Virus record (IMG/VR): IMGVR_UViG_3300043432_000238
Span: 1 to 64,000 of that record
DNA: 64,000 nucleotides
Source: a virus
Lineage: Duplodnaviria > Caudoviricetes
Reading direction: 5' to 3' (one strand)
In this document: piece by piece, positions 1 through 64,000 of the stretch
Layout of the letters: each line of letters opens with the position of its first letter
Numbering within the stretch: the first letter of the stretch is position 1
Made by a program: the position numbers and the translations under genes
The notes under the pieces: model-generated
Databases searched by the model: none
What the model was told of the DNA's origin: nothing
What the model saw: only the letters and a program-made list of their open reading frames with translations

Positions 1-5
1 CCTAG

Positions 6-704
6 CGTCCCCCTCTACGCGCTCGGGACGACCTCGTAGTCGTTGTCGGGGTCGCGGCACATCGTCCGTCCCCCTCTACGCGCTCGGGACGACCGTTGGC
101 GCCAAGATCATGAAAGTGCCGCCAGGGCGTCCCCCTCTACGCGCTCGGGACGACCGTCGTAGCCATGGGACTGCAGGAAGAGGACATCCGTCCCCCTCTA
201 CGCGCTCGGGACGACCCCTGCGGCGGCCTGCACGCCGAAGCTGCCGTGTCGTCCCCCTCTACGCGCTCGGGACGACCCTGCGCGCGGCCTCCGACAATCT
301 GGCGAGCAAGCGTCCCCCTCTACGCGCTCGGGACGACCTCTAGCCCTGCTCTGTGTCGACCACCAGCAGGACGTCCCCCTCTACGCGCTCGGGACGACCG
401 CCTCCTGCCGGAACCAGTCGGTCAGCGACCGCCGTCCCCCTCTACGCGCTCGGGACGACCTCGGGACATGTACTTTCAAACTGTCCTCCATAACGTCCCC
501 CTCTACGCGCTCGGGACGACCGCAGGCGAGTGGCACTGTGCGCAATCCTTCGGACGTCCCCCTCTACGCGCTCGGGACGACCTATATGAATCGCGAAGCA
601 ACGGCTCGCCCTTGTCGTCCCCCTCTACGCGCTCGGGACGACCTCAAACTGCGCGCTCTTCCTTGGGTGCAACATACGTCCCCCTCTACGCGCTCGGGAC
701 GACC
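6..704 (-). CRISPR. CRISPR array, 12 identical 28-nt repeats and 11 spacers of 33 nt (period 61); probably continues past the left edge
   Basis: CGTCCCCCTCTACGCGCTCGGGACGACC starts at 6, 67, 128, 189, 250, 311, 372, 433, 494, 555, 616, 677 with unique spacers. Minus-strand form GGTCGTCCCGAGCGCGTAGAGGGGGACG resembles type I-E repeats (GTCGTCCCC...). Orientation inferred from the leader, cas2 remnant and promoter to the right. Confidence 0.98.
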
Positions 705-750
705 TCTAGCCGCTAAGCGCCTGATCGCTCTCCACAATGTCAAAGATCAC

Positions 751-957
751 GGTCATCCGAAACACGTAGGGATTCCCCCTTCATAGCCCCGTTCCTCCGA
801 ATCCGGCCGAAGCCCGATCAGCGAAAGAACAAAGCTCCGATGCCCCTGGCTCCCTGGAATTGTGAGAGCACTTACCGACGGGCAGCCTCAGGGCCATCCT
901 ATGACCCAGAGGCGGGATTTAACCACGACCTGGACTGGCCGGGACCGCCTTCGCGAT
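751..957 (-). ncRNA. putative tracrRNA/scaffold RNA with anti-repeat at 751-772
   Basis: Plus strand 751-772 GGTCATCCGAAACACGTAGGGA vs repeat nt 1-22: 15 identities, 5 G>A changes (G-U pairs in RNA), 2 mismatches. Hairpins at 801-818 (C-UUCG-G loop) and 892-906. The 5' end is inferred from the promoter. Confidence 0.72.
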
Positions 958-963
958 AGGTGT

Positions 964-991
964 ATATTTGCTATTTCTTGAGCCTTGTCAA
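964..991 (-). promoter_or_regulatory. putative sigma70 promoter driving tracrRNA/leader/array
   Basis: TTGACA at 991-986, then about 17 nt to an AT-rich -10 (AAATAT/AATATA), resembling the alphaproteobacterial CTTGAC-N17-CTATAT pattern. Confidence 0.55.
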
Positions 992-1250
992 TAGAATTCC
1001 GTCGACTTCATACAAATCTCTGGAGACATCGCCGAGAGAACTGATGCCTATGTCACTGGACGCACTTATGTCCCGCGAGAGCATGACTATGCTTCCGTGG
1101 TTCAGTTCTTTGTGCCAGCGCTCAAGGACATCCCAGAGCCGATTTCTTGCGTCGCGGTTTAATTGCGCACTAACATAAATACTTGTTGAAGCCTCGAGTG
1201 ACGGGCATTATAAGGAATCCGGATCTTTTCCAGTCCGAGACGTCCGCGCA
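971..1250 (-). pseudogene. cas2: type I-E cas2 remnant (frameshifted, N-terminus lost)
   Basis: Frame 1207-971 reads CPSLEASTSIYVSAQLNRDARNRLWDVLERWHKELNHGSIVMLSRDISASSDIGISSLGDVSRDLYEVDGILLTRLKK*, matching the I-E Cas2 pattern LE...VYVS...R.R.W.V...W....GS.VM...LG...R.L.D.DG..L. An upstream frame gives DVSDWKRSGFL. In-frame TAA at 1210-1208; no usable ATG. Confidence 0.75.
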
Positions 1251-3308
1251 TCATGACGTCTCTCCTGCTTTGGCAGTGTGACGATCTTTCAGCAGTTTCT
1301 GCTCATTGCGCGCGGCATTGCGGTTTCGCCGCAGCATCTTGCCGCATGGCTCACCATCTTCCCGCAAGTTGATGCAGCGCAATATCTGGCGGCCATCCTT
1401 CATTTGCGGGTTGAGGCCGCCGCAGCTCGAGCACCGCTGGACGATCTGCTCCGTTGGCGCGATCTCCATATAAGCGGCTGGGCCGCGCAGATCCTCCGCC
1501 TTATATTTGATCGTCGTCTGAATGCGGGCCATCGCGACTCGCCGCATCATCTGCCGAGCCGCCTTCAATGAGCGTCTCTTGCCCTGGTGCTCCGGCCTTT
1601 GCCGCTCCTGCTCCTCGGCATCGGGCTTTTTCATCATCTTCGCCACCTGCATCCTCTGCACGGCGACCACATCGAATGTCCTGACGATTTTCGTCGTTAC
1701 CTGATGTAGCCAGTTTTCGCGCAGGTCCGCATCGCGTCCTTCCAATTCGGCCAGTTTGGCGGCGGCTTCGAAGAAGCCCCGTGATTGGGGAAGCCGCGGC
1801 CGTCCAGGCGTTTTGGAGACAATGCCGCGCGCCGCCTTCTGCTGGTGTCGGCGCTTGCCCGCCGCTGCGCGTTTCTGGATGCGTTTCTTGCGCGCTTCGA
1901 TGGCACGCGCTTGCTTGCGCGCGGTGATCTGGTGCAGAGCAAGCACATTGTCATCGATCGGCGGCATCGTCAGGTCCATCCCGTCGAGCTGGTCCTCACC
2001 GGTCTGGCCGCGATCATCGCACCAGGTGATCGGGATTTTGGCCGCAATCTTGATAGCGGCGGTTCGCCCGGTAAGTGGCAATGGCTCCGGTTGATCGACG
2101 GTCCACTGCACGGACAGATACCAGTCTTCGCCACGTCGCCAGATCCGCGCGCCTTCGCATTTTGGCACCGGCCCCTCGCCGCGCAATCCAGCGCGCACGA
2201 AAGGTGGCAGGCGGCATTCCATCCAGCCGACGCCGTTCGGCAACTTTATGCGTCCGTCGACCTCGCTATCCTTTCCTTTGCGCTGCTTGGCTTTGAATTC
2301 GAATTGCGTGTTGGCGAAATAAACCGAGCCTGCGGCATAGTGGTTCGGCTTGTATTTCGCGAACCCCGTCTTGCGGAATGGCAATCCCGCCGCTTGCTTG
2401 CGCAGTTCGCGGTACATATTCTGAATCGCGCCGTCGAGATCGGCGACTGTTTTCTGCGCCGCATGGGACGGCAGGTCGTCGATCCACCTTGTCAGGCCCA
2501 GTCTTTTCAAACGAGCCATGAGCTTTTGCATCTGATGGACGTCGATGAAAATCCTGGGTTGGTTTGCTTTGAGCAGATCATTATAGACGCCGGACGTCTT
2601 GGCGATCACGGCACAGTCACATGGACCCTCGTGCGCTTGGAGCCAGTCGATAAGCGCGTCCGCTTTATCCGTGATCTGCCTGTCCTTCAACCACTGCAGC
2701 GTATGCTGATGGCTGTGGTCGCAGGCAGCGCTGCGCAATGATTTGCGAAGCCGGCCCAATAGGCTGCGCATCTCGCGTTCCCTGAGCGGCACGCCGATGT
2801 CACGCCACGCCCACATCATCTTTGCCAGCCGTGCCGGATCGAGCGGCTTCGGCATCGCGGCGATCTTAGCCAAGGCGGCCTTGACTTCGTCATGCTCCGG
2901 CGTACCCTTCGGCAACTCATCAAGCCGGGTTTTCAGTTGCTCGCGTTCCTCTTCGCGACCGATGCCGGGTTCCTTGATCCATCCCGGCTCCTTCTTCCAC
3001 GCTCCGCCCTTGCCCTTCGTGCCCTTGCGCCATTTGCCTTCGCGATAGACCGTCTCCGCTGTCGCGAAATCGTTTTCGGCGATGCCGGTCCAGATCTTTC
3101 TCCAGCCGAGCCGCGACCGGCTGTTCTCACCGCTATAAGCGGCTTCCTGCAGCGTCAGCAGCAGATTCCAGAGCTGGATGCAGCGCCGCCGCCAGAGGTC
3201 CATGGTGCGCATTTGTGTCCGGCTCGGATAGAGGCGGCATTTGGTGCCGCGTTTCATCGAGCCAAGCGCATTCGTGGCGCGTTCGTCGCGCGTTTCGGCG
3301 ATTGCCAT
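1251..3308 (-). CDS. nuclease-dead TnpB/Cas12-like RNA-guided protein, 685 aa
   Basis: N-terminal KCRLYPSRTQ...LWNLLL (OrfB_IS605 HTH-like), LPSHAAQKTVADLDGAIQN...GFAKYK, and C-terminal Zn ribbon C626/C629/C645/C655. RuvC-I AAIK420, RuvC-II VAVQ551 and RuvC-III RN662RNAARN all lack the acidic catalytic residues. Confidence 0.9.
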   Translation of the reverse strand: MAIAETRDERATNALGSMKRGTKCRLYPSRTQMRTMDLWRRRCIQLWNLLLTLQEAAYSGENSRSRLGWRKIWTGIAENDFATAETVYREGKWRKGTKGKGGAWKKEPGWIKEPGIGREEEREQLKTRLDELPKGTPEHDEVKAALAKIAAMPKPLDPARLAKMMWAWRDIGVPLREREMRSLLGRLRKSLRSAACDHSHQHTLQWLKDRQITDKADALIDWLQAHEGPCDCAVIAKTSGVYNDLLKANQPRIFIDVHQMQKLMARLKRLGLTRWIDDLPSHAAQKTVADLDGAIQNMYRELRKQAAGLPFRKTGFAKYKPNHYAAGSVYFANTQFEFKAKQRKGKDSEVDGRIKLPNGVGWMECRLPPFVRAGLRGEGPVPKCEGARIWRRGEDWYLSVQWTVDQPEPLPLTGRTAAIKIAAKIPITWCDDRGQTGEDQLDGMDLTMPPIDDNVLALHQITARKQARAIEARKKRIQKRAAAGKRRHQQKAARGIVSKTPGRPRLPQSRGFFEAAAKLAELEGRDADLRENWLHQVTTKIVRTFDVVAVQRMQVAKMMKKPDAEEQERQRPEHQGKRRSLKAARQMMRRVAMARIQTTIKYKAEDLRGPAAYMEIAPTEQIVQRCSSCGGLNPQMKDGRQILRCINLREDGEPCGKMLRRNRNAARNEQKLLKDRHTAKAGETS

Positions 3309-3366
3309 GGTTGGGGCCTCGTCTAGGCTTGTTGAGCTATTGCGGTATGCAGGTTGGGCATGCCTT

Positions 3367-3606
3367 TTAAATCCAGGTCTCTACGATCACGGGGTCATCA
3401 TCGGGAAACCTGCCGATGCAGAAATGCCCGTGTGGAATATCGGCGCGGGCCTGGTCGAGATCGTCGTAGACGCCGCCGATGTCTGCCGAAGTTATTGGTG
3501 TCGTGCTGGACTGCATGACGAATTGCCTGCGAACCACGACATGGTCGGGGAAATCCCGCGGATGATCGTAGACCACCCAAAGCGTCAGCAGCCGGTTCGA
3601 CGTCAT
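3367..3606 (-). CDS. phage hypothetical protein (WVVYDHPRDFPDHVVVRRQ)
   Basis: Start overlaps the upstream stop; typical small phage protein. Confidence 0.7.
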   Translation of the reverse strand: MTSNRLLTLWVVYDHPRDFPDHVVVRRQFVMQSSTTPITSADIGGVYDDLDQARADIPHGHFCIGRFPDDDPVIVETWI

Positions 3607-3890
3607 TGCGTGCCCCGTCGAATCTTGCAGGCGACAGTCAGGGACCGGGGATCGTCCGCACGGCCCGCCGTTGTCGCCATCGCAGTCAGTCCGCAAAGAG
3701 TGCACTTGATCAGCCACGCTCCGCAGCGTGGTGCCGGGTGGCGGAGATCGATTGTGCAGCACGGCGTTTTGCCACCCGTCGCATCGACATCGATGCCGGC
3801 TGGATAGGCCGGGTTTGGTTGCCGCTGTGGCTCGCGGAAGAAGTCGACCCATTCCGCGACGAGGGGACCGCTCGGTTTCGGGGCGGTCAT
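3603..3890 (-). CDS. Cys-rich hypothetical protein
   Basis: Coupled ORF, CxxC motif (CTLC). Confidence 0.65.
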   Translation of the reverse strand: MTAPKPSGPLVAEWVDFFREPQRQPNPAYPAGIDVDATGGKTPCCTIDLRHPAPRCGAWLIKCTLCGLTAMATTAGRADDPRSLTVACKIRRGTQ

Positions 3891-4417
3891 CGCGCGCCCC
3901 TCATCACGTCGTAGATCTCTTGAACCGAGTGTTCCGCCGCGAAGACGCCCTCTTTCGTGCGCCATCCCGTGCCGGTAAGCTGCGGAGGCCAAAGAGTGAA
4001 GCCGCTGCCGCTGCTGTAACGGATCAGCGCGACCAGCCCGCGCCTTTCAATCCAGGCGCGCAGATTCTGGTCCTGGTGAGCGTCAGGATATTTCGGGTCG
4101 CACCAGATCTGCACGATCGGCACGCGGTGCGTCTCGCCCGTCTCGTTATCTTGCGCCGTGATGAATTCCGGCGACGGATCGAGCACATAGTGCGAGCGGT
4201 CAGGCCGGCTGAGATCGCCGGCGTCGTCATTTATCAGCCATCCGCACGACCAGACCCGGCATGGAAACGGGCGCGATGGATAGATCGCACAGCCCTTGGC
4301 GTGGCGCTGGTGCTGGCAGCGCTGATTGCTCGGCTTATTGAACATCGGCGCTGGCATCAGCCGGCAGCATAGTTGGCAGTCGCCGCAGCGGCGTTGGATG
4401 GCAATGGAGTCAGTCAT
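3887..4417 (-). CDS. YkgJ-like CxxCxxCC metal-binding protein
   Basis: RRCGDCQLCC...CxxxxxxxGCAIYPSRPFPCRVWSC motif. Confidence 0.7.
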   Translation of the reverse strand: MTDSIAIQRRCGDCQLCCRLMPAPMFNKPSNQRCQHQRHAKGCAIYPSRPFPCRVWSCGWLINDDAGDLSRPDRSHYVLDPSPEFITAQDNETGETHRVPIVQIWCDPKYPDAHQDQNLRAWIERRGLVALIRYSSGSGFTLWPPQLTGTGWRTKEGVFAAEHSVQEIYDVMRGAR

Positions 4418-5075
4418 TGGGCGCCCCGAAGCAGCGATCAAGCAGCGAGGTGAAGCGCATCACCTGCGCGCCGAGTTCCTTCAATGCCGCCGGCCCTTCT
4501 GCGCGTGCCGGTTCCTCCAGCAGGGGCAGGCCGGATTCAACCGACTGCTCGACCTCTTCGCGCGTCGCTGGTCGCCCCTCGCGGAAGAACGCAATCTCCA
4601 GCGGGTCGCCGACGCGGATCAGCACGCCGCCGGGCGCGCGGAACACCGAATAGTGCCGCGTAAGCCAGAGCAGGCTGACGCCGGGATTGCGCTCGATCAT
4701 GAGGCCGGCCGGCTTCTTCGTCGGCATATCCTCCATGCCGCGCATATTGCGCTTTGCCATGGGCCGCGTCAGGAACGGACAGGCATTGACGGCGAACTCG
4801 GCGCAACTGCGATGGCTCGGCGGCTCCGAAGAGACGCGGTTGACGCCGCACATCGGGCCGATGACGAAGGCGAGAAGAGATCCCAGCGGCTGGCCGCAGA
4901 GCCAGCAGCGCTTGTGCCGGATGGCGCGACGGAATTTCGCCGGATCGGCGGCCTGGAACACCGGTTTGCCGTCGAGCCAGTCGACGAACCAGGGCACCGG
5001 AAAGCCGCGCTCATCGATCGGAAGAGCCTTGAAGCGGTCCGGCAATGGTGGCAGGTCGGTGCGAAGCTCAGCCAT
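4410..5075 (-). CDS. conserved phage hypothetical protein
   Basis: LPIDERGFPVPWFV...CWLCG...FVIGPMC...EPPSH...CPFL; coupled with its neighbours. Confidence 0.7.
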   Translation of the reverse strand: MAELRTDLPPLPDRFKALPIDERGFPVPWFVDWLDGKPVFQAADPAKFRRAIRHKRCWLCGQPLGSLLAFVIGPMCGVNRVSSEPPSHRSCAEFAVNACPFLTRPMAKRNMRGMEDMPTKKPAGLMIERNPGVSLLWLTRHYSVFRAPGGVLIRVGDPLEIAFFREGRPATREEVEQSVESGLPLLEEPARAEGPAALKELGAQVMRFTSLLDRCFGAPND

Positions 5076-5083
5076 TTCGAACC

Positions 5084-5706
5084 TCAATAATATCTGATCG
5101 CCATCAAGATCCGCGCCGCCCAGGCAATCGCCCGGTCATATTGCACCTCGCCGCCATTCTCATGCGGGATCAGCGTCCAGCCCGCGTTGCGTCCACGCAC
5201 GAGCCGCCGCAGAAGCACCGGCCCATCGGCGACGGCGACGAGGCAGTCCGTGCCATGGGCGTTGTCGAGATCCTCGGGCCGGAAGCGGTTGCCGATCAGC
5301 ACGGTGCCGGGCTCGAAACCGCCAACGGCCGCGTCGATCCGCACGGCGACCGGATCATCGCCTGCGACCTCCAGGTTGACTTTGGCTCCAGCCTCCTGCT
5401 CGCGGGAGATGATCCGTCCGTGCTCGTCGGCGCGGCCGAGCAGCGGGATCTCACGGACGCCCCGGGCGCCGACCAGGTCGATGGGCTCGACCGTCAGCGC
5501 GTGGGCGATCTTCTGCAACCACTCCATCGAGACGGTCATATTGTCGGTCTCAAGCCGCTGGATGGTCTGCGGGGTGGTGTGTATCTTGTGCGCGAGCTGC
5601 TTCAGCGTCATGCCGCGCAGCTTGCGGAACTCCCGGATTCTGGTCTGCATGCCGATGGTCTTCGGCCGGATCGCCGAGGCGGAGTACGGTGTGTCGTGGA
5701 TCGTCA
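5084..5706 (-). CDS. XRE-family HTH transcriptional regulator with S24-like C-terminus (start uncertain)
   Basis: RIREFRKLRGMTLKQLAHKIHTTPQTIQRLET helix-turn-helix. Confidence 0.8.
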
Positions 5707-5924
5707 TCTGTCTTGAACCTGACATATTTCCTGACCATGAGTGCCGCTGGGATGCCAGGAGCCGATAGGGCACGAAACTCCAGACACCCCAGCGGTCGCT
5801 ACCCCGCTACTGCTTGTCGCGTGCACCCGTATCCGGTTCCACGCTGTCGACCACCCACGGTGCTGGGCCGGTGGCAGTCGAATTCCCAGGCCAGCCCTTA
5901 TCCGTTTGGCGAACGAGATAAGGC

Positions 5925-6275
5925 TTACTGGCCTGGGTTCCCCGGTCTGGTAAGAGAGCCGGGAACCTCGCCCGCAGGAGACACTGTTTCTTCTCCTGCG
6001 GGCCGCTCGGGCTTCATGGGCCCAAGCGTGGCGATGGAGGGGAGTTCATCGCCGGAAACCGTCAATTCGTGATCGGGACTTCCCTCGCGCCCCGTGCAAT
6101 GCTCGCAATAGCAGAGCATGTTCTTGCCGTTGCCGCTCCAGATCATCAGCGGGATCTCGTCTTCCCGGATCGGCTTGCGGCAACGCGAGCAGGTGTCGTC
6201 GCAGGTCAGGATGTGCCACTGATCGTTGGGCAGGATGCCGCCGGGGACGAAATTCTCGAGGGTGAACTCAGGCAT
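5925..6275 (-). CDS. Zn-finger hypothetical protein
   Basis: CSRC...CEHC; TGATG coupling with the upstream ORF. Confidence 0.6.
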   Translation of the reverse strand: MPEFTLENFVPGGILPNDQWHILTCDDTCSRCRKPIREDEIPLMIWSGNGKNMLCYCEHCTGREGSPDHELTVSGDELPSIATLGPMKPERPAGEETVSPAGEVPGSLTRPGNPGQ

Positions 6276-6541
6276 CAGGCACGCTCCGCTGGTTGCAGGC
6301 GCAAAATGATCCGGCGGGCCTCCTGCACATCCGAAGATGCAGCGGCGGTGAAAATCTCCTCGTCGGTCGGTGCCCGGAGCCGCATATCGTCCCCGAAAAC
6401 ATTCAGGGATGCGCAGCGGATGCACAGTGAGAAATCGCCGGGTGTCGGCTTGTCCGGCCCATTGCAACTGTCCATCACATGTCCACATTCGCAGCAGGCG
6501 GAGGACGGTACCGTGCTCATGACCTCAAAGCTTTGCTTCAT
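6275..6541 (-). CDS. Zn-finger hypothetical protein
   Basis: CCECG...PTPGDFSLCIRC motif. Confidence 0.65.
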   Translation of the reverse strand: MKQSFEVMSTVPSSACCECGHVMDSCNGPDKPTPGDFSLCIRCASLNVFGDDMRLRAPTDEEIFTAAASSDVQEARRIILRLQPAERA

Positions 6542-6800
6542 TGCCGCCCTCAATCGTGCGCAGATCCGTGCGCTCGCTGAGCTTGATGATCCTGATCGTG
6601 ACGCCCGCGATTTCGGCGAGCATCTCGGCCTGCTCGGTGATCCATTCCAGCCGCTGCGGATCTGCCGCGATCAGCGGGTAGGACACGCCGCCGATGGTGA
6701 TGGCGCAGATGCCCTCGCCATGCTCGGTGACGCTGACGGCCGCCCAGATCACGTCGATACAGGCGAGATGGTTCCGCGGTTTCAGGATAGCGATCGTCAT
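6525..6800 (-). CDS. phage hypothetical protein
   Basis: ORF with RBS, overlapping the next gene. Confidence 0.65.
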   Translation of the reverse strand: MTIAILKPRNHLACIDVIWAAVSVTEHGEGICAITIGGVSYPLIAADPQRLEWITEQAEMLAEIAGVTIRIIKLSERTDLRTIEGGNEAKL

Positions 6801-6877
6801 GTCAGACTTCCTGCCGTACGCAATAGAATTGCCCGGCCGCTTGGTTCATGGCCGCACGGCCGGGCTCCCCGGTAAAA

Positions 6878-7225
6878 CTATTCGCTGCCGCCGGCGGAAT
6901 GGCCGAGCGGACCGTTCGGATTGGGATCACGCACGATGGCATGGTTCCAGCAATAGGACGCGATCTCGGTGGGAAGATTGTCCGCGTTGCAGCCGCCTTC
7001 CGCGCTCACGCGCTCATAGGTCCGGCGCGAATGCTCTTCGGCTGCCTTGTCGGTATTGATGACCGGCGCGGGCGCTTCACCCTTCTCCTTCGGGCAGGCG
7101 CCGAAACGAGGCGTGCCGGCGCCGCGCAGATCCCAGTCGCAGGTGGGAGAGGCCCGCTCCTGCGCCATTGCGGAGCTTGCCGAGAAGCCCAGGACCAAGG
7201 CCATCATGATCAATGTTTTGTTCAT
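6878..7225 (-). CDS. secreted hypothetical protein
   Basis: Signal peptide MNKTLIMMALVLGFSASSAMA; RBS GGAGAC. Confidence 0.65.
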   Translation of the reverse strand: MNKTLIMMALVLGFSASSAMAQERASPTCDWDLRGAGTPRFGACPKEKGEAPAPVINTDKAAEEHSRRTYERVSAEGGCNADNLPTEIASYCWNHAIVRDPNPNGPLGHSAGGSE

Positions 7226-7335
7226 ATCGTCTCCTGAAAATCGATCTGTGAAAAATGACCGCACCGCGATCGGAACGGTGCGGCGACTGCGGGAAGGGGC
7301 AACTCGGTACGCATACGAACAATCGTCGCAGCGGG

Positions 7336-8169
7336 TCAGGCTCCAGGACGCAGCGGAACGACGACGGGTTTCGCCGCCTCCCGCTCATGCGGCATGATGA
7401 CGAGACGCTTGCAGTGCTGGTCGATGAAACTGCCGGCGGGAGGATCGAAGATTTTCAGCTTCTTGATGGCGGTGTGCCAGAGGTGGACGCCGACTGTCCA
7501 TTGCGTGAAGCGTTTGGTGATATCGACCGCCGGATCGAAGACGTCCATGTGCTGCATCCATGAGTTCGGATAGAACACGTCGACCGACTCCGCCCTGATG
7601 TGCAGATTGTGCTTCTCGGCAAAATGCGTCACTGCAAGCGGTCCTATGATCGCCCATTCGAGGCAGTCGACCGGGCGTGATTTGCCTCTCAGCCAGCGCC
7701 GATATTGCTGCCACTTCCTGGCGACCGGCCACCACGGTGCGATCACCGGGCGTTTGGCGGCGAATGCGAGCGTTTCGGTGATGATGGGACAATCGGCTGG
7801 CAGTTTGAGAACGCCACTCCCGATCGATGTCTCGGTCTCATAGCCGAAGATGTAATCGGCCTCGGCGAGCGGCTTGATGAACACCATGTCGGTGTCGACC
7901 CAGCAGCCGAGCTGCTTCTGCAGCAGATGATAGCGGAAGAAATCCGAGCCCAGCGCAAAGCTGCCCTCGCGTTTGTTCTTGATGACCAGCCGCTCCGGCA
8001 TGACCTCGCGGCCGTCGCGCATGTCGACGCCTGTCGGCGCGTTCGGCACACCGAGATAGGTGTAGAGGGCCACCTTGTGGCCGGTATCGAGCATCGAGGT
8101 CAGGCAGAGCCGCTCGATATAGCTCAGCTCGCCGCCGACCCATAAGGCGCATAGATTTTGCGTTTTCAT
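7336..8169 (-). CDS. DxD glycosyltransferase (GT32/capsule-synthesis-like)
   Basis: LWVGGELSYIERLCLTSM...SDFFRY.LL...G.WVDTD motif. Confidence 0.85.
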   Translation of the reverse strand: MKTQNLCALWVGGELSYIERLCLTSMLDTGHKVALYTYLGVPNAPTGVDMRDGREVMPERLVIKNKREGSFALGSDFFRYHLLQKQLGCWVDTDMVFIKPLAEADYIFGYETETSIGSGVLKLPADCPIITETLAFAAKRPVIAPWWPVARKWQQYRRWLRGKSRPVDCLEWAIIGPLAVTHFAEKHNLHIRAESVDVFYPNSWMQHMDVFDPAVDITKRFTQWTVGVHLWHTAIKKLKIFDPPAGSFIDQHCKRLVIMPHEREAAKPVVVPLRPGA

Positions 8170-8172
8170 GGA

Positions 8173-9130
8173 TTACTCCCCGTGCACCTTGGCGTAGGGT
8201 TGCGGCAGATGGCCGATCATCGATGCGGCGCGGCCGATGCCTTTGGCGATCTTCTTGCCGCCGGCGAGCGCGCGGCGTTTGAATTCGAAGGGACCGGCCG
8301 CAATGAACAGCGGGCTCACCGCTATCTCCAACGCTCCGATCAAGATGTTCAGCGGCACAGTATGTGCCTTCGCCAGCATGGCGCGGCCGGTTCCCCTTTC
8401 GATTGCGGCGCGCCGCAGATCCGATGCCGCATTCCAGTAGGCACGGTATACCTGCGCGCGGTAGGTCAGCCGCCCGCGGTGAAATTGCTCGTGCGTGATG
8501 GCGCGCTGGGTCTGGCGGATTTCGAAGCCGAGCTTGTGCGCTGTCGAGAAGAATTCGATGTCCTCGCCGCCCATCAGCCCGAGGCTCTCGTCGAAGCGCA
8601 GCCCGGCACGCACGAGCGTCATGCTGAAGCGGACATTGGCCGTCGTGGCTGTCTTCGCCCGCGCGCCCTCGGGCCGCGGCTGTTTGGGCCGGTGCGCTGC
8701 CCAGAACGGAAGCGGGTCGGGATACACAAACTCGCGGCGGCCATCGAGCACGGGCACCTGCCGGTATTCCGGCGCCATCAGCTCGGCGATCCAATAGGGA
8801 TCGGCGACCTCGTCATCGTCGATGAAGGCGATCCAGTCGCAATTGTGCCCGAGCGCGGCGTCGATCACCCGGTTGCGGGCACAAGCGATGCCGCGGCGAT
8901 GTTCATGGAGATATTGGATCGGGAGAGGCGAGCGGTTGCGCAGCGTATTGACGATGCCGCGATTGTTGGGGCGGGGCTCGTTATCGACGACGACGACCCG
9001 GACATCGAGGTCGTTAGGGGTGGCCTGCAGCATCAAGCTTTCGAGGCAGGCGGTCAGCATTTCGGGGCGGCGAAACGTACACACGCCGATACAAATTCGC
9101 GTCCCGTGATGTGAAGCCGGTATGTCCAAC
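8173..9130 (-). CDS. GT2 glycosyltransferase, ExoM-like
   Basis: VCTFRRPEML...VVVVDN...GIACARN...FIDDDE...GGED motifs. Confidence 0.88.
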
Positions 9131-9169
9131 ATTAGCCGTCCCCCATATTTTGTAGGAGTACAGAGAACC

Positions 9170-9183
9170 GTAGAAAATTCCAC
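9170..9183. promoter_or_regulatory. putative repressor operator (GTAGAAAATTCCAC)
   Basis: One mismatch to the GTGGAANNTTCCAC palindromes next to cI. Confidence 0.5.
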
Positions 9184-9616
9184 ATGTCGAGATAAATTTT
9201 CTTAAACTGTGAACGAAATTTCGCACAGCAGTTTTGCCATAAAAATGAAAATTCACGCTTGCCTGTTGAGAATTTGTGGAAATTTCCCGTCTCGACTGAT
9301 CGCCGGCCGGCATGTTCGACGAGAACAATTCATGAACGATATCGGTGCATCCGCAGCGCGAAACGGCGCAAGCTGCTGGTGATCCACTACGACACCGGAG
9401 CCGGCGGCGAGGGCTACTACATGATGCCGGCGCAGATCCGCAGCCATGGTCCTTGGACGGACGGGCGAGAGGGCGAGGTGGTCAATCTGAAGCCGGGATA
9501 CCGGCTGCAATTGGCGCGGCAGAACGATGTGCTGATCGAAGATCCGCCCTATGGCTGGACGCCGGAGGCGTCATAGCGCAGACGCTATTGATGCTGATCG
9601 ATGTCAGCGATCAAAA

Positions 9617-9814
9617 CGGTTTACAAACTGAGTTGATGTTCCTGGAGAGTTCACGGTATTATGAAAGGGATTTGTAAACCGAAGTCTAATAAAATCAACG
9701 ATTTAGCGGAAAATCCGCTGTCCTACCATTAGACGATCCCCCAAATTTCTCGAATTAAATCAGGGACTTACGAGAAATCAAGTTTACAAACTCGGTCTGG
9801 TTTACAAACTCGGT
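9617..9814. other. attP: integrase arm-type repeats flanking a 5' tRNA fragment
   Basis: GTTTACAAA-core repeats at ~9617-9628, ~9670-9681 (inverted), 9782-9796 and 9800-9814 (GTTTACAAACTCGGT twice), directly downstream of the integrase. Confidence 0.75.
9714..9743 (-). other. 5' half of a tRNA (probably tRNA-Gln) forming the att core region; not a complete tRNA
   Basis: TGGGGGATCGTCTAATGGTAGGACAGCGGA gives acceptor 5' strand, D arm (GTCT/GGAC) and anticodon stem 5' strand; no anticodon loop, T arm or 3' end follows. Gln identity inferred from U1 and recalled similarity. Confidence 0.7.
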
Positions 9815-9834
9815 ACTCTTTCTGTTCGGGTGAG

Positions 9835-10905
9835 TCAAGCTTTCTGCGCCTTGCGCGCCTCGCGCCGATCGCGGCTTGCGCGGGCGGATCTTGCCTTGTC
9901 CGCAAAGCGGGCATACCGGCTGACCATCTGCACGCTCATGCCCAATTCATCGGCGATGGCGCCGTCTTCCGTGCCGGCTTCGCGGCGGTCGCAGACTGCC
10001 GTCGCGCGCAATCCGTGGATCGTCATCTTGACGCCCTCGATCGGCTTGGCTTCATCACTGTCGCGCCATCGGTTCCAGCGGCTGTTCAGGCCATCGCCCG
10101 TATATGGATTTCCGGTCGGACTTTTGAGAAAGAAGTCAAGCTCACCGACGCCCCATGATCTGATTTCCGCAATCTGCGGTTTCGTCAGTGGTACAAAATG
10201 CGTCTTGCCACGTAACTTGCTGATCGATAGCCTGACCCCGTCAGACGTGAGGTTTGCGCCGCGAAAGGCGACGAGATCTTCGCGGCGCTGCCCGCACGCC
10301 CGGCCGAGAAATGCCATGCGCCGCAGATCCTCTGGCGCATGCTGCAGCACGAACAAGTAAGCATCTTCCGGCCACGGTTCCGCGCCCCCCTCATCGCTCT
10401 TCAGCTTCTTGATGCCCATCGCAGGATTGTCGGTGCGATAGCCGCGCGGGATCGACCATTCGAGCAGTGTCCGCAATACGGCGATCATGTGGTTCGCGGC
10501 GACCGGCGTTGCTGCCATTCGGTCGCGCATCTGGTAGATGTCCGCACGTGTCAAATCGGCGACGAGCTGATTGGCAACGCCGACCGTCAGCCGGTCGAGA
10601 TAGGTGCTGTAGTCCTTTTGCGTACGCGGTTTCAGCCAGGTGAATTCCTGCGACCCGCGATAGGCAACGATCAGCTCGCCAAAGGTGTAGGTCGGTCCCG
10701 TTGGCTCAAGAGGATCAGCGCCTTGAGCCTCTTTCAGCCGTTGCCAGAATAGCGGATCGTTGGTGTCCGATCCGAGGGCGATACGCTTACCGGCGCTCTT
10801 CGTTGCCCGGTTGGCTTGGTAATAGAAATACCTGCGCCCGTTTGGCTTGGTCACGCACTGCACGCCTTTTGGCAGGTGCAGGCTTACGCTTTTGGGTCGG
10901 GGCAT
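9835..10905 (-). CDS. int: tyrosine integrase
   Basis: R (GQRRED), HGLRAT and catalytic Y (SRYAR); N-terminal arm-binding domain. Confidence 0.95.
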   Translation of the reverse strand: MPRPKSVSLHLPKGVQCVTKPNGRRYFYYQANRATKSAGKRIALGSDTNDPLFWQRLKEAQGADPLEPTGPTYTFGELIVAYRGSQEFTWLKPRTQKDYSTYLDRLTVGVANQLVADLTRADIYQMRDRMAATPVAANHMIAVLRTLLEWSIPRGYRTDNPAMGIKKLKSDEGGAEPWPEDAYLFVLQHAPEDLRRMAFLGRACGQRREDLVAFRGANLTSDGVRLSISKLRGKTHFVPLTKPQIAEIRSWGVGELDFFLKSPTGNPYTGDGLNSRWNRWRDSDEAKPIEGVKMTIHGLRATAVCDRREAGTEDGAIADELGMSVQMVSRYARFADKARSARASRDRREARKAQKA

Positions 10906-11191
10906 ACATCGCCTCCGCGAAGAACGGCTCGCGCGGTTTCGAAATGGCCGTCTCAGTAGAAGATGGCGTCAATTCGACCGATCGTCCTGTTAGAAATAAC
11001 ATCACATCCGACCAGAGCCAGCGTGGATTCTTGCCGGCCCAAAGCGTCGGCTTCGGCAATTTGCCTTCTCGGACATAGGCGTCCCAAGTCGCGGGAGACA
11101 TGCAAAGTTCGGCCGCCCCCGTCTCGCGATTGACGAAGACGGGCGTTCTCGCCGGCAGCACGAAATCGCGCGGCTTGGCGTGCTCGCTCAT
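10787..11191 (-). CDS. AlpA-like excisionase / recombination directionality factor
   Basis: AAELCMSPATWDAYVREGKLPKP...PRWLWSDV, just upstream of int. Confidence 0.75.
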   Translation of the reverse strand: MSEHAKPRDFVLPARTPVFVNRETGAAELCMSPATWDAYVREGKLPKPTLWAGKNPRWLWSDVMLFLTGRSVELTPSSTETAISKPREPFFAEAMYAPTQKRKPAPAKRRAVRDQAKRAQVFLLPSQPGNEERR

Positions 11192-11478
11192 GGCGCCGGT
11201 TTCCTCGACAACAACCCGCCGCGCGCCACATGGTCGAGGCTGGCCGGTTTCAGCGCCGCCAGATCCTCGCCCGTCGGCCGATACCATTCGAGCGCCGGGC
11301 GGACATCTGCCAGGATGTCTTGCGGCGCGCGGTAGCAGAAGCTGACAGCTAGTCCGTTGCAACCGGAATGGAGACAGCCCGTCAGGAACGGTGTCACGCC
11401 TTCGTCGATGTCGATCGTGACGAAGCCATGGCCACATTTGGGGCACATGTAGACGTTCTTCTTGCCTTGGAAACTCAT
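11188..11478 (-). CDS. Zn-ribbon phage hypothetical protein
   Basis: CPKCG...C..SGC; coupled ORF. Confidence 0.65.
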   Translation of the reverse strand: MSFQGKKNVYMCPKCGHGFVTIDIDEGVTPFLTGCLHSGCNGLAVSFCYRAPQDILADVRPALEWYRPTGEDLAALKPASLDHVARGGLLSRKPAP

Positions 11479-11885
11479 GCTGTTTTCGCTTTCTTCGGGA
11501 ACGGCCGGCTTGGGATCTCCCGCCCCTTCGGCCAGCGGAACTTGACGACCTCGCGCGGCTTCGGACCGCCGAGGATTTTCGCGCGCATGGTCTGCGCATG
11601 CTTCTCGTGCGCGCTGGCTAGCCGCTTGCCCTTGTCGATCGCCGGTTTGTCGATGATCGCCGTGCGTTCCCGATGCGACTTGATCCAGAGCGGCGTCAAA
11701 TTGGTCGGGTGATTGGAGCCGCCATTGGCGCGGCGGTTCTCGTGGTGCCATTGGAACAGCGATAGAATCTGATCGGCGGTCATATCCCTGGCGACGTCGA
11801 ACGGGATGCCGTCGCTGCGCAGATCGGCGATGATCAGCAGGGCTGACGCGAGCTTCTCTCGCAATGTCGGCGGGCGGGAGGTCAT
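11475..11885 (-). CDS. HNH-like protein
   Basis: WHHENRRANGGSNHPTNLTPL...SH pattern. Confidence 0.6.
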   Translation of the reverse strand: MTSRPPTLREKLASALLIIADLRSDGIPFDVARDMTADQILSLFQWHHENRRANGGSNHPTNLTPLWIKSHRERTAIIDKPAIDKGKRLASAHEKHAQTMRAKILGGPKPREVVKFRWPKGREIPSRPFPKKAKTA

Positions 11886-12181
11886 TCGGCGGCCGTCCCC
11901 GCGCGCTTCGCCTTCTCGATCACCGGATTGATCGCGGCGCAGATCTCCTTCGCCAATTCAGTGCTGGCATTGCCGTACTCGTAGCTCTTTAAAGCGCACT
12001 GCGCTGCGGTCAGCATGCGAACAAGCTCGGCCTGCTGCTTGAGCAGCGTGTCGATCGCTTCCGCCGCCTCGAAATACATATCGCTGACGAAGGTGGCGCG
12101 GCTGCCGGACGCGGTCACTTGCGCCTCGGCGAGGCCGAGCAGCCAGCGGCGGGTTTTGCCGTAGTCCGGCTCAGCCATCAT
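11882..12181 (-). CDS. hypothetical protein
   Basis: Coupled ORF in the early operon. Confidence 0.6.
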   Translation of the reverse strand: MMAEPDYGKTRRWLLGLAEAQVTASGSRATFVSDMYFEAAEAIDTLLKQQAELVRMLTAAQCALKSYEYGNASTELAKEICAAINPVIEKAKRAGTAAE

Positions 12182-12414
12182 CCCAGTTCCTGCTCTTGGA
12201 TGGCATCGAACAATGCCTTCTCGGCAACTATGATGTCGCGCAGCTCATGCAGCCGCACGCGCGCATCGTCATTGCATTCTTTTGCCGGCAGCACATTTAG
12301 GACACGGTCGATACGTTCCAACGTGGAATGGAGACCCGCCTTCAGCCATCCCGCCTGCTTGGGAAAGCAGCCGGCCATGTCCTTGACCCACTTTTGATTG
12401 ACCTCATCAGCCAT
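12178..12414 (-). CDS. hypothetical protein
   Basis: Starts within junction repeat A. Confidence 0.6.
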   Translation of the reverse strand: MADEVNQKWVKDMAGCFPKQAGWLKAGLHSTLERIDRVLNVLPAKECNDDARVRLHELRDIIVAEKALFDAIQEQELG

Positions 12415-12649
12415 TGGCTCTCTCTGTCTTTCTACGCTCGGCGGCATCAAGTTCGGCGCGCCAACGGAGAGGCCTTCCATCCATATAATAACCGCGGCGA
12501 TTGACCATCCATTCCATTATGGCTTGGCCTTTCCAGCATCCCACGAAGTCTCCATTGCGCAGATCGAAATGCTCAGCCGCTTCTGGTGTGATCGGGATCT
12601 GGCGGTCCCCATGCGCCATGGAATATATCCAGATCTCTTTCTCAGCCAT
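12407..12649 (-). CDS. hypothetical protein
   Basis: Bounded by junction repeats; ends ERANG. Confidence 0.6.
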   Translation of the reverse strand: MAEKEIWIYSMAHGDRQIPITPEAAEHFDLRNGDFVGCWKGQAIMEWMVNRRGYYMDGRPLRWRAELDAAERRKTERANG

Positions 12650-13103
12650 TGGCTCTCTCCGGCATCTCATTGTGCTCGCGGGAGTCACGTTCCAATATGA
12701 GTAGTCCGCCCATCGTCATTCCTGACCGTCGCCATCCAGCGGCCATAAAACAGAAGCCCGGATTGCTGCTCCGAACTGCCTTCGGATCGACGTATGTGTA
12801 ATGCCTTTCACCAGGCCACACGTGATCAGCGACTGCATCTGCTTGTCGGATAAGGCCTGATGATCGGTGCGAGCTTTCGTTCCGGAATATCGCGCAATTG
12901 ACGCCTTGCTCGCCACTGGCATCTTTGAACTTCCGCCAGACAAAGAGAGCATCGGCATCTCCAGTTCGGAGGACGATTTTTTGTCCGGGGCCGACGAAGA
13001 GCCGTCGCCGCCGTCCGTCTCGATAGCGATAACAGGAATAATGCCGCTCATAGAGTTCGAGGCAGGATCGGTCGCCATCCTTGGTCAGATACCAATCAGC
13101 CAT
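12642..13103 (-). CDS. conserved phage protein, possible Mom-like GNAT fold
   Basis: FVGPGQKIVL...CAIFRNE...HYTYVDP...NPGFCFMAAGW...G motif. Confidence 0.6.
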   Translation of the reverse strand: MADWYLTKDGDRSCLELYERHYSCYRYRDGRRRRLFVGPGQKIVLRTGDADALFVWRKFKDASGEQGVNCAIFRNESSHRSSGLIRQADAVADHVWPGERHYTYVDPKAVRSSNPGFCFMAAGWRRSGMTMGGLLILERDSREHNEMPERANG

Positions 13104-13314
13104 CAGCTCTCTCCGGTTTGCCTTTGGCACCAGGGCTGTCGGTCCAATCCTTGGCCACGTGAAATCCGATGCATTCGGCCGGACTGTTCATCCCCGGATG
13201 CCATCCATTATCGCGAGCGCAGAACCCCTTTGGGCAACCTTCTGCCGGACAAAACAAATTCTCGCCGTCTGGCTCACGGCAGCAGCGCCACGCTTCGAAA
13301 TCTAGATCAGCCAT
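13096..13314 (-). CDS. Cys-rich hypothetical protein
   Basis: Bounded by junction repeats; ends ERADG. Confidence 0.55.
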   Translation of the reverse strand: MADLDFEAWRCCREPDGENLFCPAEGCPKGFCARDNGWHPGMNSPAECIGFHVAKDWTDSPGAKGKPERADG

Positions 13315-13612
13315 TGGCTCTCTCCGGCATCTCATTGTGCCCATCGCGATCAAGCTTCGCCTGGATCGCAGCGGCGAATTTGATCGCGTCGAAGAGCGCA
13401 ATGCCTTTCACGTCGCCATAGCCCCAATCACCGGGCGCGCCGAAGGCTTTATGGATGGCGTCGATATGGCCGAGCGCATTCGTCAGCATGCCGGCGAGTT
13501 CGGCCTTCTGCGCCGATAGGCTCTCGCAGATGTCCATATATTCGCGGAGTTTGGCCGCATGCTCACTGGCCAATGCCTCTTTCACCGGTGGGGCAGCGGC
13601 GTCGATACTCAT
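13307..13612 (-). CDS. hypothetical protein
   Basis: Coupled ORF; ends MPERANG. Confidence 0.6.
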   Translation of the reverse strand: MSIDAAAPPVKEALASEHAAKLREYMDICESLSAQKAELAGMLTNALGHIDAIHKAFGAPGDWGYGDVKGIALFDAIKFAAAIQAKLDRDGHNEMPERANG

Positions 13613-13842
13613 GGCTGCCTCATGCTGAGCACGCGTTCCACGCGCCAGTTCCTGCCCTCATGGCGATACGCGAGAACCTCGATGACATCATCTGCCAGCG
13701 GTGCAGGAAATCTGGATTCGTCCAGCACTGTGCGATGGAGAAAGATGTCGGCGCCGCCGTCGTTCGGGACGAGGAAACCATAGCCCGCGACGCTATTGAA
13801 CCATTTCAGGGAACATTGTTTTTTTACTGACGCACTCATCAT
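13609..13842 (-). CDS. cold-shock domain protein
   Basis: KWFNSVAGYGFL (RNP1), DIFLH (RNP2). Confidence 0.88.
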   Translation of the reverse strand: MMSASVKKQCSLKWFNSVAGYGFLVPNDGGADIFLHRTVLDESRFPAPLADDVIEVLAYRHEGRNWRVERVLSMRQP

Positions 13843-13999
13843 TCCTACTCCACTAAGAACTGCCGGGGTCTCCGCAGAGCCAGTGATAACCCTGCGGCTC
13901 AGTCGGCTTGCTCGATGCGTACATATCCGCGCCTTCTCGAGCCGACCTTTGTTTGCTACGGACGCCCCGGCCCGCCCGCGTCCTTTGGCGCGGAATTCA

Positions 14000-14140
14000 C
14001 TATTCGGCGATGCTGAATACGATCAGGCCGACCAGCAGAAACAGCAGCGCGGCGCCGAAATTCCAGAAGGCGGCGAAGGGCGAGGCGATCATCATCAAGA
14101 TCGAGACGAGGCCGATGGCGTCGCGGAAATTGCTGATCAT
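14000..14140 (-). CDS. small membrane protein
   Basis: 46 aa, two hydrophobic segments, coupled to the upstream gene. Confidence 0.5.
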   Translation of the reverse strand: MISNFRDAIGLVSILMMIASPFAAFWNFGAALLFLLVGLIVFSIAE

Positions 14141-14598
14141 GCCGCCCTCCTCTCGTCCATCACGTACATCAGAAGCGCGATCGCGTCGGCGTCGTTGTCG
14201 TCGGTTGGCGCAAAACCTTTCGCGCGCACCGCCGCAATCATCGCCTCCTTGTTGGCGTTGCCCTTGCCCGTCGCATGGCGTTTGATCGTGCCGACCGGGA
14301 CGCCCTGATAGGGGATCTCGCGCGCCTCGCACCACGCCGTCAGCGTCGCGAGGAAACCGCCAAAGATGTGGGCAGCCGCTGTCCCCTTATGCGCGGCGAC
14401 GCTTTCGAAATACACCGCATCGACCGGCCCGTGCTGCTCGTGCATCTCGTTCAGCCAGCGCTTGAAACGCAGCCACTGCATGCCGCCGCCTTCATGCCGG
14501 CCGGCGCGAAATTCGACGACGCCGTGCTGGACGTCGCTGGGGCCGTAGCCCATGGCCCAGCCGAGACGGGAGCCGAGGTCCAGGGCGAGGATGCTCAT
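14137..14598 (-). CDS. phage RuvC-like Holliday junction resolvase
   Basis: ILALDLG...VYFE...GKGNANKEAM...DNDADAIAL motifs. Confidence 0.85.
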   Translation of the reverse strand: MSILALDLGSRLGWAMGYGPSDVQHGVVEFRAGRHEGGGMQWLRFKRWLNEMHEQHGPVDAVYFESVAAHKGTAAAHIFGGFLATLTAWCEAREIPYQGVPVGTIKRHATGKGNANKEAMIAAVRAKGFAPTDDNDADAIALLMYVMDERRAA

Positions 14599-14909
14599 GG
14601 CTTCCACCCGGTACGCTGCAGCGTGCGATAAACTTCATTGAGTGGACTGAGCACCTTCGCAGGCATGCTGGCATAAAGGATGCTGTCCTGCGAAATCAGA
14701 TCCATCAGCCGGATCACCGCATCGCGTAGCTCTTGGCTTGCCGCGCCTCCGATCAGCGGCGAGGAGGCTTCGCTGTCTTTTGCCCGGCCGAGCATCAGCG
14801 CGTCGCAAATCACGTCTTCGATCCGGTGGCGGACGAATGTCCGCTCCCGCTCGACATGGTCGAAGACGGCAGCGGCGATCTGTGCGGCGATGTCGCGGGG
14901 ATTGCTCAT
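14595..14909 (-). CDS. hypothetical protein
   Basis: Coupled ORF. Confidence 0.55.
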   Translation of the reverse strand: MSNPRDIAAQIAAAVFDHVERERTFVRHRIEDVICDALMLGRAKDSEASSPLIGGAASQELRDAVIRLMDLISQDSILYASMPAKVLSPLNEVYRTLQRTGWKP

Positions 14910-15457
14910 CAGGCATGCTCCCTCAAAGTTTCCGCCGGAATGCCGTATCGCTCCTCTGTGCGCTCGAATAGGTCGCCCTGGGCGCGCTTGCCGTCGAGGA
15001 AGCGCTGCACCTCTTCCTTCAGAGCGTTCAGCGCATCCTGCGCGCCATCCGGCATCACCGGCTGGTTGCCATCCTCGGCATATTGGTCATAGGGCAGATG
15101 CGGCGTCGTTCCGCAGAATGGCGAATTGCTGCCTTCCAGATCGACCTGGAAGATGATGCAGGCGCCCTCGACGCTGGTGGTCTCGCTATAGGACCAAGAG
15201 ACGCCGGTGACTCGGATGCGATCGCGCGCTTCCTTTGCGATGCCGTCCAGATAGAGGCTGCTCGGCCATTCCAGGATTTCGCGGACGCTGTCGCCGAGCG
15301 CCTGGAAACCGGTCGCGACATCGGGATGGATCTTGTCCATCGCGCAGGTGACGACGGTCTTGCGCTCGGTGTCCTTGTCGTGGCCGTCCATCTCGACGAT
15401 GAACTGGCCGTCCTTGATCTTGGCCTTGGCGATACGCTGAACGCTGGTGGTGGTCAT
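14909..15457 (-). CDS. hypothetical protein
   Basis: Coupled ORF with good codon usage. Confidence 0.6.
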   Translation of the reverse strand: MTTTSVQRIAKAKIKDGQFIVEMDGHDKDTERKTVVTCAMDKIHPDVATGFQALGDSVREILEWPSSLYLDGIAKEARDRIRVTGVSWSYSETTSVEGACIIFQVDLEGSNSPFCGTTPHLPYDQYAEDGNQPVMPDGAQDALNALKEEVQRFLDGKRAQGDLFERTEERYGIPAETLREHA

Positions 15458-15789
15458 GGCGATGGCGTCCCCGCATTCGCCGGCTCCTCGACGTCCTCGA
15501 TGCCGTGCTCGCCATTGACCCAGGCTTCCTGGAAATCGTTCGGGTCGAGCGTGGCATCGCGCAGTTTGAACGCGACCGCCGCAACGTCCTCCCAGTTCAT
15601 GTTGTTGGATGCCCAATCATGGATTTCGTCCGGGCATTCCTCGAACATTGGCAACGTGTCTTCGACGAGCGACTTCTCGATATCGCCGTCGAACTCGCAG
15701 GCGTAATTCTTCGCGCGGTCGCGGGCGATGGCGTCGACCGGGACGGCCCAGATCGAGCCGTCAGCTTGTTTGATGGTGCGGACCTTCAT
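15454..15789 (-). CDS. phage hypothetical protein
   Basis: Coupled ORF. Confidence 0.6.
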   Translation of the reverse strand: MKVRTIKQADGSIWAVPVDAIARDRAKNYACEFDGDIEKSLVEDTLPMFEECPDEIHDWASNNMNWEDVAAVAFKLRDATLDPNDFQEAWVNGEHGIEDVEEPANAGTPSP

Positions 15790-15804
15790 GGCTTGCGCTT
15801 TGCC

Positions 15805-16029
15805 TCAATTGAAGCCGTTGATAAACTTACGCATCTCGTCGGCTGTGCCGAGATGTCCGCCGAGTAAGAGTTGATGGCCAAGCACGATGGCGGAATGATC
15901 TTTGGTTTCCTCATGCTTGCCCATATCGCTGGCGAATGACGCCCAGGCGCTGGGGAGATCGCCCTGGTCGACATATTCCAGCGCACGGTCCTTGCACCAT
16001 TGAAGGTGTTCTCCTCTCGCTTGTGTCAT
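15805..16029 (-). CDS. conserved phage hypothetical protein
   Basis: HLQWCKDRALEY...SDMGKH motif. Confidence 0.65.
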   Translation of the reverse strand: MTQARGEHLQWCKDRALEYVDQGDLPSAWASFASDMGKHEETKDHSAIVLGHQLLLGGHLGTADEMRKFINGFN

Positions 16030-16033
16030 GTCC

Positions 16034-17065
16034 TCAGACGGTCCCGAATTGTTCGACGTTGATCTTCGAATTCTCCTCGTCCCAGCCACGCAAGAACGCA
16101 TCGGCCTCCGGCTGCCGGGATTTGTAGTGGTAGCCCTTCGGCACCTCGCGCGGGAAACCGTCGCGCCGGGCACCTCGACCGCGGGCGACAGCGTCCCTGA
16201 TATTGGCGGGAAGATCGGCGTTGTCCGCACCATCCGGCCCCGCGGGGGTTAGAGCATCGGATGGTGCGGACGCGTCGGAGGCTTCAGGGAGAGCGACCTG
16301 GGCCTCCGGCTCAGCAGGCTCTGCGGCTGGGGCTGATGCAGATGCCTGGCTGTCGGGATCGCCATCGCTGGCGAATTGGTCGAGACGGGATGAGATAGAT
16401 TGTGGGGCAGAGGCTTGCACGCGCGATGCGTCCACCGTCTGATAATCGGCCGGGGCCAGATCGATGACATCGTCGACCTCATCGGCCGTCATCAGCCCCA
16501 TCGACAGTTCCGGCGCGTAAGCGCGCGTCCACCATGCGCCGGCGCGATAGATCAGCATCTGCTGCGGCATGGTCTGCCACTTGCTGTCTTTCCGTCCGTA
16601 CCAGCCCTCTTTCTTCGCGAGCGCCATAGAGATATCGGCACCGACCAGCTTTTCGCCGGTCGATTTTTCGGTTGCCCAAGCGCGGCAACCCCAGTCGTCC
16701 TGCCCCTGCGTGCCGAAGAACTCATAGCGCAGCGCCGTGAACCGCCCGCAAGTGTTGACGCTGGCGATCAGGAACTGGCTCGACCAACTGGGACGCCCGT
16801 GCACGACGGCGAGATTCTGCATCACCATCAGCGGATCAGCGCCGATCCTCTTGGCTAGGTTGAGCGCGATCATGCAATTGCCGATCGCCTCGGGTGTGTT
16901 GCCCTGATAGTGCCTCGGCACCAGTGTCGATGCGCAAAATCCCTTAGCGACCCGCTGCATCAACTCAAAGCTTTGCAGATCGAAGAAGCCAGCATTGACG
17001 ACCGGCAGCCGCGAAGGCGCGCTATTCGTCTGATCGGTAGGCGGACGGACGACGATCTGGTTCAT
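16034..17065 (-). CDS. single-strand annealing protein (RecT/Redbeta-like)
   Basis: LVPRHYQG...NCMIAL...DPLMVMQNL.VVHGRPSW...W..MP..ML.YRA; adjacent to the YqaJ exonuclease. Confidence 0.8.
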   Translation of the reverse strand: MNQIVVRPPTDQTNSAPSRLPVVNAGFFDLQSFELMQRVAKGFCASTLVPRHYQGNTPEAIGNCMIALNLAKRIGADPLMVMQNLAVVHGRPSWSSQFLIASVNTCGRFTALRYEFFGTQGQDDWGCRAWATEKSTGEKLVGADISMALAKKEGWYGRKDSKWQTMPQQMLIYRAGAWWTRAYAPELSMGLMTADEVDDVIDLAPADYQTVDASRVQASAPQSISSRLDQFASDGDPDSQASASAPAAEPAEPEAQVALPEASDASAPSDALTPAGPDGADNADLPANIRDAVARGRGARRDGFPREVPKGYHYKSRQPEADAFLRGWDEENSKINVEQFGTV

Positions 17066-17652
17066 GACGGCGTTTCCTCCAAGGATTTCAGGTGCAGATA
17101 GACGCGCTTGCAGGCCAGGAGATCGGCCATGGCGTCGTGAGCGTCGACCAGATCCTCGTTGAAGAAATGCCGGATGCATTCCTCGAGCCTGGGCGCTTTG
17201 GGACCGTTGAAGCCGGCCGCGCGCATACGATCAGTTGGCGGGAGAGCGATGACGGGCTTGGCGCTTTCCATCGTGCAATAGAGCGGTTTCTTCAGCCGCA
17301 TCTCCATGCCCTGCGTGCGCGTCATGGCGGTGTCGATGACCGCCTTGTCGAATTTGATGTTGTGAGCAACGAGCAAATCCGCCCGCTGATGCAAATGGGC
17401 GAAGGTCGCGAGCGCCGATACGGCGGAGACGCCGAATTTAACGCAATGCTCTTCGGTGATGCCGTGAACGGCCTTTGCCCGCTCGGGGATCTCGACGCCA
17501 TTGTCGATGATCAGCGAGAATCCGGCGATCGGCTTGCCGTCCGTGCGGCAAAGCTGGGCCGCAAGCTGCACGATATAGGGCTGCGCGGGATCGGCCAGTG
17601 GCAGATTGTCCCGCGTAAAACCGGTGGTTTCGGTATCGAAGAACAGGATCAT
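17062..17652 (-). CDS. DEDDh 3'-5' exonuclease
   Basis: FFDTETTG, VAHNIKFD, AHDAMAD. Confidence 0.9.
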   Translation of the reverse strand: MILFFDTETTGFTRDNLPLADPAQPYIVQLAAQLCRTDGKPIAGFSLIIDNGVEIPERAKAVHGITEEHCVKFGVSAVSALATFAHLHQRADLLVAHNIKFDKAVIDTAMTRTQGMEMRLKKPLYCTMESAKPVIALPPTDRMRAAGFNGPKAPRLEECIRHFFNEDLVDAHDAMADLLACKRVYLHLKSLEETPS

Positions 17653-18584
17653 GCAGCCTGCTCCTCGGTTTCTTTGATGTTGCGGCGAGTGACGCGCAGC
17701 ACGCGGATCTTCTGCCGGGCGACTTGATACCCGCCCGTCATCTGCGTCTTGCAGGTGATATTGAAGACCGGGTGTTCGCCGCGGTCGGCGTCGCCGAGAA
17801 TGTCGGCGATCTCGGCGTTGATGATTTCGAGCGCCTTCTCTGCGGTGGTGTGCCGTCTGGCCCAGGCGAGCTTTTCCTCGCAAAGAAGGCTGATGCGGTT
17901 GTGGCGCGTGAGGTCGATGCTCTCGCCGCCACCCTTGCTATACACCGAGCGAATGATCTGGCTGTCGCGGCTGTAATCAGCGGGCGGCAGTTCATTCGCA
18001 GCGACGGCCGCCCAGAACGCCGCCGTCTCGGCGATCATGCGATGCTCGGTCGCGGTATGCCGATCGAACTCGTAGACATAGCGCTCGATCTTATAGGGAT
18101 TGCGGATGACCAGCACACCGATTGCGCCCCAGGCGACGCCTGTCAGCATCATTTCGAGCAGCGTCTGCAGGATGATCCACATTGGCGGGCCGTCCTGCCA
18201 CTTCTCGTCGAATTCGGGACCGGCGACGGTCTTGGCCTGCAGGACGCCGTCACCACGATCCTTGCGGTGCACATAGAAATCAGGTGTGCAGCCGAGCCGC
18301 CAATCGGGCGACCACAGATAATCGGTCGCCTTCCTGATCGTCCAATCGGGCCGCTCCTTCTGCACCGCGACAGCGACGGCTGGCTCGAGGATCTCGCCCC
18401 GCTCCAGCACGTCGCCTTCCAATGGCGGCACATCGATCAGCCCTGCCTTATCGGCGTGAAGGGCGTAGCGGGTTTGGTAGGGCGAGCACCCGAACAGGGC
18501 GCCCACCTCAGAACCGTTGATGTTCGGCTTGCGGCGCGCGAGCCATTCCTCGCGCGTCGTGATCCCCCAGCGCTCAATCGACAT
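17649..18584 (-). CDS. YqaJ-like (lambda exonuclease family) viral recombinase
   Basis: WLARRKPNINGSEVGA...LGCTPDF...LQAKT...Y..Q pattern. Confidence 0.88.
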   Translation of the reverse strand: MSIERWGITTREEWLARRKPNINGSEVGALFGCSPYQTRYALHADKAGLIDVPPLEGDVLERGEILEPAVAVAVQKERPDWTIRKATDYLWSPDWRLGCTPDFYVHRKDRGDGVLQAKTVAGPEFDEKWQDGPPMWIILQTLLEMMLTGVAWGAIGVLVIRNPYKIERYVYEFDRHTATEHRMIAETAAFWAAVAANELPPADYSRDSQIIRSVYSKGGGESIDLTRHNRISLLCEEKLAWARRHTTAEKALEIINAEIADILGDADRGEHPVFNITCKTQMTGGYQVARQKIRVLRVTRRNIKETEEQAA

Positions 18585-18864
18585 TGGCCGTGACCTCCGC
18601 CGGATTATAGGGAAATGCCGGATCGCCCTCCGTCGCCAGCCGCAGCGCCATCACAGCGACGCGTACCGCTTCGAGATAGATCTCGTTCGCGCCGACGACG
18701 GCTTGGTCCTTGACGTTCAAGATGAGCGCGGCGGACAGCTCGCCCGTCTGCACGGAGAGCGCGGCGAACAGCCGGGGATGGTGCCTGCGCTCCTCGATGC
18801 TGTGCTCCAGCTCGGTTTGCAGATCGTGGATGAATTTCATCGCCAAATCGAAGCGGGTCATCAC
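18574..18864 (-). CDS. hypothetical protein, weakly MazG-like
   Basis: GELSAAL...EAVRVAVMALRLATEGD. Confidence 0.5.
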   Translation of the reverse strand: MMTRFDLAMKFIHDLQTELEHSIEERRHHPRLFAALSVQTGELSAALILNVKDQAVVGANEIYLEAVRVAVMALRLATEGDPAFPYNPAEVTANVD

Positions 18865-19226
18865 TCGGACTCCCCTTCGTCGTCCGGGGCTATCTCCTCA
18901 AGCGTAATGCGCGCACGGTGGCCGCCATCCTTGGCGACCTCTGACCGCCGGTCCTTTCCACTTTTGGGAGCTTCGTAATTGGAGGGGTCGGCGTAGAATT
19001 CGAGCGCCTTGGCCGTCGTGGTGAGGTGGGTGGCAGAGACGGTCTGGGAAGCGGCTGGCGGAGCGAGGAGCTTTTGCCGCTGGGCCCTGAGTCCGGCGAC
19101 GACCCGGAGGCGGTCGATCTCGTGCTGCAGGAACGCGATCGTCTGGTCATATCCGCGGATCTCCTCGACGGCAAAAAGGGCCTCATGCAGCTTGTTTTCG
19201 GGTTCGGTCTCGGGGGGCCAGGGCAT
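18861..19226 (-). CDS. hypothetical protein
   Basis: Coupled ORF. Confidence 0.55.
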   Translation of the reverse strand: MPWPPETEPENKLHEALFAVEEIRGYDQTIAFLQHEIDRLRVVAGLRAQRQKLLAPPAASQTVSATHLTTTAKALEFYADPSNYEAPKSGKDRRSEVAKDGGHRARITLEEIAPDDEGESE

Positions 19227-19229
19227 GAA

Positions 19230-19553
19230 TTACCTCGCAAAATGAAGGATGATGGGAAATGCGATGAAGCCGCCCCAACCGATGCCGGCGAGTGTCCATG
19301 CCGCCGGCAGCGAGCCCAGGACGTAATGGTAGAAATCCGCGATCCGCCAGGTGATGCGGCGCCAGATGATGACAGCCGCGATCACCACGCATTGCCGGAT
19401 CAGGCCGCAGGCACCCCGCATATGGCGGGCCAGAATGGCCAGCTCGCCGGGAGGCGCTTTATCCGATTGGCACCAGACGATTTCCTGGCGCTTTACCGGG
19501 GCGTAGCGGGAGAAATCGAGATCGCGGTCGCAGACAAGGGCCGGCTCGCTCAT
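19230..19553 (-). CDS. membrane hypothetical protein
   Basis: RBS GGAGGG; hydrophobic C-terminal half. Confidence 0.5.
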   Translation of the reverse strand: MSEPALVCDRDLDFSRYAPVKRQEIVWCQSDKAPPGELAILARHMRGACGLIRQCVVIAAVIIWRRITWRIADFYHYVLGSLPAAWTLAGIGWGGFIAFPIILHFAR

Positions 19554-19896
19554 GCCGCCCTCCGCTCTGTAGAGCATTCCACAATGAGCGCGTCGCGCAG
19601 TTCAGCCAGCGCCTTGTGATGGACGATGCCTTCATACGCCCAGTGGCCGGCTTTGCCTCTTGCCCGGCAGCCTTCGAGTTGGCTTTCGACGATTTCGAGC
19701 ATCTGCCCGCTCGTCAAATCGATGCACCGCTCATAGGACCGGCACAGAAGGCGGAACTGACCTGGGATATCGAGAACCACGCGCACGCCCCGCAAAAGGG
19801 GCCGGCTATCAAGCGGGAGCAAAATAGCCGGCCAGTCTAGGGAGGAAACGCCCGAGGAGGGCTGCGCGCCAGGACAACGAGCTAACCCGCCACGCA

Positions 19897-19989
19897 ACAA
19901 AGTGGAACATTCCACTTTGTGTGACGAGTTTTACGGGACAATACGCGAAGCGTCAATCGAAAATTTCCACATTTCGTGGAAAATTCCAC
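19897..19989. promoter_or_regulatory. leftward operator region with GTGGAANNTTCCAC palindromes
   Basis: ACAAAGTGGAACATTCCACTTTGT (19897-19920) and GTGGAAAATTCCAC (19976-19989). Confidence 0.7.
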
Positions 19990-20850
19990 TCACCAGAGGT
20001 GCGTGGAGGAGATGACGCGTGCGATTCCGAGCACTTCGCCGGCGTTGGAGACGACGACGGGCTCATAGGCGGGATTGAACGCGGTCAGTTTGAACGCAAC
20101 GCCGCGGGCATAGGGGCGCGTCGCCGTATAGATCCGCACAAGCGGATGCTCGTAATCCTGGTGATCGACGAGTACGAGATCGCCAGGATTAATCGTGCGC
20201 ATCGGATCCGCAACAACGACGGAGCCAGGGGCAATAGAGGTTTTATGATCGACCGTCATGGAGCGGTCGTGATCAGGCAAAATATAAGCGTAGCTGTGAG
20301 GGCTTGCAGATACGAGACCCGGCACAGACAGCGATGGCCCCGACATGTTTGCCAGGCTCCCCCGTCCAGTGTTAATATGCCTTATCTCGCTCGCCGTTAA
20401 AATGACTATAAAGCCTACTGCCCTGTTATGTGAAGTTGTTATTTCTGGTTGTTTGATTGGTTGGTTAATTGGCAAAGGCGAAGTGCCGGAACTATCTCGC
20501 GAAATCCCATCATCCGAAGACTTGGCTTTGCGTTTGCGGAAAATTTCGATTTCACTGTCCGGGATCGATGCGTAACCGCCGCGGAGAAAAAACGCGACCG
20601 GGACTTCGAAGAGCGTGGAATACCGCTTGAGGTCGCTCATCCTCGGCCGGCGTTCGGCCCCTTCATGGCTGTAATAGGTGCGCCCGCGTGTGGCCGCCTC
20701 ACTATTGCTCAGCTTATCAAGTGCTTTCGCGACGTCACTGATCTTGGCGAACTTTCTCACACGCGCAGCTTCGAGCCTGGCGCCAAGCAGGGCCAAGTCG
20801 ATCTCTTCGCGCAGCGCGGATAAATCAACTTCTTCGTTGTCGTCGGTCAT
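19990..20850 (-). CDS. CI-like repressor (HTH plus S24 peptidase-like domain)
   Basis: RLEAARVRKF...SHEGAERRP HTH, SM...IAPGSVVVADP; divergent from a Cro-like gene. Confidence 0.82.
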   Translation of the reverse strand: MTDDNEEVDLSALREEIDLALLGARLEAARVRKFAKISDVAKALDKLSNSEAATRGRTYYSHEGAERRPRMSDLKRYSTLFEVPVAFFLRGGYASIPDSEIEIFRKRKAKSSDDGISRDSSGTSPLPINQPIKQPEITTSHNRAVGFIVILTASEIRHINTGRGSLANMSGPSLSVPGLVSASPHSYAYILPDHDRSMTVDHKTSIAPGSVVVADPMRTINPGDLVLVDHQDYEHPLVRIYTATRPYARGVAFKLTAFNPAYEPVVVSNAGEVLGIARVISSTHLW

Positions 20851-20955
20851 TCACGATATGTAACTGATTTTGCCCGCTTCGTCACCACTGGGTTTTGTGG
20901 ATTTTTCTACAATGAGTGGATTGTCTCCACTCTCCTTTTGTGCAATATCGCACTT

Positions 20956-21276
20956 ATGCCTGAAAAATCCGTTAGTTTCCGCGAATGGTTCAACCTCTGG
21001 CCGAGCGTCGCAACGCTCGCCGAGGACATGGGCGTGCCCGCGAACCGGGCCCATCAATGGGTCGCGCGCGGGTCTCTGCAGACCTATTACTGGCGGGATT
21101 TCATCGTCGCCATGGCAGAGCGCCATGGGCTCCTGGTGACGCTGGACGATCTGATCGATGCGACCTGCTGGCAGCGCGAGCAGCGCATCCAAGCCTGCAT
21201 CCGCGGCGCCAAGACTCGCAAGAAGCGCCGCCGCGAGGCCGCCAAGGCGATGGCAGACGATGCGGAGGCCGCGTGA
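20956..21276 (+). CDS. Cro-like HTH protein
   Basis: WPSVATLAEDMGVPANRAHQWVARGS; divergent from cI. Confidence 0.75.
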   Translation: MPEKSVSFREWFNLWPSVATLAEDMGVPANRAHQWVARGSLQTYYWRDFIVAMAERHGLLVTLDDLIDATCWQREQRIQACIRGAKTRKKRRREAAKAMADDAEAA

Positions 21277-21725
21277 TGGCCCGCTGGTCCAAGGATATGG
21301 ACGACCATCTCCTGCGTCTTTCGGCAGCCGCGGACGCTGATCCGGCGATCACATACAGCGTCATGGCGGCGCGCATCAACGAGGCTTTCGGCGCCAATAT
21401 CTCACGCAATGCCATCGCCGGCCGGCTGAAACGCCTGAAAGCCGGCGCGGAACCGAAACCATCGACCTCATGCGCCGTGGCAGACGCTTCCAAACCGAGA
21501 CCGCCAAAGCCCCCGGCATCGGCATCGGCATCGGTGAAGCCGCAATGCCAGCCGGTAGGGCTACTCGCCTTGAAGGCGTCGCAGTGCCGCTGGCCGGTCA
21601 ACGACGACAGCCCGTTCCTGTTCTGCGCCGCGCCGAAAAGCCCGCACCATGCGAGCTATTGCGCGCACCACCACACGCTATCGGAGCGGCGCGTGATCCG
21701 GAACCGCTGGATGAGTGCGCCATGA
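21276..21725 (+). CDS. GcrA-like cell-cycle regulator
   Basis: W...L.L...SRNAIAGRLKRL and LLALKASQCRWPV...FLFCAAP...SYCAHH. Confidence 0.85.
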   Translation: MARWSKDMDDHLLRLSAAADADPAITYSVMAARINEAFGANISRNAIAGRLKRLKAGAEPKPSTSCAVADASKPRPPKPPASASASVKPQCQPVGLLALKASQCRWPVNDDSPFLFCAAPKSPHHASYCAHHHTLSERRVIRNRWMSAP

Positions 21726-22048
21726 GACGATGCCCCGAATGCGGCGAGCGCCCGCAATACACCTCTTTCTGCACCACCTGCGCCAAGCTGTTCAGGCGGC
21801 CAGCTCCGAAATGGGACCGGTACTGGTTCCCGCCGAAAACCTCCCGTCCCGTCCATATCGCCCCGATTTCGCGGCACAATGAGACCGTGGTCGTCCCGGC
21901 AGTTTCCGCCATGCTCGACGCTGGCGCCACTCGCAGAGAGATCGCGGCGCGCTTCGGGAAAACCCACCACTGGGTCGAATGGCTCAGACGCAAATACCAG
22001 TTGCCGGCCGTACGCAAGCGCCGGCAATGCATCGCGAGCGAGACGTGA
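21722..22048 (+). CDS. Zn-finger plus HTH hypothetical protein
   Basis: CPEC...CTTC; TRREIAARFGKT. Confidence 0.6.
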   Translation: MRRCPECGERPQYTSFCTTCAKLFRRPAPKWDRYWFPPKTSRPVHIAPISRHNETVVVPAVSAMLDAGATRREIAARFGKTHHWVEWLRRKYQLPAVRKRRQCIASET

Positions 22049-22049
22049 G

Positions 22050-22544
22050 ATGGCCGGCAAAGTGCGTTATGCCGATAAACAGGCGGAATTCTTGGCGCTC
22101 TGCCGAGACGGCGCGCCGCGCGACCACATTGCAGCCCGGCTCGGCTGGAGCGTCGACCAAGTCAAAAACCTGCATACGTGGCTGCGCTCGATGGGGCAAT
22201 GTCCCTATCCGTTGCTGCGGCGCGCATCTCCGGCCAAACCGCACTGCTCGGTGCTCACCGGCCGCGAGGACGAGATCCGCAAACTATTCGCCGCCGGCCT
22301 CGGCCGGATACGCATCGCCCGCCAGCTTGGCGTCACCGCCAATACCCTCGCCGGCTTCGTCGACCGCCATGGGCTGAGGCCTCCAGAGCGCAAAGGCCGC
22401 GGCAAGACCGGCAAGCTGGTCGGCGACCAGAGGATCACCCTGCCGGCGCTGGCGCTACGGAGCTTGCGCGACTACGGCATCGGCGAGGCCGACATCCGGG
22501 CCGGGGCCGAGATGGCGAAGATGATGGAAATGGAGACCGTGTGA
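22050..22544 (+). CDS. tandem-HTH protein
   Basis: RDHIAARLGWS and RIRIARQLGVTANT. Confidence 0.65.
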   Translation: MAGKVRYADKQAEFLALCRDGAPRDHIAARLGWSVDQVKNLHTWLRSMGQCPYPLLRRASPAKPHCSVLTGREDEIRKLFAAGLGRIRIARQLGVTANTLAGFVDRHGLRPPERKGRGKTGKLVGDQRITLPALALRSLRDYGIGEADIRAGAEMAKMMEMETV

Positions 22545-22550
22545 AATGGA

Positions 22551-23405
22551 GTGCCGAGTGTGAGTGAGTTGCAGACCTATGACGCGCCGCTATCGGGTCA
22601 AATCGTTGATCGCGATGCAATCGAGATCGGTGAGTTCTACGAAGCGGCGCGAAACTCGATTATCGATTCCGTGCGTCATGCGGCCGAAGCCGGACGCCGC
22701 CTAGCTGAGAAGAAGGCATCACTGAAGCACGGCGAGTGGTTGCCTTGGCTTGAAGCGAATGCGGAGGTGCTGGGGTTTGGCTCCGATCGGACAGCACAAC
22801 GTCTCATCGGTTTGGCAAATCCGACGTTAACGTCGGATTTGGACATTATAAGTTGCAAAGAAGCTGTAAATATCAGCCGTAAGTTGTGGGGCAACGAAAA
22901 GGGCGCGGGGCAGCTCATCCAGCAATCCCTCAGCAACGAGCACTATACGCCCGTCGAGTACATCAACGCAGCGCGCCGTGTCCTTGGTGGCATCGATCTC
23001 GATCCTGCCACTTGCCTTCCCGCCAATGAAACGGTTCTCGCGGAAAAGATTTTCACACAAGCCGATGACGGCTTGAGACAGCCGTGGAATGGTCGCGTTT
23101 GGCTGAATCCACCCTATGGCCGGTTTGTCGGCGAGTTCATCTCTAAGCTGATGGCGGAGATCGCAGCACAACGGGTGGCCGCAGCCATTACACTCGTGAA
23201 TGCTCATTGCACGGATACAAGCTGGTTCCAGCCCCTTTGGAATGGCACGCTTTGCTTCACCCATCACCGCATCAATTTCTACGGCGACGACAGTCGGAGC
23301 GGTTCTACGCACGGCAGTGTGTTCGCTTATTTTGGCGATCAGATCGACCTATTCGCTGACGAGTTTCGTCAGTTCGGCGCAGTTGTAAGAGAACTCCGGC
23401 CATGA
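22551..23405 (+). CDS. DUF3102-like domain fused to phage N6-adenine DNA methyltransferase
   Basis: GRRLAEKKASLKHGEWLPWL; GIDLDPA; VWLNPPYG. Confidence 0.85.
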   Translation: MPSVSELQTYDAPLSGQIVDRDAIEIGEFYEAARNSIIDSVRHAAEAGRRLAEKKASLKHGEWLPWLEANAEVLGFGSDRTAQRLIGLANPTLTSDLDIISCKEAVNISRKLWGNEKGAGQLIQQSLSNEHYTPVEYINAARRVLGGIDLDPATCLPANETVLAEKIFTQADDGLRQPWNGRVWLNPPYGRFVGEFISKLMAEIAAQRVAAAITLVNAHCTDTSWFQPLWNGTLCFTHHRINFYGDDSRSGSTHGSVFAYFGDQIDLFADEFRQFGAVVRELRP

Positions 23406-23839
23406 CCATCAGAAACATAGATCACTTCAAAAATGCGCTCTGGGATTACGGCTTCTTGGAGAGCGCTTTCGGCGACACTCGAATCCGCGTGAGCGACAAA
23501 GACGGCGAAGTCGAGCGGAACGGCTTGTTTCTCCATTTTGAATTTAAGACGCCAGGGGTAGGCTTGCCGCGCGGGCAAGAAATAACAATTCATCGAAAGG
23601 TCAACCGCGGCGACACCGTACTGGTGATTTGGGGACACCGGCAACAACCAGAGAAAATGCACATTTGGTATCCTGGCAGCGCCAAGCCGATCAATGTTGA
23701 ACCTGCGACCCTTGAGGACATCTGGAAAGCTACAAATCGCTGGTTTTTATGGGCAAATGCGGCAGGCGGAGCACCATCGAAACGCTATACGAAAGATGTT
23801 CGCTGCCCTGATTTTGCGGACGCGGCTGTTCAGCGATGA
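23402..23839 (+). CDS. PD-(D/E)xK-like hypothetical protein
   Basis: DKDGEVE...FEFK. Confidence 0.5.
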   Translation: MTIRNIDHFKNALWDYGFLESAFGDTRIRVSDKDGEVERNGLFLHFEFKTPGVGLPRGQEITIHRKVNRGDTVLVIWGHRQQPEKMHIWYPGSAKPINVEPATLEDIWKATNRWFLWANAAGGAPSKRYTKDVRCPDFADAAVQR

Positions 23840-24032
23840 AAGCCGTCCGCATGACCCATCCCCGCCCCTGCGGCTGCCTCGCCCGCGATGCCCATGATTG
23901 CCTCGAAGAGCGCCACCGCCGCTGGCCGCGCGAGTCCGGCGATTATTTCCAAGCCGATGGCTGCCGCTGTGCCTGCCATGACGAGCAGCGGCAGGATGGC
24001 GGACGGGCTTCGTCAACAGAGGAGGCGCGGCC

Positions 24033-24467
24033 ATGAAAGGCATCGCCTGCGCCTTCGAGGGCCGTCTCGGCCGTGATGCCGAGATCAAGACCGCCAAGAC
24101 CTCCGGCCGCCAGTTCGTGACGCTCTCGGTGATCGAGGGCCAGGACGACGAGGCGCAATGGCTGAACGTCGTCGCCTGGTCGGAGAGCCTCGCCGAGATC
24201 GCCGGCAACCTAACCAAGGGCACCGAGCTCTACATCGAGGGCAAGCTGACGCTGCGCTCCTGGGAGAGCGAGACCGGCACGCGGTATGGATTATCCGTCT
24301 CCGCCTCGCTGGTGCAGCCCATGGCGCTGATCGGCAGGTCGAAGCCGAAGACGCCGCGGACGCCGACGCGCAAGACCAGCGCCGTCAAATCCCGGCCTGA
24401 CAGCCAAGCGCCGATGGCCTTCGCCGACGGCACCGATATGGACCGCGGCGACGCATTGCCGTTCTGA
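24033..24467 (+). CDS. ssb: single-stranded DNA-binding protein
   Basis: GRLGRDAEIK...WLNVVAW...LTKG..LYIEGKL..RSW; acidic tail DALPF. Confidence 0.88.
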   Translation: MKGIACAFEGRLGRDAEIKTAKTSGRQFVTLSVIEGQDDEAQWLNVVAWSESLAEIAGNLTKGTELYIEGKLTLRSWESETGTRYGLSVSASLVQPMALIGRSKPKTPRTPTRKTSAVKSRPDSQAPMAFADGTDMDRGDALPF

Positions 24468-24482
24468 TCTGATGAGCCATTC

Positions 24483-24716
24483 ATGCCTGATGAGACCGCC
24501 ATCCGCAATCTTGTGCTCGCCGAGCTGCGGATCGCGCATCTGAGGGCCAAATCTGCATTGCAGGAGATCGAGTTCCTCGGCCAGGCGCTGCGCCAGGACA
24601 TCCTGACGGCGGAGGAGATCGTCGAGGCGCTCGACGGCTATGTCGGCTGGACAGGCTTCCTCCAGCCCGAGCTGATGGAGAAAATTCGCAAGGCGTGCGG
24701 GGCCGATGTTGGATAG
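24483..24716 (+). CDS. hypothetical protein
   Basis: ORF between ssb and the helicase. Confidence 0.55.
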   Translation: MPDETAIRNLVLAELRIAHLRAKSALQEIEFLGQALRQDILTAEEIVEALDGYVGWTGFLQPELMEKIRKACGADVG

Positions 24717-26301
24717 CGCACCCACCCCGACCCCACGCCGGCGCTTGGCGCTCGTCGATCAGGGCGCGATCGATGAAGCGTTGCCGCTGATCCGCATCAG
24801 GGCTGGCCAGCTCGCCGGCATCGCCGACGACGCCGAGGCGCATCTGATCGCCGCCGGCGTCCCCTTCTACCGGCGCGGCAACCGCTTGGTCCGTCCGGTG
24901 ATCGATACGGTCCCTGCCTCCGATGGCCGTGAGACCGGCACGCCGCGTCTCGCCGTGATCGACGACGTCTACATGCGTCTGACGCTCGCCCGCCATATCC
25001 GCTGGAAAAAGTTCGACGCCCGTGCCCGCGACTGGCTGCCGGCCGATCCCTCCAAGGACATCGCCGCCACCATCAACGCCCGCTATGGCGACTGGCGCTT
25101 CCCGCCGGTGACCGGCATCATCGGCACGCAGACGATGCGCCGCGACGGCAGCCTGCTCCTGGAGCCGGGCTATGACGCCGTGACCGGGCTGATCCTGGTC
25201 GATCCGCCCGCGCTGCCCGAGATGGTCGCCGAGCCGACCTATGACGATGCCCTCGACGCCTTGATCCTCTTGAAGGAGCTGCTCGCCGAATTTCCCTTCA
25301 GCGGTCCTGGCAGCCTCGCGGTCGCGCTCTCGGCGCTAATTACGCCCGTGGTGCGCGCCAGCCTCGACGCCGCCCCCATGCATGCCACGACCGCCCCGCA
25401 GGCCGGCAGCGGCAAGAGCTACGTTTTCGACGTCTCCTCCGCCATATCGCTCGGCCAGCTCTGCCCGGTGATCGCCGCCGGCAAGACCGAGGACGAGATG
25501 GAAAAGCGTCTCGGCGCGGCGCTGATGGCCGGGCAGCCGATCATCTCGATCGACAACGTCAATGGCGGGCTCGGCGGCGAGATGCTCTGCCAGGCCATCG
25601 AGCGTCCCCTGATCACGCCGCGCATCCTCGGCCGGTCGGAGATCGGCCAGGTGCTGAACCGCGCCACCTTTTTCGCCACCGGCAACAATCTCGCCGTGCT
25701 CGACGACATGACCCGGCGGGCGCTGATGTCGTCGCTCGATGCCGGCCAGGAGCGCCCGGAGCTGCGCCGCTTTGCCGCCAAGCCGGCGCAGGTGGTGCTG
25801 GCCGGCCGCGGTCCCTACATTGCCGCCTGCCTCACCATCGTGCGCGCTTATCTTCTCGCCGGCCGGCCAGCGTGCCTCTCCCCGCTAGCCTCCTTCGAAA
25901 GCTGGTCCGACAGCGTGCGCTCGGCGCTGGTGTGGCTCGGGGAGGACGATCCCGTCGTCACCATGGAAAAGGCCCGCGAGAACGACCCTTGCCGCGTGGA
26001 ACTCGCTACGGTGATGAACGCCTGGGCCGCCGAAATCGGCACCGGCCGCAGCTACGAGATGACCGCGGCCGAATTGTTGCAGCGCGTCAACGAGGGACAG
26101 ATCGGCCTGCATGCCTATCCGCGGTTGCGCGAGGCCATCCATGCCGCTGTCGCGGAAAAAAACCTCAATTCCAAGAGCCTCGGCCGCTGGCTGGCGAAAC
26201 ACGCCGACAAGATCAGCGATGGCCTCAAGCTGAAGAAAATCGCCGATCCCAAACATGGGAACAGCTTCTATCTCGATGATCCGGGCACCCGGCTCCTATG
26301 A
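24706..26301 (+). CDS. replication helicase/NTPase (P4 primase C-terminal-like)
   Basis: Walker A AGSGKS, Walker B IISIDN, TGNN; C-terminal winged-helix-like region. Confidence 0.8.
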   Translation: MLDSAPTPTPRRRLALVDQGAIDEALPLIRIRAGQLAGIADDAEAHLIAAGVPFYRRGNRLVRPVIDTVPASDGRETGTPRLAVIDDVYMRLTLARHIRWKKFDARARDWLPADPSKDIAATINARYGDWRFPPVTGIIGTQTMRRDGSLLLEPGYDAVTGLILVDPPALPEMVAEPTYDDALDALILLKELLAEFPFSGPGSLAVALSALITPVVRASLDAAPMHATTAPQAGSGKSYVFDVSSAISLGQLCPVIAAGKTEDEMEKRLGAALMAGQPIISIDNVNGGLGGEMLCQAIERPLITPRILGRSEIGQVLNRATFFATGNNLAVLDDMTRRALMSSLDAGQERPELRRFAAKPAQVVLAGRGPYIAACLTIVRAYLLAGRPACLSPLASFESWSDSVRSALVWLGEDDPVVTMEKARENDPCRVELATVMNAWAAEIGTGRSYEMTAAELLQRVNEGQIGLHAYPRLREAIHAAVAEKNLNSKSLGRWLAKHADKISDGLKLKKIADPKHGNSFYLDDPGTRLL

Positions 26302-27065
26302 AAGGTAAGGGGTGGTTTTGGGGTTTCTGGGGTTTTTGGGGTCTGATTCAACCAATGCGTAGCAAGTGTCAACACATTTTAGACATATTTGGTGACAGTT
26401 ACATGTATAGGGCTGAAACGCACCCCAAAAACCCCAGAAACCCCAAACCCCTCAAAAATCCGATCACCACCTGGAAGCTCTTGATCTGGGCCTACCGCAT
26501 CCAGATGGTGCAATACGATACGGATTGGTGCGGCGACGGCAGCCGTGATGACGCGCTCGGACCACCCGAGATGTTCGATGTCGCGCTGGCCGCCACTGCC
26601 GAGCGCAGCATGGCAGCCCATGCCGATGCCCATATCGTGCACCGCCATGTCGTCAAGCTGCGCTGGCCGGCTCCGCGCCTGATCATCGACAGCGCCGCGC
26701 GCCGTCAGCCGCCGGTCTGGAACCCCGACCTGCCGCCGCCGCGCGTCGTGCCGGTCTGGATCGGCGGCGAGGGCCGGATCGTACGAAACAGCCGCGAGCT
26801 ATGGGATGTCGCCGTCTACGGCCGGCTGCGCATGCTCTACGGCGTCACCCGCAAGGGCCGCAAGTCGCACGAGCCGAACGGCTGCGCGATCACCTATGCC
26901 GGCACCTCGCCACAGGAGATGGCGGCGATCCGCGCCAAGGCGCGCGATGACTATGCCACCTGGTGGGAAGGGCTCCGCCTGCTGACCATGCAGATGCGCG
27001 GCGAGCAGATGTTCGAGCGCTGGCGCATCGACGGCATCGGCGCCACTCGTGACCCGTGGAATTAG
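26298..27065 (+). CDS. hypothetical protein (true start probably downstream of the repeat region)
   Basis: Long ORF; N-terminal FWG repeats are a by-product of the DNA repeat. Confidence 0.6.
   Translation: MKGKGWFWGFWGFWGLIQPMRSKCQHILDIFGDSYMYRAETHPKNPRNPKPLKNPITTWKLLIWAYRIQMVQYDTDWCGDGSRDDALGPPEMFDVALAATAERSMAAHADAHIVHRHVVKLRWPAPRLIIDSAARRQPPVWNPDLPPPRVVPVWIGGEGRIVRNSRELWDVAVYGRLRMLYGVTRKGRKSHEPNGCAITYAGTSPQEMAAIRAKARDDYATWWEGLRLLTMQMRGEQMFERWRIDGIGATRDPWN
26309..26451. repeat. 26-bp perfect inverted repeat of G-tracts around an AT-richer core; candidate replication origin
   Basis: TTTGGGGTTTCTGGGGTTTTTGGGGT (26317-26342) and its exact reverse complement at 26422-26447. Confidence 0.8.
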
Positions 27066-27280
27066 GATGTGGACTCAATGGCCTCGGCAATTTTCGCAGA
27101 TCGCCGCTGCGCAAGCCTGATCAGATCGGCGACATGTCCCTCGTGTGGCTCATACTCGCCGGATACCCAGCGATGCACCTGCCGCGGGTTGACGTCTAGA
27201 TCTCGGGCCACGGCATTCTGCCACCGTGGCCCGTGAAGAGCCTCGCCGAGCAGGCGGAGTTTGTCGAGATTGGTCAGCAT
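27062..27280 (-). CDS. HTH protein
   Basis: WQNAVARDLDVNPRQVHRWVSG. Confidence 0.65.
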   Translation of the reverse strand: MLTNLDKLRLLGEALHGPRWQNAVARDLDVNPRQVHRWVSGEYEPHEGHVADLIRLAQRRSAKIAEAIESTS

Positions 27281-27573
27281 CTGTCGATCGCCGAGCCGCA
27301 GAGCTTGGCTTTGATGCCGCACCGTTCAAGCTCGCCCTTATCGGGCGAGAAATGACGGCCAAGATAGCAGCCATCGCCCCAGATTTCCGCCGTCAGCGGA
27401 CCAACAAAGCCAATCATATCGGCGTCAGGCAGGATGTCTTCGGGCATGACCGGCCAAGCGCGGCCCTGGTCATCGACGTCCACCAGCATATATTTCGGCG
27501 CATACTGGTTGATGTACCTATCTTCGGTCAGGTAGTCGCCGCGCACTTTGCGCCGGGTGCGGTTGGTGGTCAT
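27274..27573 (-). CDS. hypothetical protein
   Basis: RBS GGAG, ORF. Confidence 0.55.
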   Translation of the reverse strand: MTTNRTRRKVRGDYLTEDRYINQYAPKYMLVDVDDQGRAWPVMPEDILPDADMIGFVGPLTAEIWGDGCYLGRHFSPDKGELERCGIKAKLCGSAIDRC

Positions 27574-27601
27574 GGTTCAGCGCTCCTTGATGTGTGGATG
27601 A

Positions 27602-28108
27602 TCAGTGGTTCATTGCGCGATCGATTGCCTCGCGCCGTTGGGTCTGAACGGCTTGCCATGCTTCCGGGTCAGCCTTGATGGCGGCAGCCAGATCGGCCCC
27701 GGCCTTCGCGAGAGCGGCAAGTTCGGCCATTTCGCCCTCTTCGTGCGAGGGTTTGACGCCGTGGATGCGGGCGTATTCGACGGCTGCGTTTCTGGCTGAT
27801 CCGACTTCGGCCTGCCGATCGCGGACGGTGTCCTCCAATTGCCAGATCCTGTTCATCCGGTCGATCAACGTCGGCGCATAGTGCTGATTGGCGGCCAGGA
27901 TGGCGTCGATCTCCGTCTCAGTGAGGGCGTATTTGCTATCCACGACAGCTACGATCACCTGCCCGCTGGAATGCTTTTTGGGCGTGATCAGCGGCTGATA
28001 GACAGCACGCTTGCCGTTGATCATCAGCTCGCCCACGCCGCCTTTGCAGGGCGTGCAGGTCAGTTTGTCGCCATTCGCGAATGTCTTGATGTCGATCGTT
28101 TTCTGCAT
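27602..28108 (-). CDS. hypothetical protein
   Basis: RBS GGAGG, ORF. Confidence 0.6.
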   Translation of the reverse strand: MQKTIDIKTFANGDKLTCTPCKGGVGELMINGKRAVYQPLITPKKHSSGQVIVAVVDSKYALTETEIDAILAANQHYAPTLIDRMNRIWQLEDTVRDRQAEVGSARNAAVEYARIHGVKPSHEEGEMAELAALAKAGADLAAAIKADPEAWQAVQTQRREAIDRAMNH

Positions 28109-28446
28109 CGTCGTGGCCTCCTGCCATCAGTTGAGCGGCCCGATCGCCGTCTCAATGTCTATAATATATAGACAGTCATCGGCGTTGACAACAGCGAATT
28201 CGTGACCATTCGGAAAAAGGTTATTGACAAAAACGGGAAAATCCAAAATGCTTCGGCAAGATTGTGGTATGGCTCGAAAATTATCCGGGCCAGGACGATG
28301 CCCGCCCGGACTTGGTCCGCGTTGCGGGCTTTTTCATGATGACGCCGCCGAGCTTCGCGAAGACGTGCTGCAGAATAAATAGGCTGATGAAACTTCAGAT
28401 TGCACTTCTGCAACTTGCACCCAACGTTACAGATTGAGTTGACCGA

Positions 28447-28650
28447 ATGAGCGCAATCTTCGACCGCACCTCCTTCGGCCGTCAGGAGTTCGAGCCCTAT
28501 TGGTGGACGGATAATTGGACCGCGGAGCAGAAGCAGAGCGACGGCGATCCGAAGAACCGCATCGGCCACATGCAGCGCACCAAGGCGCGCATCGACGCCG
28601 ACCTGGCAAAAGAGCCCGACCATGTCTTCGGTCCCGAGATCACGCGGTGA
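28447..28650 (+). CDS. hypothetical protein
   Basis: Short ORF after an AT-rich promoter region. Confidence 0.5.
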   Translation: MSAIFDRTSFGRQEFEPYWWTDNWTAEQKQSDGDPKNRIGHMQRTKARIDADLAKEPDHVFGPEITR

Positions 28651-28794
28651 GCGCCACCGGCATCGCTCTCGCTCTGGTGCTGTTCTTGCTGGCCTGCAAC
28701 GCCGCGGCTGTCTGGCTTGGTGGCTGGTGAGCCTCGCCGAGCTGCTCTACTTCGCATTCCTGATCGTGCTGATCTTTTCTGTGGTCGAGGGCGG

Positions 28795-29142
28795 ATGACG
28801 ACGACTGACGCCGCGGTCAAGCCGCATTGCCGTATCGGGAAGATCCGTGCCAAGAACGGCGCCGAGCTTCGCGTCCTCCCCGGCCTTGCCGAGCGCAACG
28901 CCAAAGAGGCATGGACCGATCTGCGCTCGAAGGTCGCCAAAGCCGAAAAGCATTACGGCGAGACCCTCGACGGCTTCATCCTGATCGCCTGGGATGCCGA
29001 GGGTTGGTGGAGCTGTTTCCATCGCGCTGGCCGCATGAGGCATGGCAATTCGCTCGCCGATTTCGCTCGCGGCGCCGTGCAGCGGCAGTTCGCATATGAA
29101 GAAAGCGCACAGGCGATCGAGGACCTGCTGCAGAACAAATGA
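28795..29142 (+). CDS. hypothetical protein
   Basis: RBS GAGG, ORF. Confidence 0.55.
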   Translation: MTTTDAAVKPHCRIGKIRAKNGAELRVLPGLAERNAKEAWTDLRSKVAKAEKHYGETLDGFILIAWDAEGWWSCFHRAGRMRHGNSLADFARGAVQRQFAYEESAQAIEDLLQNK

Positions 29143-29203
29143 CCGGTTTATAAAGCTTTAGATTGTACTCAATCGGAGCATACACGCAATCGGTCGCATG
29201 CGC

Positions 29204-29228
29204 AAAAAAAACCCGCCTCCAGGGCGGG
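29204..29228 (-). terminator. intrinsic terminator
   Basis: CCCGCC-N5-GGCGGG hairpin followed by T8 on the minus strand. Confidence 0.8.
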
Positions 29229-29250
29229 CTGATGGCGAGACATGAGCTGT

Positions 29251-29478
29251 TCACGCATTGTCTCTGTGCGTCCTGATCGCGTCCAGCATCGTCTTGGATG
29301 CATCCACGATCCGTCTAAGGCATTTCGCGGCAAAAGCCTTGGCCAGCTTCATATTTTCGGCTGTGGCTGAAATATCGCCGCCTGTGGCGAGACAGTCGCT
29401 GGACAGTCGCCAGACAATGGCGCGGTCCATCGGGACAGTGACGGCGCCGCGTGGACGTTTGGTGGACGGCTTGGGCAT
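29251..29478 (-). CDS. hypothetical protein
   Basis: RBS GGAGAC, ORF. Confidence 0.5.
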   Translation of the reverse strand: MPKPSTKRPRGAVTVPMDRAIVWRLSSDCLATGGDISATAENMKLAKAFAAKCLRRIVDASKTMLDAIRTHRDNA

Positions 29479-29529
29479 CGGGTGTCTCCATGGATGTGGA
29501 GACCGGGCACGGGGCCCGGCCTTCACGGG

Positions 29530-30588
29530 TTACGCGACACGGCGGATTTTCGGAACGGAGAACTCGGTCCTCCGTCCGGAACGGACGACGGTGAGAGCAC
29601 CGCTCTCGATCCAGCGCTGCACCCATTTGGCGAAGGTCGAGCGGGCCACTCCGATCTCATCGGCGATCTTGTTGCCGGATGCGATGTAGGTGCCCTGGCT
29701 CGTACGGATGCGCTGACGGAGCCAGTCGAGCGCCGCGGCCTCAGTCATGACCGCCGGCGTCTCTGTGGCGGCCGGCTCCGGCTGGTCCTCCGCTGACTGG
29801 CGCCGGGACTTGACGCCCGAGCCGATCAGCTTGACGGCGGTATGGGCCAAGAGCGCCACGCCCTGGGTCACCAAGATGCCGAGGATGGTCATCACCAAGG
29901 CGATGGTCCTGGCGATGTCTGCGGCGTCCCGGTTCGTCCTGGCGGCGATCCAGGTCGCCACCATCGAGGCTTCGGACGGTCCGGCCTCGGCATCGGTCTT
30001 GGCCTCGGCGAGCTCGGCCTTCGCGGCGTCGCGCGTCTTGGCCTCGGCGAGGCGGTCGAGCAAGGCGGCGTGAGCGGCCTTGGCCTCGCGGCAGAACTTG
30101 AAGCAGGAGGCGGCACCCATCTTCTTGGTGTCACCCTGCTCCAGTGCCTCCGCCGTCTTGCCGGCATCGGCGATCAGCCGTTCCAGCGTGGCGGTGTCGG
30201 CGGTCTCCTTGATGGCCGCCAGCGTCGCTCTCGCGCGGGCCTGGTCCTTCTCGGCCGAGGCGTATTTGGCCGCCTCGGCGGTGCGTCCCAGGATCTGTGC
30301 ACCCATCTTCTGGGCATAGGCATTGATCGCCGCCCAGCAGGTCAACAGGACGCATACCGCAGTGAGCGTGCGCAACAGGCTGGACCAGCCGAAGATGGCC
30401 GCGACCGCCGGCAATGCGGCAACGCAGACGGCGGCGATGACCATCACCGTCGCGAGCTCCGGCGAGATGCCGGCGCCGTACTCGTAGTTGTTGATGATGT
30501 CGACCTTCAGCGCGCTCATGGCGATGGCGCCGAGGCCGATCCCGGTCAGGATTTGCATCCATCTCGGGACTGTGCTAGCGTTATGCAC
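29530..30588 (-). CDS. membrane protein with coiled coil and C-terminal HTH
   Basis: Several N-terminal TM segments; GNKIADEIGVARSTFAKW. Confidence 0.7.
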   Translation of the reverse strand: MHNASTVPRWMQILTGIGLGAIAMSALKVDIINNYEYGAGISPELATVMVIAAVCVAALPAVAAIFGWSSLLRTLTAVCVLLTCWAAINAYAQKMGAQILGRTAEAAKYASAEKDQARARATLAAIKETADTATLERLIADAGKTAEALEQGDTKKMGAASCFKFCREAKAAHAALLDRLAEAKTRDAAKAELAEAKTDAEAGPSEASMVATWIAARTNRDAADIARTIALVMTILGILVTQGVALLAHTAVKLIGSGVKSRRQSAEDQPEPAATETPAVMTEAAALDWLRQRIRTSQGTYIASGNKIADEIGVARSTFAKWVQRWIESGALTVVRSGRRTEFSVPKIRRVA

Positions 30589-30880
30589 TGCAAGTCCTCC
30601 GTTTGGTCATGGTGGGGTTTTGCCTGTGTTGCCCGGCCGTGGTGTGGGCCACCACGCGCCGGGTTTTTGCTGGGCTAACGGCGGGTGACGAACGTCGCCG
30701 CAAAAGCTGTTTCCAGCCTCCGCGTCCTCGCTGCCATGATCCGCTGATAGCGCTCGCCGACGGCTGCACGGCGCTCGATCGTCCAGCCGCGGTCGATATA
30801 GGTTCTGTTCATGGGTTGTCCTCTGTGTGGAGGCGTCTCGCATCTCCCTGCAAGGACAGCCCGAAGGCTGTCCGAGAGGA

Positions 30881-31063
30881 TTATTCGGCGGGGTAACAGT
30901 CTGGGTAGGAGGCGGAAACGCAGACTTCTCCGCGTTCGAGTTTGACTTCCACCATACCTTCACAGATGCCAGACAGAACGGCGGCGATGCGGCCAGGGTG
31001 GCCGTTGCAAATCACTTTGTCGCCTACGGAAAACTTGAATTTCTCGCCGATTTGATAGGCCAT
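30881..31063 (-). CDS. small hypothetical protein
   Basis: RBS GGAGG; SH3-like FSVGDKV. Confidence 0.55.
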   Translation of the reverse strand: MAYQIGEKFKFSVGDKVICNGHPGRIAAVLSGICEGMVEVKLERGEVCVSASYPDCYPAE

Positions 31064-31290
31064 GTCGTCCTCCAGGATGGTTGAGTTGTCCTTGGAGAGA
31101 GATGCGCGTCGCTTCGGGCTTTTCAGCTCCCCCGCGCCGGCTTGATCCAGGGCTCCTCCCCTTTACGGGGAACCTTCGCGGCGCGGGTTCGTCGCGATGA
31201 CAAGGGGATTGTAGCGCGGTTTCCGCGCAAACACCAAGGAAAGGTCGCGGTTCCCGCGCCTAATATGCGATCACGTTTTCGTGAACACAG

Positions 31291-31530
31291 TCAATCGATC
31301 GGGATAACGAGCTGCGCAAGCGCGTGGATAAGCTCCGGCCCAAGTTGCTCCACGATGAAATCGCGCAGCTCGTGCCGATCGATGACGATGGCGACTTGAT
31401 TGTGTCGCATCGTCGCGAGAGCCATGCCGCCGCCGAAAGGCAGCTTGGCCGCGCGCTTGATCTCGGTTTTGTTCATCGGGCGGCCGATGACGATGAAATG
31501 GTCTTTGTGACGGGTGATCATCGCTTTCAT
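31291..31530 (-). CDS. hypothetical protein
   Basis: Coupled to the upstream XRE gene. Confidence 0.45.
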   Translation of the reverse strand: MKAMITRHKDHFIVIGRPMNKTEIKRAAKLPFGGGMALATMRHNQVAIVIDRHELRDFIVEQLGPELIHALAQLVIPID

Positions 31531-31769
31531 TCCGGCCAAGGCTCCGGTATGCTGGCGCCCTTCGCCATCATATCCATGAGCACGCGGGCTGCGTAGTCGG
31601 GCACGGCGGGGCGTCCTGTCTTGGGATCGGGCCGCTCGTAGGCTTGGATGGCGCGCCGGCTTTTCTGCAATTTCGCCGCCGCCTCTTCTTGGGTAAGCCC
31701 AAGCATCAGCCGCCAGCGGGCGAAACTGGTCGCCGCGTTCTCGATCTTCTCTGCGCGCTTTCTGCTCAT
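31527..31769 (-). CDS. XRE-family HTH protein
   Basis: WRLMLGLTQEEAAAKLQKSRRAIQAYE. Confidence 0.75.
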   Translation of the reverse strand: MSRKRAEKIENAATSFARWRLMLGLTQEEAAAKLQKSRRAIQAYERPDPKTGRPAVPDYAARVLMDMMAKGASIPEPWPE

Positions 31770-31950
31770 GACAGCATCTTTGTGCACAGAAACTGCGTTC
31801 GTCAAGTCTCAGTCATAATCGAAAGGACCACCCGCATGGCGAAATCGCCCAAGCCTGCATCGAGTCCGAAGCCTTCGTCTTCCAAGCCTGCGCCCAAGCC
31901 GATGGGCGGCGGCAAAGGCGGCAAGCGCGGCTGCTGAGGCGGAAAGACAC

Positions 31951-32148
31951 ATGCCCAGCACCAGCCAGGCCCAGCACCGTTTCATGAACATCATCGCCCA
32001 CTCGCCGAAATTCGCCAAGAAAGCCGGCGTCAAGCAATCCGTCGGCCGCGATTTCGTCGCCGCTGACAAGAAGCGCGGTAAGAAGGCGCTCGGCAAGCTG
32101 CCGGCCCGGGTCGCGCCGAAGCGCACCATCGCAGCGGGCGGCTACTGA
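31951..32148 (+). CDS. small basic phage protein
   Basis: MPSTSQAQHRFM...FAKKAGV.QSVGRDF motif. Confidence 0.7.
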   Translation: MPSTSQAQHRFMNIIAHSPKFAKKAGVKQSVGRDFVAADKKRGKKALGKLPARVAPKRTIAAGGY

Positions 32149-32582
32149 TGAGCGACCGGCCCGGCTACCTGATCGCGACGATTGGCCCAACCGGGCACCT
32201 CACCATCTTCTCGACCCATTGGACCGAGGGCGAGGCGCGGCGCATGCTCGACGGCCTGGGCCGCCTGATCGGGCACGATCACACCGCCTATCTCATCGTG
32301 GTGCCTGAGGGCGAAGGCGTGGTTGACGAGCCGCAGATACGGCTCGAGCCGAAATCACCGAGCCCGGCGCAGGCGGCACCAGCGCCAATGTCGGACTCGG
32401 CTCCAGCCTCCGCACCAGCGCAGCCGCCAGCGCCTGCCGAGAAGCCGGCTCCCTTCCGCCGCCGGTCGCAAGCCGAATTCGAAGCCGAGACCATCGCTAT
32501 GATGAACGGCGAGATCCCCATGGACGGCATCCGGTTCCGCGACGCCGACGCGCCGCTCTCCGAAGGCGGAGCGATCTCCTGA
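32148..32582 (+). CDS. hypothetical protein
   Basis: Coupled ORF. Confidence 0.6.
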   Translation: MSDRPGYLIATIGPTGHLTIFSTHWTEGEARRMLDGLGRLIGHDHTAYLIVVPEGEGVVDEPQIRLEPKSPSPAQAAPAPMSDSAPASAPAQPPAPAEKPAPFRRRSQAEFEAETIAMMNGEIPMDGIRFRDADAPLSEGGAIS

Positions 32583-32986
32583 TGCCGCTCGATCACGTCC
32601 ATGGCGAGCGCATCGAGGGGCTCGACGAGGTGTTCCTGGTCGCGCCCTTTGAGAAATATGCCGAGCAGACGCGCCTCACCGCGATCGTCGAGGAAACCAC
32701 CGGGGGCAAGTTCAAGCGCAAGGTCAAGCGCGAGCGCCGCATCGTCGACGTCGCCATGGGCTACGCGGCAAATGGCTTCGCCAAGATGGGCCTGCCGCAA
32801 AACAGCGAGATCGACATCCTGGTCCAGGAATATGTCCGGGTGAACCAGGTCGCATTTCTGTTCTGCGCTCGCATGGGCGGCAAGGACTATTACATCGCGC
32901 CGCCGGCGGTGTTCCAGCTCGGCGAGGAGCAGATCGCCGACCTGACGCTGCGCGGGCTTTGGCAACCCTACAGGCTGAATTCATGA
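32582..32986 (+). CDS. hypothetical protein
   Basis: Coupled ORF. Confidence 0.6.
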   Translation: MPLDHVHGERIEGLDEVFLVAPFEKYAEQTRLTAIVEETTGGKFKRKVKRERRIVDVAMGYAANGFAKMGLPQNSEIDILVQEYVRVNQVAFLFCARMGGKDYYIAPPAVFQLGEEQIADLTLRGLWQPYRLNS

Positions 32987-33564
32987 GCGACGACAAGCCC
33001 GGCGCCTGGAAAGAGGGCCTCGAGCCCAAGCAGGTCCGCTTCGTCGAGGAATATCTCGTCGACCTCAACGGCACGCAGGCGGCGATCCGGGCCGGCTATT
33101 CCGAGCACACCGCCAACCAGCTCGCCTACCAGCTCTTGCGCAAGCCGAAGGTCGCCGAAGCCGTCGCATTGGCGATGGCCGAAAGACCCGGCGTCACGCG
33201 CGCGCGGATCGTCGACGAGCTGGCCAGCATCGCCTTCGCCAATGCCGGGGATTATTTCGCCTGGGGGCCAGACGGCGTCACCGTGAAGCCAAGCGATGAC
33301 CTGACGGAAGCCCAGCGCGGCGTCATTGCCGAGGTCAGCCAGACCGTCACCGAGAAGGGCGGCGCCATCCGCGTCAAGCTCTCGGATAAGCAGGCGGCGC
33401 TGGAGAAACTGGCGCGGGTGTTCGGCATGTTCTCCGACAAGGTCGAGCTGACCGGCAAGGGCGGCGAGCCGCTGGCGCCGGAGACCGGCACGCGCGATCT
33501 GGCCAGAGCGGTCTTGGATATTCTGCGCACGGCGCAAGTCAAGAAAGAGGGCGACGGCCAATGA
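32983..33564 (+). CDS. terS: terminase small subunit
   Basis: KQVRFVEEYLVDLNGTQAAIRAGYS...KQAALEKLAR. Confidence 0.92.
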   Translation: MSDDKPGAWKEGLEPKQVRFVEEYLVDLNGTQAAIRAGYSEHTANQLAYQLLRKPKVAEAVALAMAERPGVTRARIVDELASIAFANAGDYFAWGPDGVTVKPSDDLTEAQRGVIAEVSQTVTEKGGAIRVKLSDKQAALEKLARVFGMFSDKVELTGKGGEPLAPETGTRDLARAVLDILRTAQVKKEGDGQ

Positions 33565-33935
33565 TGCAGCGCATGCGATTCGACATCAATACCGATACTG
33601 GAACGCAGGGCGATACCGGTCCGGTTTTTTCCGGCATCATTCGCCAGATGGGCTGGGCACCAACGGTTAGCGATACTGGTGCCGCACTCTACGTAGCGTT
33701 AATCAACGCTCAAGGCGATACTTCCGGCGGTCTCACGCTCGTCAATGATGAGGACAGCCTTGGTGCCAGCTTTCTTCGCGCACCGGTCATCCCCGGTACT
33801 TCACCCGATGGTTTTGACACTGGTGTAGACCAGTATTTTCCGCCGGTCGCTGCGGGTGGCCGGCTTCGTATCAAAGTAACACCAGCAAGCGCTGGAGTCG
33901 CCGGCAAGCTGTACGTCTGGGCTGACAACGGCTGA
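33561..33935 (+). CDS. putative virion protein with 4 DTG motifs
   Basis: Beta-rich small protein; TDTG, GDTG, SDTG, FDTG. Confidence 0.7.
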   Translation: MMQRMRFDINTDTGTQGDTGPVFSGIIRQMGWAPTVSDTGAALYVALINAQGDTSGGLTLVNDEDSLGASFLRAPVIPGTSPDGFDTGVDQYFPPVAAGGRLRIKVTPASAGVAGKLYVWADNG

Positions 33936-33966
33936 TAACAGACATCTCCTGGGAGATGATTGAATT

Positions 33967-34353
33967 ATGGCGGTAATAAATTATACGATTGAGCAGAATG
34001 TTCCCGAAGGCTGGGTCAAACTTACTTGGAACTTTTCTTCGTCCGGCGAAGTGTCACCATTTCCCAATCAGGACGAAGGGCAGGCTTTTGATTGCGATGG
34101 CCTATTGGTTAGCGCAGCCGTTACCTCAGGTGACTTCGGCGGAGTGAATGACAACGGTAAGATCGATGTTCTAGGAAGCCATTTGGTTTCTCCCGCTAAC
34201 TTTTTCTCACTATTCACGTTTGATCGCACGACTGGGGAAAGTTTCGGCATAAAGCCACAATTGAGTGTTCCCTCCTACCTACAGCAAATAAAACCGACCT
34301 ATAACAGGAACAATAGAGCGGTAAGTCTTACAGTGTTGCTGGTCCGCACGTGA
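33967..34353 (+). CDS. small beta-rich protein, paralog 1 of 3
   Basis: INYTIEQN...K.TW...GQAFDCDGL shared with 44391 and 45444. Confidence 0.7.
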   Translation: MAVINYTIEQNVPEGWVKLTWNFSSSGEVSPFPNQDEGQAFDCDGLLVSAAVTSGDFGGVNDNGKIDVLGSHLVSPANFFSLFTFDRTTGESFGIKPQLSVPSYLQQIKPTYNRNNRAVSLTVLLVRT

Positions 34354-34394
34354 TCTCCCGTCTTTCTTACACGCATACAAAAGACTAACCATTA

Positions 34395-34955
34395 ATGCTC
34401 CACATCGTCTCCGGCTTCATGCGCTGCGGCACATCGATGATGATGCAGGCGCTGGAGGCTGGCGGCTTGGCAGCCGTCTATTCCACCCGGCGCGACGAGG
34501 AAATGAACGCCCGCTGGGGCGAGGCCGACTACAAGCCCAATGATAGCTATTACGAGCTGGACGGGGAGGATTATCTGCGCGGCGATCTCGAGCAGCGCTA
34601 TCCCGGCAAGCTGGTGAAGTGCCTGTGGGGCGGCGTTCTGCGCATGCCGCCCGGCGATTACCGCATCGTCTTCATGCGGCGCCCGGCGTCGGAGATCCGC
34701 GTCTCGCTGCTGGCGTTCTTCGGCACTGACTATGCGGCGGCCCGCATCCCCGATCTCGACCGGTCGATGGACGGCATCGTCGAGGTGCTGCGCGACCGCA
34801 GATCCTTCCGTTCCGTCGACGTGCTGCACTATCGCGATGTGCTGGCAAATCCATTTGCCGCATTCACCTCGCTGAAAGCGAGCGGATGGCCGATCGATGT
34901 TGCTGCCGCTGCCGCTATCCCGTCTCGCCAGAAGGCGCGCTTCAGCCATGCGTGA
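34395..34955 (+). CDS. sulfotransferase-family protein
   Basis: 5'-PAPS-binding-like IVSGFMRCGTSMMMQAL; IVFMRRP...S. Confidence 0.75.
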   Translation: MLHIVSGFMRCGTSMMMQALEAGGLAAVYSTRRDEEMNARWGEADYKPNDSYYELDGEDYLRGDLEQRYPGKLVKCLWGGVLRMPPGDYRIVFMRRPASEIRVSLLAFFGTDYAAARIPDLDRSMDGIVEVLRDRRSFRSVDVLHYRDVLANPFAAFTSLKASGWPIDVAAAAAIPSRQKARFSHA

Positions 34956-36204
34956 GATCGAGGCCAAGCGGACGCCGTGCTCCAAGACCTTCGATCTCGG
35001 CGACGGCCGGCACCGGCTAGATGTCGGCCAGCAGCCAAAGCATTATGAGCAGGACGGCCGGCTGCTCGACATCGACCTGACCCCGGAGTTCGACGCCGTC
35101 CGCGGCTGCCATGCGCTGCGCAACTGCCCCTATGCGCTGCAGGTCGCCCACGATGCGCCGGCCCATGTCTACAATTCCCGCAGCGGCAAGCGTGTCTCGA
35201 TCGAACTCGTCACTGAAGCCAGAGGCGCGCTCGCCGAGGGCGGCCTGTTCAAATGGGGTGAGGTCGGCCGCGACACCGATTACATCATCCAGCCACTCCC
35301 CGGCGGCTGCGCAACGCTGCTCGTGCTGAACACGCCATCTGCGCCGCGTGAGTGGTCATGGCGCGTCCAGGGTGACATGGACCTGATCGTGCCGTTGGTC
35401 GGACAGGATAGCGCCAGGCGGCGTCTGGAGCTGATCGAGACGCGCGACCCTGCCGCCTGCATCATCGCGGTCCGATGGACTGGCCGCACGATGGTGCCGC
35501 GAGAGCTCAGGCGGCAGAAGCAAACCGTCTGGACGGATGACGTCACCTGGCCGGTGGTCATTGACCCAACGGTCAACGAGAACATCGCCGCCAATGGTGA
35601 CGACGTGTGGTCTTACTGGAAAAACAACGGGGCAACATTCAGTTCCTTCAATGCGTATCCGCGATCATACCTTTACGCGGGCAGGGCCAACGCAGCTCGA
35701 AGCTATGCAGGATTGCGTTTCCAGACGATCGCAATTCCGGCCGGTTCTACCGTCAACTCGGCGACATTGACGATCCGCGTCACGGGCGTCACCGGCAGTC
35801 CCAATATCAATATATTTGGCAACGCTGTTGACGATGCGGCAGCTTTCACCTCGCCGGCCAACCGCATCAAGGCCATGACCAAGACTTCGGCTTCGGTGAA
35901 CAAGACATCCTGGACGAATGGTGCTGATAACGCCATTACGGTTACGAGCATCATTTCGGAACTGCTTGGAAGGGCCGGCTGGGCCTCCAATAACGACGTC
36001 GCGCTCGGGTTTTTCAACAATAGCGGCGCTAGCGTGAACTTCGTGAAATTCGCCGCGCTTGAGCACGCGACGCTCACCGAGGCCCGCCTTTCAATCGACT
36101 ACACGGCAGGCGGCGGTGGCGGCGGAACGGTTCTCGACCACTACGCCGACAAGGAATTCCAGAGCAGCCGCTTCGTCAAACCGAGGTTCCTGATCCGGCA
36201 ATGA
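34948..36204 (+). CDS. putative virion/fibre protein with DNRLRE-like C-terminal domain
   Basis: W.V.IDPT linker; AGLRFQTIAIPAGSTVNSATLT. Confidence 0.6.
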   Translation: MREIEAKRTPCSKTFDLGDGRHRLDVGQQPKHYEQDGRLLDIDLTPEFDAVRGCHALRNCPYALQVAHDAPAHVYNSRSGKRVSIELVTEARGALAEGGLFKWGEVGRDTDYIIQPLPGGCATLLVLNTPSAPREWSWRVQGDMDLIVPLVGQDSARRRLELIETRDPAACIIAVRWTGRTMVPRELRRQKQTVWTDDVTWPVVIDPTVNENIAANGDDVWSYWKNNGATFSSFNAYPRSYLYAGRANAARSYAGLRFQTIAIPAGSTVNSATLTIRVTGVTGSPNINIFGNAVDDAAAFTSPANRIKAMTKTSASVNKTSWTNGADNAITVTSIISELLGRAGWASNNDVALGFFNNSGASVNFVKFAALEHATLTEARLSIDYTAGGGGGGTVLDHYADKEFQSSRFVKPRFLIRQ

Positions 36205-37361
36205 CCATCAATTTCGGCAAGCGCAACGGCGGCGCGCTGACGGCGGCCTCTCCCGGCGACACGCTCTACATCCCGCTGAACTTCTACAACGACAGCGGTG
36301 CGAGCATCAGCATCGGCTCATCGCTCGCCGTCACCGATATCGAGGTGTTCAAGAACGGCGGCGTCGCCCAGCGTGCGACCGACAGCGGCTATGCGATCCT
36401 CGGCGACACCGGTAATTTCGATGAGCGGATCGGCTTCAAGGGCATCTCGATCTCGCTGTTCAACACGGCCGACGATCCAAGCTTCTATGCGGTAGGGTCA
36501 AGCTACTGGGTGGCGATCGACAGCGTCACGGTCGATGCGCGCACGGTGCGCTTTTTCCCGGCGGTGTTCGAGATCGGCGAGCCGCGCGCCAATGTCGTGC
36601 AGGTGAACGGCGACACCGGCGCCGCCGACGTGCTGCAGAAATTTGCCGGTACGGCTGGCACCTTGTCCCCGACCGGCGGCCTCGATACCGGTTCCGTCGA
36701 CAACAACAGCTATCTGACGGCCGATACCAAGCGCATGAGCGGCGACACGGGAGCCGCCGACGTGCTCAGGCAATTTGCCGCGACCAATGGCACACTATCG
36801 CCCACGGGCGAGCTGGATACGGGATCGGTCGCCAACAATTCCTATCTGCCGGGAAATGTGATCCGCTGGCTCGGTACCGCCGCCGCCGCGCCGACCTTGG
36901 CGGGCGTTCCGAAGGTAGAAGTTTCGTCCTTCGCCGATACGGGCATTCAGGACCGGCTCAACAAGATCGCATCTGACACGGACACCGGCATCAAGGACGG
37001 CGTGTGGGATAGCGCGACACGGACGCTGACAGCCAATACCAACCTGTCCGGCCTGCAAGTCAGCGTCACTGCTTTCTCCGACACTGGCGTCAACGACCGA
37101 TTGGCGAAGATTCTGGCGGATACCGACACGGGCATCCAATCCAGCGTCAACGTCACCAGCTTTGCCGATACCGGCGTCAATCAGCGGCTTTCCGCGATTG
37201 CAACGGAAGTCGCCACCGTCGATACGGCGACCAGCGCCATCAAGGCCAAGACCGACAGCCTGACCTTTACCGTGGCTGGCAACGTCGACGCCAATATCCA
37301 GCGCGTCAACGACGTTGCCGTCTCGGGCACTGGCGCGGCTGGCGACGAGTGGGGACCATGA
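36201..37361 (+). CDS. putative virion fibre/decoration protein with internal repeats and 10 DTG motifs
   Basis: Two copies of GDTGAADVL..FA.T.GTLSPTG.LDTGSV.NNSYL and three of F[AS]DTG[IV]..RL..I. Confidence 0.75.
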   Translation: MTINFGKRNGGALTAASPGDTLYIPLNFYNDSGASISIGSSLAVTDIEVFKNGGVAQRATDSGYAILGDTGNFDERIGFKGISISLFNTADDPSFYAVGSSYWVAIDSVTVDARTVRFFPAVFEIGEPRANVVQVNGDTGAADVLQKFAGTAGTLSPTGGLDTGSVDNNSYLTADTKRMSGDTGAADVLRQFAATNGTLSPTGELDTGSVANNSYLPGNVIRWLGTAAAAPTLAGVPKVEVSSFADTGIQDRLNKIASDTDTGIKDGVWDSATRTLTANTNLSGLQVSVTAFSDTGVNDRLAKILADTDTGIQSSVNVTSFADTGVNQRLSAIATEVATVDTATSAIKAKTDSLTFTVAGNVDANIQRVNDVAVSGTGAAGDEWGP

Positions 37362-37582
37362 CCACGACCATCACGCGGAGGGTCGCGGAGCCGCCGGCAG
37401 CCGGCAACACGGCGCGCGTGGCTGGCGTCAAAGGCTTCACCCACGACGCCTGGGGCGGTCACTGGGGAACGTCCTGGGGACTGACGTGGACGGTTCCGTT
37501 CACCTTCGGTGAGCTCGGCCTCTCCCGGCGGATAACGGCCGACGCTTCGACGAACAACACCAAGCGCATTACGGGGATCTGA
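37349..37582 (+). CDS. small hypothetical protein (WG-rich)
   Basis: WGGHWGTSWG; coupled ORF. Confidence 0.55.
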   Translation: MGTMTTTITRRVAEPPAAGNTARVAGVKGFTHDAWGGHWGTSWGLTWTVPFTFGELGLSRRITADASTNNTKRITGI

Positions 37583-37583
37583 C

Positions 37584-37787
37584 ATGGCTGGAAAGCCTGA
37601 GAAGTTCATGGCCAAGGCCGTACCGCCATCGCATCGCGGCCTCTTCACCGCCAAGGCCAAAAAGGCCGGCATGACCGTCGCCGGCTTTGCGGCCAAGACG
37701 CTGGCTGCCGGTTCCAAGGCCGATACCAGAACCAAGCGCCAGGCGGCCTTTGCCAAGGCTGCGGAGAAGATCGCCAGTGATCGCTGA
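37584..37787 (+). CDS. small basic protein
   Basis: Lys/Ala-rich; GLFTAKAKKAGM. Confidence 0.6.
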   Translation: MAGKPEKFMAKAVPPSHRGLFTAKAKKAGMTVAGFAAKTLAAGSKADTRTKRQAAFAKAAEKIASDR

Positions 37788-38454
37788 TGTCTTGCCGCAA
37801 CCATTGAGCCACGAAGAACTGCAAGGCATCGCCGGTGAGCCCTACGAGCCGCGCGGCATCCTGCATTCCGAGATGGCGCTGATCATCCACACCTGCCGGG
37901 CCTATGGCGTCGAGGTCGTGATCGAAAGCGGCCGGGCGCGCGGGCAGTCCACCTACATGCTGGCGACATATCTGCCGGACACCGAGATCCATTCGGTGGA
38001 GCTGCGCGGCTCGGCGGATGAAGAGTTTGCCTGCGAGCGTCTGAAGGATTTTGCCAATGTCGCGCTCTATAGCGGCGACGGGCGCGGCAGCCTGCCGCTG
38101 CTGGCGGCGAGCGAGGCGGGCGGGCGGCGGACGGCCATTCTCTGCGACGGGCCGAAAGGCGCAGCCGCCGTCGAGGTGCTGAAAGACTGCTTCCGCATGA
38201 GCCATGTGCGCGTCGGCTTCGTGCACGACATGCGCAGGCTCGACCACGGCCAGCCGTCGATGCACCGTGCCGCGGCCCTCGCCGCCTTCCCGGCGGCCAA
38301 GTTTTCCGATGAGCCCGCGATCGTCGCCAGCTCGTCCTGGATGGATGCCAATATCCTCGCGAGCGGCGGCCCCTGCGGCCCGGCGCACGAGGCGGAGTTC
38401 GGCTCTTACGGGCCGACCATCGGGGTGTTCCTGAACCCCAGCTTCAAGCACTAA
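37777..38454 (+). CDS. class I SAM-dependent methyltransferase-like protein
   Basis: VVIESGRARGQST...SVEL...LCDGPK...HD. Confidence 0.7.
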   Translation: MIADVLPQPLSHEELQGIAGEPYEPRGILHSEMALIIHTCRAYGVEVVIESGRARGQSTYMLATYLPDTEIHSVELRGSADEEFACERLKDFANVALYSGDGRGSLPLLAASEAGGRRTAILCDGPKGAAAVEVLKDCFRMSHVRVGFVHDMRRLDHGQPSMHRAAALAAFPAAKFSDEPAIVASSSWMDANILASGGPCGPAHEAEFGSYGPTIGVFLNPSFKH

Positions 38455-38491
38455 GCACTAAGCAATCGGCACAAACTAAGGACGTTTCTCT

Positions 38492-39370
38492 ATGACCTTC
38501 AGCATTCTGAAAGGCATTCACCGCCGTGCCTTGGGGCTCGGCAATGCGGGCGAGGTGGTCGCCCGCCACGGCGTGGTCGTCGGTGGCGACGACAAGCCGG
38601 CTATCTATCTTTCTGGTCCCGATACCGTGGCCTTGTTCGAGGACTTCACGGGACTGCAAGCCGGTGACACCGGCGAGCTGACGCTCCGCTATGGCCCCTC
38701 TCAGCTCATTATCGGTTTTTCCGACACGGGACAGATCGTGCCTCGGCAAGGGCCCGTCGCTCCAGCCTCAGCACTCGCCAATGGCGTGTTTCGCCTGACG
38801 TCGTCCGCGACGTCGACGCAAACGCCCATCGGCGGCGCGCAGAGCCTGAACACGCCTGCGATCTGGAAGGCGAACCAGGGCCAGTTGTCGCAACCCTACG
38901 CAAGGCCGCTGCATTTCGGCGTTCGGCTGAAGACGAACACGCTTGCCGGAAATAGCCTGTTTGTCGGCTTCACGGATTCTGGCGGTACCGAGATCGCCGC
39001 TTACGATACTGGTGGCGGCATCCTCACCCCAGCCGATGATTATGCCGGCTTCATCTGGTCAGGCGAAGGCGGTGCCACCCAGCAGGCTTATCGGGCCGTG
39101 ACAGGCAAGGCCGGTGTGGACCAGTCCGCGACGACCGGCGTCACGCCGACGGCCGGCGTCTACGACGTGCTCGAAGTCGAAGTCAGCCCGGATGGCGCCG
39201 TCGCTAGCTTCTTCATCAACGGCAAGTCCGTGGCGCAGATCACATCGGCGGCGCTCACTCCGACTGTAGCGCTCGGTGCCGGCGTATGGCGAGCCAACAC
39301 GGACGGGGCGGCCGATGCCATCGATATCGACTGGATCAATGTCGCCGCGCCTCGGGATACCGGCACTTGA
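38492..39370 (+). CDS. putative capsid decoration / lectin-fold protein with 4 DTG motifs
   Basis: Beta-sandwich-like composition, LFEDF, FFING, DIDWI. Confidence 0.65.
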   Translation: MTFSILKGIHRRALGLGNAGEVVARHGVVVGGDDKPAIYLSGPDTVALFEDFTGLQAGDTGELTLRYGPSQLIIGFSDTGQIVPRQGPVAPASALANGVFRLTSSATSTQTPIGGAQSLNTPAIWKANQGQLSQPYARPLHFGVRLKTNTLAGNSLFVGFTDSGGTEIAAYDTGGGILTPADDYAGFIWSGEGGATQQAYRAVTGKAGVDQSATTGVTPTAGVYDVLEVEVSPDGAVASFFINGKSVAQITSAALTPTVALGAGVWRANTDGAADAIDIDWINVAAPRDTGT

Positions 39371-39386
39371 TCGGGTCAGGCCGCTA

Positions 39387-40010
39387 ATGTTGGACGCGAT
39401 CATCGACGAAACGGCCGGCAGCCCCTCCCTGCCGGCCTCCACCCAAGTCAAGCCCACCGGCATCGCTATCCTCGGCTCGCATCCCCAGACCGTGGCGATG
39501 GCCCCCTTCGACAAGGCCGACTGGCTCATCTATGCCTGCTCGCCTCACAATATCGAACTACGCACCTTGCCGCGCTGGGACCAGTGGTTCGAGGTCCACT
39601 TGCCCGTCCAGGACAAGACGCGTTCCTATCACTATCTGCGCGGGCTCGAGGAACAGGCTCGCCAGAAGGAGGCGCGCGGCGAAGAACCCGTGATCTGGAT
39701 GCGGGACAAGCTGGCCCTGCCGCATTTCCCGTGGGCGAACCCATATCCGGAAGCAGAGATGAAGCGGCTGTTCTGCCCGTTTCTATTCTCCTCCTCGATC
39801 GCCTTCATGCTGGCCAAGGCCATCACCGATTGCGAGGCGCAAGGGCTCAAGCAGATCGGCCTGTGGGGCATCCTGCAGCGCGGCCAGGGCGAGTATGAGA
39901 AGCAGCGCCCGGGCACGCAGTATTTCCTCTGGGAGGCGACGCGGCGCGGCATCAAGGTGCTGGCGGCGCCGGAGAGCGGTCTATTCGAGATCCCGCCGGA
40001 GGATTTCTGA
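39387..40010 (+). CDS. conserved phage protein, possibly a sialyltransferase/Maf-like transferase fold
   Basis: IAILGS...SSIAFMLAKAI...IGLWGI...EY..QRP; fold is my inference. Confidence 0.5.
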   Translation: MLDAIIDETAGSPSLPASTQVKPTGIAILGSHPQTVAMAPFDKADWLIYACSPHNIELRTLPRWDQWFEVHLPVQDKTRSYHYLRGLEEQARQKEARGEEPVIWMRDKLALPHFPWANPYPEAEMKRLFCPFLFSSSIAFMLAKAITDCEAQGLKQIGLWGILQRGQGEYEKQRPGTQYFLWEATRRGIKVLAAPESGLFEIPPEDF

Positions 40011-40132
40011 TCCAGATGCTCGCGGACTTTCTTCTGTTCGCCGTGATCTTCCTGCCCGGAGCTTTTCTCGCGCTCTGCCTGCTGGCGAACTTCATCATCA
40101 TGACCTGCCTCATCAGCAAGCGAGTGCGATAG

Positions 40133-40717
40133 ATGCTCTCCGTCACCGGTTATGGGTCGAAGATCATCGAGGAGCTGAAGCCGCTGCTGCCGGAAGGCGA
40201 GCAGATCGTCGCCTCGGCATGCGAGGGGCCGGTGCTGGAAGAAGCGCGCCGCTTCGTGCTCTGCGCCGGGCTCCTGCGTCCGGCACGGCTCGCCATGCAG
40301 ACGCCGGAGGAAACCGCCGAGGCGATGGAGGTGAACGTCTTCAAGCCGATCCGGCTTTGCGAGCACATCCTCAAGCGCTTCGACGATGCCCGGATCTGCG
40401 TCGTCGGCAGCGAATCCGCCTTCACCTGGTCCTATGACGACGCCTATGCGGCGGCGAAGGTGGCGCTGCACCGCTATGTCGAGACCCGCAAGCTGACGCC
40501 GAAACAGCAGCTGATCTGCGTGGCGCCTTCGATCATCGGCGATTGCGGGATGACGACGCGGCGCACCGACCTGGAGAACCTGGAGCGGCGCCGGCAGGAG
40601 CATCCGAAACGCCGCTTTCTCAAGGCCGCCGAAGTTGCGCGGCTCATTCATTTCCTGCTCTACGTTGACGAGGGCTATCTCTCGGGGCAGGTGATCCGGA
40701 TGAATGGCGGGGTCTGA
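40133..40717 (+). CDS. short-chain dehydrogenase/reductase
   Basis: VTGYGSKI, YAAAK catalytic motif, YLSGQVIRMNGG. Confidence 0.85.
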   Translation: MLSVTGYGSKIIEELKPLLPEGEQIVASACEGPVLEEARRFVLCAGLLRPARLAMQTPEETAEAMEVNVFKPIRLCEHILKRFDDARICVVGSESAFTWSYDDAYAAAKVALHRYVETRKLTPKQQLICVAPSIIGDCGMTTRRTDLENLERRRQEHPKRRFLKAAEVARLIHFLLYVDEGYLSGQVIRMNGGV

Positions 40718-40720
40718 CGA

Positions 40721-41431
40721 ATGCTTTCCGTCTGCTGCTTTCTCTGGGACGATCCTTCCCGCGAGCGCGACTACACCTTCGGCGAGGGCCATGTCGTCAC
40801 GCTGCGCAACATGGTGGCGCGCCACCTACACCTGCCGCATGAGTTCGTCTGCGTCACCGACCGCACGCATATCGCCGAAGGCATCCGCTGTGTGCCGCTC
40901 GACGACCGCGTCCATGTCCCAGGCACGTGCGGGCGCAAGCTGACGATCTGGGCGCCGGACGCCGGGACACGCATCGGCACGCGCATCCTCAGTCTTGATC
41001 TCGACATGGTTATCGTCGACGACATCACGCCGCTGGTCGACCGGCCGGAGGACGTTGTGATGTTCCGCAATCCGAACTATGTCGAGGGCGGCCGGCGCGC
41101 CTTCTATCAGGGCTCGATCCAGCTCATGACGGCGAACAGCCGGCCGAAAGTATGGAACGTCCGTTTCCATCCGCACGCGCCGATGATCGTCAATCGCCGG
41201 TTCGGCGGCCACGAGCAGGCATGGCTCTCAGAGATGCTTCCCTGGACGGAGGCGCACTGGAGCGACGCCGACGGCATCTACGGCGCCGGCCGCGTCGGCG
41301 ACTGGACGGATAAGACTGTGGTCGCCGAGCTGCCGCCTGGCGCGCGCATCGTGGTATTCCCCGGCAACCGCGAGCCGGGCCAGCCGCATGTGAAAGAGAA
41401 GTTTCCCTGGATCACGGAGCACTATGCTTGA
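40721..41431 (+). CDS. DxD glycosyltransferase (GT8-like), paralog 1
   Basis: LRNMVARHLHLPHEFVCVTD...SLDLDMVIV. Confidence 0.8.
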   Translation: MLSVCCFLWDDPSRERDYTFGEGHVVTLRNMVARHLHLPHEFVCVTDRTHIAEGIRCVPLDDRVHVPGTCGRKLTIWAPDAGTRIGTRILSLDLDMVIVDDITPLVDRPEDVVMFRNPNYVEGGRRAFYQGSIQLMTANSRPKVWNVRFHPHAPMIVNRRFGGHEQAWLSEMLPWTEAHWSDADGIYGAGRVGDWTDKTVVAELPPGARIVVFPGNREPGQPHVKEKFPWITEHYA

Positions 41432-42039
41432 CTGACGCCTTGATGGAATACCTGCCGCCCGCCCCGCCGATGCCCGCCCTCGCACATGGCGCCGGCAAAT
41501 ATGTCGGCCCCGTCGCCGCGAACTACGACGCCAAGCGCGAGCAGTCGCCGAAATGGCTCGCCGAGCAGGCCATCATCGAAGGCTGGCTCGATGAGATGCC
41601 GGAAGGCAGCGTCATCCTCGACGCCCCCGTCGGCACCGGACGTTTCCTGGAGGTCTACGCCCGCCGCAAGTTCGACCTCTACGGCCTCGACCTCTCCGCC
41701 GATATGCTGAACCAATGTGCGGCCAAGATGCCGCTCGGCTTCAGCGCCAAGCTGGGCCAGGGAAATGTCCTGAGATGCGGCTTGCCCGACGCCCATGTCG
41801 ACGTCGCCGTCAACTGCCGCATCACCCGCTGGCTGTCGCCGGACGAGAACATCCTGCTCATGAAAGAGATGCAGCGCGTCTGCCGCAAGCGCATCATCTG
41901 GACGGCGCGCGTCGAGGGACACATCCACGCCCGCACCGTCGAGCTGTTCAAGAGCGCGCTCCATGGCTGGCAGATCACCCGCAATGTCGCCGGCTATGAG
42001 CCGGCCTACCGCATCCTGATGGCAGAACCGTCATGCTGA
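41428..42039 (+). CDS. class I SAM-dependent methyltransferase
   Basis: ILDAPVGTGRF, GLDLSADML. Confidence 0.88.
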   Translation: MTDALMEYLPPAPPMPALAHGAGKYVGPVAANYDAKREQSPKWLAEQAIIEGWLDEMPEGSVILDAPVGTGRFLEVYARRKFDLYGLDLSADMLNQCAAKMPLGFSAKLGQGNVLRCGLPDAHVDVAVNCRITRWLSPDENILLMKEMQRVCRKRIIWTARVEGHIHARTVELFKSALHGWQITRNVAGYEPAYRILMAEPSC

Positions 42040-42752
42040 CCGTCGCCACCTATTTCTGGCAGCCTGATAGCGGCAGCAAGTTCGCCGCGCCCTATACGCC
42101 TGACGATGTACGCCGGCTGCAGCGCGCCGTGGCGAAGAACCTGACGCTGCCGCATCGCTTCGCCGTCATCACCGACCGACCGCAATTGTTCGCTGATGAT
42201 GCCGCGATCACCGCCATTCCGATCGACTGGACAACGCACGTCCCGCGCACCTGCTATGTCCGGCTGATGACGTTTCATCCCGATGGCGCGGCGATCTTCG
42301 GCGAGCGCATCCTGCAGCTTGATCTCGACACGATGATCGTCGGCAATCTCGACGCCATCGCCTCTCGCGAGGAGGATCTCATTCTCTGGCGGAATTCCTG
42401 CTGGGGGCCTGCCTTCCCGAGCCGCGCGTTCTACAACACGTCCGTGCTGTCGCACCGCTGCGGCACCGAGCCCTATATCTGGCGTCAGTGCGCGCGAATG
42501 ACCGAAGCGGCGTGCAGGGCCCTGAAGGATGACCAATGGTATCTTTCCGCCGTCGTCGGCAAGGAAGCGCCCTATTTCGATGGCGCCCGTGACGGCGTTT
42601 ATCGCATCGCCCGCGAGGACACGCCGGGTTCCGGCGTCTGGGGGGCGCTGCCTAAAAACGCGCGGATCGTGACCTTCCCCGGATCTGAAGGCAAGGCTGA
42701 CAACCCACGCGTTCGGGCTGGCAATCCGTGGATCAGGGAGTTTGCAGCGTGA
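42033..42752 (+). CDS. DxD glycosyltransferase (GT8-like), paralog 2
   Basis: LQRAVAKNLTLPHRFAVITD...QLDLDTMIVG. Confidence 0.8.
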   Translation: MLTVATYFWQPDSGSKFAAPYTPDDVRRLQRAVAKNLTLPHRFAVITDRPQLFADDAAITAIPIDWTTHVPRTCYVRLMTFHPDGAAIFGERILQLDLDTMIVGNLDAIASREEDLILWRNSCWGPAFPSRAFYNTSVLSHRCGTEPYIWRQCARMTEAACRALKDDQWYLSAVVGKEAPYFDGARDGVYRIAREDTPGSGVWGALPKNARIVTFPGSEGKADNPRVRAGNPWIREFAA

Positions 42753-43570
42753 CCGCGGACGAACTCAACGTCGCTATCGCGCAGATCGCTACCCTGCCGC
42801 GCGTGCGTTTCGAGGTCGGCCTGGGCGAAAGCGCGGACAACTGGCTCCGGAAGAAGCATGCCCAGCCCGGCGATGTGCATGAGCCGGCGACGCTGGCTGC
42901 GTTCCTCGCCGCCTTCAAGCGCGGCGGCATCAAGCAGATTTTCGACGTCGGCGCGCTCTACGGCTATTTCACGCTGTTCGCGCTGAGCCTGTTCGACGAG
43001 GCCGAGGTCACCGCCTTCGAGATGCATCCCGGCACCGTCGGTCCGCTCTATTACAACGTCGCCCCCTATGCCGGCGTCGTCGCTGCGGCGATCTCCGATC
43101 AATGCCGCCGGAAGCAAAAGATCTGGATCTCCGGCTTCAATATCTTCGAGGAGCCGACCGGCGGCTGGGAGATGCTGGAGACGATCCCCGGCGCGATGAA
43201 GGAGCGCGGCCCCGGCAATCGCGGGCGCGGCTTCGCCGAGGTCGACTTCATCACGCTGGATGCCTGGTGCGCCGACCATCCGGCGCCGGACCTGATCAAG
43301 ATCGACGTCGAGGGTTTTCAGGCCAAGGCCGTCCGCGGCGGCCTCAACACCATCGCCGCGCACAAGCCGATGATCGTCATCGAGCTGCACGATCCGGAGA
43401 AGCTGGCGCGCTTCGGCACCACCAATGCTCAAACCGTGAAGCCGCTGTTCGATCTCGGCTACAAGGCATTCTGGTGCCCGAACTTCCGGGACAAAAATGC
43501 GCGCTTCGAACCGGTCGAGGCGATGGATGAGCGGCATGAGAAGCTCTGCATCATGGTGTTTGCGGTTTGA
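42749..43570 (+). CDS. FkbM-family methyltransferase
   Basis: FDVGALYGYF, TLD.W, DLIKIDVEG. Confidence 0.88.
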   Translation: MTADELNVAIAQIATLPRVRFEVGLGESADNWLRKKHAQPGDVHEPATLAAFLAAFKRGGIKQIFDVGALYGYFTLFALSLFDEAEVTAFEMHPGTVGPLYYNVAPYAGVVAAAISDQCRRKQKIWISGFNIFEEPTGGWEMLETIPGAMKERGPGNRGRGFAEVDFITLDAWCADHPAPDLIKIDVEGFQAKAVRGGLNTIAAHKPMIVIELHDPEKLARFGTTNAQTVKPLFDLGYKAFWCPNFRDKNARFEPVEAMDERHEKLCIMVFAV

Positions 43571-44394
43571 AGGGCATCGTCGAGGCTGAGGCGTTTCCGG
43601 CACCAGCCGCCGCGGCATTATTCGGCCCTGGCGTTGTCAGTGTCGAAGAGGTGCGTTGGTCTGCGACCAGCGGCGCAAGAGGCCGGTTTTGGACGGCAGT
43701 CTCTCCAGATGGCGTATTCTGGGTTTCCGACGGCGAAGACCGGATGGCAGCATTGCCAAAGCGCGCATTGCGGTTTCTGCGCTCCGGCATCGCCTCGCGC
43801 TGCAATGGTCTGGTTGATCGTTACCTGAAGGGAATCGTCCCCGTCGGCGAAGGCGATACCGTCGTCAACTTCGGCGCCAATATCGGCGAGGTCGCTGTCA
43901 CACTTGCGAAGCGCGGCGCGCGCGTCATCGCGATTGAGCCCGACCCGAATATCCTTCCGTTCCTCGCAGCCAACGCGGAAGGCAAGCGGATCGAGATCGC
44001 GCCAGTCGCGGCGTGGTATCTGGATGGTGATGTCGAGGTGCACATCGCGACGGACACCGCCGATACTTCGGTGTTCGAGCCCAAGCCAGGTCGCTCGACT
44101 TCTCGGATGTCGTTGCCATGCCGCACGATCGACGGTATCGTCGCAGATCGCGGAATCGACCGTGTCCGCCTTATCGTTGGGGACGCTGAAGGCGCTGAGC
44201 CCGAGGTGCTCGCGGGCGCGTTCGCAACCCTGGCGATGACCGACTATGTCAGTATTTCCTGCAGCGATGAGCGCTGCGGTCAAACGACGATCGACACATG
44301 TGAGAGGATCTTGTGGAACAGCGGGTTTGAAACCGTCCACCGCGAAAGCACAAAATTCTGCATACTGATTGGGAAAAACCGAAGGTCTGAATGA
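43567..44394 (+). CDS. FkbM-family methyltransferase
   Basis: VVNFGANIG, AIEPDP, DAEGAEPEVLAG. Confidence 0.85.
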   Translation: MKGIVEAEAFPAPAAAALFGPGVVSVEEVRWSATSGARGRFWTAVSPDGVFWVSDGEDRMAALPKRALRFLRSGIASRCNGLVDRYLKGIVPVGEGDTVVNFGANIGEVAVTLAKRGARVIAIEPDPNILPFLAANAEGKRIEIAPVAAWYLDGDVEVHIATDTADTSVFEPKPGRSTSRMSLPCRTIDGIVADRGIDRVRLIVGDAEGAEPEVLAGAFATLAMTDYVSISCSDERCGQTTIDTCERILWNSGFETVHRESTKFCILIGKNRRSE

Positions 44395-44720
44395 CGACTG
44401 TCAGCTACACATCGGAGGTCAATATCCTCGCCAAGACGGTGAAAGTCGAATGGGCTGGTCTTTCCGCAGGCGACGAAGGCCAGCCCTTTGATTGCACAGG
44501 CTTACGGCTTGCTTCGATCCAAGCTACCGGAGATTTTGGCAGCGGTGGGAATGTGTACCTTCACGCCAGCGATGAGATTACGCCGACAAACTTTGGACGG
44601 TGGCAAAAAATCGAGCATGTCAGCATAGGCGACGTGGATTTCACAATGTTCGGAGCGATCAAACCCGTTGCTGACGCCAATATCGCGAATGCGGGTGTCG
44701 CTCTCCTTTTCGCGCGGTGA
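44391..44720 (+). CDS. small beta-rich protein, paralog 2 of 3
   Basis: VKVEWAGL..GDEGQPFDCTGL. Confidence 0.7.
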   Translation: MTTVSYTSEVNILAKTVKVEWAGLSAGDEGQPFDCTGLRLASIQATGDFGSGGNVYLHASDEITPTNFGRWQKIEHVSIGDVDFTMFGAIKPVADANIANAGVALLFAR

Positions 44721-45442
44721 CGCTGACCGTCTGCACCTATCTCTGGGAGCCCGTCGAAGGCAGCCGGTATTCCCGTTACGGACCCGACGACGTGCGCCTC
44801 CTTCAGCGGATGGTGGCGCGCAATCTATCCATTCCGCATGACTTCGTGGTGGTCACCGATCATCCGGAAGCCTTCGCCGACGACAGCGCGATCAGGGTCG
44901 TGCCGATCGACTGGACGACGCATGTGTCTGATACCTGCTTCGTGCGCCTGTTCACCTTCAGCCCAAGAGCGAGGAAGATCATCGGCGAGCGCGTGCTGCA
45001 GCTTGACCTCGACACGGTCATCGTCGGAGATCTCGGACCGATCGTCGATCGCAGCGAAGACCTTGTGCTCTGGCGCAACCCGCGGAAATGGCCGCTGACT
45101 TTCCCGGAAGTCGGGCATGCCAAGAGGCTGTCCTGGTTCAATGGCGCGGTGATGTTGCACAGTCCCGGCACCTGGGGGGTGATCTGGCAGAATTTTGATC
45201 CGCATGACCCCGGTGCTAGGGACGATCAATGGTTGATTTCCGATTATGCGGGCAAGGACAATCCGTATTGGGATCAGAATGACGGGATCTACCGACCCGC
45301 GTCGCGATACAGGCCCTGGCAGGGTATCGGTGACGGGAAATTGCCAGCGAATGCTAGGCTGGTGACCTTTGCTGGCGATTGTAAGCCATGGTTGCCAGAA
45401 GTGATCGCAGAAAATCCATGGATTCAGGAATTCAGGAGATAG
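44717..45442 (+). CDS. DxD glycosyltransferase (GT8-like), paralog 3
   Basis: LQRMVARNLSIPHDFVVVTD...QLDLDTVIVG. Confidence 0.8.
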   Translation: MTLTVCTYLWEPVEGSRYSRYGPDDVRLLQRMVARNLSIPHDFVVVTDHPEAFADDSAIRVVPIDWTTHVSDTCFVRLFTFSPRARKIIGERVLQLDLDTVIVGDLGPIVDRSEDLVLWRNPRKWPLTFPEVGHAKRLSWFNGAVMLHSPGTWGVIWQNFDPHDPGARDDQWLISDYAGKDNPYWDQNDGIYRPASRYRPWQGIGDGKLPANARLVTFAGDCKPWLPEVIAENPWIQEFRR

Positions 45443-45443
45443 C

Positions 45444-45767
45444 ATGGCAACGATCAATTACTCGATCGAGCAGAACCTTGCCGCTGGTTATACCAAGGTA
45501 GAATGGGCCGGTATGGCAACCGGCGATGTCGGTCAAGTCTTTGACTGCGCGGGCCTGCGCATCGCTTGCGTGCATCAATCGGCGACACTGTCGGGAAATG
45601 TCAACATCTACGCCAGCAATCAGATCACGCCGACTGATTTTGGCTTGATCTTGCAGATGAACGAGACGTCGCCTCGGACGCCAGACCAGAAAGAGGTCGG
45701 TGCCGTCAAGCCAATCATTACAGGCACCGGCACCGGCATTACCGTCGCGATCCTGTTCAAAGTTTAA
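45444..45767 (+). CDS. small beta-rich protein, paralog 3 of 3
   Basis: INYSIEQN...TKVEWAGM..GDVGQVFDCAGL. Confidence 0.7.
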   Translation: MATINYSIEQNLAAGYTKVEWAGMATGDVGQVFDCAGLRIACVHQSATLSGNVNIYASNQITPTDFGLILQMNETSPRTPDQKEVGAVKPIITGTGTGITVAILFKV

Positions 45768-45769
45768 AC

Positions 45770-46444
45770 GTGCGCTGGCTCGACGTTGCCGGCCCCCCCG
45801 GCTGTGGAAAATCCACCCTCTGCTATCCGGTCTGGGGCGACAAATCCGTGACCTGGGACGGGCATCTGCCGCCCGCCTACTGGCAGCCGTTTCTCGACGA
45901 GATGACCACGCTCATGCTTCTGGTGCGCGATCACCCGTCATTCGAGGCGGTGCTGCGGATGAATGACCGCTCCGCCAAGAAGATGGCGAGCGTCGAGCGC
46001 ATCCGCGATGAGGGCACCTTCGTGCAGACCGGGCTCATTCAGCGCGTGCTCGGCTTCGGCTGGCGCCTCAAGGATCTCGGCCGGGACGTCAATCTGATCC
46101 GCCGCGCCTTGCGGGTGATGCCGGTCTCGGTCGGCGCGGCCTTTCTCGAAGCCGACGACGCGACCATCATCGCCCGCAACAAGGCCCGCGAGCAGGTGGC
46201 GGCGACCGCGCACGAAAACCGCTCTTTCCAGGCGCCGCTGATGCGGCCCGCCATCATCATCGCCAAAGAGGTTCTGCGTGAGCGAGGCGTCCCCTTCGTC
46301 GAGATCGATGTCCAGCATCAGCTCGTCAACGCTGCCCGGTTTGATCTGCTCGACTTTGCCGACCGGCAGCCTTGTGACGCCGCGCAGGTTCGATCTGGCG
46401 GTGAAATGGCGCCTGTTCCGGCACCTCCTCCATGGTGGCGATGA
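45770..46444 (+). CDS. P-loop kinase-like protein
   Basis: AGPPGCGKST; NMP-kinase-like topology. Confidence 0.7.
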   Translation: MRWLDVAGPPGCGKSTLCYPVWGDKSVTWDGHLPPAYWQPFLDEMTTLMLLVRDHPSFEAVLRMNDRSAKKMASVERIRDEGTFVQTGLIQRVLGFGWRLKDLGRDVNLIRRALRVMPVSVGAAFLEADDATIIARNKAREQVAATAHENRSFQAPLMRPAIIIAKEVLRERGVPFVEIDVQHQLVNAARFDLLDFADRQPCDAAQVRSGGEMAPVPAPPPWWR

Positions 46445-46826
46445 GGACGCGGTTCGCGTCTATCGCTGGCACATCGAGAAGCGCTCCGGGCTCCGCATTA
46501 AGGCGGGACTGCCGACGGACGGCTGGAAGCGCAGTCTCGACGACTACCTCCAATCGGCGAGCGCGCTCGCCGGCTGCATGCGCCGGCAGGGCTTCTTTCG
46601 CGGCGGTGCCATTCCCGTCGATCCGGACGGCGAGCTCCTGGGCGGCGCTCATCGTTTGGCCTGCGCACTGGCGCTCGGCATTGCCGAAGTGCCGGTGACC
46701 CGCGATCAGCGCCGGGTGTGGGCGCCGGCTTGGGGTGAAGCGTGGTTCCGGGACAATGAGATGGCCGTCGAGGATATCGTCAGGCTCAGGCGTGACTGGC
46801 TGGCTTTGTATTCGGGCCAGCATTGA
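46278..46826 (+). CDS. ParB/sulfiredoxin-like domain protein (start uncertain)
   Basis: IPVDPDGELLGGAHRLACALALG. Confidence 0.65.
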   Translation: MSEASPSSRSMSSISSSTLPGLICSTLPTGSLVTPRRFDLAVKWRLFRHLLHGGDEDAVRVYRWHIEKRSGLRIKAGLPTDGWKRSLDDYLQSASALAGCMRRQGFFRGGAIPVDPDGELLGGAHRLACALALGIAEVPVTRDQRRVWAPAWGEAWFRDNEMAVEDIVRLRRDWLALYSGQH

Positions 46827-48448
46827 CATCAGCCACACTCGCCGACCTTCAGGCCATTGAGCGCCTGATCGAAGGACTGCCGCCGGAAAGCCGCAAGGCG
46901 CTCGAAAGCATCCCCGCGATCAGGGAACGGCTCGGCAAGTGGCGGCCAAACCCGGGGCCGCAAGAGCAGGCTTATTATTCGAAGGCCGATTGCCTGCTCT
47001 ATGGCGGCCAGCCCGGCGGCGGCAAGACCTCGCTGATTTTGGGCCTGGCCTTCAACGAGCATAAGCGCACGCTGATCATGCGCCGCGAATATGGCGGCCT
47101 CGACCGCATCATCGAGGATGCGCTGAAGATCCATGGCAGCCGCGATGGCTTCAACGGATCGCCGCCGCCCCGGCTGAAAATCGACGGTGACCGCGTGATT
47201 TATTTCCGCGCGGCGCACCGCGTCGGCGATGAGCAGGGCACCATGGGTCAGGGCCGCGATCTGCTCGCCATCGACGAGGCGACGCAATTCGCCGAGAGCC
47301 AGGTCCGCTTCATGATGGGCTGGGTTCGCTCGGAAGATCCGCGCCAGCGCTGCCGCACGGTGCTCGCCACCAATCCGCCGCTCCAAGCCGAGGGTTTGTG
47401 GGTGGTCAAGATGTTCGCGCCCTGGATCGACGAGCGCTACCCAAGGCCGGCGCTGCCCGGCGAATTGCGCTGGGTGGTGTCGGACGCGGAAGGCAACGAC
47501 GAATGGGTCGAGGGAGCGGATGACACGCGCGAGGTGGCCGGCAAGGTCGTCCGGCCGACCTCGCGGACCTATATTCCGGCGTCCACGAAGGACAACCCCT
47601 ATTACGTCGACAGCGACTATGAGCGCCAGCTCGACGCCATGCCGGAGCCGTTCCGCTCATTGCTCATGGGCGGCTTCAAGACGCAGTTCCGCGACGACGA
47701 CAACCAGCTCATCCCCACCGTCTGGGTGAAGGCGGCGCAGGCCAGGTGGAAGGCCGACGGCTGGAAAGAGTTCGATATGACGGCCATGGCGCTCGATCCT
47801 GCGGGCGGCGGTCCCGACAAGGGCGTGCTCGCCTGGCGTCATGGAGGCTGGTACGCGCCGCTCGTCGTCATCCGCGCGGATCAGGATGGCGATAGCGACG
47901 ATCCGAACGCATCCGCAGAACGAGCGATGCTTCGTGCTTCGAAAATGGCCGCCAGCGTCATCATGCATCGCCGCGCGAGCGCTCCGGTAATCGTCGATAT
48001 GGGCGGCGGCTATGGCGGCGATGTCTCGGCGCGGCTGAAAGAAAACGGCATCGCCTATCAAAGCTTCAACGGCGCCGAGAAATCGACCTTCATCGGCAAG
48101 GAGGGCGTCCGCTATGTCAATCGCCGCGCTCTCGCCTGGTGGCAGTTTCGTGACGAGCTCAATCCGGATCGCGAGGGCGGCTCGCTGATCGCCTTGCCGA
48201 ACGATCCTGAGCTCCTCGCCGACCTGACCGCGCCGCGGTTCGAGATGACGCGGGCCGGCGTCAAGATCGAGGACAAGGACGAGATCAAGAAACGGCTGGG
48301 CCGCTCGCCGGACAAGGGCGACGCTGCGGTGATGTGTCTCGCACCCGGTAACAAGGCCGTGAAACGCGTCGAGGCAATGCTTTCGCGCGGCGGCAAGCCG
48401 CTTCAGGCCAAGCTCGGCTATGCCAGCGCAAAAAGGGGAAAACGATAG
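46823..48448 (+). CDS. terL: terminase large subunit
   Basis: LYGGQPGGGKT, AIDEATQF, ATNPP, ALDPAGGGPD, SPDKGDA. Confidence 0.93.
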   Translation: MTSATLADLQAIERLIEGLPPESRKALESIPAIRERLGKWRPNPGPQEQAYYSKADCLLYGGQPGGGKTSLILGLAFNEHKRTLIMRREYGGLDRIIEDALKIHGSRDGFNGSPPPRLKIDGDRVIYFRAAHRVGDEQGTMGQGRDLLAIDEATQFAESQVRFMMGWVRSEDPRQRCRTVLATNPPLQAEGLWVVKMFAPWIDERYPRPALPGELRWVVSDAEGNDEWVEGADDTREVAGKVVRPTSRTYIPASTKDNPYYVDSDYERQLDAMPEPFRSLLMGGFKTQFRDDDNQLIPTVWVKAAQARWKADGWKEFDMTAMALDPAGGGPDKGVLAWRHGGWYAPLVVIRADQDGDSDDPNASAERAMLRASKMAASVIMHRRASAPVIVDMGGGYGGDVSARLKENGIAYQSFNGAEKSTFIGKEGVRYVNRRALAWWQFRDELNPDREGGSLIALPNDPELLADLTAPRFEMTRAGVKIEDKDEIKKRLGRSPDKGDAAVMCLAPGNKAVKRVEAMLSRGGKPLQAKLGYASAKRGKR

Positions 48449-48670
48449 ATGTCGAACATGTTCGGCGGGCCTTCCGCCAGTGCCGCCGCGGCCGCGGCGC
48501 CGTCCAGGGCCCGCACGCTCCGCGTGGCCCCGCAGAACGATCCTGCCGCGGTCGCGGCGGCTCAGCGCACACAGCAGACCGCCGCCGCGACCGGCCGCGG
48601 GCTCTCGACCATCCTCACCGACCAGGTGAAGCAGCTGACCGGCTCCAGCGGCCAGAAGCTGGGCGCCTGA
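48449..48670 (+). CDS. small virion protein, tandem paralog A (T7 gp7.3-like position)
   Basis: Shares DP...AAAQRT.Q...G.LSTILTDQ...QKLGA with the next ORF. Confidence 0.65.
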   Translation: MSNMFGGPSASAAAAAAPSRARTLRVAPQNDPAAVAAAQRTQQTAAATGRGLSTILTDQVKQLTGSSGQKLGA

Positions 48671-48705
48671 CCTTTCGATTTCCAAGACCAAAGGGGAACA
48701 TCATC

Positions 48706-48918
48706 ATGACGGCCTTATTTGGCGGCGGCGACGTGAAGCAGCCCGAGCCCACCTCGCCCAAAACCATCCGCATGCCGACGCAGGACGATCCGGACGTGCT
48801 CGCCGCCGCCCAAAGGACGCGCCAGGCGGCGCTGGCGCGGACCGGCCGGCTGTCGACCATCCTCACCGACCAGACCAAGGCGACGACAGGCGGCGCCAGC
48901 CAGAAACTGGGGGCTTGA
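48706..48918 (+). CDS. small virion protein, tandem paralog B
   Basis: As above; directly upstream of the portal. Confidence 0.7.
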   Translation: MTALFGGGDVKQPEPTSPKTIRMPTQDDPDVLAAAQRTRQAALARTGRLSTILTDQTKATTGGASQKLGA

Positions 48919-48927
48919 CCCTTGGCC

Positions 48928-50655
48928 ATGGACAGCCGCGCCAAGGAAGTCGTCCGCATGGGCGACAAGCTGTTCAGCGACAAATACCAGTTGAACAGCT
49001 TGCACCAGGAACTTGCGCTCAACTTCTATCCCGAGCGCGCCGACTTCACCAACAAGCGCAATATCGGCGATGAATATGCCGATCACCTGTTCTCGTCCTT
49101 TCCGGTGATGGCGAGGCGCGAATTCGGCAATATGCTCGACGAGTTCCTGTTTCCCGACAAGTTCTTCTCGATCCATGTCGACGACGAGGAACTCGATGAG
49201 GGCGACGCCGAGCGGGCGTTTCTGGAGCGGCTGACCAACATCATGTACCGGGCGATGACGGACCCGGCGGCCAATCTGATCATCGCCCGCGGCCAGACCA
49301 ACCATGATTTTGCGACCTTCGGCGATGGCGTCATCAAATTCGGGCTGAACGTCGCACGCGATGCACTGCTCTATACCAACTACCACCTGCGCGACTGCGC
49401 CTGGACGGACAATGCCGAGGGCCGCACCGACCTTCTGCATCGCGACTGGAACCCCAGCGCACGCCAGCTTTCCTCGCATTTCAAGGACAAGGTCTCCGGC
49501 GACGTCAAGCGCGCGCTGGAGAAAGATCCCGACAAGAGGTTCCCCTGCCGCCATGTGGTGCTGCCCTCGCGCATCTACCGCTATCAGTCCAAGGGCGGCA
49601 AGGATTTCGATTTCGTCTCGCTCTATGTCGAATGCGAGAGCGAAACCGTGCTCGAAGAGGTCGGCCTCAACTATTTCTGCTATGTCGTACCGCACTGGCA
49701 GCGCGTCTCGGGCTCGCAATATTCCTCCTCGATGGCGACCAGCATCCTGCTCCCCGATGGGCGCACCATGCAGGTGGTGATGCGCACCATCCGCGAGGCC
49801 GGCGAGAAATATGTCGACCCGCCGATGATCGCGGTCGGCGAGGCCATTCGCGGCGATCTCGGCCTCTATGCCGGCGGCGTCACCAATGTCGATGCCGAAT
49901 ATGACGAGCGCCTCGGCGAGGTGCTGCGGCCCATCACCCGCGACCGCGGCGGCTTTCCGATCGGCAAGGAGGTCGCCGGCGCCCTCAGGGACGACATCAC
50001 CAAGGGCTGGTTCCTCGACAAGATCAAGCTGCCGGAGACCAGCTACCAGATGACGGCGACGCAGGTGCGCCGCATCATCCAGGAGCATATCCGCGCCGCC
50101 GGCCCGATCTCCAAGCCGATCCAGGCGTCCTACAACTATCCGCTCTGCGACGGCACCTTCCAGCTCCTGTCGCTGGAGAAGGTCTTCCCCTTCGAGCAGA
50201 TGCCGCAAAGCTTGCAGGGCCGCGATCTGAAATTCAAATTCCGCTCGCCGCTCGACGAGCTGGTGGAGCAGAACGAGGCCGACACCTATGTCGACGTCCG
50301 CGACCGCATCTATCTGCCCGCGATCCAGCTCGACCCGAGCCTGAAGGAGATCGTCGATCTGGAGGCATCGACGCGCGATGCCATGCGCTCGGCCGGCTGG
50401 CAGGCGAAATGGTTCAAGCCGAAAGAGGCCGTCGCCGGCGCGCGCCAGCAACAGGCGCAGCAGCAGCAGCTGTCCGAGTTGGCGGGCCAGGTCAGCACCG
50501 CAGGCCAAGTGGCGCAGGAAGCCGGCAAGGGCGTCGATGCCTTGATGACCGCAGGCCAGCCGAAGGGCGGGGCAGGCGGCTCGCCGCAAGCGCTGATGCA
50601 GCAGATGCAGCAGCAACAGGCGATGCAGCGCCTGCTCGGTCAGCAGGGGGCCTAA
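48928..50655 (+). CDS. portal (head-tail connector), T7/BPP-1-like
   Basis: Size, position and motifs (FGDG, VDPP, MTATQV..I). Confidence 0.88.
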   Translation: MDSRAKEVVRMGDKLFSDKYQLNSLHQELALNFYPERADFTNKRNIGDEYADHLFSSFPVMARREFGNMLDEFLFPDKFFSIHVDDEELDEGDAERAFLERLTNIMYRAMTDPAANLIIARGQTNHDFATFGDGVIKFGLNVARDALLYTNYHLRDCAWTDNAEGRTDLLHRDWNPSARQLSSHFKDKVSGDVKRALEKDPDKRFPCRHVVLPSRIYRYQSKGGKDFDFVSLYVECESETVLEEVGLNYFCYVVPHWQRVSGSQYSSSMATSILLPDGRTMQVVMRTIREAGEKYVDPPMIAVGEAIRGDLGLYAGGVTNVDAEYDERLGEVLRPITRDRGGFPIGKEVAGALRDDITKGWFLDKIKLPETSYQMTATQVRRIIQEHIRAAGPISKPIQASYNYPLCDGTFQLLSLEKVFPFEQMPQSLQGRDLKFKFRSPLDELVEQNEADTYVDVRDRIYLPAIQLDPSLKEIVDLEASTRDAMRSAGWQAKWFKPKEAVAGARQQQAQQQQLSELAGQVSTAGQVAQEAGKGVDALMTAGQPKGGAGGSPQALMQQMQQQQAMQRLLGQQGA

Positions 50656-50658
50656 CGG

Positions 50659-50991
50659 TTGAGCAAGCACGAAATCTGGCATCCGCCGCTCTATGAGAAG
50701 CAGGATGTTGCCGCCATCCAGTCGCTCGAGCGTTATGCCCGCACGGCGGGTTTGACGCCCCGCCCCGGCGAAGACTTCACGGCGCCATCGGCCGAGCAGA
50801 TCAGGCGTTCGCTCGATTGGATCATCCACCAGGCTTGCGGCACCTATGACGAGCCGTTCGTTCCCGGCCGTCCAGATGTGCGCGACTACCTGCTCGGCCG
50901 GCGCTCGGTCGGCCTGGCGATCGTAAAACTGACCAAGCTCAACATCGGCAAGGTCTTTCGCGGCAAGGACGATTTCAGCGAACAGGGATGA
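50659..50991 (+). CDS. hypothetical protein (conserved between portal and scaffold)
   Basis: F..GRRSVGL motif; position. Confidence 0.65.
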   Translation: MSKHEIWHPPLYEKQDVAAIQSLERYARTAGLTPRPGEDFTAPSAEQIRRSLDWIIHQACGTYDEPFVPGRPDVRDYLLGRRSVGLAIVKLTKLNIGKVFRGKDDFSEQG

Positions 50992-51170
50992 CCGACATGG
51001 CGAACGCGATGCCGAAAATGGACAAGGGATACCAGGCCGAATGCGACCTCGGAACCTTAATCGAGGCCGAGAAGATCAAGCGCGACAAACCGCGCTTTAA
51101 AGCCGCTTTGGCCAAGCGCAAGGAACGGATGGCGGCAATGGCCGCAATCGATGAAGAGAAGGGTGAATGA
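50988..51170 (+). CDS. small hypothetical protein
   Basis: Coupled ORF. Confidence 0.55.
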   Translation: MTDMANAMPKMDKGYQAECDLGTLIEAEKIKRDKPRFKAALAKRKERMAAMAAIDEEKGE

Positions 51171-52243
51171 GCATGCGATGGAGGTGGGACCAGCCGATGA
51201 TGGCGCCGTGGAGCGATGATGGCGCACCGAGCTTCAGCGCCGACGATCTCGCTCTGGTGGCGGACGATGATGCCAGTGACGATGCCGGCGATAAAGCGGC
51301 CGCGGACAAGACGCCGCCCGCGGCCGGTGCGGAAAAAGCCGGCGACGACAAGACCGGCAAAACCATCGCCGGCGGCGAGGAGACCAAAGAGCCCGAGCCC
51401 AAGAAAGCTTATTGGCCCGAGGATTGGCGCGAGAAGGCTGCCGAGCATCTGGCGGCCGGCGACAAGAAGATCTACGAGAAGGAGCTTCGCCGGCTTCAGC
51501 GCATCTCGGACCCGGCCAGCGTCTATGGTCTCTACCGCGAGGCCGAGAGCCGCCTGACCAGCGGCGGCTTGATCAAGATGCCCGGCAAGGACGCCAAGCC
51601 CGAGGACGTCGCCGCCTTCCACAAGGCGCTCGGCGTGCCGGAGAAGGCCGAGGAGTATCTGAAAGATCTCCAGCTCGACAATGGCGCCGTGGTCGGCGAG
51701 GCCGACAAGCCCTTCGTCGACGGCGTTCTCGGCGCGATCCATGCAGCCGGCGCCACGCCCCAGGTCGCCAAGGCGATGCTGAACTGGTATTACGCCGAGC
51801 AGGAAAAACAGGCCGCCGATCTCGACGAGGCCGACGACGATTTCCGGCGCGAAGCAGAGACGGCGCTGAAGGACGAGTTTGGACCCTCCTTCCGCCGCTC
51901 GGTCAACGCCATCGCGCCGCTGTTCGCCGCCGCGCCCGGCGGCGCCGATATCACCAATGAGGGCTCGCTCTATGCGCGGCTGATGGGCGGGCGCACCGCC
52001 GATGGCCGCGTGATCGGCAACGATCCCGACATGGTGCGCTTCCTGATCGGGCTCGCCCGCGAGGTCAACCCGGCTGCGACCATCACCGAGGACGGCGACC
52101 AGAGCGGCAAGACCATCGATGCCGAGCTGGCCGACATCCAGAAGCTGCGCACCAGCGAGCCGAAGCGATATTGGAGCGCTGCCGTGCAGGCGCGCGAGCT
52201 GGAGCTGATCACCGCCCAGCAGAAGATGAAGGCGAGAGCCTGA
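51167..52243 (+). CDS. capsid scaffolding protein
   Basis: Acidic, WPEDWRE, ALGVPE; upstream of the capsid gene. Confidence 0.75.
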   Translation: MSMRWRWDQPMMAPWSDDGAPSFSADDLALVADDDASDDAGDKAAADKTPPAAGAEKAGDDKTGKTIAGGEETKEPEPKKAYWPEDWREKAAEHLAAGDKKIYEKELRRLQRISDPASVYGLYREAESRLTSGGLIKMPGKDAKPEDVAAFHKALGVPEKAEEYLKDLQLDNGAVVGEADKPFVDGVLGAIHAAGATPQVAKAMLNWYYAEQEKQAADLDEADDDFRREAETALKDEFGPSFRRSVNAIAPLFAAAPGGADITNEGSLYARLMGGRTADGRVIGNDPDMVRFLIGLAREVNPAATITEDGDQSGKTIDAELADIQKLRTSEPKRYWSAAVQARELELITAQQKMKARA

Positions 52244-52471
52244 ACCCTATCGGCGTTTGCCGCTCGCGGTGAACGTTCGTCTCTGATCGCCCTGCCCGGA
52301 CAACCCGACATAATCGGCGCCGGATAGGCGGTCATCCACCCACCCGTCACGAACGCGCTCCTGGATGCGTTAGCGGCGCCTGCCTCCGGGCGGGACAATC
52401 CGTGCACGCATCGGAAGGAGACAACCGGAACGGACGGCATCTCAGCAACCATTATATGAGGTGCCAAACCT

Positions 52472-53305
52472 ATGGCAGAGAATGCCCCTCAGATTCAGTA
52501 TCGACAACAACTCGTTGCCGGTTTTGAAGAGGGAATGTCCTGGCTTCGGCAGACGACCGTCACCGAGGCTGTGATCAAGGGGAATCAGGCCACATTTCTG
52601 GTCGGAGACTCCGGCGGCGCCAGCGCCGTCACCCGCGGTATCAACGGCCTGATCCCGGCGCGAGCCGACAATCTGAGCCAGCCGACCGCGACGCTCGTCG
52701 AATGGCATGACCTGGTCCGCAAGACCCGGTTCAACATCTTCGAGTCCCAGGGCGACCAGAAAGCCCTGATGCAATCGACGACCCGCAAGGTTCTCAACCG
52801 CCGCATCGATGCCGACGTCATCGCGCAGATGGATACGGCGACCAACAACCTCGGCGCAGCGACGACGTTCTCGCTGTCGATCGTGGCGAAAGCCTCGGTC
52901 ACTCTCGGCGAGAACGAGGTTCCGGTCGAGGAGGAGAACAACATGTTCGCGGTCTGCACCCCTGCGGTCCGCGGCTACTTCATGCAGATCCCGGAAGGCA
53001 TCAAGATCGACTATGTCGATCTGAAATACCTCGCCGGGCCGGTCCGCCGCACCATGCGCTGGGGTGGTTTCAACTGGATCTTCCACCCGAACCTGACCGG
53101 GGTGGGGACGGCCGCCGAGCTGTGCTACTTCTTCCACCGCGACAGCCTTGGAAGCGCTTTCGACTCGGGCGAGGGCCTCAACACCGCCATCGGGTACAAT
53201 GACGAGCAGGATTATTCCTATGCCCGCGCGTCATCGTTCACCGGGGCGAAGATCCTGCAACAGTCCGGCATCGTGCAGTTCAAGCACGACGCTTCGGCGA
53301 TCTAA
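52472..53305 (+). CDS. major capsid protein
   Basis: Position after scaffold; QYRQQ...F...S.LR.TV; 277 aa. Confidence 0.85.
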   Translation: MAENAPQIQYRQQLVAGFEEGMSWLRQTTVTEAVIKGNQATFLVGDSGGASAVTRGINGLIPARADNLSQPTATLVEWHDLVRKTRFNIFESQGDQKALMQSTTRKVLNRRIDADVIAQMDTATNNLGAATTFSLSIVAKASVTLGENEVPVEEENNMFAVCTPAVRGYFMQIPEGIKIDYVDLKYLAGPVRRTMRWGGFNWIFHPNLTGVGTAAELCYFFHRDSLGSAFDSGEGLNTAIGYNDEQDYSYARASSFTGAKILQQSGIVQFKHDASAI

Positions 53306-53318
53306 GGAGGGCTGACAC

Positions 53319-53594
53319 ATGGCAAACTATCAGTCCGCCAACTTCAACCTTCGCAGCCAGTCGATCGCCGGCCGCAAGGAATGGGTCTACGAGGACACTG
53401 GACCGATCGCCGACGTGATCGCCTCCGGCTTCGTCTCCGACGGAGCGCAGAAGGGCGCAAGCGTGGGGGATTTCGTGAAATATTACGATACCTCGCGCGG
53501 CATCTGGTACGGCCTTCGGGTGAGTGCCCGAAGCGATACCGGCGCCACCCAGCTCACGCTCGACGGCCAGGTGATCATCGGCGATACGAGCTGA
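53319..53594 (+). CDS. capsid decoration/cement-like protein with 2 DTG motifs
   Basis: Directly after the capsid gene, before the terminator. Confidence 0.65.
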   Translation: MANYQSANFNLRSQSIAGRKEWVYEDTGPIADVIASGFVSDGAQKGASVGDFVKYYDTSRGIWYGLRVSARSDTGATQLTLDGQVIIGDTS

Positions 53595-53614
53595 TCGTCT
53601 CGCTTGGCGACATC

Positions 53615-53648
53615 AGGGCGGCTCCTCATCGGGCCGCCCTTTTTCTTT
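53615..53648 (+). terminator. intrinsic terminator after capsid genes
   Basis: AGGGCGGC-N10-GCCGCCCT followed by TTTTCTTT. Confidence 0.85.
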
Positions 53649-53667
53649 CTACCATCAGGGAATTCTC

Positions 53668-54180
53668 ATGTCCGAAACCACGACCGTCCCGCCGAAGCCG
53701 GCGAGGACCGCATCGCCGCTTGCCGCCACCTCTGCTGCTGCCCAGCCGGCCGCCAAGGCGCCGGAGCAGACACTGCGCGCCACCAAGCCGAAATGTTTTG
53801 CGCCCTCCTCGCTCAAGCCTCTCGGCTATGGCGAGACCGAGATCATGACGCTGACCGTGCCGGAAGGCTGGCGCTTCGATGAGGTCATGAAGAGCGTCGC
53901 CTGGGTGAGCGTGGTCGGCCCGATCGCCGCCAACGCCATCAAGACCCAGATCGACCGCATCGGCTCGCTGATCTACGTCAACACCGCCGACAACCGCTTC
54001 ATGGCCTGGCTGCGCATCACCAGGATCGTGCGAGACGAACTAAAGAATGCCTGCGGCCTGGAGGCGCTGTGCATCGGTCCGGCGATCGATCTCAAGACCG
54101 GCCGGCCCTGCCCGATGGACCTGAAGACGGGTCTCGCCTGGGTCGATCCGGAGCTGCCCAAGGAAGCGGCTGCGGCGTAA
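53668..54180 (+). CDS. hypothetical protein
   Basis: ORF in the virion module. Confidence 0.65.
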   Translation: MSETTTVPPKPARTASPLAATSAAAQPAAKAPEQTLRATKPKCFAPSSLKPLGYGETEIMTLTVPEGWRFDEVMKSVAWVSVVGPIAANAIKTQIDRIGSLIYVNTADNRFMAWLRITRIVRDELKNACGLEALCIGPAIDLKTGRPCPMDLKTGLAWVDPELPKEAAAA

Positions 54181-54202
54181 GCGCACATAGAGGAGGCGGG
54201 TA

Positions 54203-54844
54203 GTGACGACCAAACTGGCGATCTTCAACGCCGCGCTCGACGAGCTCGGCGAGACCAATGTCTCGGACACCGGCGAGGCGATCGAATCCGCGCGCGTTCT
54301 GGCGCGCCGTTACGACCGCGTGGTCGCAGACTGCCTGTCGGCCGGCTCCTGGAACTTTGCCATGGAGACCATCCAGGCCGATGCCGATACCGGCGTCACG
54401 CCGTCCTTCGGCTACGCCAAGGTCTTCGCCAAGCCATCGGACTGGGTGAACACCGTGGCGATCTCGGCCGACCCGTATTTCACCTTCCCGCTGACGCAAT
54501 ATGTCGACGACGTCAATTTCTGGTCGTCGGATTATACGCCGATCTATGTGCGCTACGTCTCGAACGATACCGGGCTCGGCCTCGAGCTGGCGCGCTGGAC
54601 ACCGGCCTTCATCCGGTTCGTCGAGCTGGAGCTCGCCGATCGCTGCTGCATCAAGATCACGCAGAGCGAGACGACGAAGGAGCGGGTCGCCAAAGACCTG
54701 AAGAAGGCGAGGACCAAGGCGCTGGCTCAGGATGCCCTCAACGAGCCGCAGCCGAAATTTCCCCCGCCCGGCTCCTGGTCGATGTCGCGTTCCGGCCGCA
54801 TCGGCCTGCGCGACCGCGGCAACCGCAACTCGCTGATCGGCTGA
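54203..54844 (+). CDS. tail tubular protein A (adaptor), 3 DTG motifs
   Basis: IFNAALDELG...WNFA...F.Y.F.KPSD...F..FVELELA. Confidence 0.82.
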   Translation: MTTKLAIFNAALDELGETNVSDTGEAIESARVLARRYDRVVADCLSAGSWNFAMETIQADADTGVTPSFGYAKVFAKPSDWVNTVAISADPYFTFPLTQYVDDVNFWSSDYTPIYVRYVSNDTGLGLELARWTPAFIRFVELELADRCCIKITQSETTKERVAKDLKKARTKALAQDALNEPQPKFPPPGSWSMSRSGRIGLRDRGNRNSLIG

Positions 54845-54848
54845 TCCC

Positions 54849-57800
54849 GTGGCGAAGCAGAACGTCCCGCTGGTATCCTTCAATCGGGGGATCATCTCGC
54901 CGAAGGCGCTGGCCCGTGTCGATCTCGACCGCACGCGGCTGTCCGCCGAGGTCATGCGCAACTGGCTCGCCAAGACGCAAGGGGCGATGACCATCCGTCC
55001 GGGCACGAAGTATTTCGGCTCATCGCTGAACGATACCGGCGCGGCCTGGATCGAATTCGCCGCCGCGACCGACGATGTGGCGCTCCTGGAAGTGACGCCT
55101 CTGGCTATGCGCGTCTGGCTGGGCGATGACCCGCATGCTCTGGCGCTGCTGTCGCGCCCGCATGTCGACACCACGCTCAGCCTTTCCGATACCGGCTGGG
55201 AAGATGCCTCGACCGGCGGCACCTCTTCGACGAGTTCGACCGACGCCATCCCGACCATGACGGGTGCGACCACCAATGGCGTTACGATCAGCGCTTCGTC
55301 GGAGGACGCCTCAATTGGAGCGTCAGCCTGGAAGGTCGGCGACGACAACATCAGTAGTCTTTGGGTCGATACCGGCTTCTTCGAAGGCGGCACGCTGCCA
55401 TCCTGGCTGAAGGTCGATTTTGGCGCGGGCAATACCAAGACTATTGCCGCTTATTCGATCCGTGCCCCGGGCAACTCCAATGCGCTCGACAACGTGCCGC
55501 GCTCCTGGGACTTTCAGGGCAATGATGTCGATACCGGGTCCGATGCGTCCTGGACCACGCTCGACACCGGCGGCGACCAGACCGACTGGTCTGTCAGCGA
55601 GAAGCGGATCTTTACCGTCGGGTCTCCGCAAGCCTTCCGCTTCTATCGCTGGAACATCAAGGAAATCACCGGCGGCGGCGATGCGAGTGGCGAGATAGCC
55701 CTACCAGAAGTCGAATTATTCCCCTCTATCGTCAATACCAAGGCGGCCTTTTCCTCTGGCCGTTTGACGATGAACGCCACCGCCATCGGCGCTTTGGCCA
55801 GGGTGCGCAAGCGCGTCATTGTCGACACGGGTGATGCGGGCGTCGAGCATGGCCTCGCGATCAATATCGCACGCGGTCCCGTGACATTCCGCGTGGGGTC
55901 GAGCGTCGGTGATGACGATTACGTCAGCGAGACGGTGCTCGGCACCGGCTATCACAACCTCGCCTTTACACCCGCCAGCGATTTCTATGTCACGCTGCAG
56001 ACCGACGCCATTGTCAACCGGCTCATAAACTCGCTGGCCATCAGCGACACCGGCACGGTCTCGATAACCTCGCCGTGGGAAGCGGGGGATCTCGACAACA
56101 TCCGTTTCGACCAGTCGGCCGACGTGATCTATGTCGACTGCGCCGGCGTTCACCCAGCCAAGATTGAGCGCCGCGGCACTGGCCGGTCCTGGTCCGTCGT
56201 CCGTTATGAACCCAACAACGGCCCATTTCTTACCTCGCCTTCCAGCGCGGCCAAACTTTCGGTGAGCTTTTATTACGGCAACGTCACGCTGAGTTCCGAC
56301 GTACCCTTCTTCAAGCCTGGCCATGTCGGTGCGCTGATCCGGATCTTCCACGAAACGCAGGGAGGCCAATGGATACTCGGCACGCTCGACGCCAAGACGG
56401 ACGCGGTTGCGGTCACCGGAATTTCCGATACGGGCACGACGCCTCCCACGGATTCGGAACGGGCCATTACTTTTAACGTTGCCGGCAGCGGCGTATTTGC
56501 GACGACCATTGAGAAATCGGTCGATGGTGCCGAATTCGGCTTCAAGGCCATCTCCTCATCCATCGGCACTGCGACCGATACCGGTACACGTTCGCTTACG
56601 ATCATCGACAAGGACGATAATATCAAGGTCTGGTATCGTATCCGTGTCAGCTCTTACACATCGGGCGTTGTGTTGGTCGCTATCACCTATGATGGCGGCG
56701 GCGGTACTACCGGCATCGGACGCATCACCAGCTACAACTCCAACACTTCCGTCGCCATGGAAGTGCTCTCGCGCTTCGCCGAACTCGCTTCATCGGACAA
56801 TTGGCAGGAAGGCTATTGGTCGGATGCGCGCGGCTTTCCGAGCGCCGTCGCCCTGCATAGCGGACGACTGGCTCATGCGGGCGGTTCCACGCTGTTCCTC
56901 TCGGTCTCCGACGATTACGAGAATTTCGACGACACCACGGTCGGCGATGCCGGGCCGATCATCCGTACGCTCGGCTCGGGGCCGGTCGACGCCATCTATT
57001 TCCTGATCTCGCTGATCCGGCTGGTGATCGGCACCACGGGCTCGGAGCTGTCGCTGCGCTCATCCTCGCTGGACGAGCCGGTGACGCCGTCGAACTCGGC
57101 GGCGCGGTCGTTCTCGACCCACGGCTCGGCCAATATCCGCGCATTGAAACTCGACAGCCGCGGCATCCAACTGCAACGCTCGAAGCAGCGCATCTTCATG
57201 GTCGGCTTCGGTGCGACCAGCCAGACGCTCGGCGACTATGAAGGCGTCGAGCTGACGCTGTTCGTCCCCGATCTGCTGAAAGCCGGCGTCGTCTCGCTCG
57301 CCATCCAGCGCATGCCGGACACCCGCCTGCACTGCGTGCTTGCCGACGGCACCGTCGGCATCCTGACCTATGAACCGAACGAGGAGGTGATCTGCTGGCA
57401 GTTCTGGACCACCGAGGGCTCCGTGGAGAAGGCTATGGTGCTGCCCGGCGTCAGCGAGGACGCGGTCTATTACCACATCAACCGCACCGTCAACGGTCAC
57501 ACGAAGCGCTTCCTGGAGAAATGGGCCAAGGAGACCGAATGCCTCGGCGATAGCGGCCTCTGCTGGCTCGCCGACTGCGCCGTCTCCACCACCGACACCG
57601 GCCGGACGAAATCTCTGGCGGTGCCGCACCTCATCGGCGAGCGGGTCATCGCCTGGGGCGATCTCGACACCGGCTCCATGCCGCTGGTCGACCTCTCGCC
57701 GGACACCGATACCGGCGGCGCGCAGCGCACCTATCTGGTCGACACCGGCGGCGACATCACACTGGGCCTCACCGAAGGCGTGCATCACGGCGTCGCCGGC

Positions 57801-58154
57801 TTGCCCTATAGCGCCGCCTGGAAAAGCGCCAAGCTCGCCTATGCCGCCCAGCTCGGCACCGCGCTGACCATGAAGAAGCGCGTGCCCCAGCTCGGCATGG
57901 TGCTTTACCAGACGCACAATAACGGCCTGTTCACCGGCTCCGACACCGGCATGGACAAGGTGCAACCCCTGCCGCGCACGCTCGATAAGGGCGGCGTCGT
58001 CGATCCGGACAAGATTTATCCGGTCATCGACGAGGCCCCCTTCGCCTCGCCCGGCGGCTGGGACTCGGATTCGCGCGTGACGCTTCGGGCGAAAGCGCCC
58101 AGGCCCTGTACCGTGCTCGCCCTCGTGCCTGCGGTCGACACCAATGAGCAATAG
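54849..58154 (+). CDS. tail tubular protein B (nozzle) with discoidin-like insertion, 14 DTG motifs
   Basis: SFNRGIISP...N...G....RPGT N-terminus, GFPSAV..HSGRL; insertion WLKVDFG...Y.I...PRSWDFQG...FRFYRWNI. Confidence 0.85.
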   Translation: MAKQNVPLVSFNRGIISPKALARVDLDRTRLSAEVMRNWLAKTQGAMTIRPGTKYFGSSLNDTGAAWIEFAAATDDVALLEVTPLAMRVWLGDDPHALALLSRPHVDTTLSLSDTGWEDASTGGTSSTSSTDAIPTMTGATTNGVTISASSEDASIGASAWKVGDDNISSLWVDTGFFEGGTLPSWLKVDFGAGNTKTIAAYSIRAPGNSNALDNVPRSWDFQGNDVDTGSDASWTTLDTGGDQTDWSVSEKRIFTVGSPQAFRFYRWNIKEITGGGDASGEIALPEVELFPSIVNTKAAFSSGRLTMNATAIGALARVRKRVIVDTGDAGVEHGLAINIARGPVTFRVGSSVGDDDYVSETVLGTGYHNLAFTPASDFYVTLQTDAIVNRLINSLAISDTGTVSITSPWEAGDLDNIRFDQSADVIYVDCAGVHPAKIERRGTGRSWSVVRYEPNNGPFLTSPSSAAKLSVSFYYGNVTLSSDVPFFKPGHVGALIRIFHETQGGQWILGTLDAKTDAVAVTGISDTGTTPPTDSERAITFNVAGSGVFATTIEKSVDGAEFGFKAISSSIGTATDTGTRSLTIIDKDDNIKVWYRIRVSSYTSGVVLVAITYDGGGGTTGIGRITSYNSNTSVAMEVLSRFAELASSDNWQEGYWSDARGFPSAVALHSGRLAHAGGSTLFLSVSDDYENFDDTTVGDAGPIIRTLGSGPVDAIYFLISLIRLVIGTTGSELSLRSSSLDEPVTPSNSAARSFSTHGSANIRALKLDSRGIQLQRSKQRIFMVGFGATSQTLGDYEGVELTLFVPDLLKAGVVSLAIQRMPDTRLHCVLADGTVGILTYEPNEEVICWQFWTTEGSVEKAMVLPGVSEDAVYYHINRTVNGHTKRFLEKWAKETECLGDSGLCWLADCAVSTTDTGRTKSLAVPHLIGERVIAWGDLDTGSMPLVDLSPDTDTGGAQRTYLVDTGGDITLGLTEGVHHGVAGLPYSAAWKSAKLAYAAQLGTALTMKKRVPQLGMVLYQTHNNGLFTGSDTGMDKVQPLPRTLDKGGVVDPDKIYPVIDEAPFASPGGWDSDSRVTLRAKAPRPCTVLALVPAVDTNEQ

Positions 58155-58512
58155 CCCGGTCATCCGCCCCGCGGGCCGCGCCGATATCGATATTTTCGCC
58201 AGAGGCGATGCCGTGCCATCGATCAGGGCCGTCTGCATGGAGGTGGACGGCAAGGTGATCGCGCTCGGCGGCGTTGCCTACGCCAAAGGCCGCTGGATCG
58301 GCTTCTGCGATCTCACCCCCGAGGCGAGGCGTTACAAGATGCGCATCATGCGGGCGGCCCGCCGCTTTCTGGACGAGGCGCGCCGTGACGGCATCCGCTT
58401 CATCTATGCCGGCCGGGACACCGATGAGCCTCGCTCGCTCGCCTGGCTCACCAGCCTCGGCTTCGTCCTCGATCCCAGATCGCAATCCCTCTATCGCTGG
58501 AGCGCCAAATAG
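58144..58512 (+). CDS. GNAT-like protein (T7 gp13-like position)
   Basis: IRPAGRADI...SLAWLTSLGF. Confidence 0.7.
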   Translation: MSNSPVIRPAGRADIDIFARGDAVPSIRAVCMEVDGKVIALGGVAYAKGRWIGFCDLTPEARRYKMRIMRAARRFLDEARRDGIRFIYAGRDTDEPRSLAWLTSLGFVLDPRSQSLYRWSAK

Positions 58513-59016
58513 ATGGCCGCACTGCCTTTCATCTCCGCAGTCGCAGGGCTGGCGGGTTCTTTCATTGCTGCGCGCGGAACGATCGCCGCGGGGAAGGCGC
58601 AGCAGCGGGCGCTGAACTATGAGGCGGCGCAGCTCGACCAGGAGGCCAAGCAGAAAGAGGCCGAAGCCCAGGTCGAGGCGCAGCAATATCAGCGCAAGAA
58701 GGAACTGACGCTGTCGAACCTGCAGGCGAATGCGGCGGCGTCGGGCTTCACCGCGACAGATCCGACCGCATTGGCGCTGGCCGACGAGATCTCGCGCTAC
58801 GGCACCTATCAGCAGCAACTGGCGCAATATGGCGGCGAGAACCAGCGCGCCGGGCTGGAAGCGCAGGCGGAAGGTCGCCGGATGACCGGCCGGGCCGCCG
58901 TGACGGGTGCACGCTATAGTGCCGCCGGTACCATCCTCGGCGGGATTTCATCGCTCGCCGGTAAATTCGCGTCCTCGACACCAGCGGTCGGGGCCACCAG
59001 CTTCAGATACGGATAA
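58513..59016 (+). CDS. internal virion (ejection) protein, gp14-like
   Basis: Ala/Gln-rich helical; AAASGF; position. Confidence 0.75.
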   Translation: MAALPFISAVAGLAGSFIAARGTIAAGKAQQRALNYEAAQLDQEAKQKEAEAQVEAQQYQRKKELTLSNLQANAAASGFTATDPTALALADEISRYGTYQQQLAQYGGENQRAGLEAQAEGRRMTGRAAVTGARYSAAGTILGGISSLAGKFASSTPAVGATSFRYG

Positions 59017-59022
59017 TCCGGC

Positions 59023-61455
59023 GTGGCAAAGCTTCCGACCCAGGAATCGCTCGGCGGTCTGCCGGCGATCCAGAACCGTCCGATTGCGACCTACGACACG
59101 ACGGCGATCGGCCGCGGCGCGGCCAATCTCGGTCAGGGCATCGAGCGGGTGGGTGCCGCGCTCGACACCATCGACGCCGCCCAGAATCAGGCGCAGGCAT
59201 TCGAGACCGAGCGGCGTTTCCAGGAATTCAAATGGGACCAGCAGAAGGGTCTCGACACCCAGATGCGGCAGGTCGAACCGGGACAGGCGGACGGCTTTGC
59301 CGATCAATGGGCGCAGGGTTACAAGCAAAACGCCAAAGATTTCTTTGCGACCGTCCCGGACCGGCTGAAACCGCAGTTTGACGAACGGCTGTTCGGCGTC
59401 GAGCGCGATTTCTACAACAGCGCCGCGACCTTCGCGCGCACCGAGCAGAAGCGCTATTCGCTCGAGCAGCTCAACGATACGTCCAGCCAGTATTATTCCC
59501 GCGCATCGGCGGGCGAGCCACTCGATAATATCAGGAATGATTACAAGACTGCCATCAAGCTGAATCCCTATCTGACGCCGATCGAAAAGGACGAGGAAGC
59601 AAGAAACGGGTTCCTCGGACTTGAAAAGGCGGCGATCGAGGGCCGGCTCGCGCGCGGCGAGGATCCGGTTGCGCTGCTGAAAGACGTGAAGATACAGCCG
59701 CGCAAATCGCCGATCGATACCGACCTCAATCCGGAAGTCCGGGCAAAGCCTTTCGATGGTTCGGCAGAAATCCCAGCGGCACCCAAGCCCTTGCCGTTTT
59801 CCGCCAGCGTCAACGACGCCATTACCGCCGCGGCCAACAAGCACGGCGTTGATCCCGGATTGCTCGCAACCTTTGCCAAGATCGAGAGCGGCGGTAAGCC
59901 GGGAGCGCAGACCGGCTCATACAAGGGATTGTTTCAGCTTTCGAACACCGAATTCCGCAAACATGGCGGCGAAGGGAATATTTTCGATCCTGCCGCTAAT
60001 GCCGATGCGGCCGCGGCGAAACTGAAAACTGAAGCTGATCAGTTCCAGGAAAAATATGGTCGGCCGCCATCGCCGATCGATCTCTACATGATCCACCAGC
60101 AGGGCGAGGCCGGCTACGATGCGCACATGGCCATGCCGGATGCGCCGGCCTGGCAGAATATGGCATCGACAGGCGAAGGCCGCGAGAAAGGCACGCGCTG
60201 GGCGAAGCAGGCGATCTGGGGAAACATCCCCGACGATGTCAAGGCGCAGTTTCCGGGTGGCGTCGACAGTGTCACCAGCGCCGATTTCGTCAAGATCTGG
60301 CAGAACAAGCTCGATCATTTCGGCGCGCCTTCCGCGGCAGCAACGCCGAAACAGGAATATGATCTCGGTCCTTACCCGCATCTCGACGCCAAAACCCGCT
60401 CTGCGCTGATCTATCAGATCACCCTGGCCGGCCATGAGACCGCGCTCGCCGATATGCGCGACGCCGAGGCTTCACTTCGCCGCGTTGGTAAAGCTGCGGT
60501 CGACGATCAGGGCCGCACCGCTCTCGATCGTGCCAAGACCATCCTGACGCGGAACCAATACACCAAGGCGAAATTGGGTTGGGATGCGGCTATTGCCGAA
60601 CATGAGGCTGTGTCACCGATCGCCGATATGACGGCGACCGAAGCTGCCGATCATCTCGATAGCCTGACGCCGAATCTGGGGATGGACGATGAACGCTATG
60701 CCATAGCCGACCGGGTGCAGAAGAAGGCGAACGATGAATGGACGCGGATCGCGGGCCTGCGTGATACCGACCCGGCGCTTTCGGTCGACAAGTCGCCAGA
60801 GGTGCTGGAGGCCAAGGACAAGCTCAAGCACCTGACACAGATGTGGCCGGCCCAGCAGAACGCCATCCTGATCGACGCCAGGAAAGCGGCGCAGACCCGC
60901 GTCGGCATCCCGGACTTCCAACAGCGTGTCCTGACCGATGCCGAGGCCGCCGATCTGCTGCGGTTGCCCCGCCACCCCGACGATCCGCAGATCGTCCAGG
61001 ACGCCATGAAAGACGCCGTCGAGAGGGCGCGCGAGCGTTACGGTCACTATGCCGGCGACGCGCTCGACAGCGCCATCTCCGTGCATCTGAAGCCCAAAGA
61101 GAACAGGGACGCCGCGCGCTTTTTCTCCGACACCTTGCGGGCGGAGAACAAGCCGAAGCCGGCGGCAGGCGACAATTCATGGGGACAGTATTTCACCGGC
61201 TGGTTCGGCGGTGCATCGCCTCCCGAGATGCCAGGGAAGAATCCGTTGCGGACAGGCGCGGCCCAGGCCCCGACGAAAGCGAACCCGCTGCCGGCGCAGC
61301 CATCCGCCAGCTCATCCGCGCCTCTCCCCAATCAGGCGCAGATCGACTGGGCGGCGAGCGACCCGCAGAACCGGCAGGCCGCGTTTGACGACAAGTTCGG
61401 CCCCGGCGCATTCGCCAAAGCGATGGCGGGCCGGCAGGCAGGAGGCGCGCGCTGA
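59023..61455 (+). CDS. internal virion protein with lytic transglycosylase domain
   Basis: HGVDPGLLATFAKIESGG...KGLFQL...IFDPAANA (about 59800-60120). Confidence 0.85.
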   Translation: MAKLPTQESLGGLPAIQNRPIATYDTTAIGRGAANLGQGIERVGAALDTIDAAQNQAQAFETERRFQEFKWDQQKGLDTQMRQVEPGQADGFADQWAQGYKQNAKDFFATVPDRLKPQFDERLFGVERDFYNSAATFARTEQKRYSLEQLNDTSSQYYSRASAGEPLDNIRNDYKTAIKLNPYLTPIEKDEEARNGFLGLEKAAIEGRLARGEDPVALLKDVKIQPRKSPIDTDLNPEVRAKPFDGSAEIPAAPKPLPFSASVNDAITAAANKHGVDPGLLATFAKIESGGKPGAQTGSYKGLFQLSNTEFRKHGGEGNIFDPAANADAAAAKLKTEADQFQEKYGRPPSPIDLYMIHQQGEAGYDAHMAMPDAPAWQNMASTGEGREKGTRWAKQAIWGNIPDDVKAQFPGGVDSVTSADFVKIWQNKLDHFGAPSAAATPKQEYDLGPYPHLDAKTRSALIYQITLAGHETALADMRDAEASLRRVGKAAVDDQGRTALDRAKTILTRNQYTKAKLGWDAAIAEHEAVSPIADMTATEAADHLDSLTPNLGMDDERYAIADRVQKKANDEWTRIAGLRDTDPALSVDKSPEVLEAKDKLKHLTQMWPAQQNAILIDARKAAQTRVGIPDFQQRVLTDAEAADLLRLPRHPDDPQIVQDAMKDAVERARERYGHYAGDALDSAISVHLKPKENRDAARFFSDTLRAENKPKPAAGDNSWGQYFTGWFGGASPPEMPGKNPLRTGAAQAPTKANPLPAQPSASSSAPLPNQAQIDWAASDPQNRQAAFDDKFGPGAFAKAMAGRQAGGAR

Positions 61456-64000
61456 TGGACGAGATGCCTGTTTCGACTCTGGCTGGCGGCGCAGAGATGG
61501 ATCTGCGCGCCCAGCTCGATGCGCTGGACGACACGCCGCAGACGACGATCATCCCGAAATCGCGTCCGGAGGGCAGCGCCGACGTCGAGGTCGATCCGCT
61601 CATGCAGCAGATCACGGACAGCGGCAAGCTGGACCAGCTCACGCGCTCGGTCGTCAACGACCGCGACATGGCGCCGATCGACGCCACCGCCCGCAGCCAG
61701 GCCGAAGCCCATCAGGGCATGCTGGATGAGTGGGAGAAGGAGGTCGCCCACCAACAGGCGCTGCTCGCCGACCCCTCCATCTCCGGCCAGCCGGTCGACA
61801 TCCTGAAGGCCAATCTCGCCTTTGCCGAGAAGCGCCGCGACGAGATCCGCGCTGAGCGCGACAAGGCGCGGGCCCTGCAGACCGAGAACCTCTCCGATTT
61901 CTGGCAGCCCTTTGCACAAGCGTTTGCGCCGCAGCCGACCGAGGCCAAAGCGCTGCAGCAATATGCGGAGAGCGCGGGTGCCGACGGGCTGGCGGCAGGT
62001 GCTGGAGCCTTTGCCGATTATCTCGGCAGCGAGCTGGCGGCCTCTGGCTGGGAACCCTTGTCGCTGTCGAAGGTCAGCGGCATTAGCGATTTCGGCCGCT
62101 ATCTGGAGCAGACTGCGGGCTCGGCGGCCGGCACGCTGGCGCATTTCGGCACCATTGGCGCGTTGACGGGCGGCACCGGCGTCGTCGCCGACCTGATGGC
62201 GCAGGGCCATGGCCAGATGCGCCAGGCGCTGGAGCAGGCCGGCGTCACCGACAAGGCATCGCTCGCCAAGGGCACCTATACCTACGGCACGCTGGTCGGC
62301 GGGCTGCAGGCTGTGGTGCCCTGGGCGGTGATGCGCGGACTGACCGCGCCGGCACAAGCCGCTTTCGTCGGCACCCTTGCGCAGATCTCCGCACGCGTCG
62401 CCACCGGCAGCTTGAAGATGGGCCTCGCGCAGACGCTCGCCATGTCGCTGGCGGGCGTTGCCGAGACCTATGGCATCACCGACGTCACCGGCAAGCCGAT
62501 CGACTGGGGCGCGGTCGGCCAGAAGGTGTTGGAAGACATCCCGCAGAACGCCATCACCGGCACGCTGTTCGGGGCGTTCGGTGAGGCCGGCAAGATCGCG
62601 GGAGGCGGCTACAAGTTGCGATCGAGCGACGAGCAGGTGCAAGCCTTCATGGAATTGGCCGGCATCAAGCCGGGCACGCCTGCCGCCGACGAATTCATGG
62701 CGGCAAAGGCGAAGTTCGATGCCGAGCGCGCTGCTGCCGAGCAGGCGGCCCGACCGCGTCTTCCCGCGCCGCAGATGGGTGAGACGACTGCCGGCGAAGC
62801 TGCCACTGGGAAACCCTCACCTGCCCCTGACGCATTGCGCCAGGAACTCGGCGAGCTGGCCACCGAGCGCACACCCGAAGCCGATGCACGCCGCGCCGAG
62901 ATCGAACGGCAACTGGCAGCAGCAGAGCAAAAGCCTGAAGCGAAGGCACCGGAAGAAGACGCTCTGCGTTCGGAATTGGCGCGTCAGGACGAAGCCGTCG
63001 GCACGCCGGTCCTGACGCAGGCTTACGACCGTTTGAGCGATGCGCAGCGCCGCGAGGCCGCCGACCGCGTCGGCAAGGGCGAGGACGCCGCCGACGTGGT
63101 CGAAAACATCGCCATCCGCAGCGTGCAGGTCGAGCAATATCTGGAGGACAATGATCTCTCATTGTCCGATGAAGCCAAGGGCGGCGTCACTCGCTGGATG
63201 GCGAACGGCCGGCCGATCGAGGAGGCAGCGTCACTCTATGCCGAGGAAGAATTCCTCCGGGAACTCACCAGCCGACAAGGGCTCGCCGCGGGCGCGCCTG
63301 CCGGGGAAACCGCAGCCGCTGGCGGCGGAGCCACAGCCGAACCCAACGCCGGAGCTGGCGAGCCAGCCGCCGGCTCCGCCAGCGGAGCAACCGGCACTGC
63401 CGTCGCCGGAGCCGAGCCCACAGCAGGAGAGCCAGCCGCAGGCGCAGCCGGAGCCATCACCCGCCCCGCAGCCGCCGAGCCCACCGCAGCAGCCCCAGGA
63501 ACCAGCCTCCCAGCCGGCGGAGCCCCAGCAGCCGCAGGGCTGGAGCCCGGATCAGCACGCCCAGGCGGCGAGCCAGTTGCAGGCATGGGCACGGGAGGAG
63601 CCGGCCCCGAAGGAACGCCAGCGGCTGGAAGAGCTGGCGGCGTTGCACCGGCATCTGGCGGGGAGGGTGCAGCCGGAGCCGGCTCAGGCATAACCTTCAA
63701 GACCGCGAAGGGCTCGTCCTACGTCGTTCATGACGATGGCACGACATCGCGGGACAAAAAATACCGGCCCGAGCATGGCGAGAAGGAGCAAGGACCGCAG
63801 CCGCGTTCTGAACGCACGTTCTATGTGACGGCAGAAGACGCGCAAAAGCTAGGAGAGTTCCAGACCCAAGGCACCAAGAAAGCCGTGGTCGTCGACGAAA
63901 AGACCGGTCACGCCGCGGTCAAATATTTGGAGGGCAAGGCTGCCGGAAAAATCGAAAAGCGGACCGTCGTCAAGTTCCAGACCGAGCCCGCGGTCGGGCT
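61455..64000 (+). CDS. large internal virion protein (gp16-like), truncated by the window end
   Basis: TGATG coupling at 61453-61457; my translation found no stop before the end of the window (MDEMPVSTLAGG...KFQTEPAVG). It is absent from the ORF track, presumably because it has no stop. Confidence 0.8.
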   Translation, partial: MDEMPVSTLAGGAEMDLRAQLDALDDTPQTTIIPKSRPEGSADVEVDPLMQQITDSGKLDQLTRSVVNDRDMAPIDATARSQAEAHQGMLDEWEKEVAHQQALLADPSISGQPVDILKANLAFAEKRRDEIRAERDKARALQTENLSDFWQPFAQAFAPQPTEAKALQQYAESAGADGLAAGAGAFADYLGSELAASGWEPLSLSKVSGISDFGRYLEQTAGSAAGTLAHFGTIGALTGGTGVVADLMAQGHGQMRQALEQAGVTDKASLAKGTYTYGTLVGGLQAVVPWAVMRGLTAPAQAAFVGTLAQISARVATGSLKMGLAQTLAMSLAGVAETYGITDVTGKPIDWGAVGQKVLEDIPQNAITGTLFGAFGEAGKIAGGGYKLRSSDEQVQAFMELAGIKPGTPAADEFMAAKAKFDAERAAAEQAARPRLPAPQMGETTAGEAATGKPSPAPDALRQELGELATERTPEADARRAEIERQLAAAEQKPEAKAPEEDALRSELARQDEAVGTPVLTQAYDRLSDAQRREAADRVGKGEDAADVVENIAIRSVQVEQYLEDNDLSLSDEAKGGVTRWMANGRPIEEAASLYAEEEFLRELTSRQGLAAGAPAGETAAAGGGATAEPNAGAGEPAAGSASGATGTAVAGAEPTAGEPAAGAAGAITRPAAAEPTAAAPGTSLPAGGAPAAAGLEPGSARPGGEPVAGMGTGGAGPEGTPAAGRAGGVAPASGGEGAAGAGSGITFKTAKGSSYVVHDDGTTSRDKKYRPEHGEKEQGPQPRSERTFYVTAEDAQKLGEFQTQGTKKAVVVDEKTGHAAVKYLEGKAAGKIEKRTVVKFQTEPAVG

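Follow-up and report, generated by a model that had tools for sequence, protein, structure and literature searches.

The window, a stretch of 64,000 nucleotides from a phage record of 79,332 bp, carries a gene for a TnpB/Cas12-fold protein, a candidate tracrRNA and a long CRISPR array, and we consider it likely (a probability of roughly 60%) that these form a type V-like CRISPR-Cas system of TnpB descent, carried by the phage, in which a nuclease-dead effector blocks its targets without cleaving them. Judged by its genes, which include integrase, CI-like repressor, RecET, terminase, portal and tail genes, and with the record 99% complete by CheckV, the element is a temperate phage, as had been supposed from the sequence alone. 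In the lysogeny region the module stands beside the repressor and the integrase, in the same orientation as both, and this placement beside them was found in relatives too. Small uncharacterised genes, with homologues in some of the relatives, lie directly upstream of the effector at 3367-3852 and 3887-4441.

Most of the known non-cutting CRISPR effectors either have no adaptation genes or serve transposons or host regulation. Here we find a clade of dead effectors, many members of which keep their own I-E Cas1-Cas2, with arrays that are wholly different among near-identical phages; this pairing of adaptation genes with differing arrays suggests that, for a temperate phage, binding alone is worth an adaptive memory. 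The family also presents class 1 and class 2 modules recombined on a virus.

The effector and its RuvC site

The effector is encoded at 1251-3308 (minus strand) by an open reading frame of 685 aa, found in one copy in the phage record, and its earlier assignment to the TnpB family was borne out by profile, fold and alignment evidence. It matched the NCBIfam model guided_TnpB (NF040570) with 107.4 bits, above the cut-off of 100, and profile-profile comparison of its family with ordinary TnpBs (hhalign) gave a probability of 100 and an E-value of 2e-69 over 390 columns covering the WED-RuvC-TNB core. An AlphaFold2 model of the protein (pLDDT 92, pTM 0.86) found TnpB, Cas12m2, Cas12f and also Cas12p as the best Foldseek matches, with E-values of 1e-10 to 1e-13. 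Residues ~62-253 make up a lineage-specific insertion of ~190 aa, including a DUF2695 domain at 183-236; the insertion is absent from the short members of the family. A dN/dS of 0.10-0.11 against relatives of 85-86% identity indicated that the gene is under purifying selection.

About 90 metagenome relatives carry the same RuvC inactivation, and an exhaustive phmmer search returned 33 clusters at E<1e-30, after which the matches dropped to ordinary TnpBs at ~1e-9. The family is uncharacterised and phage-only, and we found no published description of it. However, the sequence-only reading, according to which the module fits no recognised subtype, went too far. The Cas12_x2 profile of PADLOC/CRISPRCasTyper, filed under V-F, matches the effector with 639 bits and an E-value of 1.4e-192 over profile positions 10-544 of 549, the second-best profile being Cas12u4 of PADLOC with 64.8 bits, and both naturally dead type V effectors and phage effectors on I-E-like arrays (Cas12r) have already been published.

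In the profile-profile alignment with ordinary TnpBs, K420, Q551 and N662 fall on the RuvC-I Asp, the RuvC-II Glu and the RuvC-III Asp, respectively, and pairwise alignments with ISDra2 TnpB gave the same placement for Q551 and N662. The cysteines C626, C629, C645 and C655 form a CCCC zinc ribbon (TNB domain) which is also present in ~88 of the 93 relatives, so that the loss of three RuvC acidic residues beside an intact zinc ribbon, as first noticed, is confirmed. Across the family the RuvC-I residue is Lys in 89 of 93 members, while RuvC-II is Gln in 69, with Glu or Asp kept in 19, and RuvC-III varies between N, R, Q, T and H, with Asp in a single member (P0076). With all three positions replaced, and this family-wide, the effector is by its sequence naturally nuclease-dead; the acidic residues left in relatives, in most of them at +3 of RuvC-II, mean that residual or altered chemistry may exist within the family. 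A protein that still cuts, either through a rearranged active site in which the RuvC-I Lys takes part in a new catalytic arrangement or on another substrate, is favoured by the non-random replacements, namely the near-constant Lys and an Asp or Glu at the +3 position of RuvC-II in 80 of 93 members, and by the rearranged but active RuvC sites of some TnpB clades (PMC10691335). On the other hand, the present protein has no acidic residue at the three metal-binding positions and carries Gln both at RuvC-II and at +3, and the variability of RuvC-III across the family does not fit a catalytic role; we therefore regard a retained nuclease as quite improbable.

Array, adaptation genes and candidate tracrRNA

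The CRISPR array lies downstream of the effector on the same strand. Its leader-proximal part, at 6-704 (minus strand), consists of 12 identical repeats of 28 nt with spacers of 33 nt (period 61). The array crosses the record ends, bases 79207-79332 of the record being window bases 6-131, and goes on past window base 1 from record position 79206 down to ~77720. It is thus larger than the at least 12 repeats originally claimed, with 30 perfect and ~5 degenerate repeats, the latter at the end distal to the effector, and ~35 spacers. The proposed I-E derivation of the array also held: by its format of 28+33 nt units, and with Cas1e/Cas2e in relatives, it is of type I-E make, its repeats are of I-E descent, and the repeat of one relative (L013) resembles canonical I-E repeats. 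Homologues of the effector likewise sit beside arrays, since a period-61 array was found downstream on the same strand in eight of nine IMG/VR loci and in every relative's metagenome locus that extends ~1 kb or more beyond the gene.

Many of the relatives encode, between effector and array, Cas1e (302 bits against a cut-off of 216) and Cas2e; both are also present in the relatives of 85-86% identity, and the closest relatives have intact Cas2e genes of 100 aa. In the window, the 547-nt gap from effector to array, which had been taken to hold a promoter and an RNA only, contains the remnants of both genes as well. A cas1e stub (1254-1198, minus strand) of ~19 codons, whose start codon overlaps the effector stop (ATGA) and which was recognised by a tblastn match to Cas1 residues 1-52, runs up to a deletion junction at ~1198. 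It is followed by a 5'-truncated cas2e (1198-971, minus strand; stop-to-stop frame 971-1207) that retains the C-terminal 75 codons and the stop, has no start codon and matches PF09707 at positions 22-86 with an E-value of 4.9e-10. The alignment with one relative (L045) breaks at window position 1198, corresponding to 8111/8999 in that locus, which maps a deletion of 887 bp; as read from this alignment, cas1 and cas2 were destroyed in the present phage by a recent deletion. No Cas1 domain was detected anywhere in the phage record. The earlier statement that cas1, Cascade, tnpA and Tn7 genes are lacking was right about Cascade and TnpA, for which the record gave no matches, but it overlooked the remnants and with them the usual adaptation module of the family; since the deletion left these behind, the absence of cas1 is true only superficially. 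A TniQ search of the record, run without a positive control, gave no match, and no Tn7-like genes were seen among the annotated ORFs, which comprise the larger ORFs and those around the locus. The family forms a natural series of cas1/cas2 losses, which lends itself to the study of array persistence in the absence of adaptation.

These neighbours also bear on the idea that the dead effector merely locates the target and a separate enzyme acts on it, be it a host nuclease, the Cas3 of a host I-E system or a nearby phage protein, in the manner of Cas12k with its transposase or dCas12f with its sigma factor. In its favour, coupling to a partner has arisen time and again among dead type V effectors (PMC10691335, PMC13472631), the lineage-specific insertion with its DUF2695 has no role assigned, and the two small upstream genes could supply such a partner. 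Against this, cas1 and cas2 are the sole consistent neighbours of the effector across loci, nuclease, sigma factor, Tn7 and Mu genes were not observed, the phage has no Cas3, and the insertion is missing from the short family members. We hold such recruitment to be rather unlikely.

A structured RNA of ~205 nt at 751-957 (minus strand), ending at its 3' terminus in a 22-nt anti-repeat, is our candidate tracrRNA. In an alignment of 13 loci its 33 pairs were 91% paired, compared to 32-48% when the partners were slid, with compensatory changes at 20 pairs, and the observed values were reached by none of 500 shuffles. Its MFE z-score is -3.0 and the duplex of anti-repeat and repeat 1 forms in cis; an Rfam search with it returned no match. 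The anti-repeat (772-751, minus strand) lies 46 nt upstream of repeat 1 and pairs at 20 of 22 positions, G-U counted, with the first 22 nt of the repeat, where the hairpin of I-E repeats forms. It co-varies with the repeat, pairing with its own at 18.5 of 22 positions against 16.2 in crosses, and its own partner was the best in 9 of 13 loci. Thus repeat pairing and covariation support the anti-repeat RNA that had been claimed. The claimed promoter fared less evenly. A TTGACA box at 986-991 (minus strand), which lies in the 3' end of cas2, is followed by an AT-rich stretch and may serve as the -35 element for tracrRNA and array, is found as TTGAC(A/G) at the matching alignment position in 9 of 14 compared loci, but a generic sigma-70 consensus scan did not call a promoter at 991-986. 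The leader between anti-repeat and repeat 1 (705-750, minus strand) is conserved in the 14-locus alignment, with TCTTTGA...CTTAGC..CTAGAG motifs, and is probably the integration leader for Cas1-Cas2 and/or the 3' end of the tracrRNA.

The I-E descent of the repeats and the pairing of the anti-repeat with their hairpin-forming part would also suit a counter-defence decoy, in which tracrRNA and dead effector capture the I-E crRNAs of the host and so disarm its immunity or borrow its spacers, and a precedent has been proposed in a phage-encoded Cas9 whose RuvC domain is inactivated (PMC11656645). Such a role is very improbable, as the phages have retained their own Cas1-Cas2 along with long arrays that change fast, and as the anti-repeat follows the phage's own repeat even among close relatives.

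The arrays of the relatives change quickly by spacer turnover. Two loci with cas genes of 99-100% identity (L005 and L009) have none of their 28 and 13 spacers in common, and two others with 99% identity in the effector region (L019 and L007) have only 2 in common. We found no match for the 213 unique family spacers outside arrays in the present phage, in five sibling phage genomes or in all fetched loci; the 33 spacers extracted from the present array matched nothing in GenBank phages or PLSDB plasmids, and its three leader-proximal spacers had no exact match in IMG/VR. If the guides took the dead effector to host promoters or to the phage's own, controlling lysogeny or host physiology as TldR or CRISPRi would, the position of the module beside the repressor would be in keeping with it; dead TnpB relatives, the TldRs, do act as repressors (bioRxiv 10.1101/2023.11.30.569447), and targeting the host is harmless if nothing is cut. 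But no spacer of the present array matches the phage genome outside the array, and long arrays that differ wholly among near-identical phages, together with an adaptation module, are the signature of immunity and not of fixed regulation, which makes a gene regulator unlikely.

Proposed mode of action

As read from the relatives, the ancestral order is effector, cas1e, cas2e, tracrRNA with leader, and I-E-format array. As no protospacer was found, we infer the binding-only interference and the choice and kind of target, and likewise the PAM and the RNase III processing. In the cleavage-free system that we favour, type I-E Cas1-Cas2 would add 33-bp spacers at the leader end, and the promoter in the 3' end of cas2 would give rise to the ~205-nt tracrRNA and probably to the array transcript too. 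The 3' anti-repeat of the tracrRNA would pair with nt 1-22 of each repeat, the duplex probably being trimmed by host RNase III, and the effector would bind tracr:crRNA, the guide lying on the 3' side of the repeat in the manner of TnpB and Cas12. It would then find PAM-flanked DNA, the PAM probably being A-rich and similar to AAG, since protospacers of that kind are the ones chosen in I-E adaptation, and would form an R-loop without cutting, so that transcription or replication of the target is blocked. The prophage probably uses the module against competing mobile elements. In the present phage the destruction of cas1 and cas2 would leave the ~35-spacer array frozen, unless a host I-E system gives Cas1-Cas2 in trans, and this recent decay lowers the individual weight of the present window.

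As in type V systems, a single TnpB-derived effector is conserved beside an array, and the adaptation genes, which are optional for type V, are intact in relatives and present as remnants in our locus. Tentatively, and with somewhat less than even confidence, the family may be a distinct, phage-restricted type V subtype that lost its nuclease early, captured an I-E adaptation module and array, evolved its tracrRNA within the former leader, gives temperate phages adaptive immunity without cleavage against rival elements, and sheds cas1/cas2 repeatedly once arrays are stocked. If this were true, it would be a natural CRISPRi with memory, built on a compact DNA binder of ~540-690 aa with a probable AAG-type PAM. 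For CRISPRi or base-editor fusions the family is predicted to be a source of compact DNA-binding proteins that are guided by a tracrRNA and dead by nature.

Comparison with known systems

Cas12n (V-N, formerly V-U4/C2c9; RdCas12n, 9J09, and AcCas12n) is, like the present effector, a small TnpB-like protein of monomer type working with tracrRNA and crRNA. It is tracr-dependent with a PAM of AAG or AAC (PMC12216341), and such an A-rich PAM fits I-E adaptation. Among CRISPR effectors of solved structure, RdCas12n (PDB 9J09) scored best against the family profile (E 1e-20), with ISDra2 TnpB higher still (1e-31). However, Cas12n is a DNA-cutting enzyme with an active D/E/D site, whereas the present effector has K/Q/N; its tracrRNA overlaps the effector ORF, whereas ours follows cas2; and its home is actinobacterial chromosomes and not a phage. 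By profile scores the two are related, but the similarity is weak: ~65 bits, where the profile of the family itself gives 639.

Cas12m is a crRNA-only, self-processing effector, unlike the present one, for which a tracrRNA is predicted. No Cas12m chain appeared among the sequence or profile matches, and identity with Cas12m was rejected on both grounds; the general fold is nevertheless common to Cas12m2 and the effector (Foldseek E 8e-13). Cas12m (V-M) and Cas12c (V-C) silence without cutting (PMC12669027) and are also borne on mobile elements, and the likely common mode is to bind DNA next to a PAM and so stop mobile elements from being transcribed or replicated. V-M is among the subtypes in which the array is accompanied by no other cas genes (PMC10691335), unlike our family, in which relatives have a full Cas1e-Cas2e module.

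Cas12r of the Thermus Lalka phages has I-E-like repeats and an ARG PAM (bioRxiv 10.64898/2026.04.20.719267). Compared by description only, it resembles the present system in its TnpB-derived effector, integrase-encoding phage and I-E-format array (29-bp repeats, spacers mostly of 31-33 nt); its PAM is compatible with I-E adaptation and its proposed role lies in conflicts among mobile elements. Unlike the present effector, Cas12r is an active nuclease (D238A loses interference) that needs no tracrRNA, and its phages are without cas1/cas2 and confined to thermophiles.

TldR and dCas12f-sigmaE are also naturally dead TnpB-lineage proteins with RNA-guided DNA binding, but TldR and most dCas12f work with one fixed guide RNA each, have no adaptation genes and regulate host operons, whereas the array here is dynamic. 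Another cluster of dCas12f is located close to CRISPR arrays, and dCas12f is C-terminally truncated (PMC13472631), unlike the present effector with its complete C-terminus and zinc ribbon. Identity with TldR was rejected, as its layout of a fixed omegaRNA and no array is at odds with a dynamic array and the adaptation module of the family. An OMEGA TnpB of the IS200/IS605 kind was also dismissed, as no Y1 transposase (TnpA) was found in the record, the gene is single-copy with conserved phage synteny, and an array takes the place of a single guide. Cas12f proper was set aside too, since the family profile matches Cas12f chains at E ~1e-6 over the TNB region, against 1e-31 for ISDra2 TnpB.

With type I-E the locus has in common repeats of 28-29 nt, spacers of 32-33 nt, the period of 61, a leader beside cas2 and, in relatives, Cas1e/Cas2e. 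A type I-E system proper was rejected, as no match to Cas7e, Cas6e or Cas3 (TIGR01869, TIGR01907, TIGR01587) was obtained in the 79-kb record while positive controls were detected, so that no I-E interference genes in the record explain the array. Unlike those of type I-E, the repeats here have lost the tight hairpin and pair with the tracrRNA. Finally, the array of Cas12k/CAST (V-K) is very short, whereas the present one is long.

The effector and its family

The locus at the left edge of the window is a real one and is well supported by comparative data. As judged from sequence, it represents a naturally nuclease-dead type V-like system, predicted to be tracr-dependent and apparently built from type I-E adaptation and array parts. 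As far as seen, the system is confined to a group of temperate phages, and comparison with its relatives indicates that the copy in this phage has been recently truncated.

The 685-aa effector (ORF 1251-3308, minus strand) scored above the cut-off of the NCBIfam TnpB family and was matched over the full profile by one PADLOC Cas12 profile, Cas12_x2 (E 1.4e-192). When the profile of 93 effector relatives was compared with that of 28 ordinary TnpBs (probability 100, E 2e-69), K420 aligned on the RuvC-I Asp (GVKIAA against GIDxG), Q551 on the RuvC-II Glu and N662 on the RuvC-III Asp, and direct alignment to ISDra2 TnpB gave the same placement for Q551 and N662. This profile alignment confirmed the sequence-only reading of a TnpB-family protein in which the RuvC triad is replaced, and the zinc ribbon, claimed to be intact, indeed retains all four cysteines. 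An AlphaFold2 model built from the alignment of the relatives was confident (pLDDT 92, pTM 0.86) and matched the structures of TnpB, Cas12m2, Cas12f and Cas12p about equally well. Relative to TnpB, the effector carries a large insertion at residues ~62-253, which includes DUF2695 and is absent from the shorter family members. DUF2695 of the long members lies in the N-terminal lobe (residues ~183-236, window ~2600-2760) and bears a CxH...CxC motif; this stretch was also matched by free-standing proteins of ~100 aa.

Ninety-two relatives were recovered by word-indexed search, while exhaustive phmmer yielded 33 clusters at E<1e-30, followed by a gap to ordinary TnpBs near 1e-9; the family is a compact, separate clade. 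The RuvC-I position is Lys in 89/93 members; the RuvC-II position is Gln in 69/93 and Glu or Asp in 19/93; and the residue at RuvC-III varies among N, R, Q, T and H, apart from a lone Asp in a single relative (P0076). The effector showed a dN/dS of 0.10-0.11, indicative of purifying selection. No member of the family was found in a pattern scan of 185,579 species genomes, nor did tblastn reveal homologues in GenBank phages or PLSDB plasmids. A check of whether the homologues also adjoin arrays was positive: a period-61 array lies downstream on the same strand in 8/9 IMG/VR loci, the ninth being cut at the gene, and such an array follows in the metagenome loci wherever the contig extends ~1 kb or more past the effector gene. 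An ordinary IS605 TnpB was considered as an alternative and rejected, there being no TnpA, while the gene is single-copy and array-linked.

Adaptation-gene remnants, candidate tracrRNA and array

In many relatives two genes lie between the effector and the array, which NCBIfam profiles identified as type I-E Cas1e (291-302 bits, cut-off 216) and Cas2e. The window had been described as free of cas1, and an intact cas1 is indeed absent; what that description missed is a cas1 stub and a truncated cas2, left by an 887-bp deletion. The cas1 remnant is a short minus-strand frame running from an ATGA overlap with the effector stop and matching the first residues of Cas1. The cas2 remnant is a minus-strand frame without a start codon that stays open between 1207 and the stop at 971; within it, a search of the record for the I-E Cas2 family gave a match at 989-1198(-) (E 5e-10, profile positions 22-86). 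Two relatives stand closest, with effectors 85-86% identical; their loci are colinear with this phage up to window 1198, after which a clean 887-bp gap removes nearly all of cas1 and the first ~25 cas2 codons. Against the intact genes the cas2 remnant still looks conserved (dN/dS ~0.1), which fits a recent deletion. An independent deletion of ~855 bp was noticed in one relative (L019) by comparison with a 99% identical locus (L007), and in other loci cas1 and cas2 are partial or missing; the adaptation genes have been lost several times within the family. Both of the independent ~0.86-0.89 kb deletions (L019 against L007, and this phage against the related locus L045) begin just past the effector stop and take out cas1, which suggests that the adaptation module is lost repeatedly by this route.

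The 547-nt gap between effector and array had been taken for a promoter and an RNA; the RNA part stood, and the gap was found to contain the cas1 and cas2 remnants as well. The anti-repeat (772-751, minus strand), at the 3' end of the candidate tracrRNA (751-957, minus strand), has a counterpart in every locus, 39-66 nt ahead of the first repeat. Its partner is repeat positions 1-22, with which it pairs apart from two recurrent mismatches; anti-repeat and repeat vary together, also when this phage is compared with its 86% relative. Conservation among loci also extends 200 nt upstream from the anti-repeat, and RNAalifold predicted several helices on an alignment of 13 loci. With the first hairpin added, the 33 pairs were 91% paired, against 32-48% in slid controls in which the partners were moved by 1-3 columns; compensatory changes occurred at 20 pairs, against 4-12 in these controls, and 0/500 shuffles reached the observed values. 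The presence of the anti-repeat in every locus and the covariation of the fold thus uphold the proposed anti-repeat RNA. The single-sequence fold gave z = -3.0, and a duplex of the anti-repeat with repeat 1 is predicted to form in cis; window 1-1400 matched no Rfam family. A TTGAC(A/G) box followed by AT-rich sequence lies within the cas2 3' end (991-986 here) and occupies the same aligned place in 9/14 compared loci. This box is conserved but was not called by a strict consensus promoter scan, so that the promoter is a putative one.

Within the window, the array comprises 12 identical repeats of 28 nt, separated by spacers of 33 nt, at 6-704 (minus strand). The far end of the record is filled with the same repeat and its bases 79207-79332 exactly equal window 6-131, which argues for a single array spanning the contig ends. 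The array of at least 12 repeats noted earlier is thereby extended to 30 perfect repeats followed by ~5 degenerate ones; the latter lie farthest from the effector, consistent with an effector-side leader and minus-strand transcription. The five bases preceding the shared 126-nt overlap differ (CCTAG at window 1-5, GGAGA at record 79202-79206), so the assembly joins array variants, and this junction may point to heterogeneous spacers within the phage population or to a mis-join within the array. ORFs of 180-200 aa reading through the repeats (165-716 on the plus strand and others) were dismissed as artefacts of periodic sequence.

Spacer content turns over fast in the family. Two loci (L005 and L009) whose effector, cas1 and cas2 are 99-100% identical have zero spacers in common (28 against 13), and the 99% identical L019 and L007 share two spacers only, on whose leader side lie 15 and 10 lineage-specific spacers, respectively. 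In the array of another related phage (L006, 3172-4537), three repeat variants form blocks and a single unit is shortened to a spacing of 47, a pattern suggesting recombination between arrays.

We also considered whether the array might belong to a host I-E locus or be an assembly chimera; this was rejected, as synteny is conserved in >20 loci and Cascade and Cas3 are absent. Searches of the whole record for Cas7e, Cas3, Cas6e and a Y1 transposase, each with positive controls, found none, so that the claimed absence of Cascade and tnpA from the window holds for the entire record; a TniQ search, run without a positive control, was also empty.

Spacer targets and relation to known systems

No protospacer of the phage's own spacers was found among GenBank phages, and PLSDB plasmids gave chance-level matches only. 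Three leader-proximal spacers, searched as exact 26-mers, had no match in IMG/VR. For the phage's own array as a whole, five sibling phage records yielded only 17-20 nt chance or repeat matches. Likewise, the 213 unique spacers of the family had no protospacer in this phage, in any of the loci or in the full sibling genomes.

Among solved proteins, ISDra2-type TnpB ranked first in profile comparison (E 1e-31 to 1e-42), RdCas12n (9J09, E 1e-20; PMC12216341) and LaTranC second, and Cas12p (E 1e-7) and Cas12f (E 1e-6) third and fourth; Cas12m was absent from these matches. In logic, Cas12n comes closest among characterised CRISPR effectors: it has a tracrRNA, acts as a monomer and reads an AAG/AAC PAM; however, Cas12n cuts DNA, whereas the effector studied here is RuvC-dead by sequence. 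For silencing that involves no cleavage, Cas12m and Cas12c are the models (PMC12669027). Cas12r of Thermus phages is likewise a phage effector with an I-E-format array (ARG PAM), but is active and lacks a tracrRNA and cas1/cas2 (bioRxiv 10.64898/2026.04.20.719267), while the dead relatives dCas12f and TldR use fixed guides and serve host regulation (PMC13472631). According to a survey of TnpB and Cas12 proteins (PMC10691335), CRISPR capture has occurred ~50 times independently, and several V-U branches are inactivated; the present family may be one of these. We found no published description of phages in which a dead effector is accompanied by a Cas1e-Cas2e module.

The phage carrying the locus

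The whole IMG/VR record, of which the window is bases 1-64000, measures 79,332 bp (completeness rating 99%, G+C 62%, ~84 genes). PHROG matches identified a tyrosine integrase (9835-10905, minus strand), a CI-type HTH repressor (5084-5773, minus strand), RecT with a RecE-like exonuclease, a primase-polymerase, a large terminase (46823-48448), a portal or head-tail connector (48922-50655) and tail proteins, which together mark the record as a temperate tailed phage. The effector and array belong to the lysogeny region and share their strand with the repressor and integrase, and an integrase, a glycosyltransferase and an HTH repressor recur around the effector in related loci. Two related records have direct terminal repeats (completeness ratings 100% and 74%). 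The portal protein had no relative in a pattern scan of 185,579 species genomes, and the nearest cultured portals, those of Pelagibacter and other podophages, are ~25-28% identical.

Two glycosyltransferase-like genes at 7336-9183 (minus strand), flanked by the repressor region and the integrase gene, are kept in related phages and may be lysogenic-conversion genes. A single ORF of 3,947 aa runs from window 61455-64000 on to record base 73298 (bases 1-9298 of L004, the part of the record beyond the window). Its downstream 3,078 aa (L004 62-9298) hold a ddrB-like ParB domain and an ART-PolyVal ADP-ribosyltransferase domain, which suggests a phage polyvalent protein, one probably delivered to counter host defences.

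Follow-up and report, generated by a model that had tools for sequence, protein, structure and literature searches.

The question raised by this locus is which protein reads a CRISPR array that has the dimensions of a type I-E array and that lies, on the same strand, beyond the 3′ end of a gene for a Cas12/TnpB-like protein. The window, that is, the whole stretch of DNA that was analyzed, comprises the first 64 kb (64,000 nucleotides) of a virus record of 79,332 nt that is rated 99% complete. A preliminary description of the window had proposed that a tracrRNA is hidden between the gene and the array, and that this RNA ties the array to the TnpB-like protein. We conclude from comparison of related sequences that the minus strand from 957 to 751 very likely encodes a tracrRNA for the adjacent Cas12/TnpB-like protein, which is itself predicted to be nuclease-dead. 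An array that automatic tools would label as an orphan of type I-E is now assigned to the Cas12-like protein, because the structured helper RNA of that protein base-pairs with the array repeats. The features of the locus are as follows.

6 to 704, minus strand: CRISPR array, with 12 identical 28-nt repeats in the window at a period of 61 nt

705 to 750, minus strand: leader proper, 46 nt, with columns that are invariant in the alignment of related loci (A2)

751 to 772, minus strand: anti-repeat, which pairs with repeat nt 1-22 (for example, window 704-683)

751 to 957, minus strand: body of the candidate tracrRNA, approximately 207 nt, between the cas2 remnant and the leader, recognized by profile and covariation

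963 to 968, minus strand: −10-like A/T-rich hexamer AATATA, 17 nt after the −35-like element and 5 nt before helix 1

986 to 991, minus strand: −35-like TTGACA of the candidate tracrRNA promoter, in the 3′ coding end of the cas2 remnant

971 to 1254, minus strand: cas1e-cas2e remnant, approximately the first 19 cas1 codons running out of frame into the distal cas2 portion

1251 to 3308, minus strand: gene for the Cas12/TnpB-like effector, 685 aa, from PADLOC and NCBIfam matches

The array has 28-nt repeats and 33-nt spacers with a period of 61 nt, and its strand is that of the 685-aa open reading frame (3308-1251, minus). It crosses the contig ends and holds approximately 30 perfect repeats in total, followed by 6 degenerate repeats at the far end (genome positions 78077-77719, beyond the window). 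Because the degenerate repeats mark the distal end, the leader is placed at 705-750, with the array being read on the minus strand. Two repeat-spacer units are present at both contig ends, and thus, within the array, the record is terminally redundant or circularly permuted. The six oldest, distal repeats resemble repeat variants in related phages, and the 30 repeats on the leader side are identical. No spacer target was found when both array halves were compared by blastn with 50,697 phage records, when the 214 unique spacers of all arrays were compared with all of the collected loci and with the phage's own genome, or when an exact 22-nt search of IMG/VR was carried out with the newest spacer. 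The targets, therefore, give no inference on activity, and this counts against the tracrRNA reading.

The locus resembles type I-E systems in its 61-nt period, 28-nt repeats, 33-nt spacers and leader beside cas2, and in the Cas1e and Cas2e that its relatives encode. Unlike a type I-E system, however, the 99% complete phage genome lacks Cas7e and Cas6e; neither the Cas7e model (TIGR01869) nor the Cas6e model (TIGR01907) was matched in the 79-kb genome, and neither protein was called in the related loci. The stem formed by the repeat itself is also weak, having 5 bp and a 13-nt loop. Furthermore, the repeats described here pair with a candidate tracrRNA, whereas type I-E systems use none.

The effector gene is followed directly by the cas1e-cas2e remnant, the cas1 start of which overlaps the cas12 stop and the cas2 stop of which is at 973-971. 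The remnant was read against the relatives L001, L002 and L004, which have an intact cas1 (290 aa) and cas2 (100 aa) at the same position. In the close relatives L001, L002 and L003 (85-86% identity), the cas12-like gene is immediately followed by intact cas1 and cas2, and more distant relatives (L004, L064, L065 and others) likewise have intact cas1-cas2, followed by a conserved non-coding stretch and the array. The genes of the relatives scored as Cas1e and Cas2e above the NCBI curated cut-offs (in L001, 4.7e-84 for TIGR03638 and 1.3e-19 for TIGR01873). The out-of-frame fusion of the cas1 fragment to cas2 indicates that the phage of the window has deleted its adaptation module. The array is not a bare type I-E orphan, as relatives carry cas1e-cas2e between the cas12-like gene and the RNA. 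The system in the phage of the window could be decaying after the loss of cas1-cas2, although its 30 leader-side repeats are identical. In L008/L066, no cas1-cas2 is present at all, yet the −35-like hexamer and the RNA are kept.

The product of the effector gene matched the PADLOC model Cas12_x2 (labelled CAS-V-F) over the full length of the model with an E value of 1.4e-192, and the NCBIfam model guided_TnpB with 9e-31. The Cas12f models proper gave 1e-16 or worse, and Cas12_x2, the best PADLOC model, is separate from them. An AlphaFold (AF2) model of the protein, with a pLDDT of 83.7, had TnpB, Cas12m, Cas12f and Cas12p as its top Foldseek matches at 12-17% identity, the best being the TnpB structures 8h1j and 8iaz. 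The three RuvC catalytic positions are replaced in the window protein by K420, Q551 and N662. Among 31 aligned family members, D never occurs at the first position, which is K or N throughout; Q predominates at the second and N at the third, and the zinc-ribbon cysteines are retained. The intact D-E-D triad, the active form of which is one of the features that define V-F, is thus absent from the window protein and, at its first position, from all 31 members, and in this the effector differs from V-F. The effector is a protein of the TnpB/Cas12 fold that very probably has no nuclease activity. A match to DUF2695 (E 1.7e-10; window 2598-2771, protein residues approximately 183-236) sits within an insertion of about 190 aa that is present in only part of the family, and members of 540-580 aa do not have it.

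When a genome collection was scanned with the alignment of the effector protein, only one distant TnpB was recovered, and hence metagenomic and viral contigs are the only place where the family is seen. We found no solved or characterized member of the family, and our literature search found no paper describing the family or its RNA, the V-O, V-P and V-U* groups lying outside this comparison. Nuclease inactivation of Cas12 has arisen repeatedly, the uncharacterized V-U groups number about 40, and Cas12 has gained adaptation genes on at least 12 separate occasions (PMC10691335, PMC12669027). The effector family is probably one of those uncharacterized V-U groups.

We examined the pairing between the non-coding stretch and the repeat. 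The preliminary description had claimed that the minus-strand RNA of 772-751 can pair with repeat nt 1-22, and the pairing is exactly as claimed, with 15 Watson-Crick pairs, 5 G-U pairs and 2 mismatches (20 of 22 positions paired). This anti-repeat is the top match within 705-1250 on either strand and in either orientation of the repeat. It is also the single best match in the whole of the non-array genome on both strands (approximately 154,000 positions), where the next matches have 19 pairs (1 site) and 18 pairs (10 sites). A pairing of 20 of 22 was reached by 1 of 300 dinucleotide shuffles of 705-1250. The RNAduplex energy of the anti-repeat and repeat (−33.8, versus −32.5 ± 2.8 in shuffles) did not discriminate, and it is uninformative because the program permits large loops. 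The fold of the single sequence was only modestly better than that of shuffles (z = −1.66), and the anti-repeat was paired internally in it, a result that counts against the tracrRNA reading. Taken alone, the pairing in the window is suggestive; the decisive evidence is comparative.

One hypothesis that could account for the results from the window is that the region is a mere CRISPR leader holding integration or promoter signals, and that the match to the repeat arose by chance or is a decayed inverted copy without function as RNA. The region does sit at the place expected of a leader, and the Watson-Crick count of 15 of 22 is, by itself, unremarkable, being equalled by 37 of the 300 shuffles. 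A decayed copy, however, would not track changes in the repeats, and the comparison of related loci bears directly on this hypothesis.

Related loci were gathered by means of the effector protein, and the alignment A2 contains 17 non-identical loci, mostly on phage-like contigs. They share one layout, consisting of a Cas12-like gene without the RuvC triad, usually cas1e-cas2e, a conserved RNA of approximately 207 nt, a short leader, and an array with 28-nt repeats and a period of 61 nt. When the best 22-nt complement to the locus's own repeat was sought within 400 nt upstream of the array, it preceded repeat 1 by 39-65 nt in 12 of 13 loci, where it pairs with repeat nt 1-22; the corresponding distance in the window is 46 nt. 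L017, which is the thirteenth locus, and L016 likewise carry the RNA and a matching anti-repeat. An nhmmer profile of the RNA built from related loci gave one match per locus, and all 18 distinct loci that have both the gene and an array contain a single copy of the RNA, always at the same position within the CRISPR-cas locus and outside the array. The sole match in the 79-kb genome was 957-751, with an E value of 4.7e-49 over the full length of the profile. No Rfam family was matched in window 1-4000 at a permissive threshold. A DNA pattern of the invariant tracrRNA columns retrieved 37 stretches from IMG/VR, of which the profile confirmed only 2 contigs, both already known.

Analysis of A2 with RNAalifold identified nine helices with 67 consensus pairs. 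Across the 17 loci, 92.5% of the pair cells are paired, as compared with 39-47% when the partners are shifted by 1-3 columns, and 43 of the 67 pairs show double changes, that is, changes on both sides. None of 500 shuffles reached any of the five covariation measures. Covariation across homologous loci had been named in the preliminary description as a check on the proposed RNA, and the outcome of that check supports it. In the helix formed by the anti-repeat and the repeat (helix 9), 94.1% of the cells are paired and 12 of 20 pairs show compensatory changes; mismatches are the rule at the two positions facing repeat nt 6 and nt 9. G-U pairs exceed A-C pairs by 57 to 5 in this helix and by 127 to 26 overall. 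This excess indicates that both RNAs are read from the cas12 strand, and it shows that the G-U bias that had been noted in the window is real.

These observations contradict the hypothesis of a mere leader. The anti-repeat covaries with repeats that differ among loci, the G-U excess is specific to one strand, and seven further covarying helices are found upstream together with a covarying pseudoknot. We consider it highly improbable that the region is only a leader. Another hypothesis is that the RNA is a decoy, an RNA anti-CRISPR with which the phage sequesters crRNAs of a host type I-E system, and not a cofactor of the phage's own protein. The repeat length and period are I-E-like and are accompanied by Cas1e-Cas2e, and phage RNAs that mimic guide RNAs have been described for Cas9. 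The anti-repeat, however, covaries with the adjacent repeats of the phage itself, and a scaffold of 180 nt is conserved that always occurs together with the Cas12-like gene. Moreover, the pseudoknot has the geometry of Cas12/TnpB guide RNAs. We think that there is very little chance that the RNA is a decoy. The covariation in 17 loci, the ratio of 57 to 5 and the presence of the RNA in 18 loci with gene and array instead uphold the link that had been drawn, by way of a tracrRNA-type RNA, between the array and the TnpB/Cas12-like protein.

The elements of the candidate tracrRNA upstream of the anti-repeat are listed below in the 5′ to 3′ direction; all are on the minus strand.

944 to 957: 5′ hairpin (helix 1), 957-953 with 948-944; 97.5% paired, 2 pairs with double changes

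932 to 935: pseudoknot strand GUCC (helix 2), which pairs with repeat nt 24-27 (GGAC, for example 681-678)

916-914 with 777-775: closing helix, from the RNAalifold consensus

885 to 913: long stem-loop (helix 4), 913-902 with 896-885; 10 of 12 pairs with double changes

841 to 884: stem (helix 5), 884-880 with 845-841; nearly invariant and 100% paired, enclosing helix 6

871-864 with 854-848: inner stem (helix 6); 4 of 7 pairs with double changes

792 to 826: stem (helix 7), 826-823 with 795-792; 4 of 4 pairs with double changes, enclosing helix 8

819-812 with 807-800: hairpin (helix 8); 5 of 7 pairs with double changes

The loop sequence of the 5′ hairpin varies among loci. Two hairpins that had been noticed in the window alone are recovered among the covarying helices of the related loci, the one at 818-801 within helix 8 and the one at 906-892 within helix 4. 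It had also been speculated that a GUCCC sequence near the 5′ end (945-941) pairs with the 3′ end of the repeat. A pseudoknot with the repeat 3′ end does exist and covaries, and RNAalifold found it unprompted; its partner, however, is at 935-932, ten bases away from the proposed position. At 935-932, all 4 pairs change on both sides and 94.1% of the cells are paired. The originally proposed partner, 945-941 with repeat nt 23-27, was rejected: only 71.8% of its cells are paired, many cells are broken, and nucleotides 945-944 belong to the 5′ hairpin. The RNA, therefore, pairs with the repeat at two sites. Pairing of this kind, with the repeat 3′ end beside the guide, has been described as a typical trait of both Cas12 tracrRNAs and the TnpB omega-RNA (10.1101/2025.01.20.633832).

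The RNA had been placed downstream of a TTGACA promoter at 991-986. The hexamer is present, and TTGAC is conserved in position, preceding helix 1 by 34-37 nt in 16 of 17 loci, L008/L066 included; the correction to be made is that it lies inside the coding end of the cas2 remnant. At the same spacing, most loci have an A/T-rich hexamer (often GATATA or GATACA), followed by 5-7 nt to helix 1. The −10 hexamer is a weak match to the sigma-70 consensus. The succession of TTGAC, a 17-nt spacer, an A/T-rich hexamer and 5-7 nt predicts a transcription start at approximately 957, and the start near 957 that had been suggested earlier agrees with where conservation and helix 1 begin on the 5′ side. Two results count against the tracrRNA reading, namely that a consensus promoter scan did not call the minus-strand tracrRNA promoter, and that a consensus terminator scan of the window called no terminator after the anti-repeat and before repeat 1.

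Six of the loci (L001 at 9440-9470, L002 at 6905-6930, L006, L007, L019 and L065) have an insertion directly after the anti-repeat (A2 columns 305-323). Together with the end of the anti-repeat, the insertion makes up a hairpin with a U-rich tract after it, an arrangement similar to that of an intrinsic terminator. The window does not have the insertion.

Three features of the leader are conserved across loci: a motif of the TCTTTGACA type (746-738), which is invariant, an element at 726-714 that resembles an IHF site, and the sequence CTAGAG adjoining repeat 1. To judge from their sequences, these motifs could constitute an array promoter, the terminator tail of the tracrRNA, or signals for integration by Cas1e-Cas2e. 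Type I-E integration employs IHF and leader motifs.

An alternative to a separate tracrRNA is that scaffold, leader and array are a single transcript initiated at the 991-986 promoter, in which the anti-repeat acts in cis, either by folding on repeat 1 to give a natural RNA like a single guide or before being excised later. This is consistent with the close spacing of the anti-repeat and repeat 1 (only 46 nt), with the poor −10 of the candidate array promoter in 746-714, with the lack of a convincing terminator after the anti-repeat in the window, and with the RNAalifold result, in which anti-repeat and repeat are folded together in cis. However, the hairpin and U-rich tract seen after the anti-repeat in six loci argue against a continuous transcript, and the array could have a promoter in an invariant TTGA-containing motif that is located after the anti-repeat and before repeat 1. 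Furthermore, in L011 and L019, where repeat 1 deviates, the anti-repeat fits the array consensus better than it fits repeat 1 (19 versus 15 pairs and 21 versus 19 pairs, respectively), which favors pairing with all of the repeats. We regard the single cis-acting transcript as unlikely, while giving it serious weight, and prefer the interpretation that 957-751 encodes a tracrRNA.

We propose the following mechanism for the tracrRNA and its protein. The RNA would probably be transcribed from a promoter whose −35 element (991-986) overlaps the cas2 end, and would fold into a 5′ hairpin and four stem modules. Its 3′ anti-repeat (772-751) would form an imperfect, G-U-rich duplex of approximately 22 bp with repeat nt 1-22, and its 5′-proximal GUCC (935-932) would form a 4-bp pseudoknot with repeat nt 24-27 beside the downstream spacer. 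The predicted geometry is the standard one of type V and omega-RNA guides, with the scaffold 5′ and the guide 3′. The tracrRNA would pair with the pre-crRNA, the processing of which is probably carried out by a host RNase. The dual RNA would then load the RuvC-dead effector, which may bind matching DNA without cutting it, so that transcription or replication is blocked.

The candidate RNA can be compared with those of Cas12f (V-F), Cas12p (the 'Cas12 hacker', PDB 9jfs) and Cas12k (V-K). As in those systems, a structured scaffold in the range of 150-200 nt is encoded on the strand of the effector gene and the array, in the interval that separates them, with the anti-repeat at its 3′ end and a 5′-proximal pseudoknot that engages the last repeat bases beside the guide, and the effector has the TnpB/Cas12 fold. 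In Cas12p, the pseudoknot is formed between crRNA −1 to −4 and nucleotides 7-10 of a tracrRNA of 185 nt (10.1101/2025.01.20.633832). Unlike the RNAs of those systems, the RNA described here has no sequence similarity to them, as no Rfam match was obtained. The repeat is 28 nt with a period of 61 nt, whereas theirs is 36-37 nt; none of the three RuvC acidic residues is present in the effector, which shares only 12-17% identity with solved Cas12/TnpB proteins; and the adaptation module is Cas1e-Cas2e.

The arrangement of scaffold 5′, guide 3′ and a pseudoknot beside the guide is also that of the TnpB omega-RNA (reRNA). According to the TranC model (Jin et al., Cell 2025, as cited in PMC13565253), the omega-RNA was split into tracrRNA and crRNA. 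In contrast to an omega-RNA, the scaffold and the guide would be separate units here, with a true array and genes for spacer acquisition. In addition, the RNA lies clear of the 3′ end of the effector gene, and neither transposon ends nor tnpA are present.

In its predicted binding without cleavage and in its carriage by mobile elements, the system resembles Cas12m (V-M), Cas12c (V-C) and TldR. Unlike the effector described here, Cas12m processes its own crRNA and is not known to need a tracrRNA. TldR differs in having a single fixed guide and no array, whereas here there is a long array and, in relatives, cas1e-cas2e. Cas12m, Cas12c and TldR are RNA-guided DNA binders that silence without cutting (PMC12669027, PMC11656645, PMC13565253).

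Specialists would expect a small type V system to have a tracrRNA, and the effector family already has a PADLOC model. The new part is the particular family, which is uncharacterized, RuvC-dead and associated with type I-E adaptation, together with its RNA; the tracrRNA layout itself is usual for type V. We tentatively put forward, as a possibility that falls somewhat short of an even chance, that the locus represents an undescribed type V lineage in which a nuclease-dead, TnpB-derived effector reads an array built by captured type I-E Cas1e-Cas2e, with the tracrRNA as the adaptor through which a class 2 protein can use I-E-style repeats. If this is true, phages would possess a heritable, self-updating form of RNA-guided silencing, probably directed against competing elements or host genes. 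In the loci described here, adaptation genes of class 1, together with their repeats, are joined via the candidate tracrRNA to a TnpB-derived class 2 effector, which bears on the origins of tracrRNAs and on the recombination of CRISPR modules on phages. The covariation defines the architecture of the guide RNA, namely scaffold, anti-repeat, pseudoknot and guide orientation, and therefore a single-guide RNA can be designed and the protein directly tested as a naturally non-cutting DNA binder.

We also inspected the region upstream of the cas12-like gene in L001, L002, L004, L063, L065 and L066, and it corresponds to a conserved phage early region. The neighbors there include HTH/Xre and GerE-type regulators and small open reading frames, sometimes with an integrase and RecT. 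The cas12-like gene is often translationally coupled to the small open reading frame that precedes it.

Follow-up and report, generated by a model that had tools for sequence, protein, structure and literature searches.

The scar of a probable deletion in the cas1e-cas2e module of a phage CRISPR-Cas locus with a Cas12f-like effector

Background

Type I-E CRISPR-Cas systems associate Cascade and Cas3 with an adaptation module in which cas1e and cas2e follow each other, in canonical order, toward a plain leader and an array of 28-29-nt repeats and 32-33-nt spacers, with a Cas6e-type hairpin in the repeat and degenerate repeats at the trailer end. Type V-F loci place a Cas12f effector with a TnpB-like zinc ribbon upstream of a tracrRNA and an array, and those of archaea carry cas1-cas2-cas4. 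Several other type V groups (V-M Cas12m, V-C and the predicted V-O and V-P) have an inactivated RuvC and are associated with mobile elements (PMC12669027, PMC11656645), and interference by binding has been reported for two of these nuclease-inactive effectors, Cas12m and Cas12c (PMC12669027, PMC11656645). According to the literature, V-M loci lack both adaptation genes and tracrRNA. In Thermus Lalka phages, the TnpB-derived effector Cas12r, an active nuclease that does not need a tracrRNA, is encoded beside an I-E-like array (29-bp repeats, 32-33-bp spacers) without adaptation genes; its spacers point to mobile-element conflict, and spacer supply by the I-E system of the host has been proposed (bioRxiv 10.64898/2026.04.20.719267). 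Supply in trans has been shown for IV-A3 plasmids, according to work cited in PMC11656645.

The locus analyzed here shares traits with each of these systems. It lies at the beginning of a stretch of 64,000 nucleotides (hereafter, the window) that corresponds to positions 1 to 64,000 of the IMG/VR virus record IMGVR_UViG_3300043432_000238. An earlier note on this DNA had described a frameshifted type I-E cas2 between a dead TnpB and a CRISPR array, and had regarded the ensemble as a snapshot of the de novo formation of a type V system from a class 1 array. In this phage genome, a dead I-E cas2 does indeed neighbour both an I-E-style array and a TnpB/Cas12-like gene predicted to be nuclease-dead. 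Our comparative analysis indicates that positions 971-1254 of the window (minus strand) are very probably the scar left by one deletion of roughly 887 bp, which struck the adaptation module of a CRISPR-Cas locus carried by the phage. What is recorded here is thus the recent decay of an established, V-F-like phage system, and no birth of a type V system is seen.

Results

The carrier of the CRISPR locus is a temperate phage. The complete record spans 79,332 bp (99% completeness, CheckV) and encodes an integrase, RecT, a large terminase, a head-tail adaptor and tail proteins. The array, of which the window holds the leader-proximal part (Table 1), resumes past the contig ends at genome positions 77927-79332; since the terminal 126 nt (genome 79207-79332) recur at positions 6-131, the genome closes through the array. 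In total, the array comprises about 30 perfect repeats plus three degenerate repeats at the trailer end (genome 77927-78075, outside the window), which confirms its polarity: the leader-proximal end is at 717 and the minus strand is the transcribed one. Repeat length, spacer length and degenerate trailer repeats are all those of an I-E-type array. The first 5 nt of the contig match the end of the spacer two units further back, which suggests that array variants with a two-spacer deletion were present in the sampled population.

Table 1. Features of the phage CRISPR-Cas locus, in window coordinates.
Feature	Position	Strand	Description and basis
CRISPR array, leader-proximal part	1..717	-	12 identical 28-nt repeats, 33-nt spacers, period 61
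Putative tracrRNA-like structured ncRNA	728..957	-	Invariant blocks and compensatory stems across 7 loci
Predicted anti-repeat	751..772	-	Pairs with repeat nt 1-22; first repeat copy at 704-683
cas2e remnant	971..1198	-	Codons 26-100 plus stop TAG (973-971)
TTGACA, -35-like box	986..991	-	Inside last cas2 codons; reads toward tracr region and array
Deletion junction	1198..1198	-	Single shared C; blastn break points and side-by-side sequences
cas1e remnant	1198..1254	-	Codons 1-19; start ATG at 1254-1252
Cas12f-like (TnpB-derived) effector	1251..3308	-	Intact, 685 aa; profile matches and alignments

The full-length effector is 85-86% identical to its orthologues, which measure 685 aa in the two closest relatives of the locus (L013 and L014). 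It matches the TnpB family NF040570 with 107 bits and, with 639 bits (E=1e-192, positions 10-544 of 549), the PADLOC/CasFinder profile 'Cas12_x2, CAS-V-F' (PDLC01226); the Cas12m profile of V-M systems is not its best match. The zinc ribbon is retained. In contrast to V-F, the RuvC D-E-D triad, located by alignment to ISDra2 TnpB and across the family, carries substitutions at all three positions in each of the six members aligned (D to K, E to Q/P, D to N/T), and the effector family is therefore predicted to be nuclease-dead. A DUF2695 domain (Pfam E=2e-10) occupies residues 183-236 (window 2601-2762), within an insertion of roughly 100 residues that is found solely in the subclade of the window, L013 and L014 and is absent from the effectors of L011 and L015. 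Our literature search returned no paper naming this effector/Cas1e-Cas2e family, which may equal a named V-U, V-O or V-P variant.

Downstream of the effector, the 78-codon open frame at 1207-974 (minus strand), in which the C-terminal region of an I-E Cas2 had been recognized before, reaches 37.5 bits against the Cas2e profile TIGR01873 (positions 22-87 of 87), with a curated cut-off of 33.15 bits, and also matches PF09707 (E=3e-9). The Cas2 profile match of this frame, on which the earlier note had made its proposal depend, is hence significant (E=2e-9). The translated frame is 92% identical to the intact 100-aa Cas2e of a related contig, and searches with it retrieve intact 100-aa Cas2e proteins at 63-92% identity. 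The 75 codons of cas2 proper contain no internal stop or frameshift. The TAA previously reported as an in-frame stop is present at 1210-1208, just ahead of the cas2 frame, but it sits in cas1-derived sequence. A complete Cas2e has about 95-100 aa, a start codon and an N-terminal beta strand; the stretch encoding the true N-terminus is deleted here, the sole in-frame start is an internal ATG that would give 37 aa, and the remnant is a cas2e pseudogene fragment rather than a functional member of the family.

The nature of the sequence upstream of this fragment was settled by comparison with L013 and L014, both of which show 83-86% nucleotide identity to the window. In blastn alignments, window positions 3331-1198 correspond to L013 3561-5694 (83%) and positions 1198-676 to L013 6582-7115 (86%), and L014 yields equivalent break points. 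Relative to L013, therefore, the window carries one clean 887-bp deletion (L013 5695-6581), which has removed cas1 codons 20-290 together with cas2 codons 1-25 and has joined cas1 codon 19 to cas2 codon 26, with no microhomology beyond the single shared C. L013 and L014 begin their cas1 with the same 19 residues that the remnant encodes, and in all three the ATG overlaps the effector stop (ATGA). The remnant now reads into a 31-codon junk ORF (1254-1159), in a third frame distinct from the effector-frame and cas2-frame readings. Hence, what had been taken for a frameshifted Cas2 N-terminus (1250-1199, with a DVSD..R.GFL segment at about 1244-1212) turns out to be the beginning of cas1 (19 codons) translated in the frame of the effector. 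Since the frame-1 peptide (1250-1173) had no match in NCBIfam at E<=10 and the frame-3 peptide is too short to score, it was nucleotide homology that decided between cas1 and cas2. The likeness of DVSD..R.GFL to a Cas2 motif is coincidental. A programmed frameshift or a fused Cas1-Cas2 can be rejected as well, since 271 codons of cas1 are missing from the DNA altogether. No Cas1e match was found elsewhere in the 79-kb phage genome, and the remnant accordingly has no adjacent cas1e partner. Searches of the same 79 kb for Cas6e and Cas7e were likewise negative, the canonical I-E locus L066 serving as positive comparison.

The pattern of substitution places the deletion in time. Over cas2 codons 26-100, the divergence between window and L013 is almost wholly synonymous (dN/dS 0.041/0.67, about 0.06), as compared with 0.075/0.98 for the intact pair L013-L014 over the same stretch and with about 0.1, in a similar range, for the effector. 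This divergence must thus have accumulated mostly under purifying selection, so that, compared with the separation of this phage from the L013 lineage, the deletion is recent. The deletion allele is known from one assembly only, and a search of other metagenome contigs, from which the source record may be excluded, did not find its junction 24-mer. The contig start, moreover, points to a heterogeneous array region in the sample. One could therefore suppose that the real population has an intact cas1-cas2 and that the contig lost the 887 bp by mis-assembly or represents a minority variant. Either is very improbable, because the missing stretch is unique sequence with no flanking repeats, which gives an assembler no reason to collapse it across 1 nt of microhomology, and because the flanks are collinear with the relatives at an identity too low for a chimera of them.

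Seven related loci (L013, L014, L015, L011, L012, L020 and L104) share the order effector, cas1e, cas2e, ncRNA and array; L104 is near-identical to L012, and the set thus represents six sequence-distinct phage or metagenome contigs. Part of them came to light through the Cas2e frame, and effector searches contributed further loci of this order. All their elements are co-oriented, with effectors of 580-685 aa, a cas1 gene encoding 285-290 aa that starts by an ATGA overlap on the effector stop, and about 250-300 nt of non-coding DNA between cas2 and the 61-bp-period array. Their Cas1 proteins are Cas1e (282-291 bits) and their Cas2 proteins Cas2e, and cas1e is found beside cas2e in 7/7 relatives where the region is covered. 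The question of whether related phages keep an intact cas2 is thus answered in the affirmative, with a 100-aa Cas2e in each of the seven. Given that the effectors linked to this common module diverge down to 42% identity, the association has to be old and the copy in the window a recent degradation product of it.

Three loci show variations on this arrangement. In L015 (1519-1728; L015/P0007 lineage), a 69-aa ORF with no family match lies between effector and cas1, and this ORF is absent from the window, L013 and L014. L102 (Ga0224722_1002373, 3959-7073) has a 738-aa effector and, 458 nt further on, the tracr-like RNA of the family ahead of an array with a period of 61/62 bp. Neither cas1 or cas2 nor any detectable trace of them is present; the adaptation module has been lost, or was never present, in this second lineage. 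L111 (WSSedL2TaDRAFT_1001176, 267-2375) encodes a protein of 489 aa that is distantly related to the effector (28-47% identity in segments) and in which the RuvC-III aspartate also appears replaced; it lies upstream of an array whose canonical I-E repeat bears a Cas6e-type hairpin. The region between the two carries a GAAGGGGGAAT motif, like the tracr of the family, and under the chimera reading discussed below L111 may represent an earlier stage.

The region between cas2 and the array is predicted to be a tracrRNA-like gene rather than a plain leader. Its blocks and stems are conserved although the effectors of the compared loci are only 42-57% identical, and the copy in the window folds with z=-3.0; an Rfam search of positions 1-3600 returned no family match. 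The predicted anti-repeat/repeat helix comprises 20 pairs, eight of them changed on both sides, and 95.7% of its cells are paired, as opposed to 26-54% in slid registers. Such a covarying helix is consistent with the anti-repeat of a V-F tracrRNA pairing with its repeat. A promoter overlapping the last cas2 codons, as proposed before, is plausible: no aligned locus departs from TTGACA, not even L102, which lacks cas2. The -10 element, on the other hand, is weak and not well defined, and a generic sigma-70 scan did not call this promoter. It called only a plus-strand site at 968-997 (TTGCTA-N18-TAGAAT), overlapping the cas2 stop and on the strand opposite to the array, in a region where about one such site is expected by chance. 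Judging from the alignment, the end of cas2 would double as a promoter element, which would explain why that end must stay.

A spacer at genome 78686-78718 (outside the window; L016 14686-14718) matches the gene for a 66-aa o-spanin-like lipoprotein, which adjoins the lysis genes of related phages. Identity amounts to 27-28/33 in L012/L104 and 25-26/33 in L011 and L015, against a background of about 20-21. The match is nearly perfect over the PAM-proximal 20 nt of the spacer, with mostly distal mismatches and a CCC(G) 5' flank, and the last repeat base is matched in this one protospacer-like target, as in type I-E. The phage's own o-spanin-like homologue (genome 77188-77304) has diverged at the spacer site and shows no match. 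No perfect protospacer was found for any spacer searched, and no self-targets either; both array halves gave chance-level matches only against INPHARED phages, and 23-24-mers from two leader-proximal spacers had no exact match in IMG/VR. The match to a lysis-region gene of related phages fits phage-phage competition.

With regard to the origin of the I-E components, the effector is missing from all of the 80 best cellular Cas1e loci, where the closest Cas1 is only 63% identical to that of the phages. In a quick maximum-likelihood tree with midpoint root, the phage Cas1 proteins group together in a single clade (SH-aLRT 100), whose sister group (98) consists of Daeguia caeni and a Hyphomicrobiaceae MAG whose locus is a canonical cas3-cse1-cas7-cas5-cas6e-cas1 I-E system. 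The repeats of these cellular loci have length and end motifs in common with the phage repeats, but differ in the central hairpin. Adaptation module and array descend, as far as the family is concerned, from a class 1 I-E system, sister to the I-E systems of Hyphomicrobiales. The simplest reading would be that an I-E adaptation/array unit was captured once and long ago, probably in phages of Hyphomicrobiales.

Discussion

The family-level descent outlined above upholds one part of what the earlier note had inferred, namely that a phage captured elements of a class 1 I-E locus. According to that note, however, it was the cas2-leader-array end of such a locus that the phage took, and a TnpB then took this end over. 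The cas2 remnant, the 28-nt repeat with its 61-bp period and the Cas1e/Cas2e ancestry are all I-E-like, as this would entail, and the effector is TnpB-derived. Yet the segment adjoining the effector stop is the start of cas1, and not the N-terminus of Cas2, so that what was captured went beyond the cas2-leader-array end. Moreover, relatives with effectors of as little as 42% identity already possess the complete effector-cas1-cas2-tracr-array unit, a co-evolved anti-repeat is present, and neither the absence of the effector from the cellular loci nor the distance to the nearest cellular Cas1 is in keeping with a fresh acquisition. A de novo type V snapshot is thus extremely unlikely, and a single deletion in an intact ancestral unit explains the window.

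The deletion reading can be summarized as follows. The ancestral order would have been that preserved in related phages: a nuclease-dead Cas12f-like effector, cas1e, cas2e, the tracrRNA-like gene and the array, all co-oriented. The deletion would then have joined cas1 and cas2 in different frames, as a result of which neither protein can be made. The 3' end of cas2 would survive both because the deletion is recent and because its last roughly 20-40 nt hold the -35 box, which would drive transcription of tracrRNA and pre-crRNA alike. The 25 N-terminal residues missing from Cas2 comprise the first beta strand of its ferredoxin fold, which bears a conserved acidic residue. Although its cas2 codons are free of stops and frameshifts and its cas1 start retains translational coupling to the effector stop, the idea that the remnant still encodes a useful product, whether the C-terminal part of a truncated Cas2 or the 31-aa Cas1'-junk peptide, can practically be dismissed, given the loss of those 25 residues, a cas2-frame start codon yielding a mere 37 aa, the absence of Cas1 as obligate partner and the recent deletion, which explains the lack of decay.

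Set against the described systems, the locus resembles type I-E in its Cas2e-like remnant, in the canonical order of Cas1e and Cas2e toward the array in its relatives and in its repeat length and period. It differs in the lack of cas7e and cas6e matches, in the drifted Cas6e-type hairpin of its repeat, in the tracrRNA-like gene that takes the place of the leader and in the truncation of both cas1 and cas2. With type V-F it shares a small effector with V-F profile match and TnpB-like zinc ribbon, upstream of tracrRNA and array, but its RuvC triad is replaced family-wide and its adaptation module is of I-E type. An inactivated RuvC on a mobile element is also a trait of the nuclease-inactive type V systems (PMC12669027, PMC11656645), and by analogy the phage effector would probably block the transcription or replication of competitors by binding. 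Like Cas12r (bioRxiv 10.64898/2026.04.20.719267), it is a TnpB-derived phage effector beside an I-E-like array devoid of adaptation genes, but it appears to be dead and tracr-linked, whereas Cas12r is active and independent of tracrRNA. Furthermore, the relatives of the window phage physically carry I-E Cas1-Cas2, and the window shows their loss directly.

In a broader frame, the whole phage family might be a stable class 1/class 2 chimera, in which a TnpB-derived dead effector replaced Cascade-Cas3 beside one captured Hyphomicrobiales-type I-E Cas1-Cas2-array unit and then evolved a tracrRNA with an anti-repeat tracking the I-E-derived repeat; this phage and L102 would have shed the adaptation genes while keeping the guide module, perhaps refilled by host I-E integrases. 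We give this account, taken as a whole, somewhat less than an even chance. Lacking cas1-cas2, the phage is unable to acquire spacers by itself, and its array would now be fixed, save for spacers that a host I-E Cas1-Cas2 might supply in trans. By analogy with Cas12r, such a supply by the host integrase is conceivable. By analogy with Cas12m and Cas12c, the effector-tracr-crRNA complex may still bind DNA matching the roughly 30 spacers, and would in this way silence or exclude competing phages without cutting.

Conclusions

As an instance of gene decay, the scar is ordinary. It is of value as a dated marker of the recent loss of acquisition genes in one phage lineage, in which the effector, the tracrRNA and an array of roughly 30 spacers have been kept. 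With their 580-740 aa and natural arrays, such dead, tracr-guided effectors are also candidates for compact tools that bind DNA. More generally, the genomes of the family are direct evidence that an I-E-type integrase and array can serve a miniature nuclease-dead type V effector, and the family thereby bears on how type V systems recruit adaptation modules and on whether host I-E machinery refills phage arrays without cas1-cas2.

Follow-up and report, generated by a model that had tools for sequence, protein, structure and literature searches.

Asp-Thr-Gly in virion proteins of a T7-like podovirus clade as a candidate sequon for phage-encoded O-glycosylation

The tripeptide Asp-Thr-Gly (DTG) occurs about 20 times more often than expected by chance in six proteins of an uncultured T7-like podovirus and in their counterparts across its clade, and from the sequence evidence it is most likely a hitherto undescribed attachment signal for virion glycosylation. 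The more specific reading, DTG as a sequon for phage-encoded O-glycosylation of the Thr, has in our judgment somewhat better than an even chance of being correct. The window, that is, the whole 64,000-nucleotide stretch of DNA analyzed, corresponds to positions 1 to 64,000 of the 79-kb phage genome, and all genes described below are on its + strand. A sequon-directed Thr modification had been proposed in the first-pass annotation; the protein-level motif, its restricted carriers and the adjoining glycan cassette stand, while the Bacteroidota analogy and the terms "sulfated" and "coating" do not.

Motif statistics and DTG-carrying proteins

Our recount reproduces exactly the annotated total of 37 DTG for the six proteins (2207 aa together), and the accompanying chance estimate of one to two agrees with within-protein shuffles (mean 1.78, maximum 8 in 20,000). 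Among tripeptides seen at least three times in the six proteins, only DTG is an outlier (z about 27), and a DT dipeptide is followed by Gly in 37 of 51 cases there vs 3 of 41 in the remaining proteome. The remaining 82 called ORFs hold 3 DTG in 19,539 aa. As had been claimed, portal, major capsid protein and terminase have none and the 810-aa protein has seven DT and no DTG; the motif count for the scaffold protein is also 0. At the DNA level, the + strand has 47 matches to GAYACNGGN and the − strand 4 (~7 expected on each), and frame 0 of the six genes holds 37 of these sites. Since all 37 are in frame with mixed synonymous codons (Asp: GAT 19, GAC 18; Thr: ACC 24, ACG 7, ACT 6; Gly: GGC 22, GGT 8, GGA 5, GGG 2), the signal resides in the protein, which bears out the proposed selection on protein rather than DNA. 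These statistics, the conservation of the sites and their restriction to a few proteins are direct observations.

DTG is restricted to the two tail tubular proteins (A and B), one small protein of the head module and three products of genes lying between those for the terminase subunits, one of them fibre-like. Tail tubular protein A (gp11-like; 54203..54844; phrog_394, E = 7e-31) has three sites, all identical in 7/7 aligned clade sequences and missing from an outgroup of 24% identity. Tail tubular protein B, the nozzle (gp12-like; 54849..58154; phrog_376, E = 1.4e-124; profile match to PDB 8ck1 "Tail Nozzle", E = 2.6e-93), carries 14. The 91-aa protein encoded immediately 3′ of the major capsid gene (53319..53594; phrog_18004), possibly a head decoration protein, has two, both conserved across 6/6 aligned orthologues. 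Motif counts for the other three are 4 in a 124-aa protein of unassigned fold (33561..33935), 10 in a 386-aa fibre-like repeat protein (36201..37361) and 4 in a 292-aa protein (38492..39370). Orthologues of the first have 4-6 DTG in L027, L029, L103, L105, L106 and G012, those of the last have 4-10 in 10 of 12 relatives, and those of the fibre-like protein reach 35 in 923 aa (L034), 32 in 680 aa (L105) and 29 in 656 aa (L039). The ten sites of the fibre-like protein are not all independent events, because they derive from about five internal repeat types.

The same orthologues keep the enrichment in more than 20 IMG/VR relatives, the clade total being 65 DTG-rich ORFs with 496 sites, and these ORFs belong to more than seven protein families unrelated to one another. 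Of the 63 genome-wide DTG in one complete relative, 61 fall in 7 ORFs; in a second complete relative the figure is 37 of 39, in 5 ORFs. One complete sister phage has 2 DTG in the 17,252 aa of its whole genome, and complete sister phages without the GT8-like enzyme described below have genome totals of 0-2, with no DTG in the tubular proteins (24-39% identical). Flanking residues are only weakly constrained across the clade and show a 2.4-fold enrichment of Ser at −1. In the nozzle, DTG triplets are retained in 62% of homologue comparisons vs 25% for other triplets (P < 5e-5), rising to 68% if DSG is allowed, and DTG and DSG exchange at several orthologous sites. The enrichment of more than seven unrelated families with weakly constrained flanks supports the sequon reading, as does the nozzle retention together with the absence of these sites from the corresponding positions of sister-phage proteins.

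The enzyme cassette between the terminase genes

The genes for the small (32959..33564; phrog_51, E = 2.9e-36) and large (46823..48448; phrog_979 and phrog_2) terminase subunits, terS and terL, form the upstream and downstream boundaries of a 13-kb cassette in which DTG-rich genes are interleaved with enzymes in the late structural gene block. It is a real glycan-building cassette, as seen from its phrog_1962 DxD glycosyltransferases, its CstII/Maf fold and the UDP-galactopyranose mutase (GLF, E = 4.5e-63) and epimerase/dehydratase (E = 1.6e-49) of relatives, whose further extra enzymes are SDR, FkbM and radical-SAM proteins. Enzyme folds and families, like the presence/absence pattern, are established directly.

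Four core enzymes are present in 12/12 clade loci. The first, a GT8-like DxD glycosyltransferase, has three paralogues with an invariant LDLD (DxD) motif (40721..41431, 42033..42752 and 44717..45442), which match phrog_1962 (glycosyltransferase) with E = 5.7e-10, 1e-9 (backed by the paralogue alignment) and 2.3e-10 (75% identical to the G002 copy), respectively. The best solved relatives of the family profile are glycogenin-1 (E = 0.003) and Skp1 glycan galactosyltransferase, and Pfam GT8 matches just 2 of 16 family members (E = 0.019). BLAST detected no similarity of these proteins to mycobacteriophage records, with four phage records matched in all. The second, a 207-aa CstII/Maf-fold (GT42-like) transferase (39387..40010), was assigned from an AlphaFold2 model (pLDDT 82.5, pTM 0.81) whose best Foldseek matches are CstII/CstI (E = 5.6e-5) and which VIA-align places near Cst-I (Z = 10.6) and Maf 5mu5 (Z = 10.0); none of its 299 metagenomic relatives has a functional name. 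The others are a class I SAM methyltransferase (41428..42039; Methyltransf_25, E = 4e-11) and a 224-aa P-loop kinase-like protein (45770..46444; sub-threshold AAA_18/AAA_33 Walker A matches). A 182-aa conserved protein just 5′ of terL (46278..46826, start uncertain) is likewise found in 12/12 loci and has no Pfam or PHROG match.

The variable part includes a short-chain dehydrogenase/reductase (SDR; 40133..40717; adh_short_C2, E = 3e-11; 7/12 relatives) and two FkbM-family methyltransferases (42728..43570; Methyltransf_21, E = 1.2e-13; 2/12 relatives; and 43567..44394; E = 3.4e-9; 3/12). A 255-aa putative sugar O-methyltransferase (37687..38454; 5/12 relatives) has no Pfam match and is a lead from its Atlas neighbours, Methyltransf_24 and RMNT_CmcI. 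The neighborhood of three DxD glycosyltransferases, four methyltransferases, an SDR and a sulfotransferase described earlier thus holds for the glycosyltransferases and, at Pfam thresholds, for the SDR and three methyltransferases, with the fourth methyltransferase a lead only. The sulfotransferase is dropped: the 186-aa protein (34395..34955) has a weak sulfotransferase-like N-terminus (Sulfotransfer_4, E = 0.096, below threshold) and is present in 1/12 relatives, and because its identity is not established, a "sulfated" glycan is without basis. The adjacent 435-aa protein (34897..36204) has no DTG, no assigned function, a weak DNRLRE-domain match (E = 0.0019, below cut-off) and, among 12 relatives, a homologue only in L103. 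A search of five complete clade genomes for a CMP-sugar synthetase (PF02348) gave no match; any CMP-ulosonic donor would therefore need to be supplied by the host, which counts against the sequon reading.

The GT8-like enzyme is present in 5/5 clade records and 0/5 sister records (four of them complete). DTG had been predicted to co-occur with the glycosyltransferase cluster, and cassette-bearing clade members do keep it, whereas sisters without the GT8-like enzyme do not. This pattern and the core enzymes in 12/12 loci support the sequon reading, although the association is confounded with phylogeny because it has a single evolutionary origin. The unrelated phages L028 and TvV-S20 carry a comparable module (sialyltransferase-annotated, GT8-like and methyltransferase genes, with a kinase-like gene as well in L028) inside head operons, which suggests virion proteins as the usual target. 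Counting against the sequon reading, no excess of DTG or another tripeptide was seen across the records of same-enzyme-family phages TvV-S20 and EBPR siphovirus 3 (a partial record) or within the loci examined of L026, L028, L033, L038, L040 and L041; sister podoviruses carry a CstII/Maf-like gene (30-34% identical), yet without DTG. Proteins outside the target set show no clade-specific avoidance of DTG either, and the lack of DTG in the major capsid protein does not bear out a glycan coating the particle.

Structural context and proposed chemistry

DTG may instead be a cis-acting structural element inherited from the clade ancestor, such as a turn of Asx/ST type following a β-strand or, within the repeats of the fibres, a short-helix N-cap, with the enzymes acting elsewhere, for instance on the host envelope or lipopolysaccharide; we regard this as unlikely. 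It would fit the same-enzyme phages without DTG excess, the nozzle, where about 14 of 28 D[ST]G site clusters are near-universal in the clade and lineage-specific sites do not exceed their chance frequency, and the single D, T and G residues of the motif, conserved only modestly more than the same residues elsewhere. In the fibre-like protein each DTG begins an 11-22-aa repeat unit, and the regular 11-, 15- and 20-22-residue spacings resemble a repeat boundary; belonging to a periodic repeat, these sites could have a structural role there. On the other hand, sister-phage proteins of the same fold (39% and 24-29% identical) do without DTG at those positions, and more than seven unrelated families with varied contexts and near-free flanks are unexpected for a fold-specific motif. 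The genome's internal proteins and enzymes also lack DTG, and the cassette enzymes are interleaved with DTG-rich genes in the late structural block. Because the context of DTG differs between the starts of fibre repeats and the nozzle, where it mostly follows β-strands in a low-confidence model, a trans-acting reader is favored over one structural role. The suggested surface-loop check on the nozzle model gives weak support: 11 of 14 sites are in coil (58% coil overall) and 10 of 14 are close to indels (vs 47%, p = 0.06), and pLDDT is only 45.

A tag recognized in trans need not serve a Thr glycan, and phosphorylation, Asp modification or docking, be it of a host ligand or of a further virion component, which we consider slightly less probable still than the structural element, would also use one. 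Thr phosphorylation, possibly as methyl-phosphate, could involve the P-loop kinase-like protein and the SAM methyltransferase, which are as universal as the transferases (12/12 loci), and Asp and Gly are required as strictly as Thr, with no ETG or NTG in the tripeptide count of the six proteins. A tail-protein methylation required for infectivity is reported from mycobacteriophages (PMC13445384). Ser in place of Thr at orthologous sites agrees with a hydroxyl acceptor, and equally well with phosphorylation. Against these variants, the kinase-like protein has Atlas neighbours with AAA_33, AAA_18 and SKI (shikimate-kinase) families, which we take to be small-molecule or nucleotide kinases rather than protein kinases, and the variable cassette part consists of nucleotide-sugar enzymes, sensible only if a glycan is built.

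Under the sequon reading, the clade would write the DTG tag into exposed virion proteins (tail tubular A and B, small head-module and fibre-like proteins), and the cassette enzymes would modify these in the cytoplasm while late genes are expressed, most likely by O-glycosylation at the Thr hydroxyl. A GT8-like or the CstII/Maf-fold transferase may initiate the glycan, the remaining transferases lengthen it, and methyltransferase(s) and the P-loop kinase-like enzyme cap it; the relative-specific enzymes (UDP-galactopyranose mutase, epimerase/dehydratase, SDR, FkbM, radical-SAM) would make the glycan differ between relatives, the tag itself being constant. We infer that the cassette enzymes act on virion proteins with Thr as acceptor, and any assignment of the DTG reader or of a role to the glycan is equally indirect.

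Comparison with known systems

Freeman and colleagues are said to have described in 2023 virion glycosylation by phage-encoded glycosyltransferases in mycobacteriophages Che8, Corndog and Myrna. There, as proposed here, cytoplasmic phage glycosyltransferases and methyltransferase genes are thought to put O-linked glycans on exposed virion proteins. To our knowledge the targets are capsid and tail-tube subunits and no three-residue sequon has been described, whereas here a strict D-T-G lies in tail tubular A/B, fibre-like and small head-module proteins, with none in the capsid. The general O-glycosylation sequon of Bacteroidota, reportedly D-(S/T)-(A/I/L/V/M/T) (Fletcher, Coyne and Comstock in 2009), is similar in its three residues, with Asp first and a Ser/Thr acceptor second, and its many sites per protein. 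The analogy drawn in the first-pass annotation fails at the third position, Gly in 37/37 sites and outside the accepted set; moreover, the Bacteroidota machinery works, as far as is known, on proteins that cross the inner membrane, whereas phages are put together in the cytoplasm.

Maf enzymes O-glycosylate flagellin Ser/Thr, that is, surface-exposed residues of a self-assembling protein in the cytoplasm, and the clade-universal 207-aa enzyme is predicted to share the fold of Maf and CstI/CstII (GT42). Identity is only 11-18%, the phage enzyme is far shorter than the 632-residue 5mu5 chain, and Maf enzymes are reported to lack a sequon (PMC11339370), the phage genomes for their part having no detected CMP-sugar synthetase. 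The three GT8-like paralogues, with their invariant LDLD, resemble the retaining GT-A glycogenin/GT8 enzymes, glycogenin-1 being found by the profile. Glycogenin and Skp1 glycan galactosyltransferase are cytoplasmic and act on protein or protein-linked glycan, and the glycogenin-type family includes a protein-priming enzyme. However, the match is weak, and glycogenin glucosylates its own tyrosine, not Thr of other proteins; we know of no characterized glycosyltransferase that reads D-T-G. Bacillus anthracis BclA, O-glycosylated on Thr of collagen-like GPT repeats, differs in being a Gly-X-Y collagen triple helix, whereas the phage sites are 11-22 residues apart in fibres and irregular in globular tail proteins, with Asp at −1 obligatory; in BclA too, however, Thr followed by Gly, many times over in a surface fibre, is a glycan attachment site.

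DTG-rich proteins of the late gene module

The source record is a 79,332 bp IMG/VR virus, estimated to be 99% complete, and the window comprises its first 64 kb. The late region of the window is a T7-type structural module, in which the large terminase (46823), the portal (48922), a scaffold-like protein (51167) and the major capsid protein (52472) are followed by a 91-aa protein (53319), a 170-aa protein, tail tubular protein A (54203; phrog_394, E = 7e-31) and tail tubular protein B, the nozzle (54849; phrog_376, E = 1.4e-124; PDB 8ck1 'Tail Nozzle', profile E = 2.6e-93). Both full-length homology and the gene order capsid - gp11 - gp12 - internal proteins identify, at the sequence level, 54203 as the adaptor (tail tubular protein A) and 54849 as the nozzle (tail tubular protein B) of a T7-like tail. 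Behind the nozzle lie internal proteins of 122, 167 and 810 aa and then, at the position of a T7 gp16-type internal protein, a single ORF of 3947 aa (window 61455-64000, extending to position 73298 of the full record), which contains only one DTG and has a 4325-aa counterpart in one relative. Megablast returned no close relative among isolated phages, the best protein matches sharing 21-29% identity. The contig starts with a CRISPR-like array (window 1-720) of 12 copies of the 28-nt repeat CGTCCCCCTCTACGCGCTCGGGACGACC with a 61-bp period. The exact repeat is without a match in the GTDB representatives (one genome per species), the Maf-like profile used for the same host search matched only a 2.9-kb MAG fragment, and an NCBI metagenome contig yielded no host.

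The counts of Asp-Thr-Gly (DTG) reported in the first-pass annotation are exact, with 4, 10, 4, 2, 3 and 14 copies in the proteins starting at 33561, 36201, 38492, 53319, 54203 and 54849, respectively, giving 37 in 2207 aa. Its rough expectation of one to two copies is likewise borne out by within-protein shuffling (mean 1.78, never above 8 in 20,000 trials), and the genome-wide count finds 3 DTG in the 19,539 aa of the remaining 82 called ORFs. Among tripeptides occurring more than twice in the six proteins, DTG is the sole outlier (z ~27). Gly follows Asp-Thr in 37 of 51 pairs in these proteins, the other 14 of 51 being followed by a different residue, versus 3 of 41 elsewhere. Asp and Gly of the motif are essentially fixed, and neither ETG nor NTG occurs in the six proteins. 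The ten sites of 36201 fall into about five internal repeat types and are therefore not ten independent events. Avoidance of DTG in non-target proteins is not significant, and a sister phage is similar in this respect.

The degenerate sequence GAYACNGGN is present in 47 copies on the coding strand and 4 on the opposite strand (about 7 expected per strand), with 37 of the 47 in frame 0 of the six genes. Each of the three residues is encoded by a mix of synonymous codons, as had been claimed. Since the excess is confined to the reading frame of these genes, is strand-biased and is written in mixed codons, the signal lies in the protein and not in the DNA, and a DNA-level motif such as a methylation or binding site is ruled out.

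Enzymes encoded between the terminase genes

Between the small terminase gene (terS, 32959) and the large terminase gene (terL) lie about 13 kb of genes for fibre-like proteins and glycan enzymes (window 32959-48448). Several relatives share this arrangement (for example, genome G002 and loci L103 and L105), and terS adjoins terL in genome G011 (locus L029). Three of the DTG-rich genes lie in this stretch together with the enzyme set. The three DxD glycosyltransferases proposed earlier are three paralogues of ~240 aa (40721, 42033 and 44717) with an invariant LDLD and a match to phrog_1962 'glycosyltransferase' (E ~1e-10). D93 and D95 of this motif do not vary among 16 diverse family members, and the solved structures that best match a profile built from the 16 are glycogenin-1 (E = 0.003, weak) and the Skp1 glycan galactosyltransferase. 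Only 2 of the 16 members match Pfam Glyco_transf_8 (E = 0.019); the glycogenin-1 match is weak, yet consistent with a GT8 assignment by sequence profile. The cassette also encodes one class I and two FkbM methyltransferases, an SDR, a P-loop protein with AAA_33/SKI kinase families among its Atlas neighbours, and another protein whose Atlas neighbours are sugar O-methyltransferases. The proposed sulfotransferase (34395) is not supported, the match being below threshold and the gene occurring in only one of twelve relatives.

The 207-aa protein of the cassette (39387-40010, 39387 being the true start) gave no Pfam, PHROG or PDB sequence-profile match. An AlphaFold2 model built from eight homologues (pLDDT 82.5, pTM 0.81) was compared by Foldseek and returned the Campylobacter CstII/CstI sialyltransferases (CstII E = 5.6e-5, probability 1.0, TM ~0.5). 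VIA-align, an all-against-all aligner independent of Foldseek, ranked Cst-I (Z = 10.6; 163 residues at rmsd 3.8) first and the flagellin glycosyltransferase Maf (Z = 10.0; 158 residues at rmsd 3.6) second of 48,161 chains. Its next matches are MptE-type pyrophosphokinases of the same superfamily (MptE HPPK, Z = 9.0). The shared three-dimensional fold assigns the modelled protein to the GT42/Maf/MptE-like fold; its MptE/TPK relatives mean that the predicted enzyme may instead have a pyrophosphokinase-type activity, next to the higher-scoring Cst-I and Maf matches. No CMP-sugar synthetase (CTP_transf_3) was found in five complete genomes of the clade, so that a CMP-ulosonic donor, if used, must come from the host. 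Between the gene of this protein and the SDR, a strongly hydrophobic frame of about 38 codons with coding-type GC3 (window 40013-40130) may encode a small membrane peptide.

Conservation of motif and enzymes among relatives

In eight IMG/VR contigs with nozzles 56-65% identical to that of the window, the enrichment is kept in the same orthologues, with 2-3 DTG in the 91-aa protein, 3 in tubular protein A and 11-17 in the nozzle, while 0-1 are present in two contigs whose nozzles are 24% identical. In two complete relatives, both bearing terminal repeats, 61 of 63 DTG are concentrated in seven ORFs and 37 of 39 in five ORFs, respectively; a complete sister phage with 39% identical tubular proteins has 2 DTG in 17,252 aa, neither of them in the tubular proteins. 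All three sites of tubular protein A are identical across seven aligned clade sequences. The nozzle shows 28 clusters of D[ST]G sites over nine clade sequences, about half of which are nearly universal, the remainder being lineage-specific in a number roughly as expected by chance. Homologue comparisons of the nozzle give 62% retention of DTG as a unit (68% including DSG) versus 25% for other tripeptides (P < 5e-5), and Thr and Ser are exchanged at several orthologous sites. Some relatives own additional DTG-rich ORFs without a counterpart in the window (locus L103:13219-14412; locus L116:915-2418; locus L034:3043-3348), of 398 aa with five DTG, 175 and 146 aa with four each, and 101 aa with three. 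The tag has thus spread to lineage-specific proteins.

By tblastn, five genes recur throughout a set of twelve clade loci or genomes. They encode the GT8-like transferase, in one to three copies, the CstII/Maf-fold protein, the P-loop kinase-like protein, the class I methyltransferase and a protein of 182 aa with unknown function. Locus L025 was found by the same search to have both the methyltransferase and the kinase. The SDR, the FkbM enzymes and the other methyltransferase (37687) vary among the twelve loci; the FkbM methyltransferases, present in only two to three of twelve relatives, are ruled out as obligatory partners. Relatives carry further sugar enzymes in the cassette slot, namely a UDP-galactopyranose mutase (E = 4.5e-63) and an NAD-dependent epimerase/dehydratase (E = 1.6e-49), as well as a B12/radical-SAM enzyme and an FAD oxidoreductase. 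The mutase, the epimerase/dehydratase and the B12-binding radical-SAM enzyme are located at L114:10693-11847 and L105:10707-13162 in two of these loci, and their presence suggests furanose-containing or C-methylated sugars in some clade lineages. The universal genes thus form the constant core of the cassette, a true glycan-building locus that diversifies through its variable sugar enzymes. The co-occurrence of DTG and glycosyltransferase that had been predicted is observed, the GT8-like profile being present in all 5 clade records and in none of the 5 sister records (four of them complete), and with a single evolutionary origin it is inseparable from common descent.

Proposed recognition of DTG and comparison with known systems

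The expectation that the sites lie in surface loops was followed up on an AlphaFold2 model of the nozzle, which was too poor (pLDDT 45) for placing them on the surface; in it, 11 of 14 sites are in coil versus 58% coil overall. Ten of the 14 are near alignment indels against a background of 47% (p = 0.06), and model and alignment together weakly support loop positions for the nozzle sites. DTG mostly follows β-strands in this low-confidence model. In the fibre-like orthologues, by comparison, it stands at the start of repeat units of 11, 15 or ~21 residues, with up to 35 copies in 923 aa. Over 65 DTG-rich ORFs with 496 sites in all fetched loci, the residues around the motif are hardly constrained, Ser at -1 (2.4-fold enriched) being the most preferred. 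These differing contexts and free flanks favour recognition by a common factor over one structural role. We regard as unlikely the reading of DTG as a structural turn or cap that was inherited, with the enzymes working on something else. DTG could also be a tag for another modification or for binding, which we consider quite improbable.

With modest confidence, we favour the reading of DTG as a sequon at which phage-encoded enzymes O-glycosylate Thr, a reaction that would take place in the cytoplasm on virion proteins that are assembling or already folded. The motif would be recognised by the GT8-like or the Maf-fold enzyme. More tentatively, and with slightly more doubt than belief, we propose a strict DTG sequon read by one of these cytoplasmic transferases, with swappable tailoring enzymes producing a lineage-specific methylated glycan on tail, fibres and head. 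Maf enzymes are reported to act without a sequon (PMC11339370). The CstII/Maf-fold marker enzyme forms 299 clusters at 90% identity in metagenomes.

The analogy with the Bacteroidota sequon D-(S/T)-(A/I/L/V/M/T), drawn in the first-pass annotation, fails at the third position, which is Gly in 37 of 37 copies. As Gly is outside that set and the Bacteroidota system acts on exported proteins, whereas the DTG carriers are homologues of T7-type tail proteins assembled in the cytoplasm, DTG is not the Bacteroidota sequon. Virion glycosylation of the mycobacteriophage type entails a glycan on virion proteins that depends on phage GT genes. The present phage is uncultured and known only from a metagenome, and its case is one of gene linkage and motif statistics. 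We know of no defined signal in the mycobacteriophage systems, and full-text literature searches found no paper tying DTG to phage glycosylation. To our knowledge, DTG would be the first defined sequon of a soluble bacterial or viral O-glycosyltransferase. If so, it would be the shortest among the defined signals of cytoplasmic O-glycosyltransferases, as well as a portable three-residue glyco-tag for engineering folded proteins with no membrane machinery. A widespread group of uncultured podoviruses would then coat its host-contacting parts with lineage-specific glycans, with consequences for adsorption, for shielding against proteases or lectin-like defences of the host, and for recognition of the phage by antibodies or grazers.

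Independent replicates were sought through both enzyme families. Among 79 viral loci fetched with the GT8-like family, the DTG excess is found only in those of this clade, and no other tripeptide is enriched in the GT8-like loci outside it; phage TvV-S20 and the partial EBPR siphovirus 3 record, with glycosyltransferases 30% identical, show no tripeptide excess. CstII/Maf-like homologues of at least 40% identity are all in the clade, and those 28-35% identical belong to sister podoviruses, where the gene adjoins terL and DTG is absent. An unrelated HK97-type siphovirus (L028:4015-10308) encodes, immediately downstream of its capsid gene, a sialyltransferase-like protein, a GT8-like protein, a methyltransferase and a kinase-like protein, and the likewise unrelated siphovirus TvV-S20 (locus L022, 26950-32533) has a comparable sialyltransferase-like/GT8-like/methyltransferase block between its capsid and head-closure genes. 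DTG is not enriched in TvV-S20 or in the fetched L028 locus, so the module does not require it. The placement in unrelated head operons supports virion proteins as the module's usual target, and the block may represent a wider, uncharacterised virion-modification module.

The IMG/VR pattern scan for three DTG at 11-residue spacing gave 87 matches and was uninformative as support, the non-clade matches inspected being collagen-like GDT/GxT or simple tandem repeats. Several unrelated viral contigs (L147, L202, L176, L208, L139 and others) encode collagen-like Gly-X-Y proteins rich in GDT, near which no homologues of the cassette enzymes were found. These proteins contain up to 139 DTG in 1116 aa and recall in form Thr-glycosylated collagen-like fibres such as BclA.
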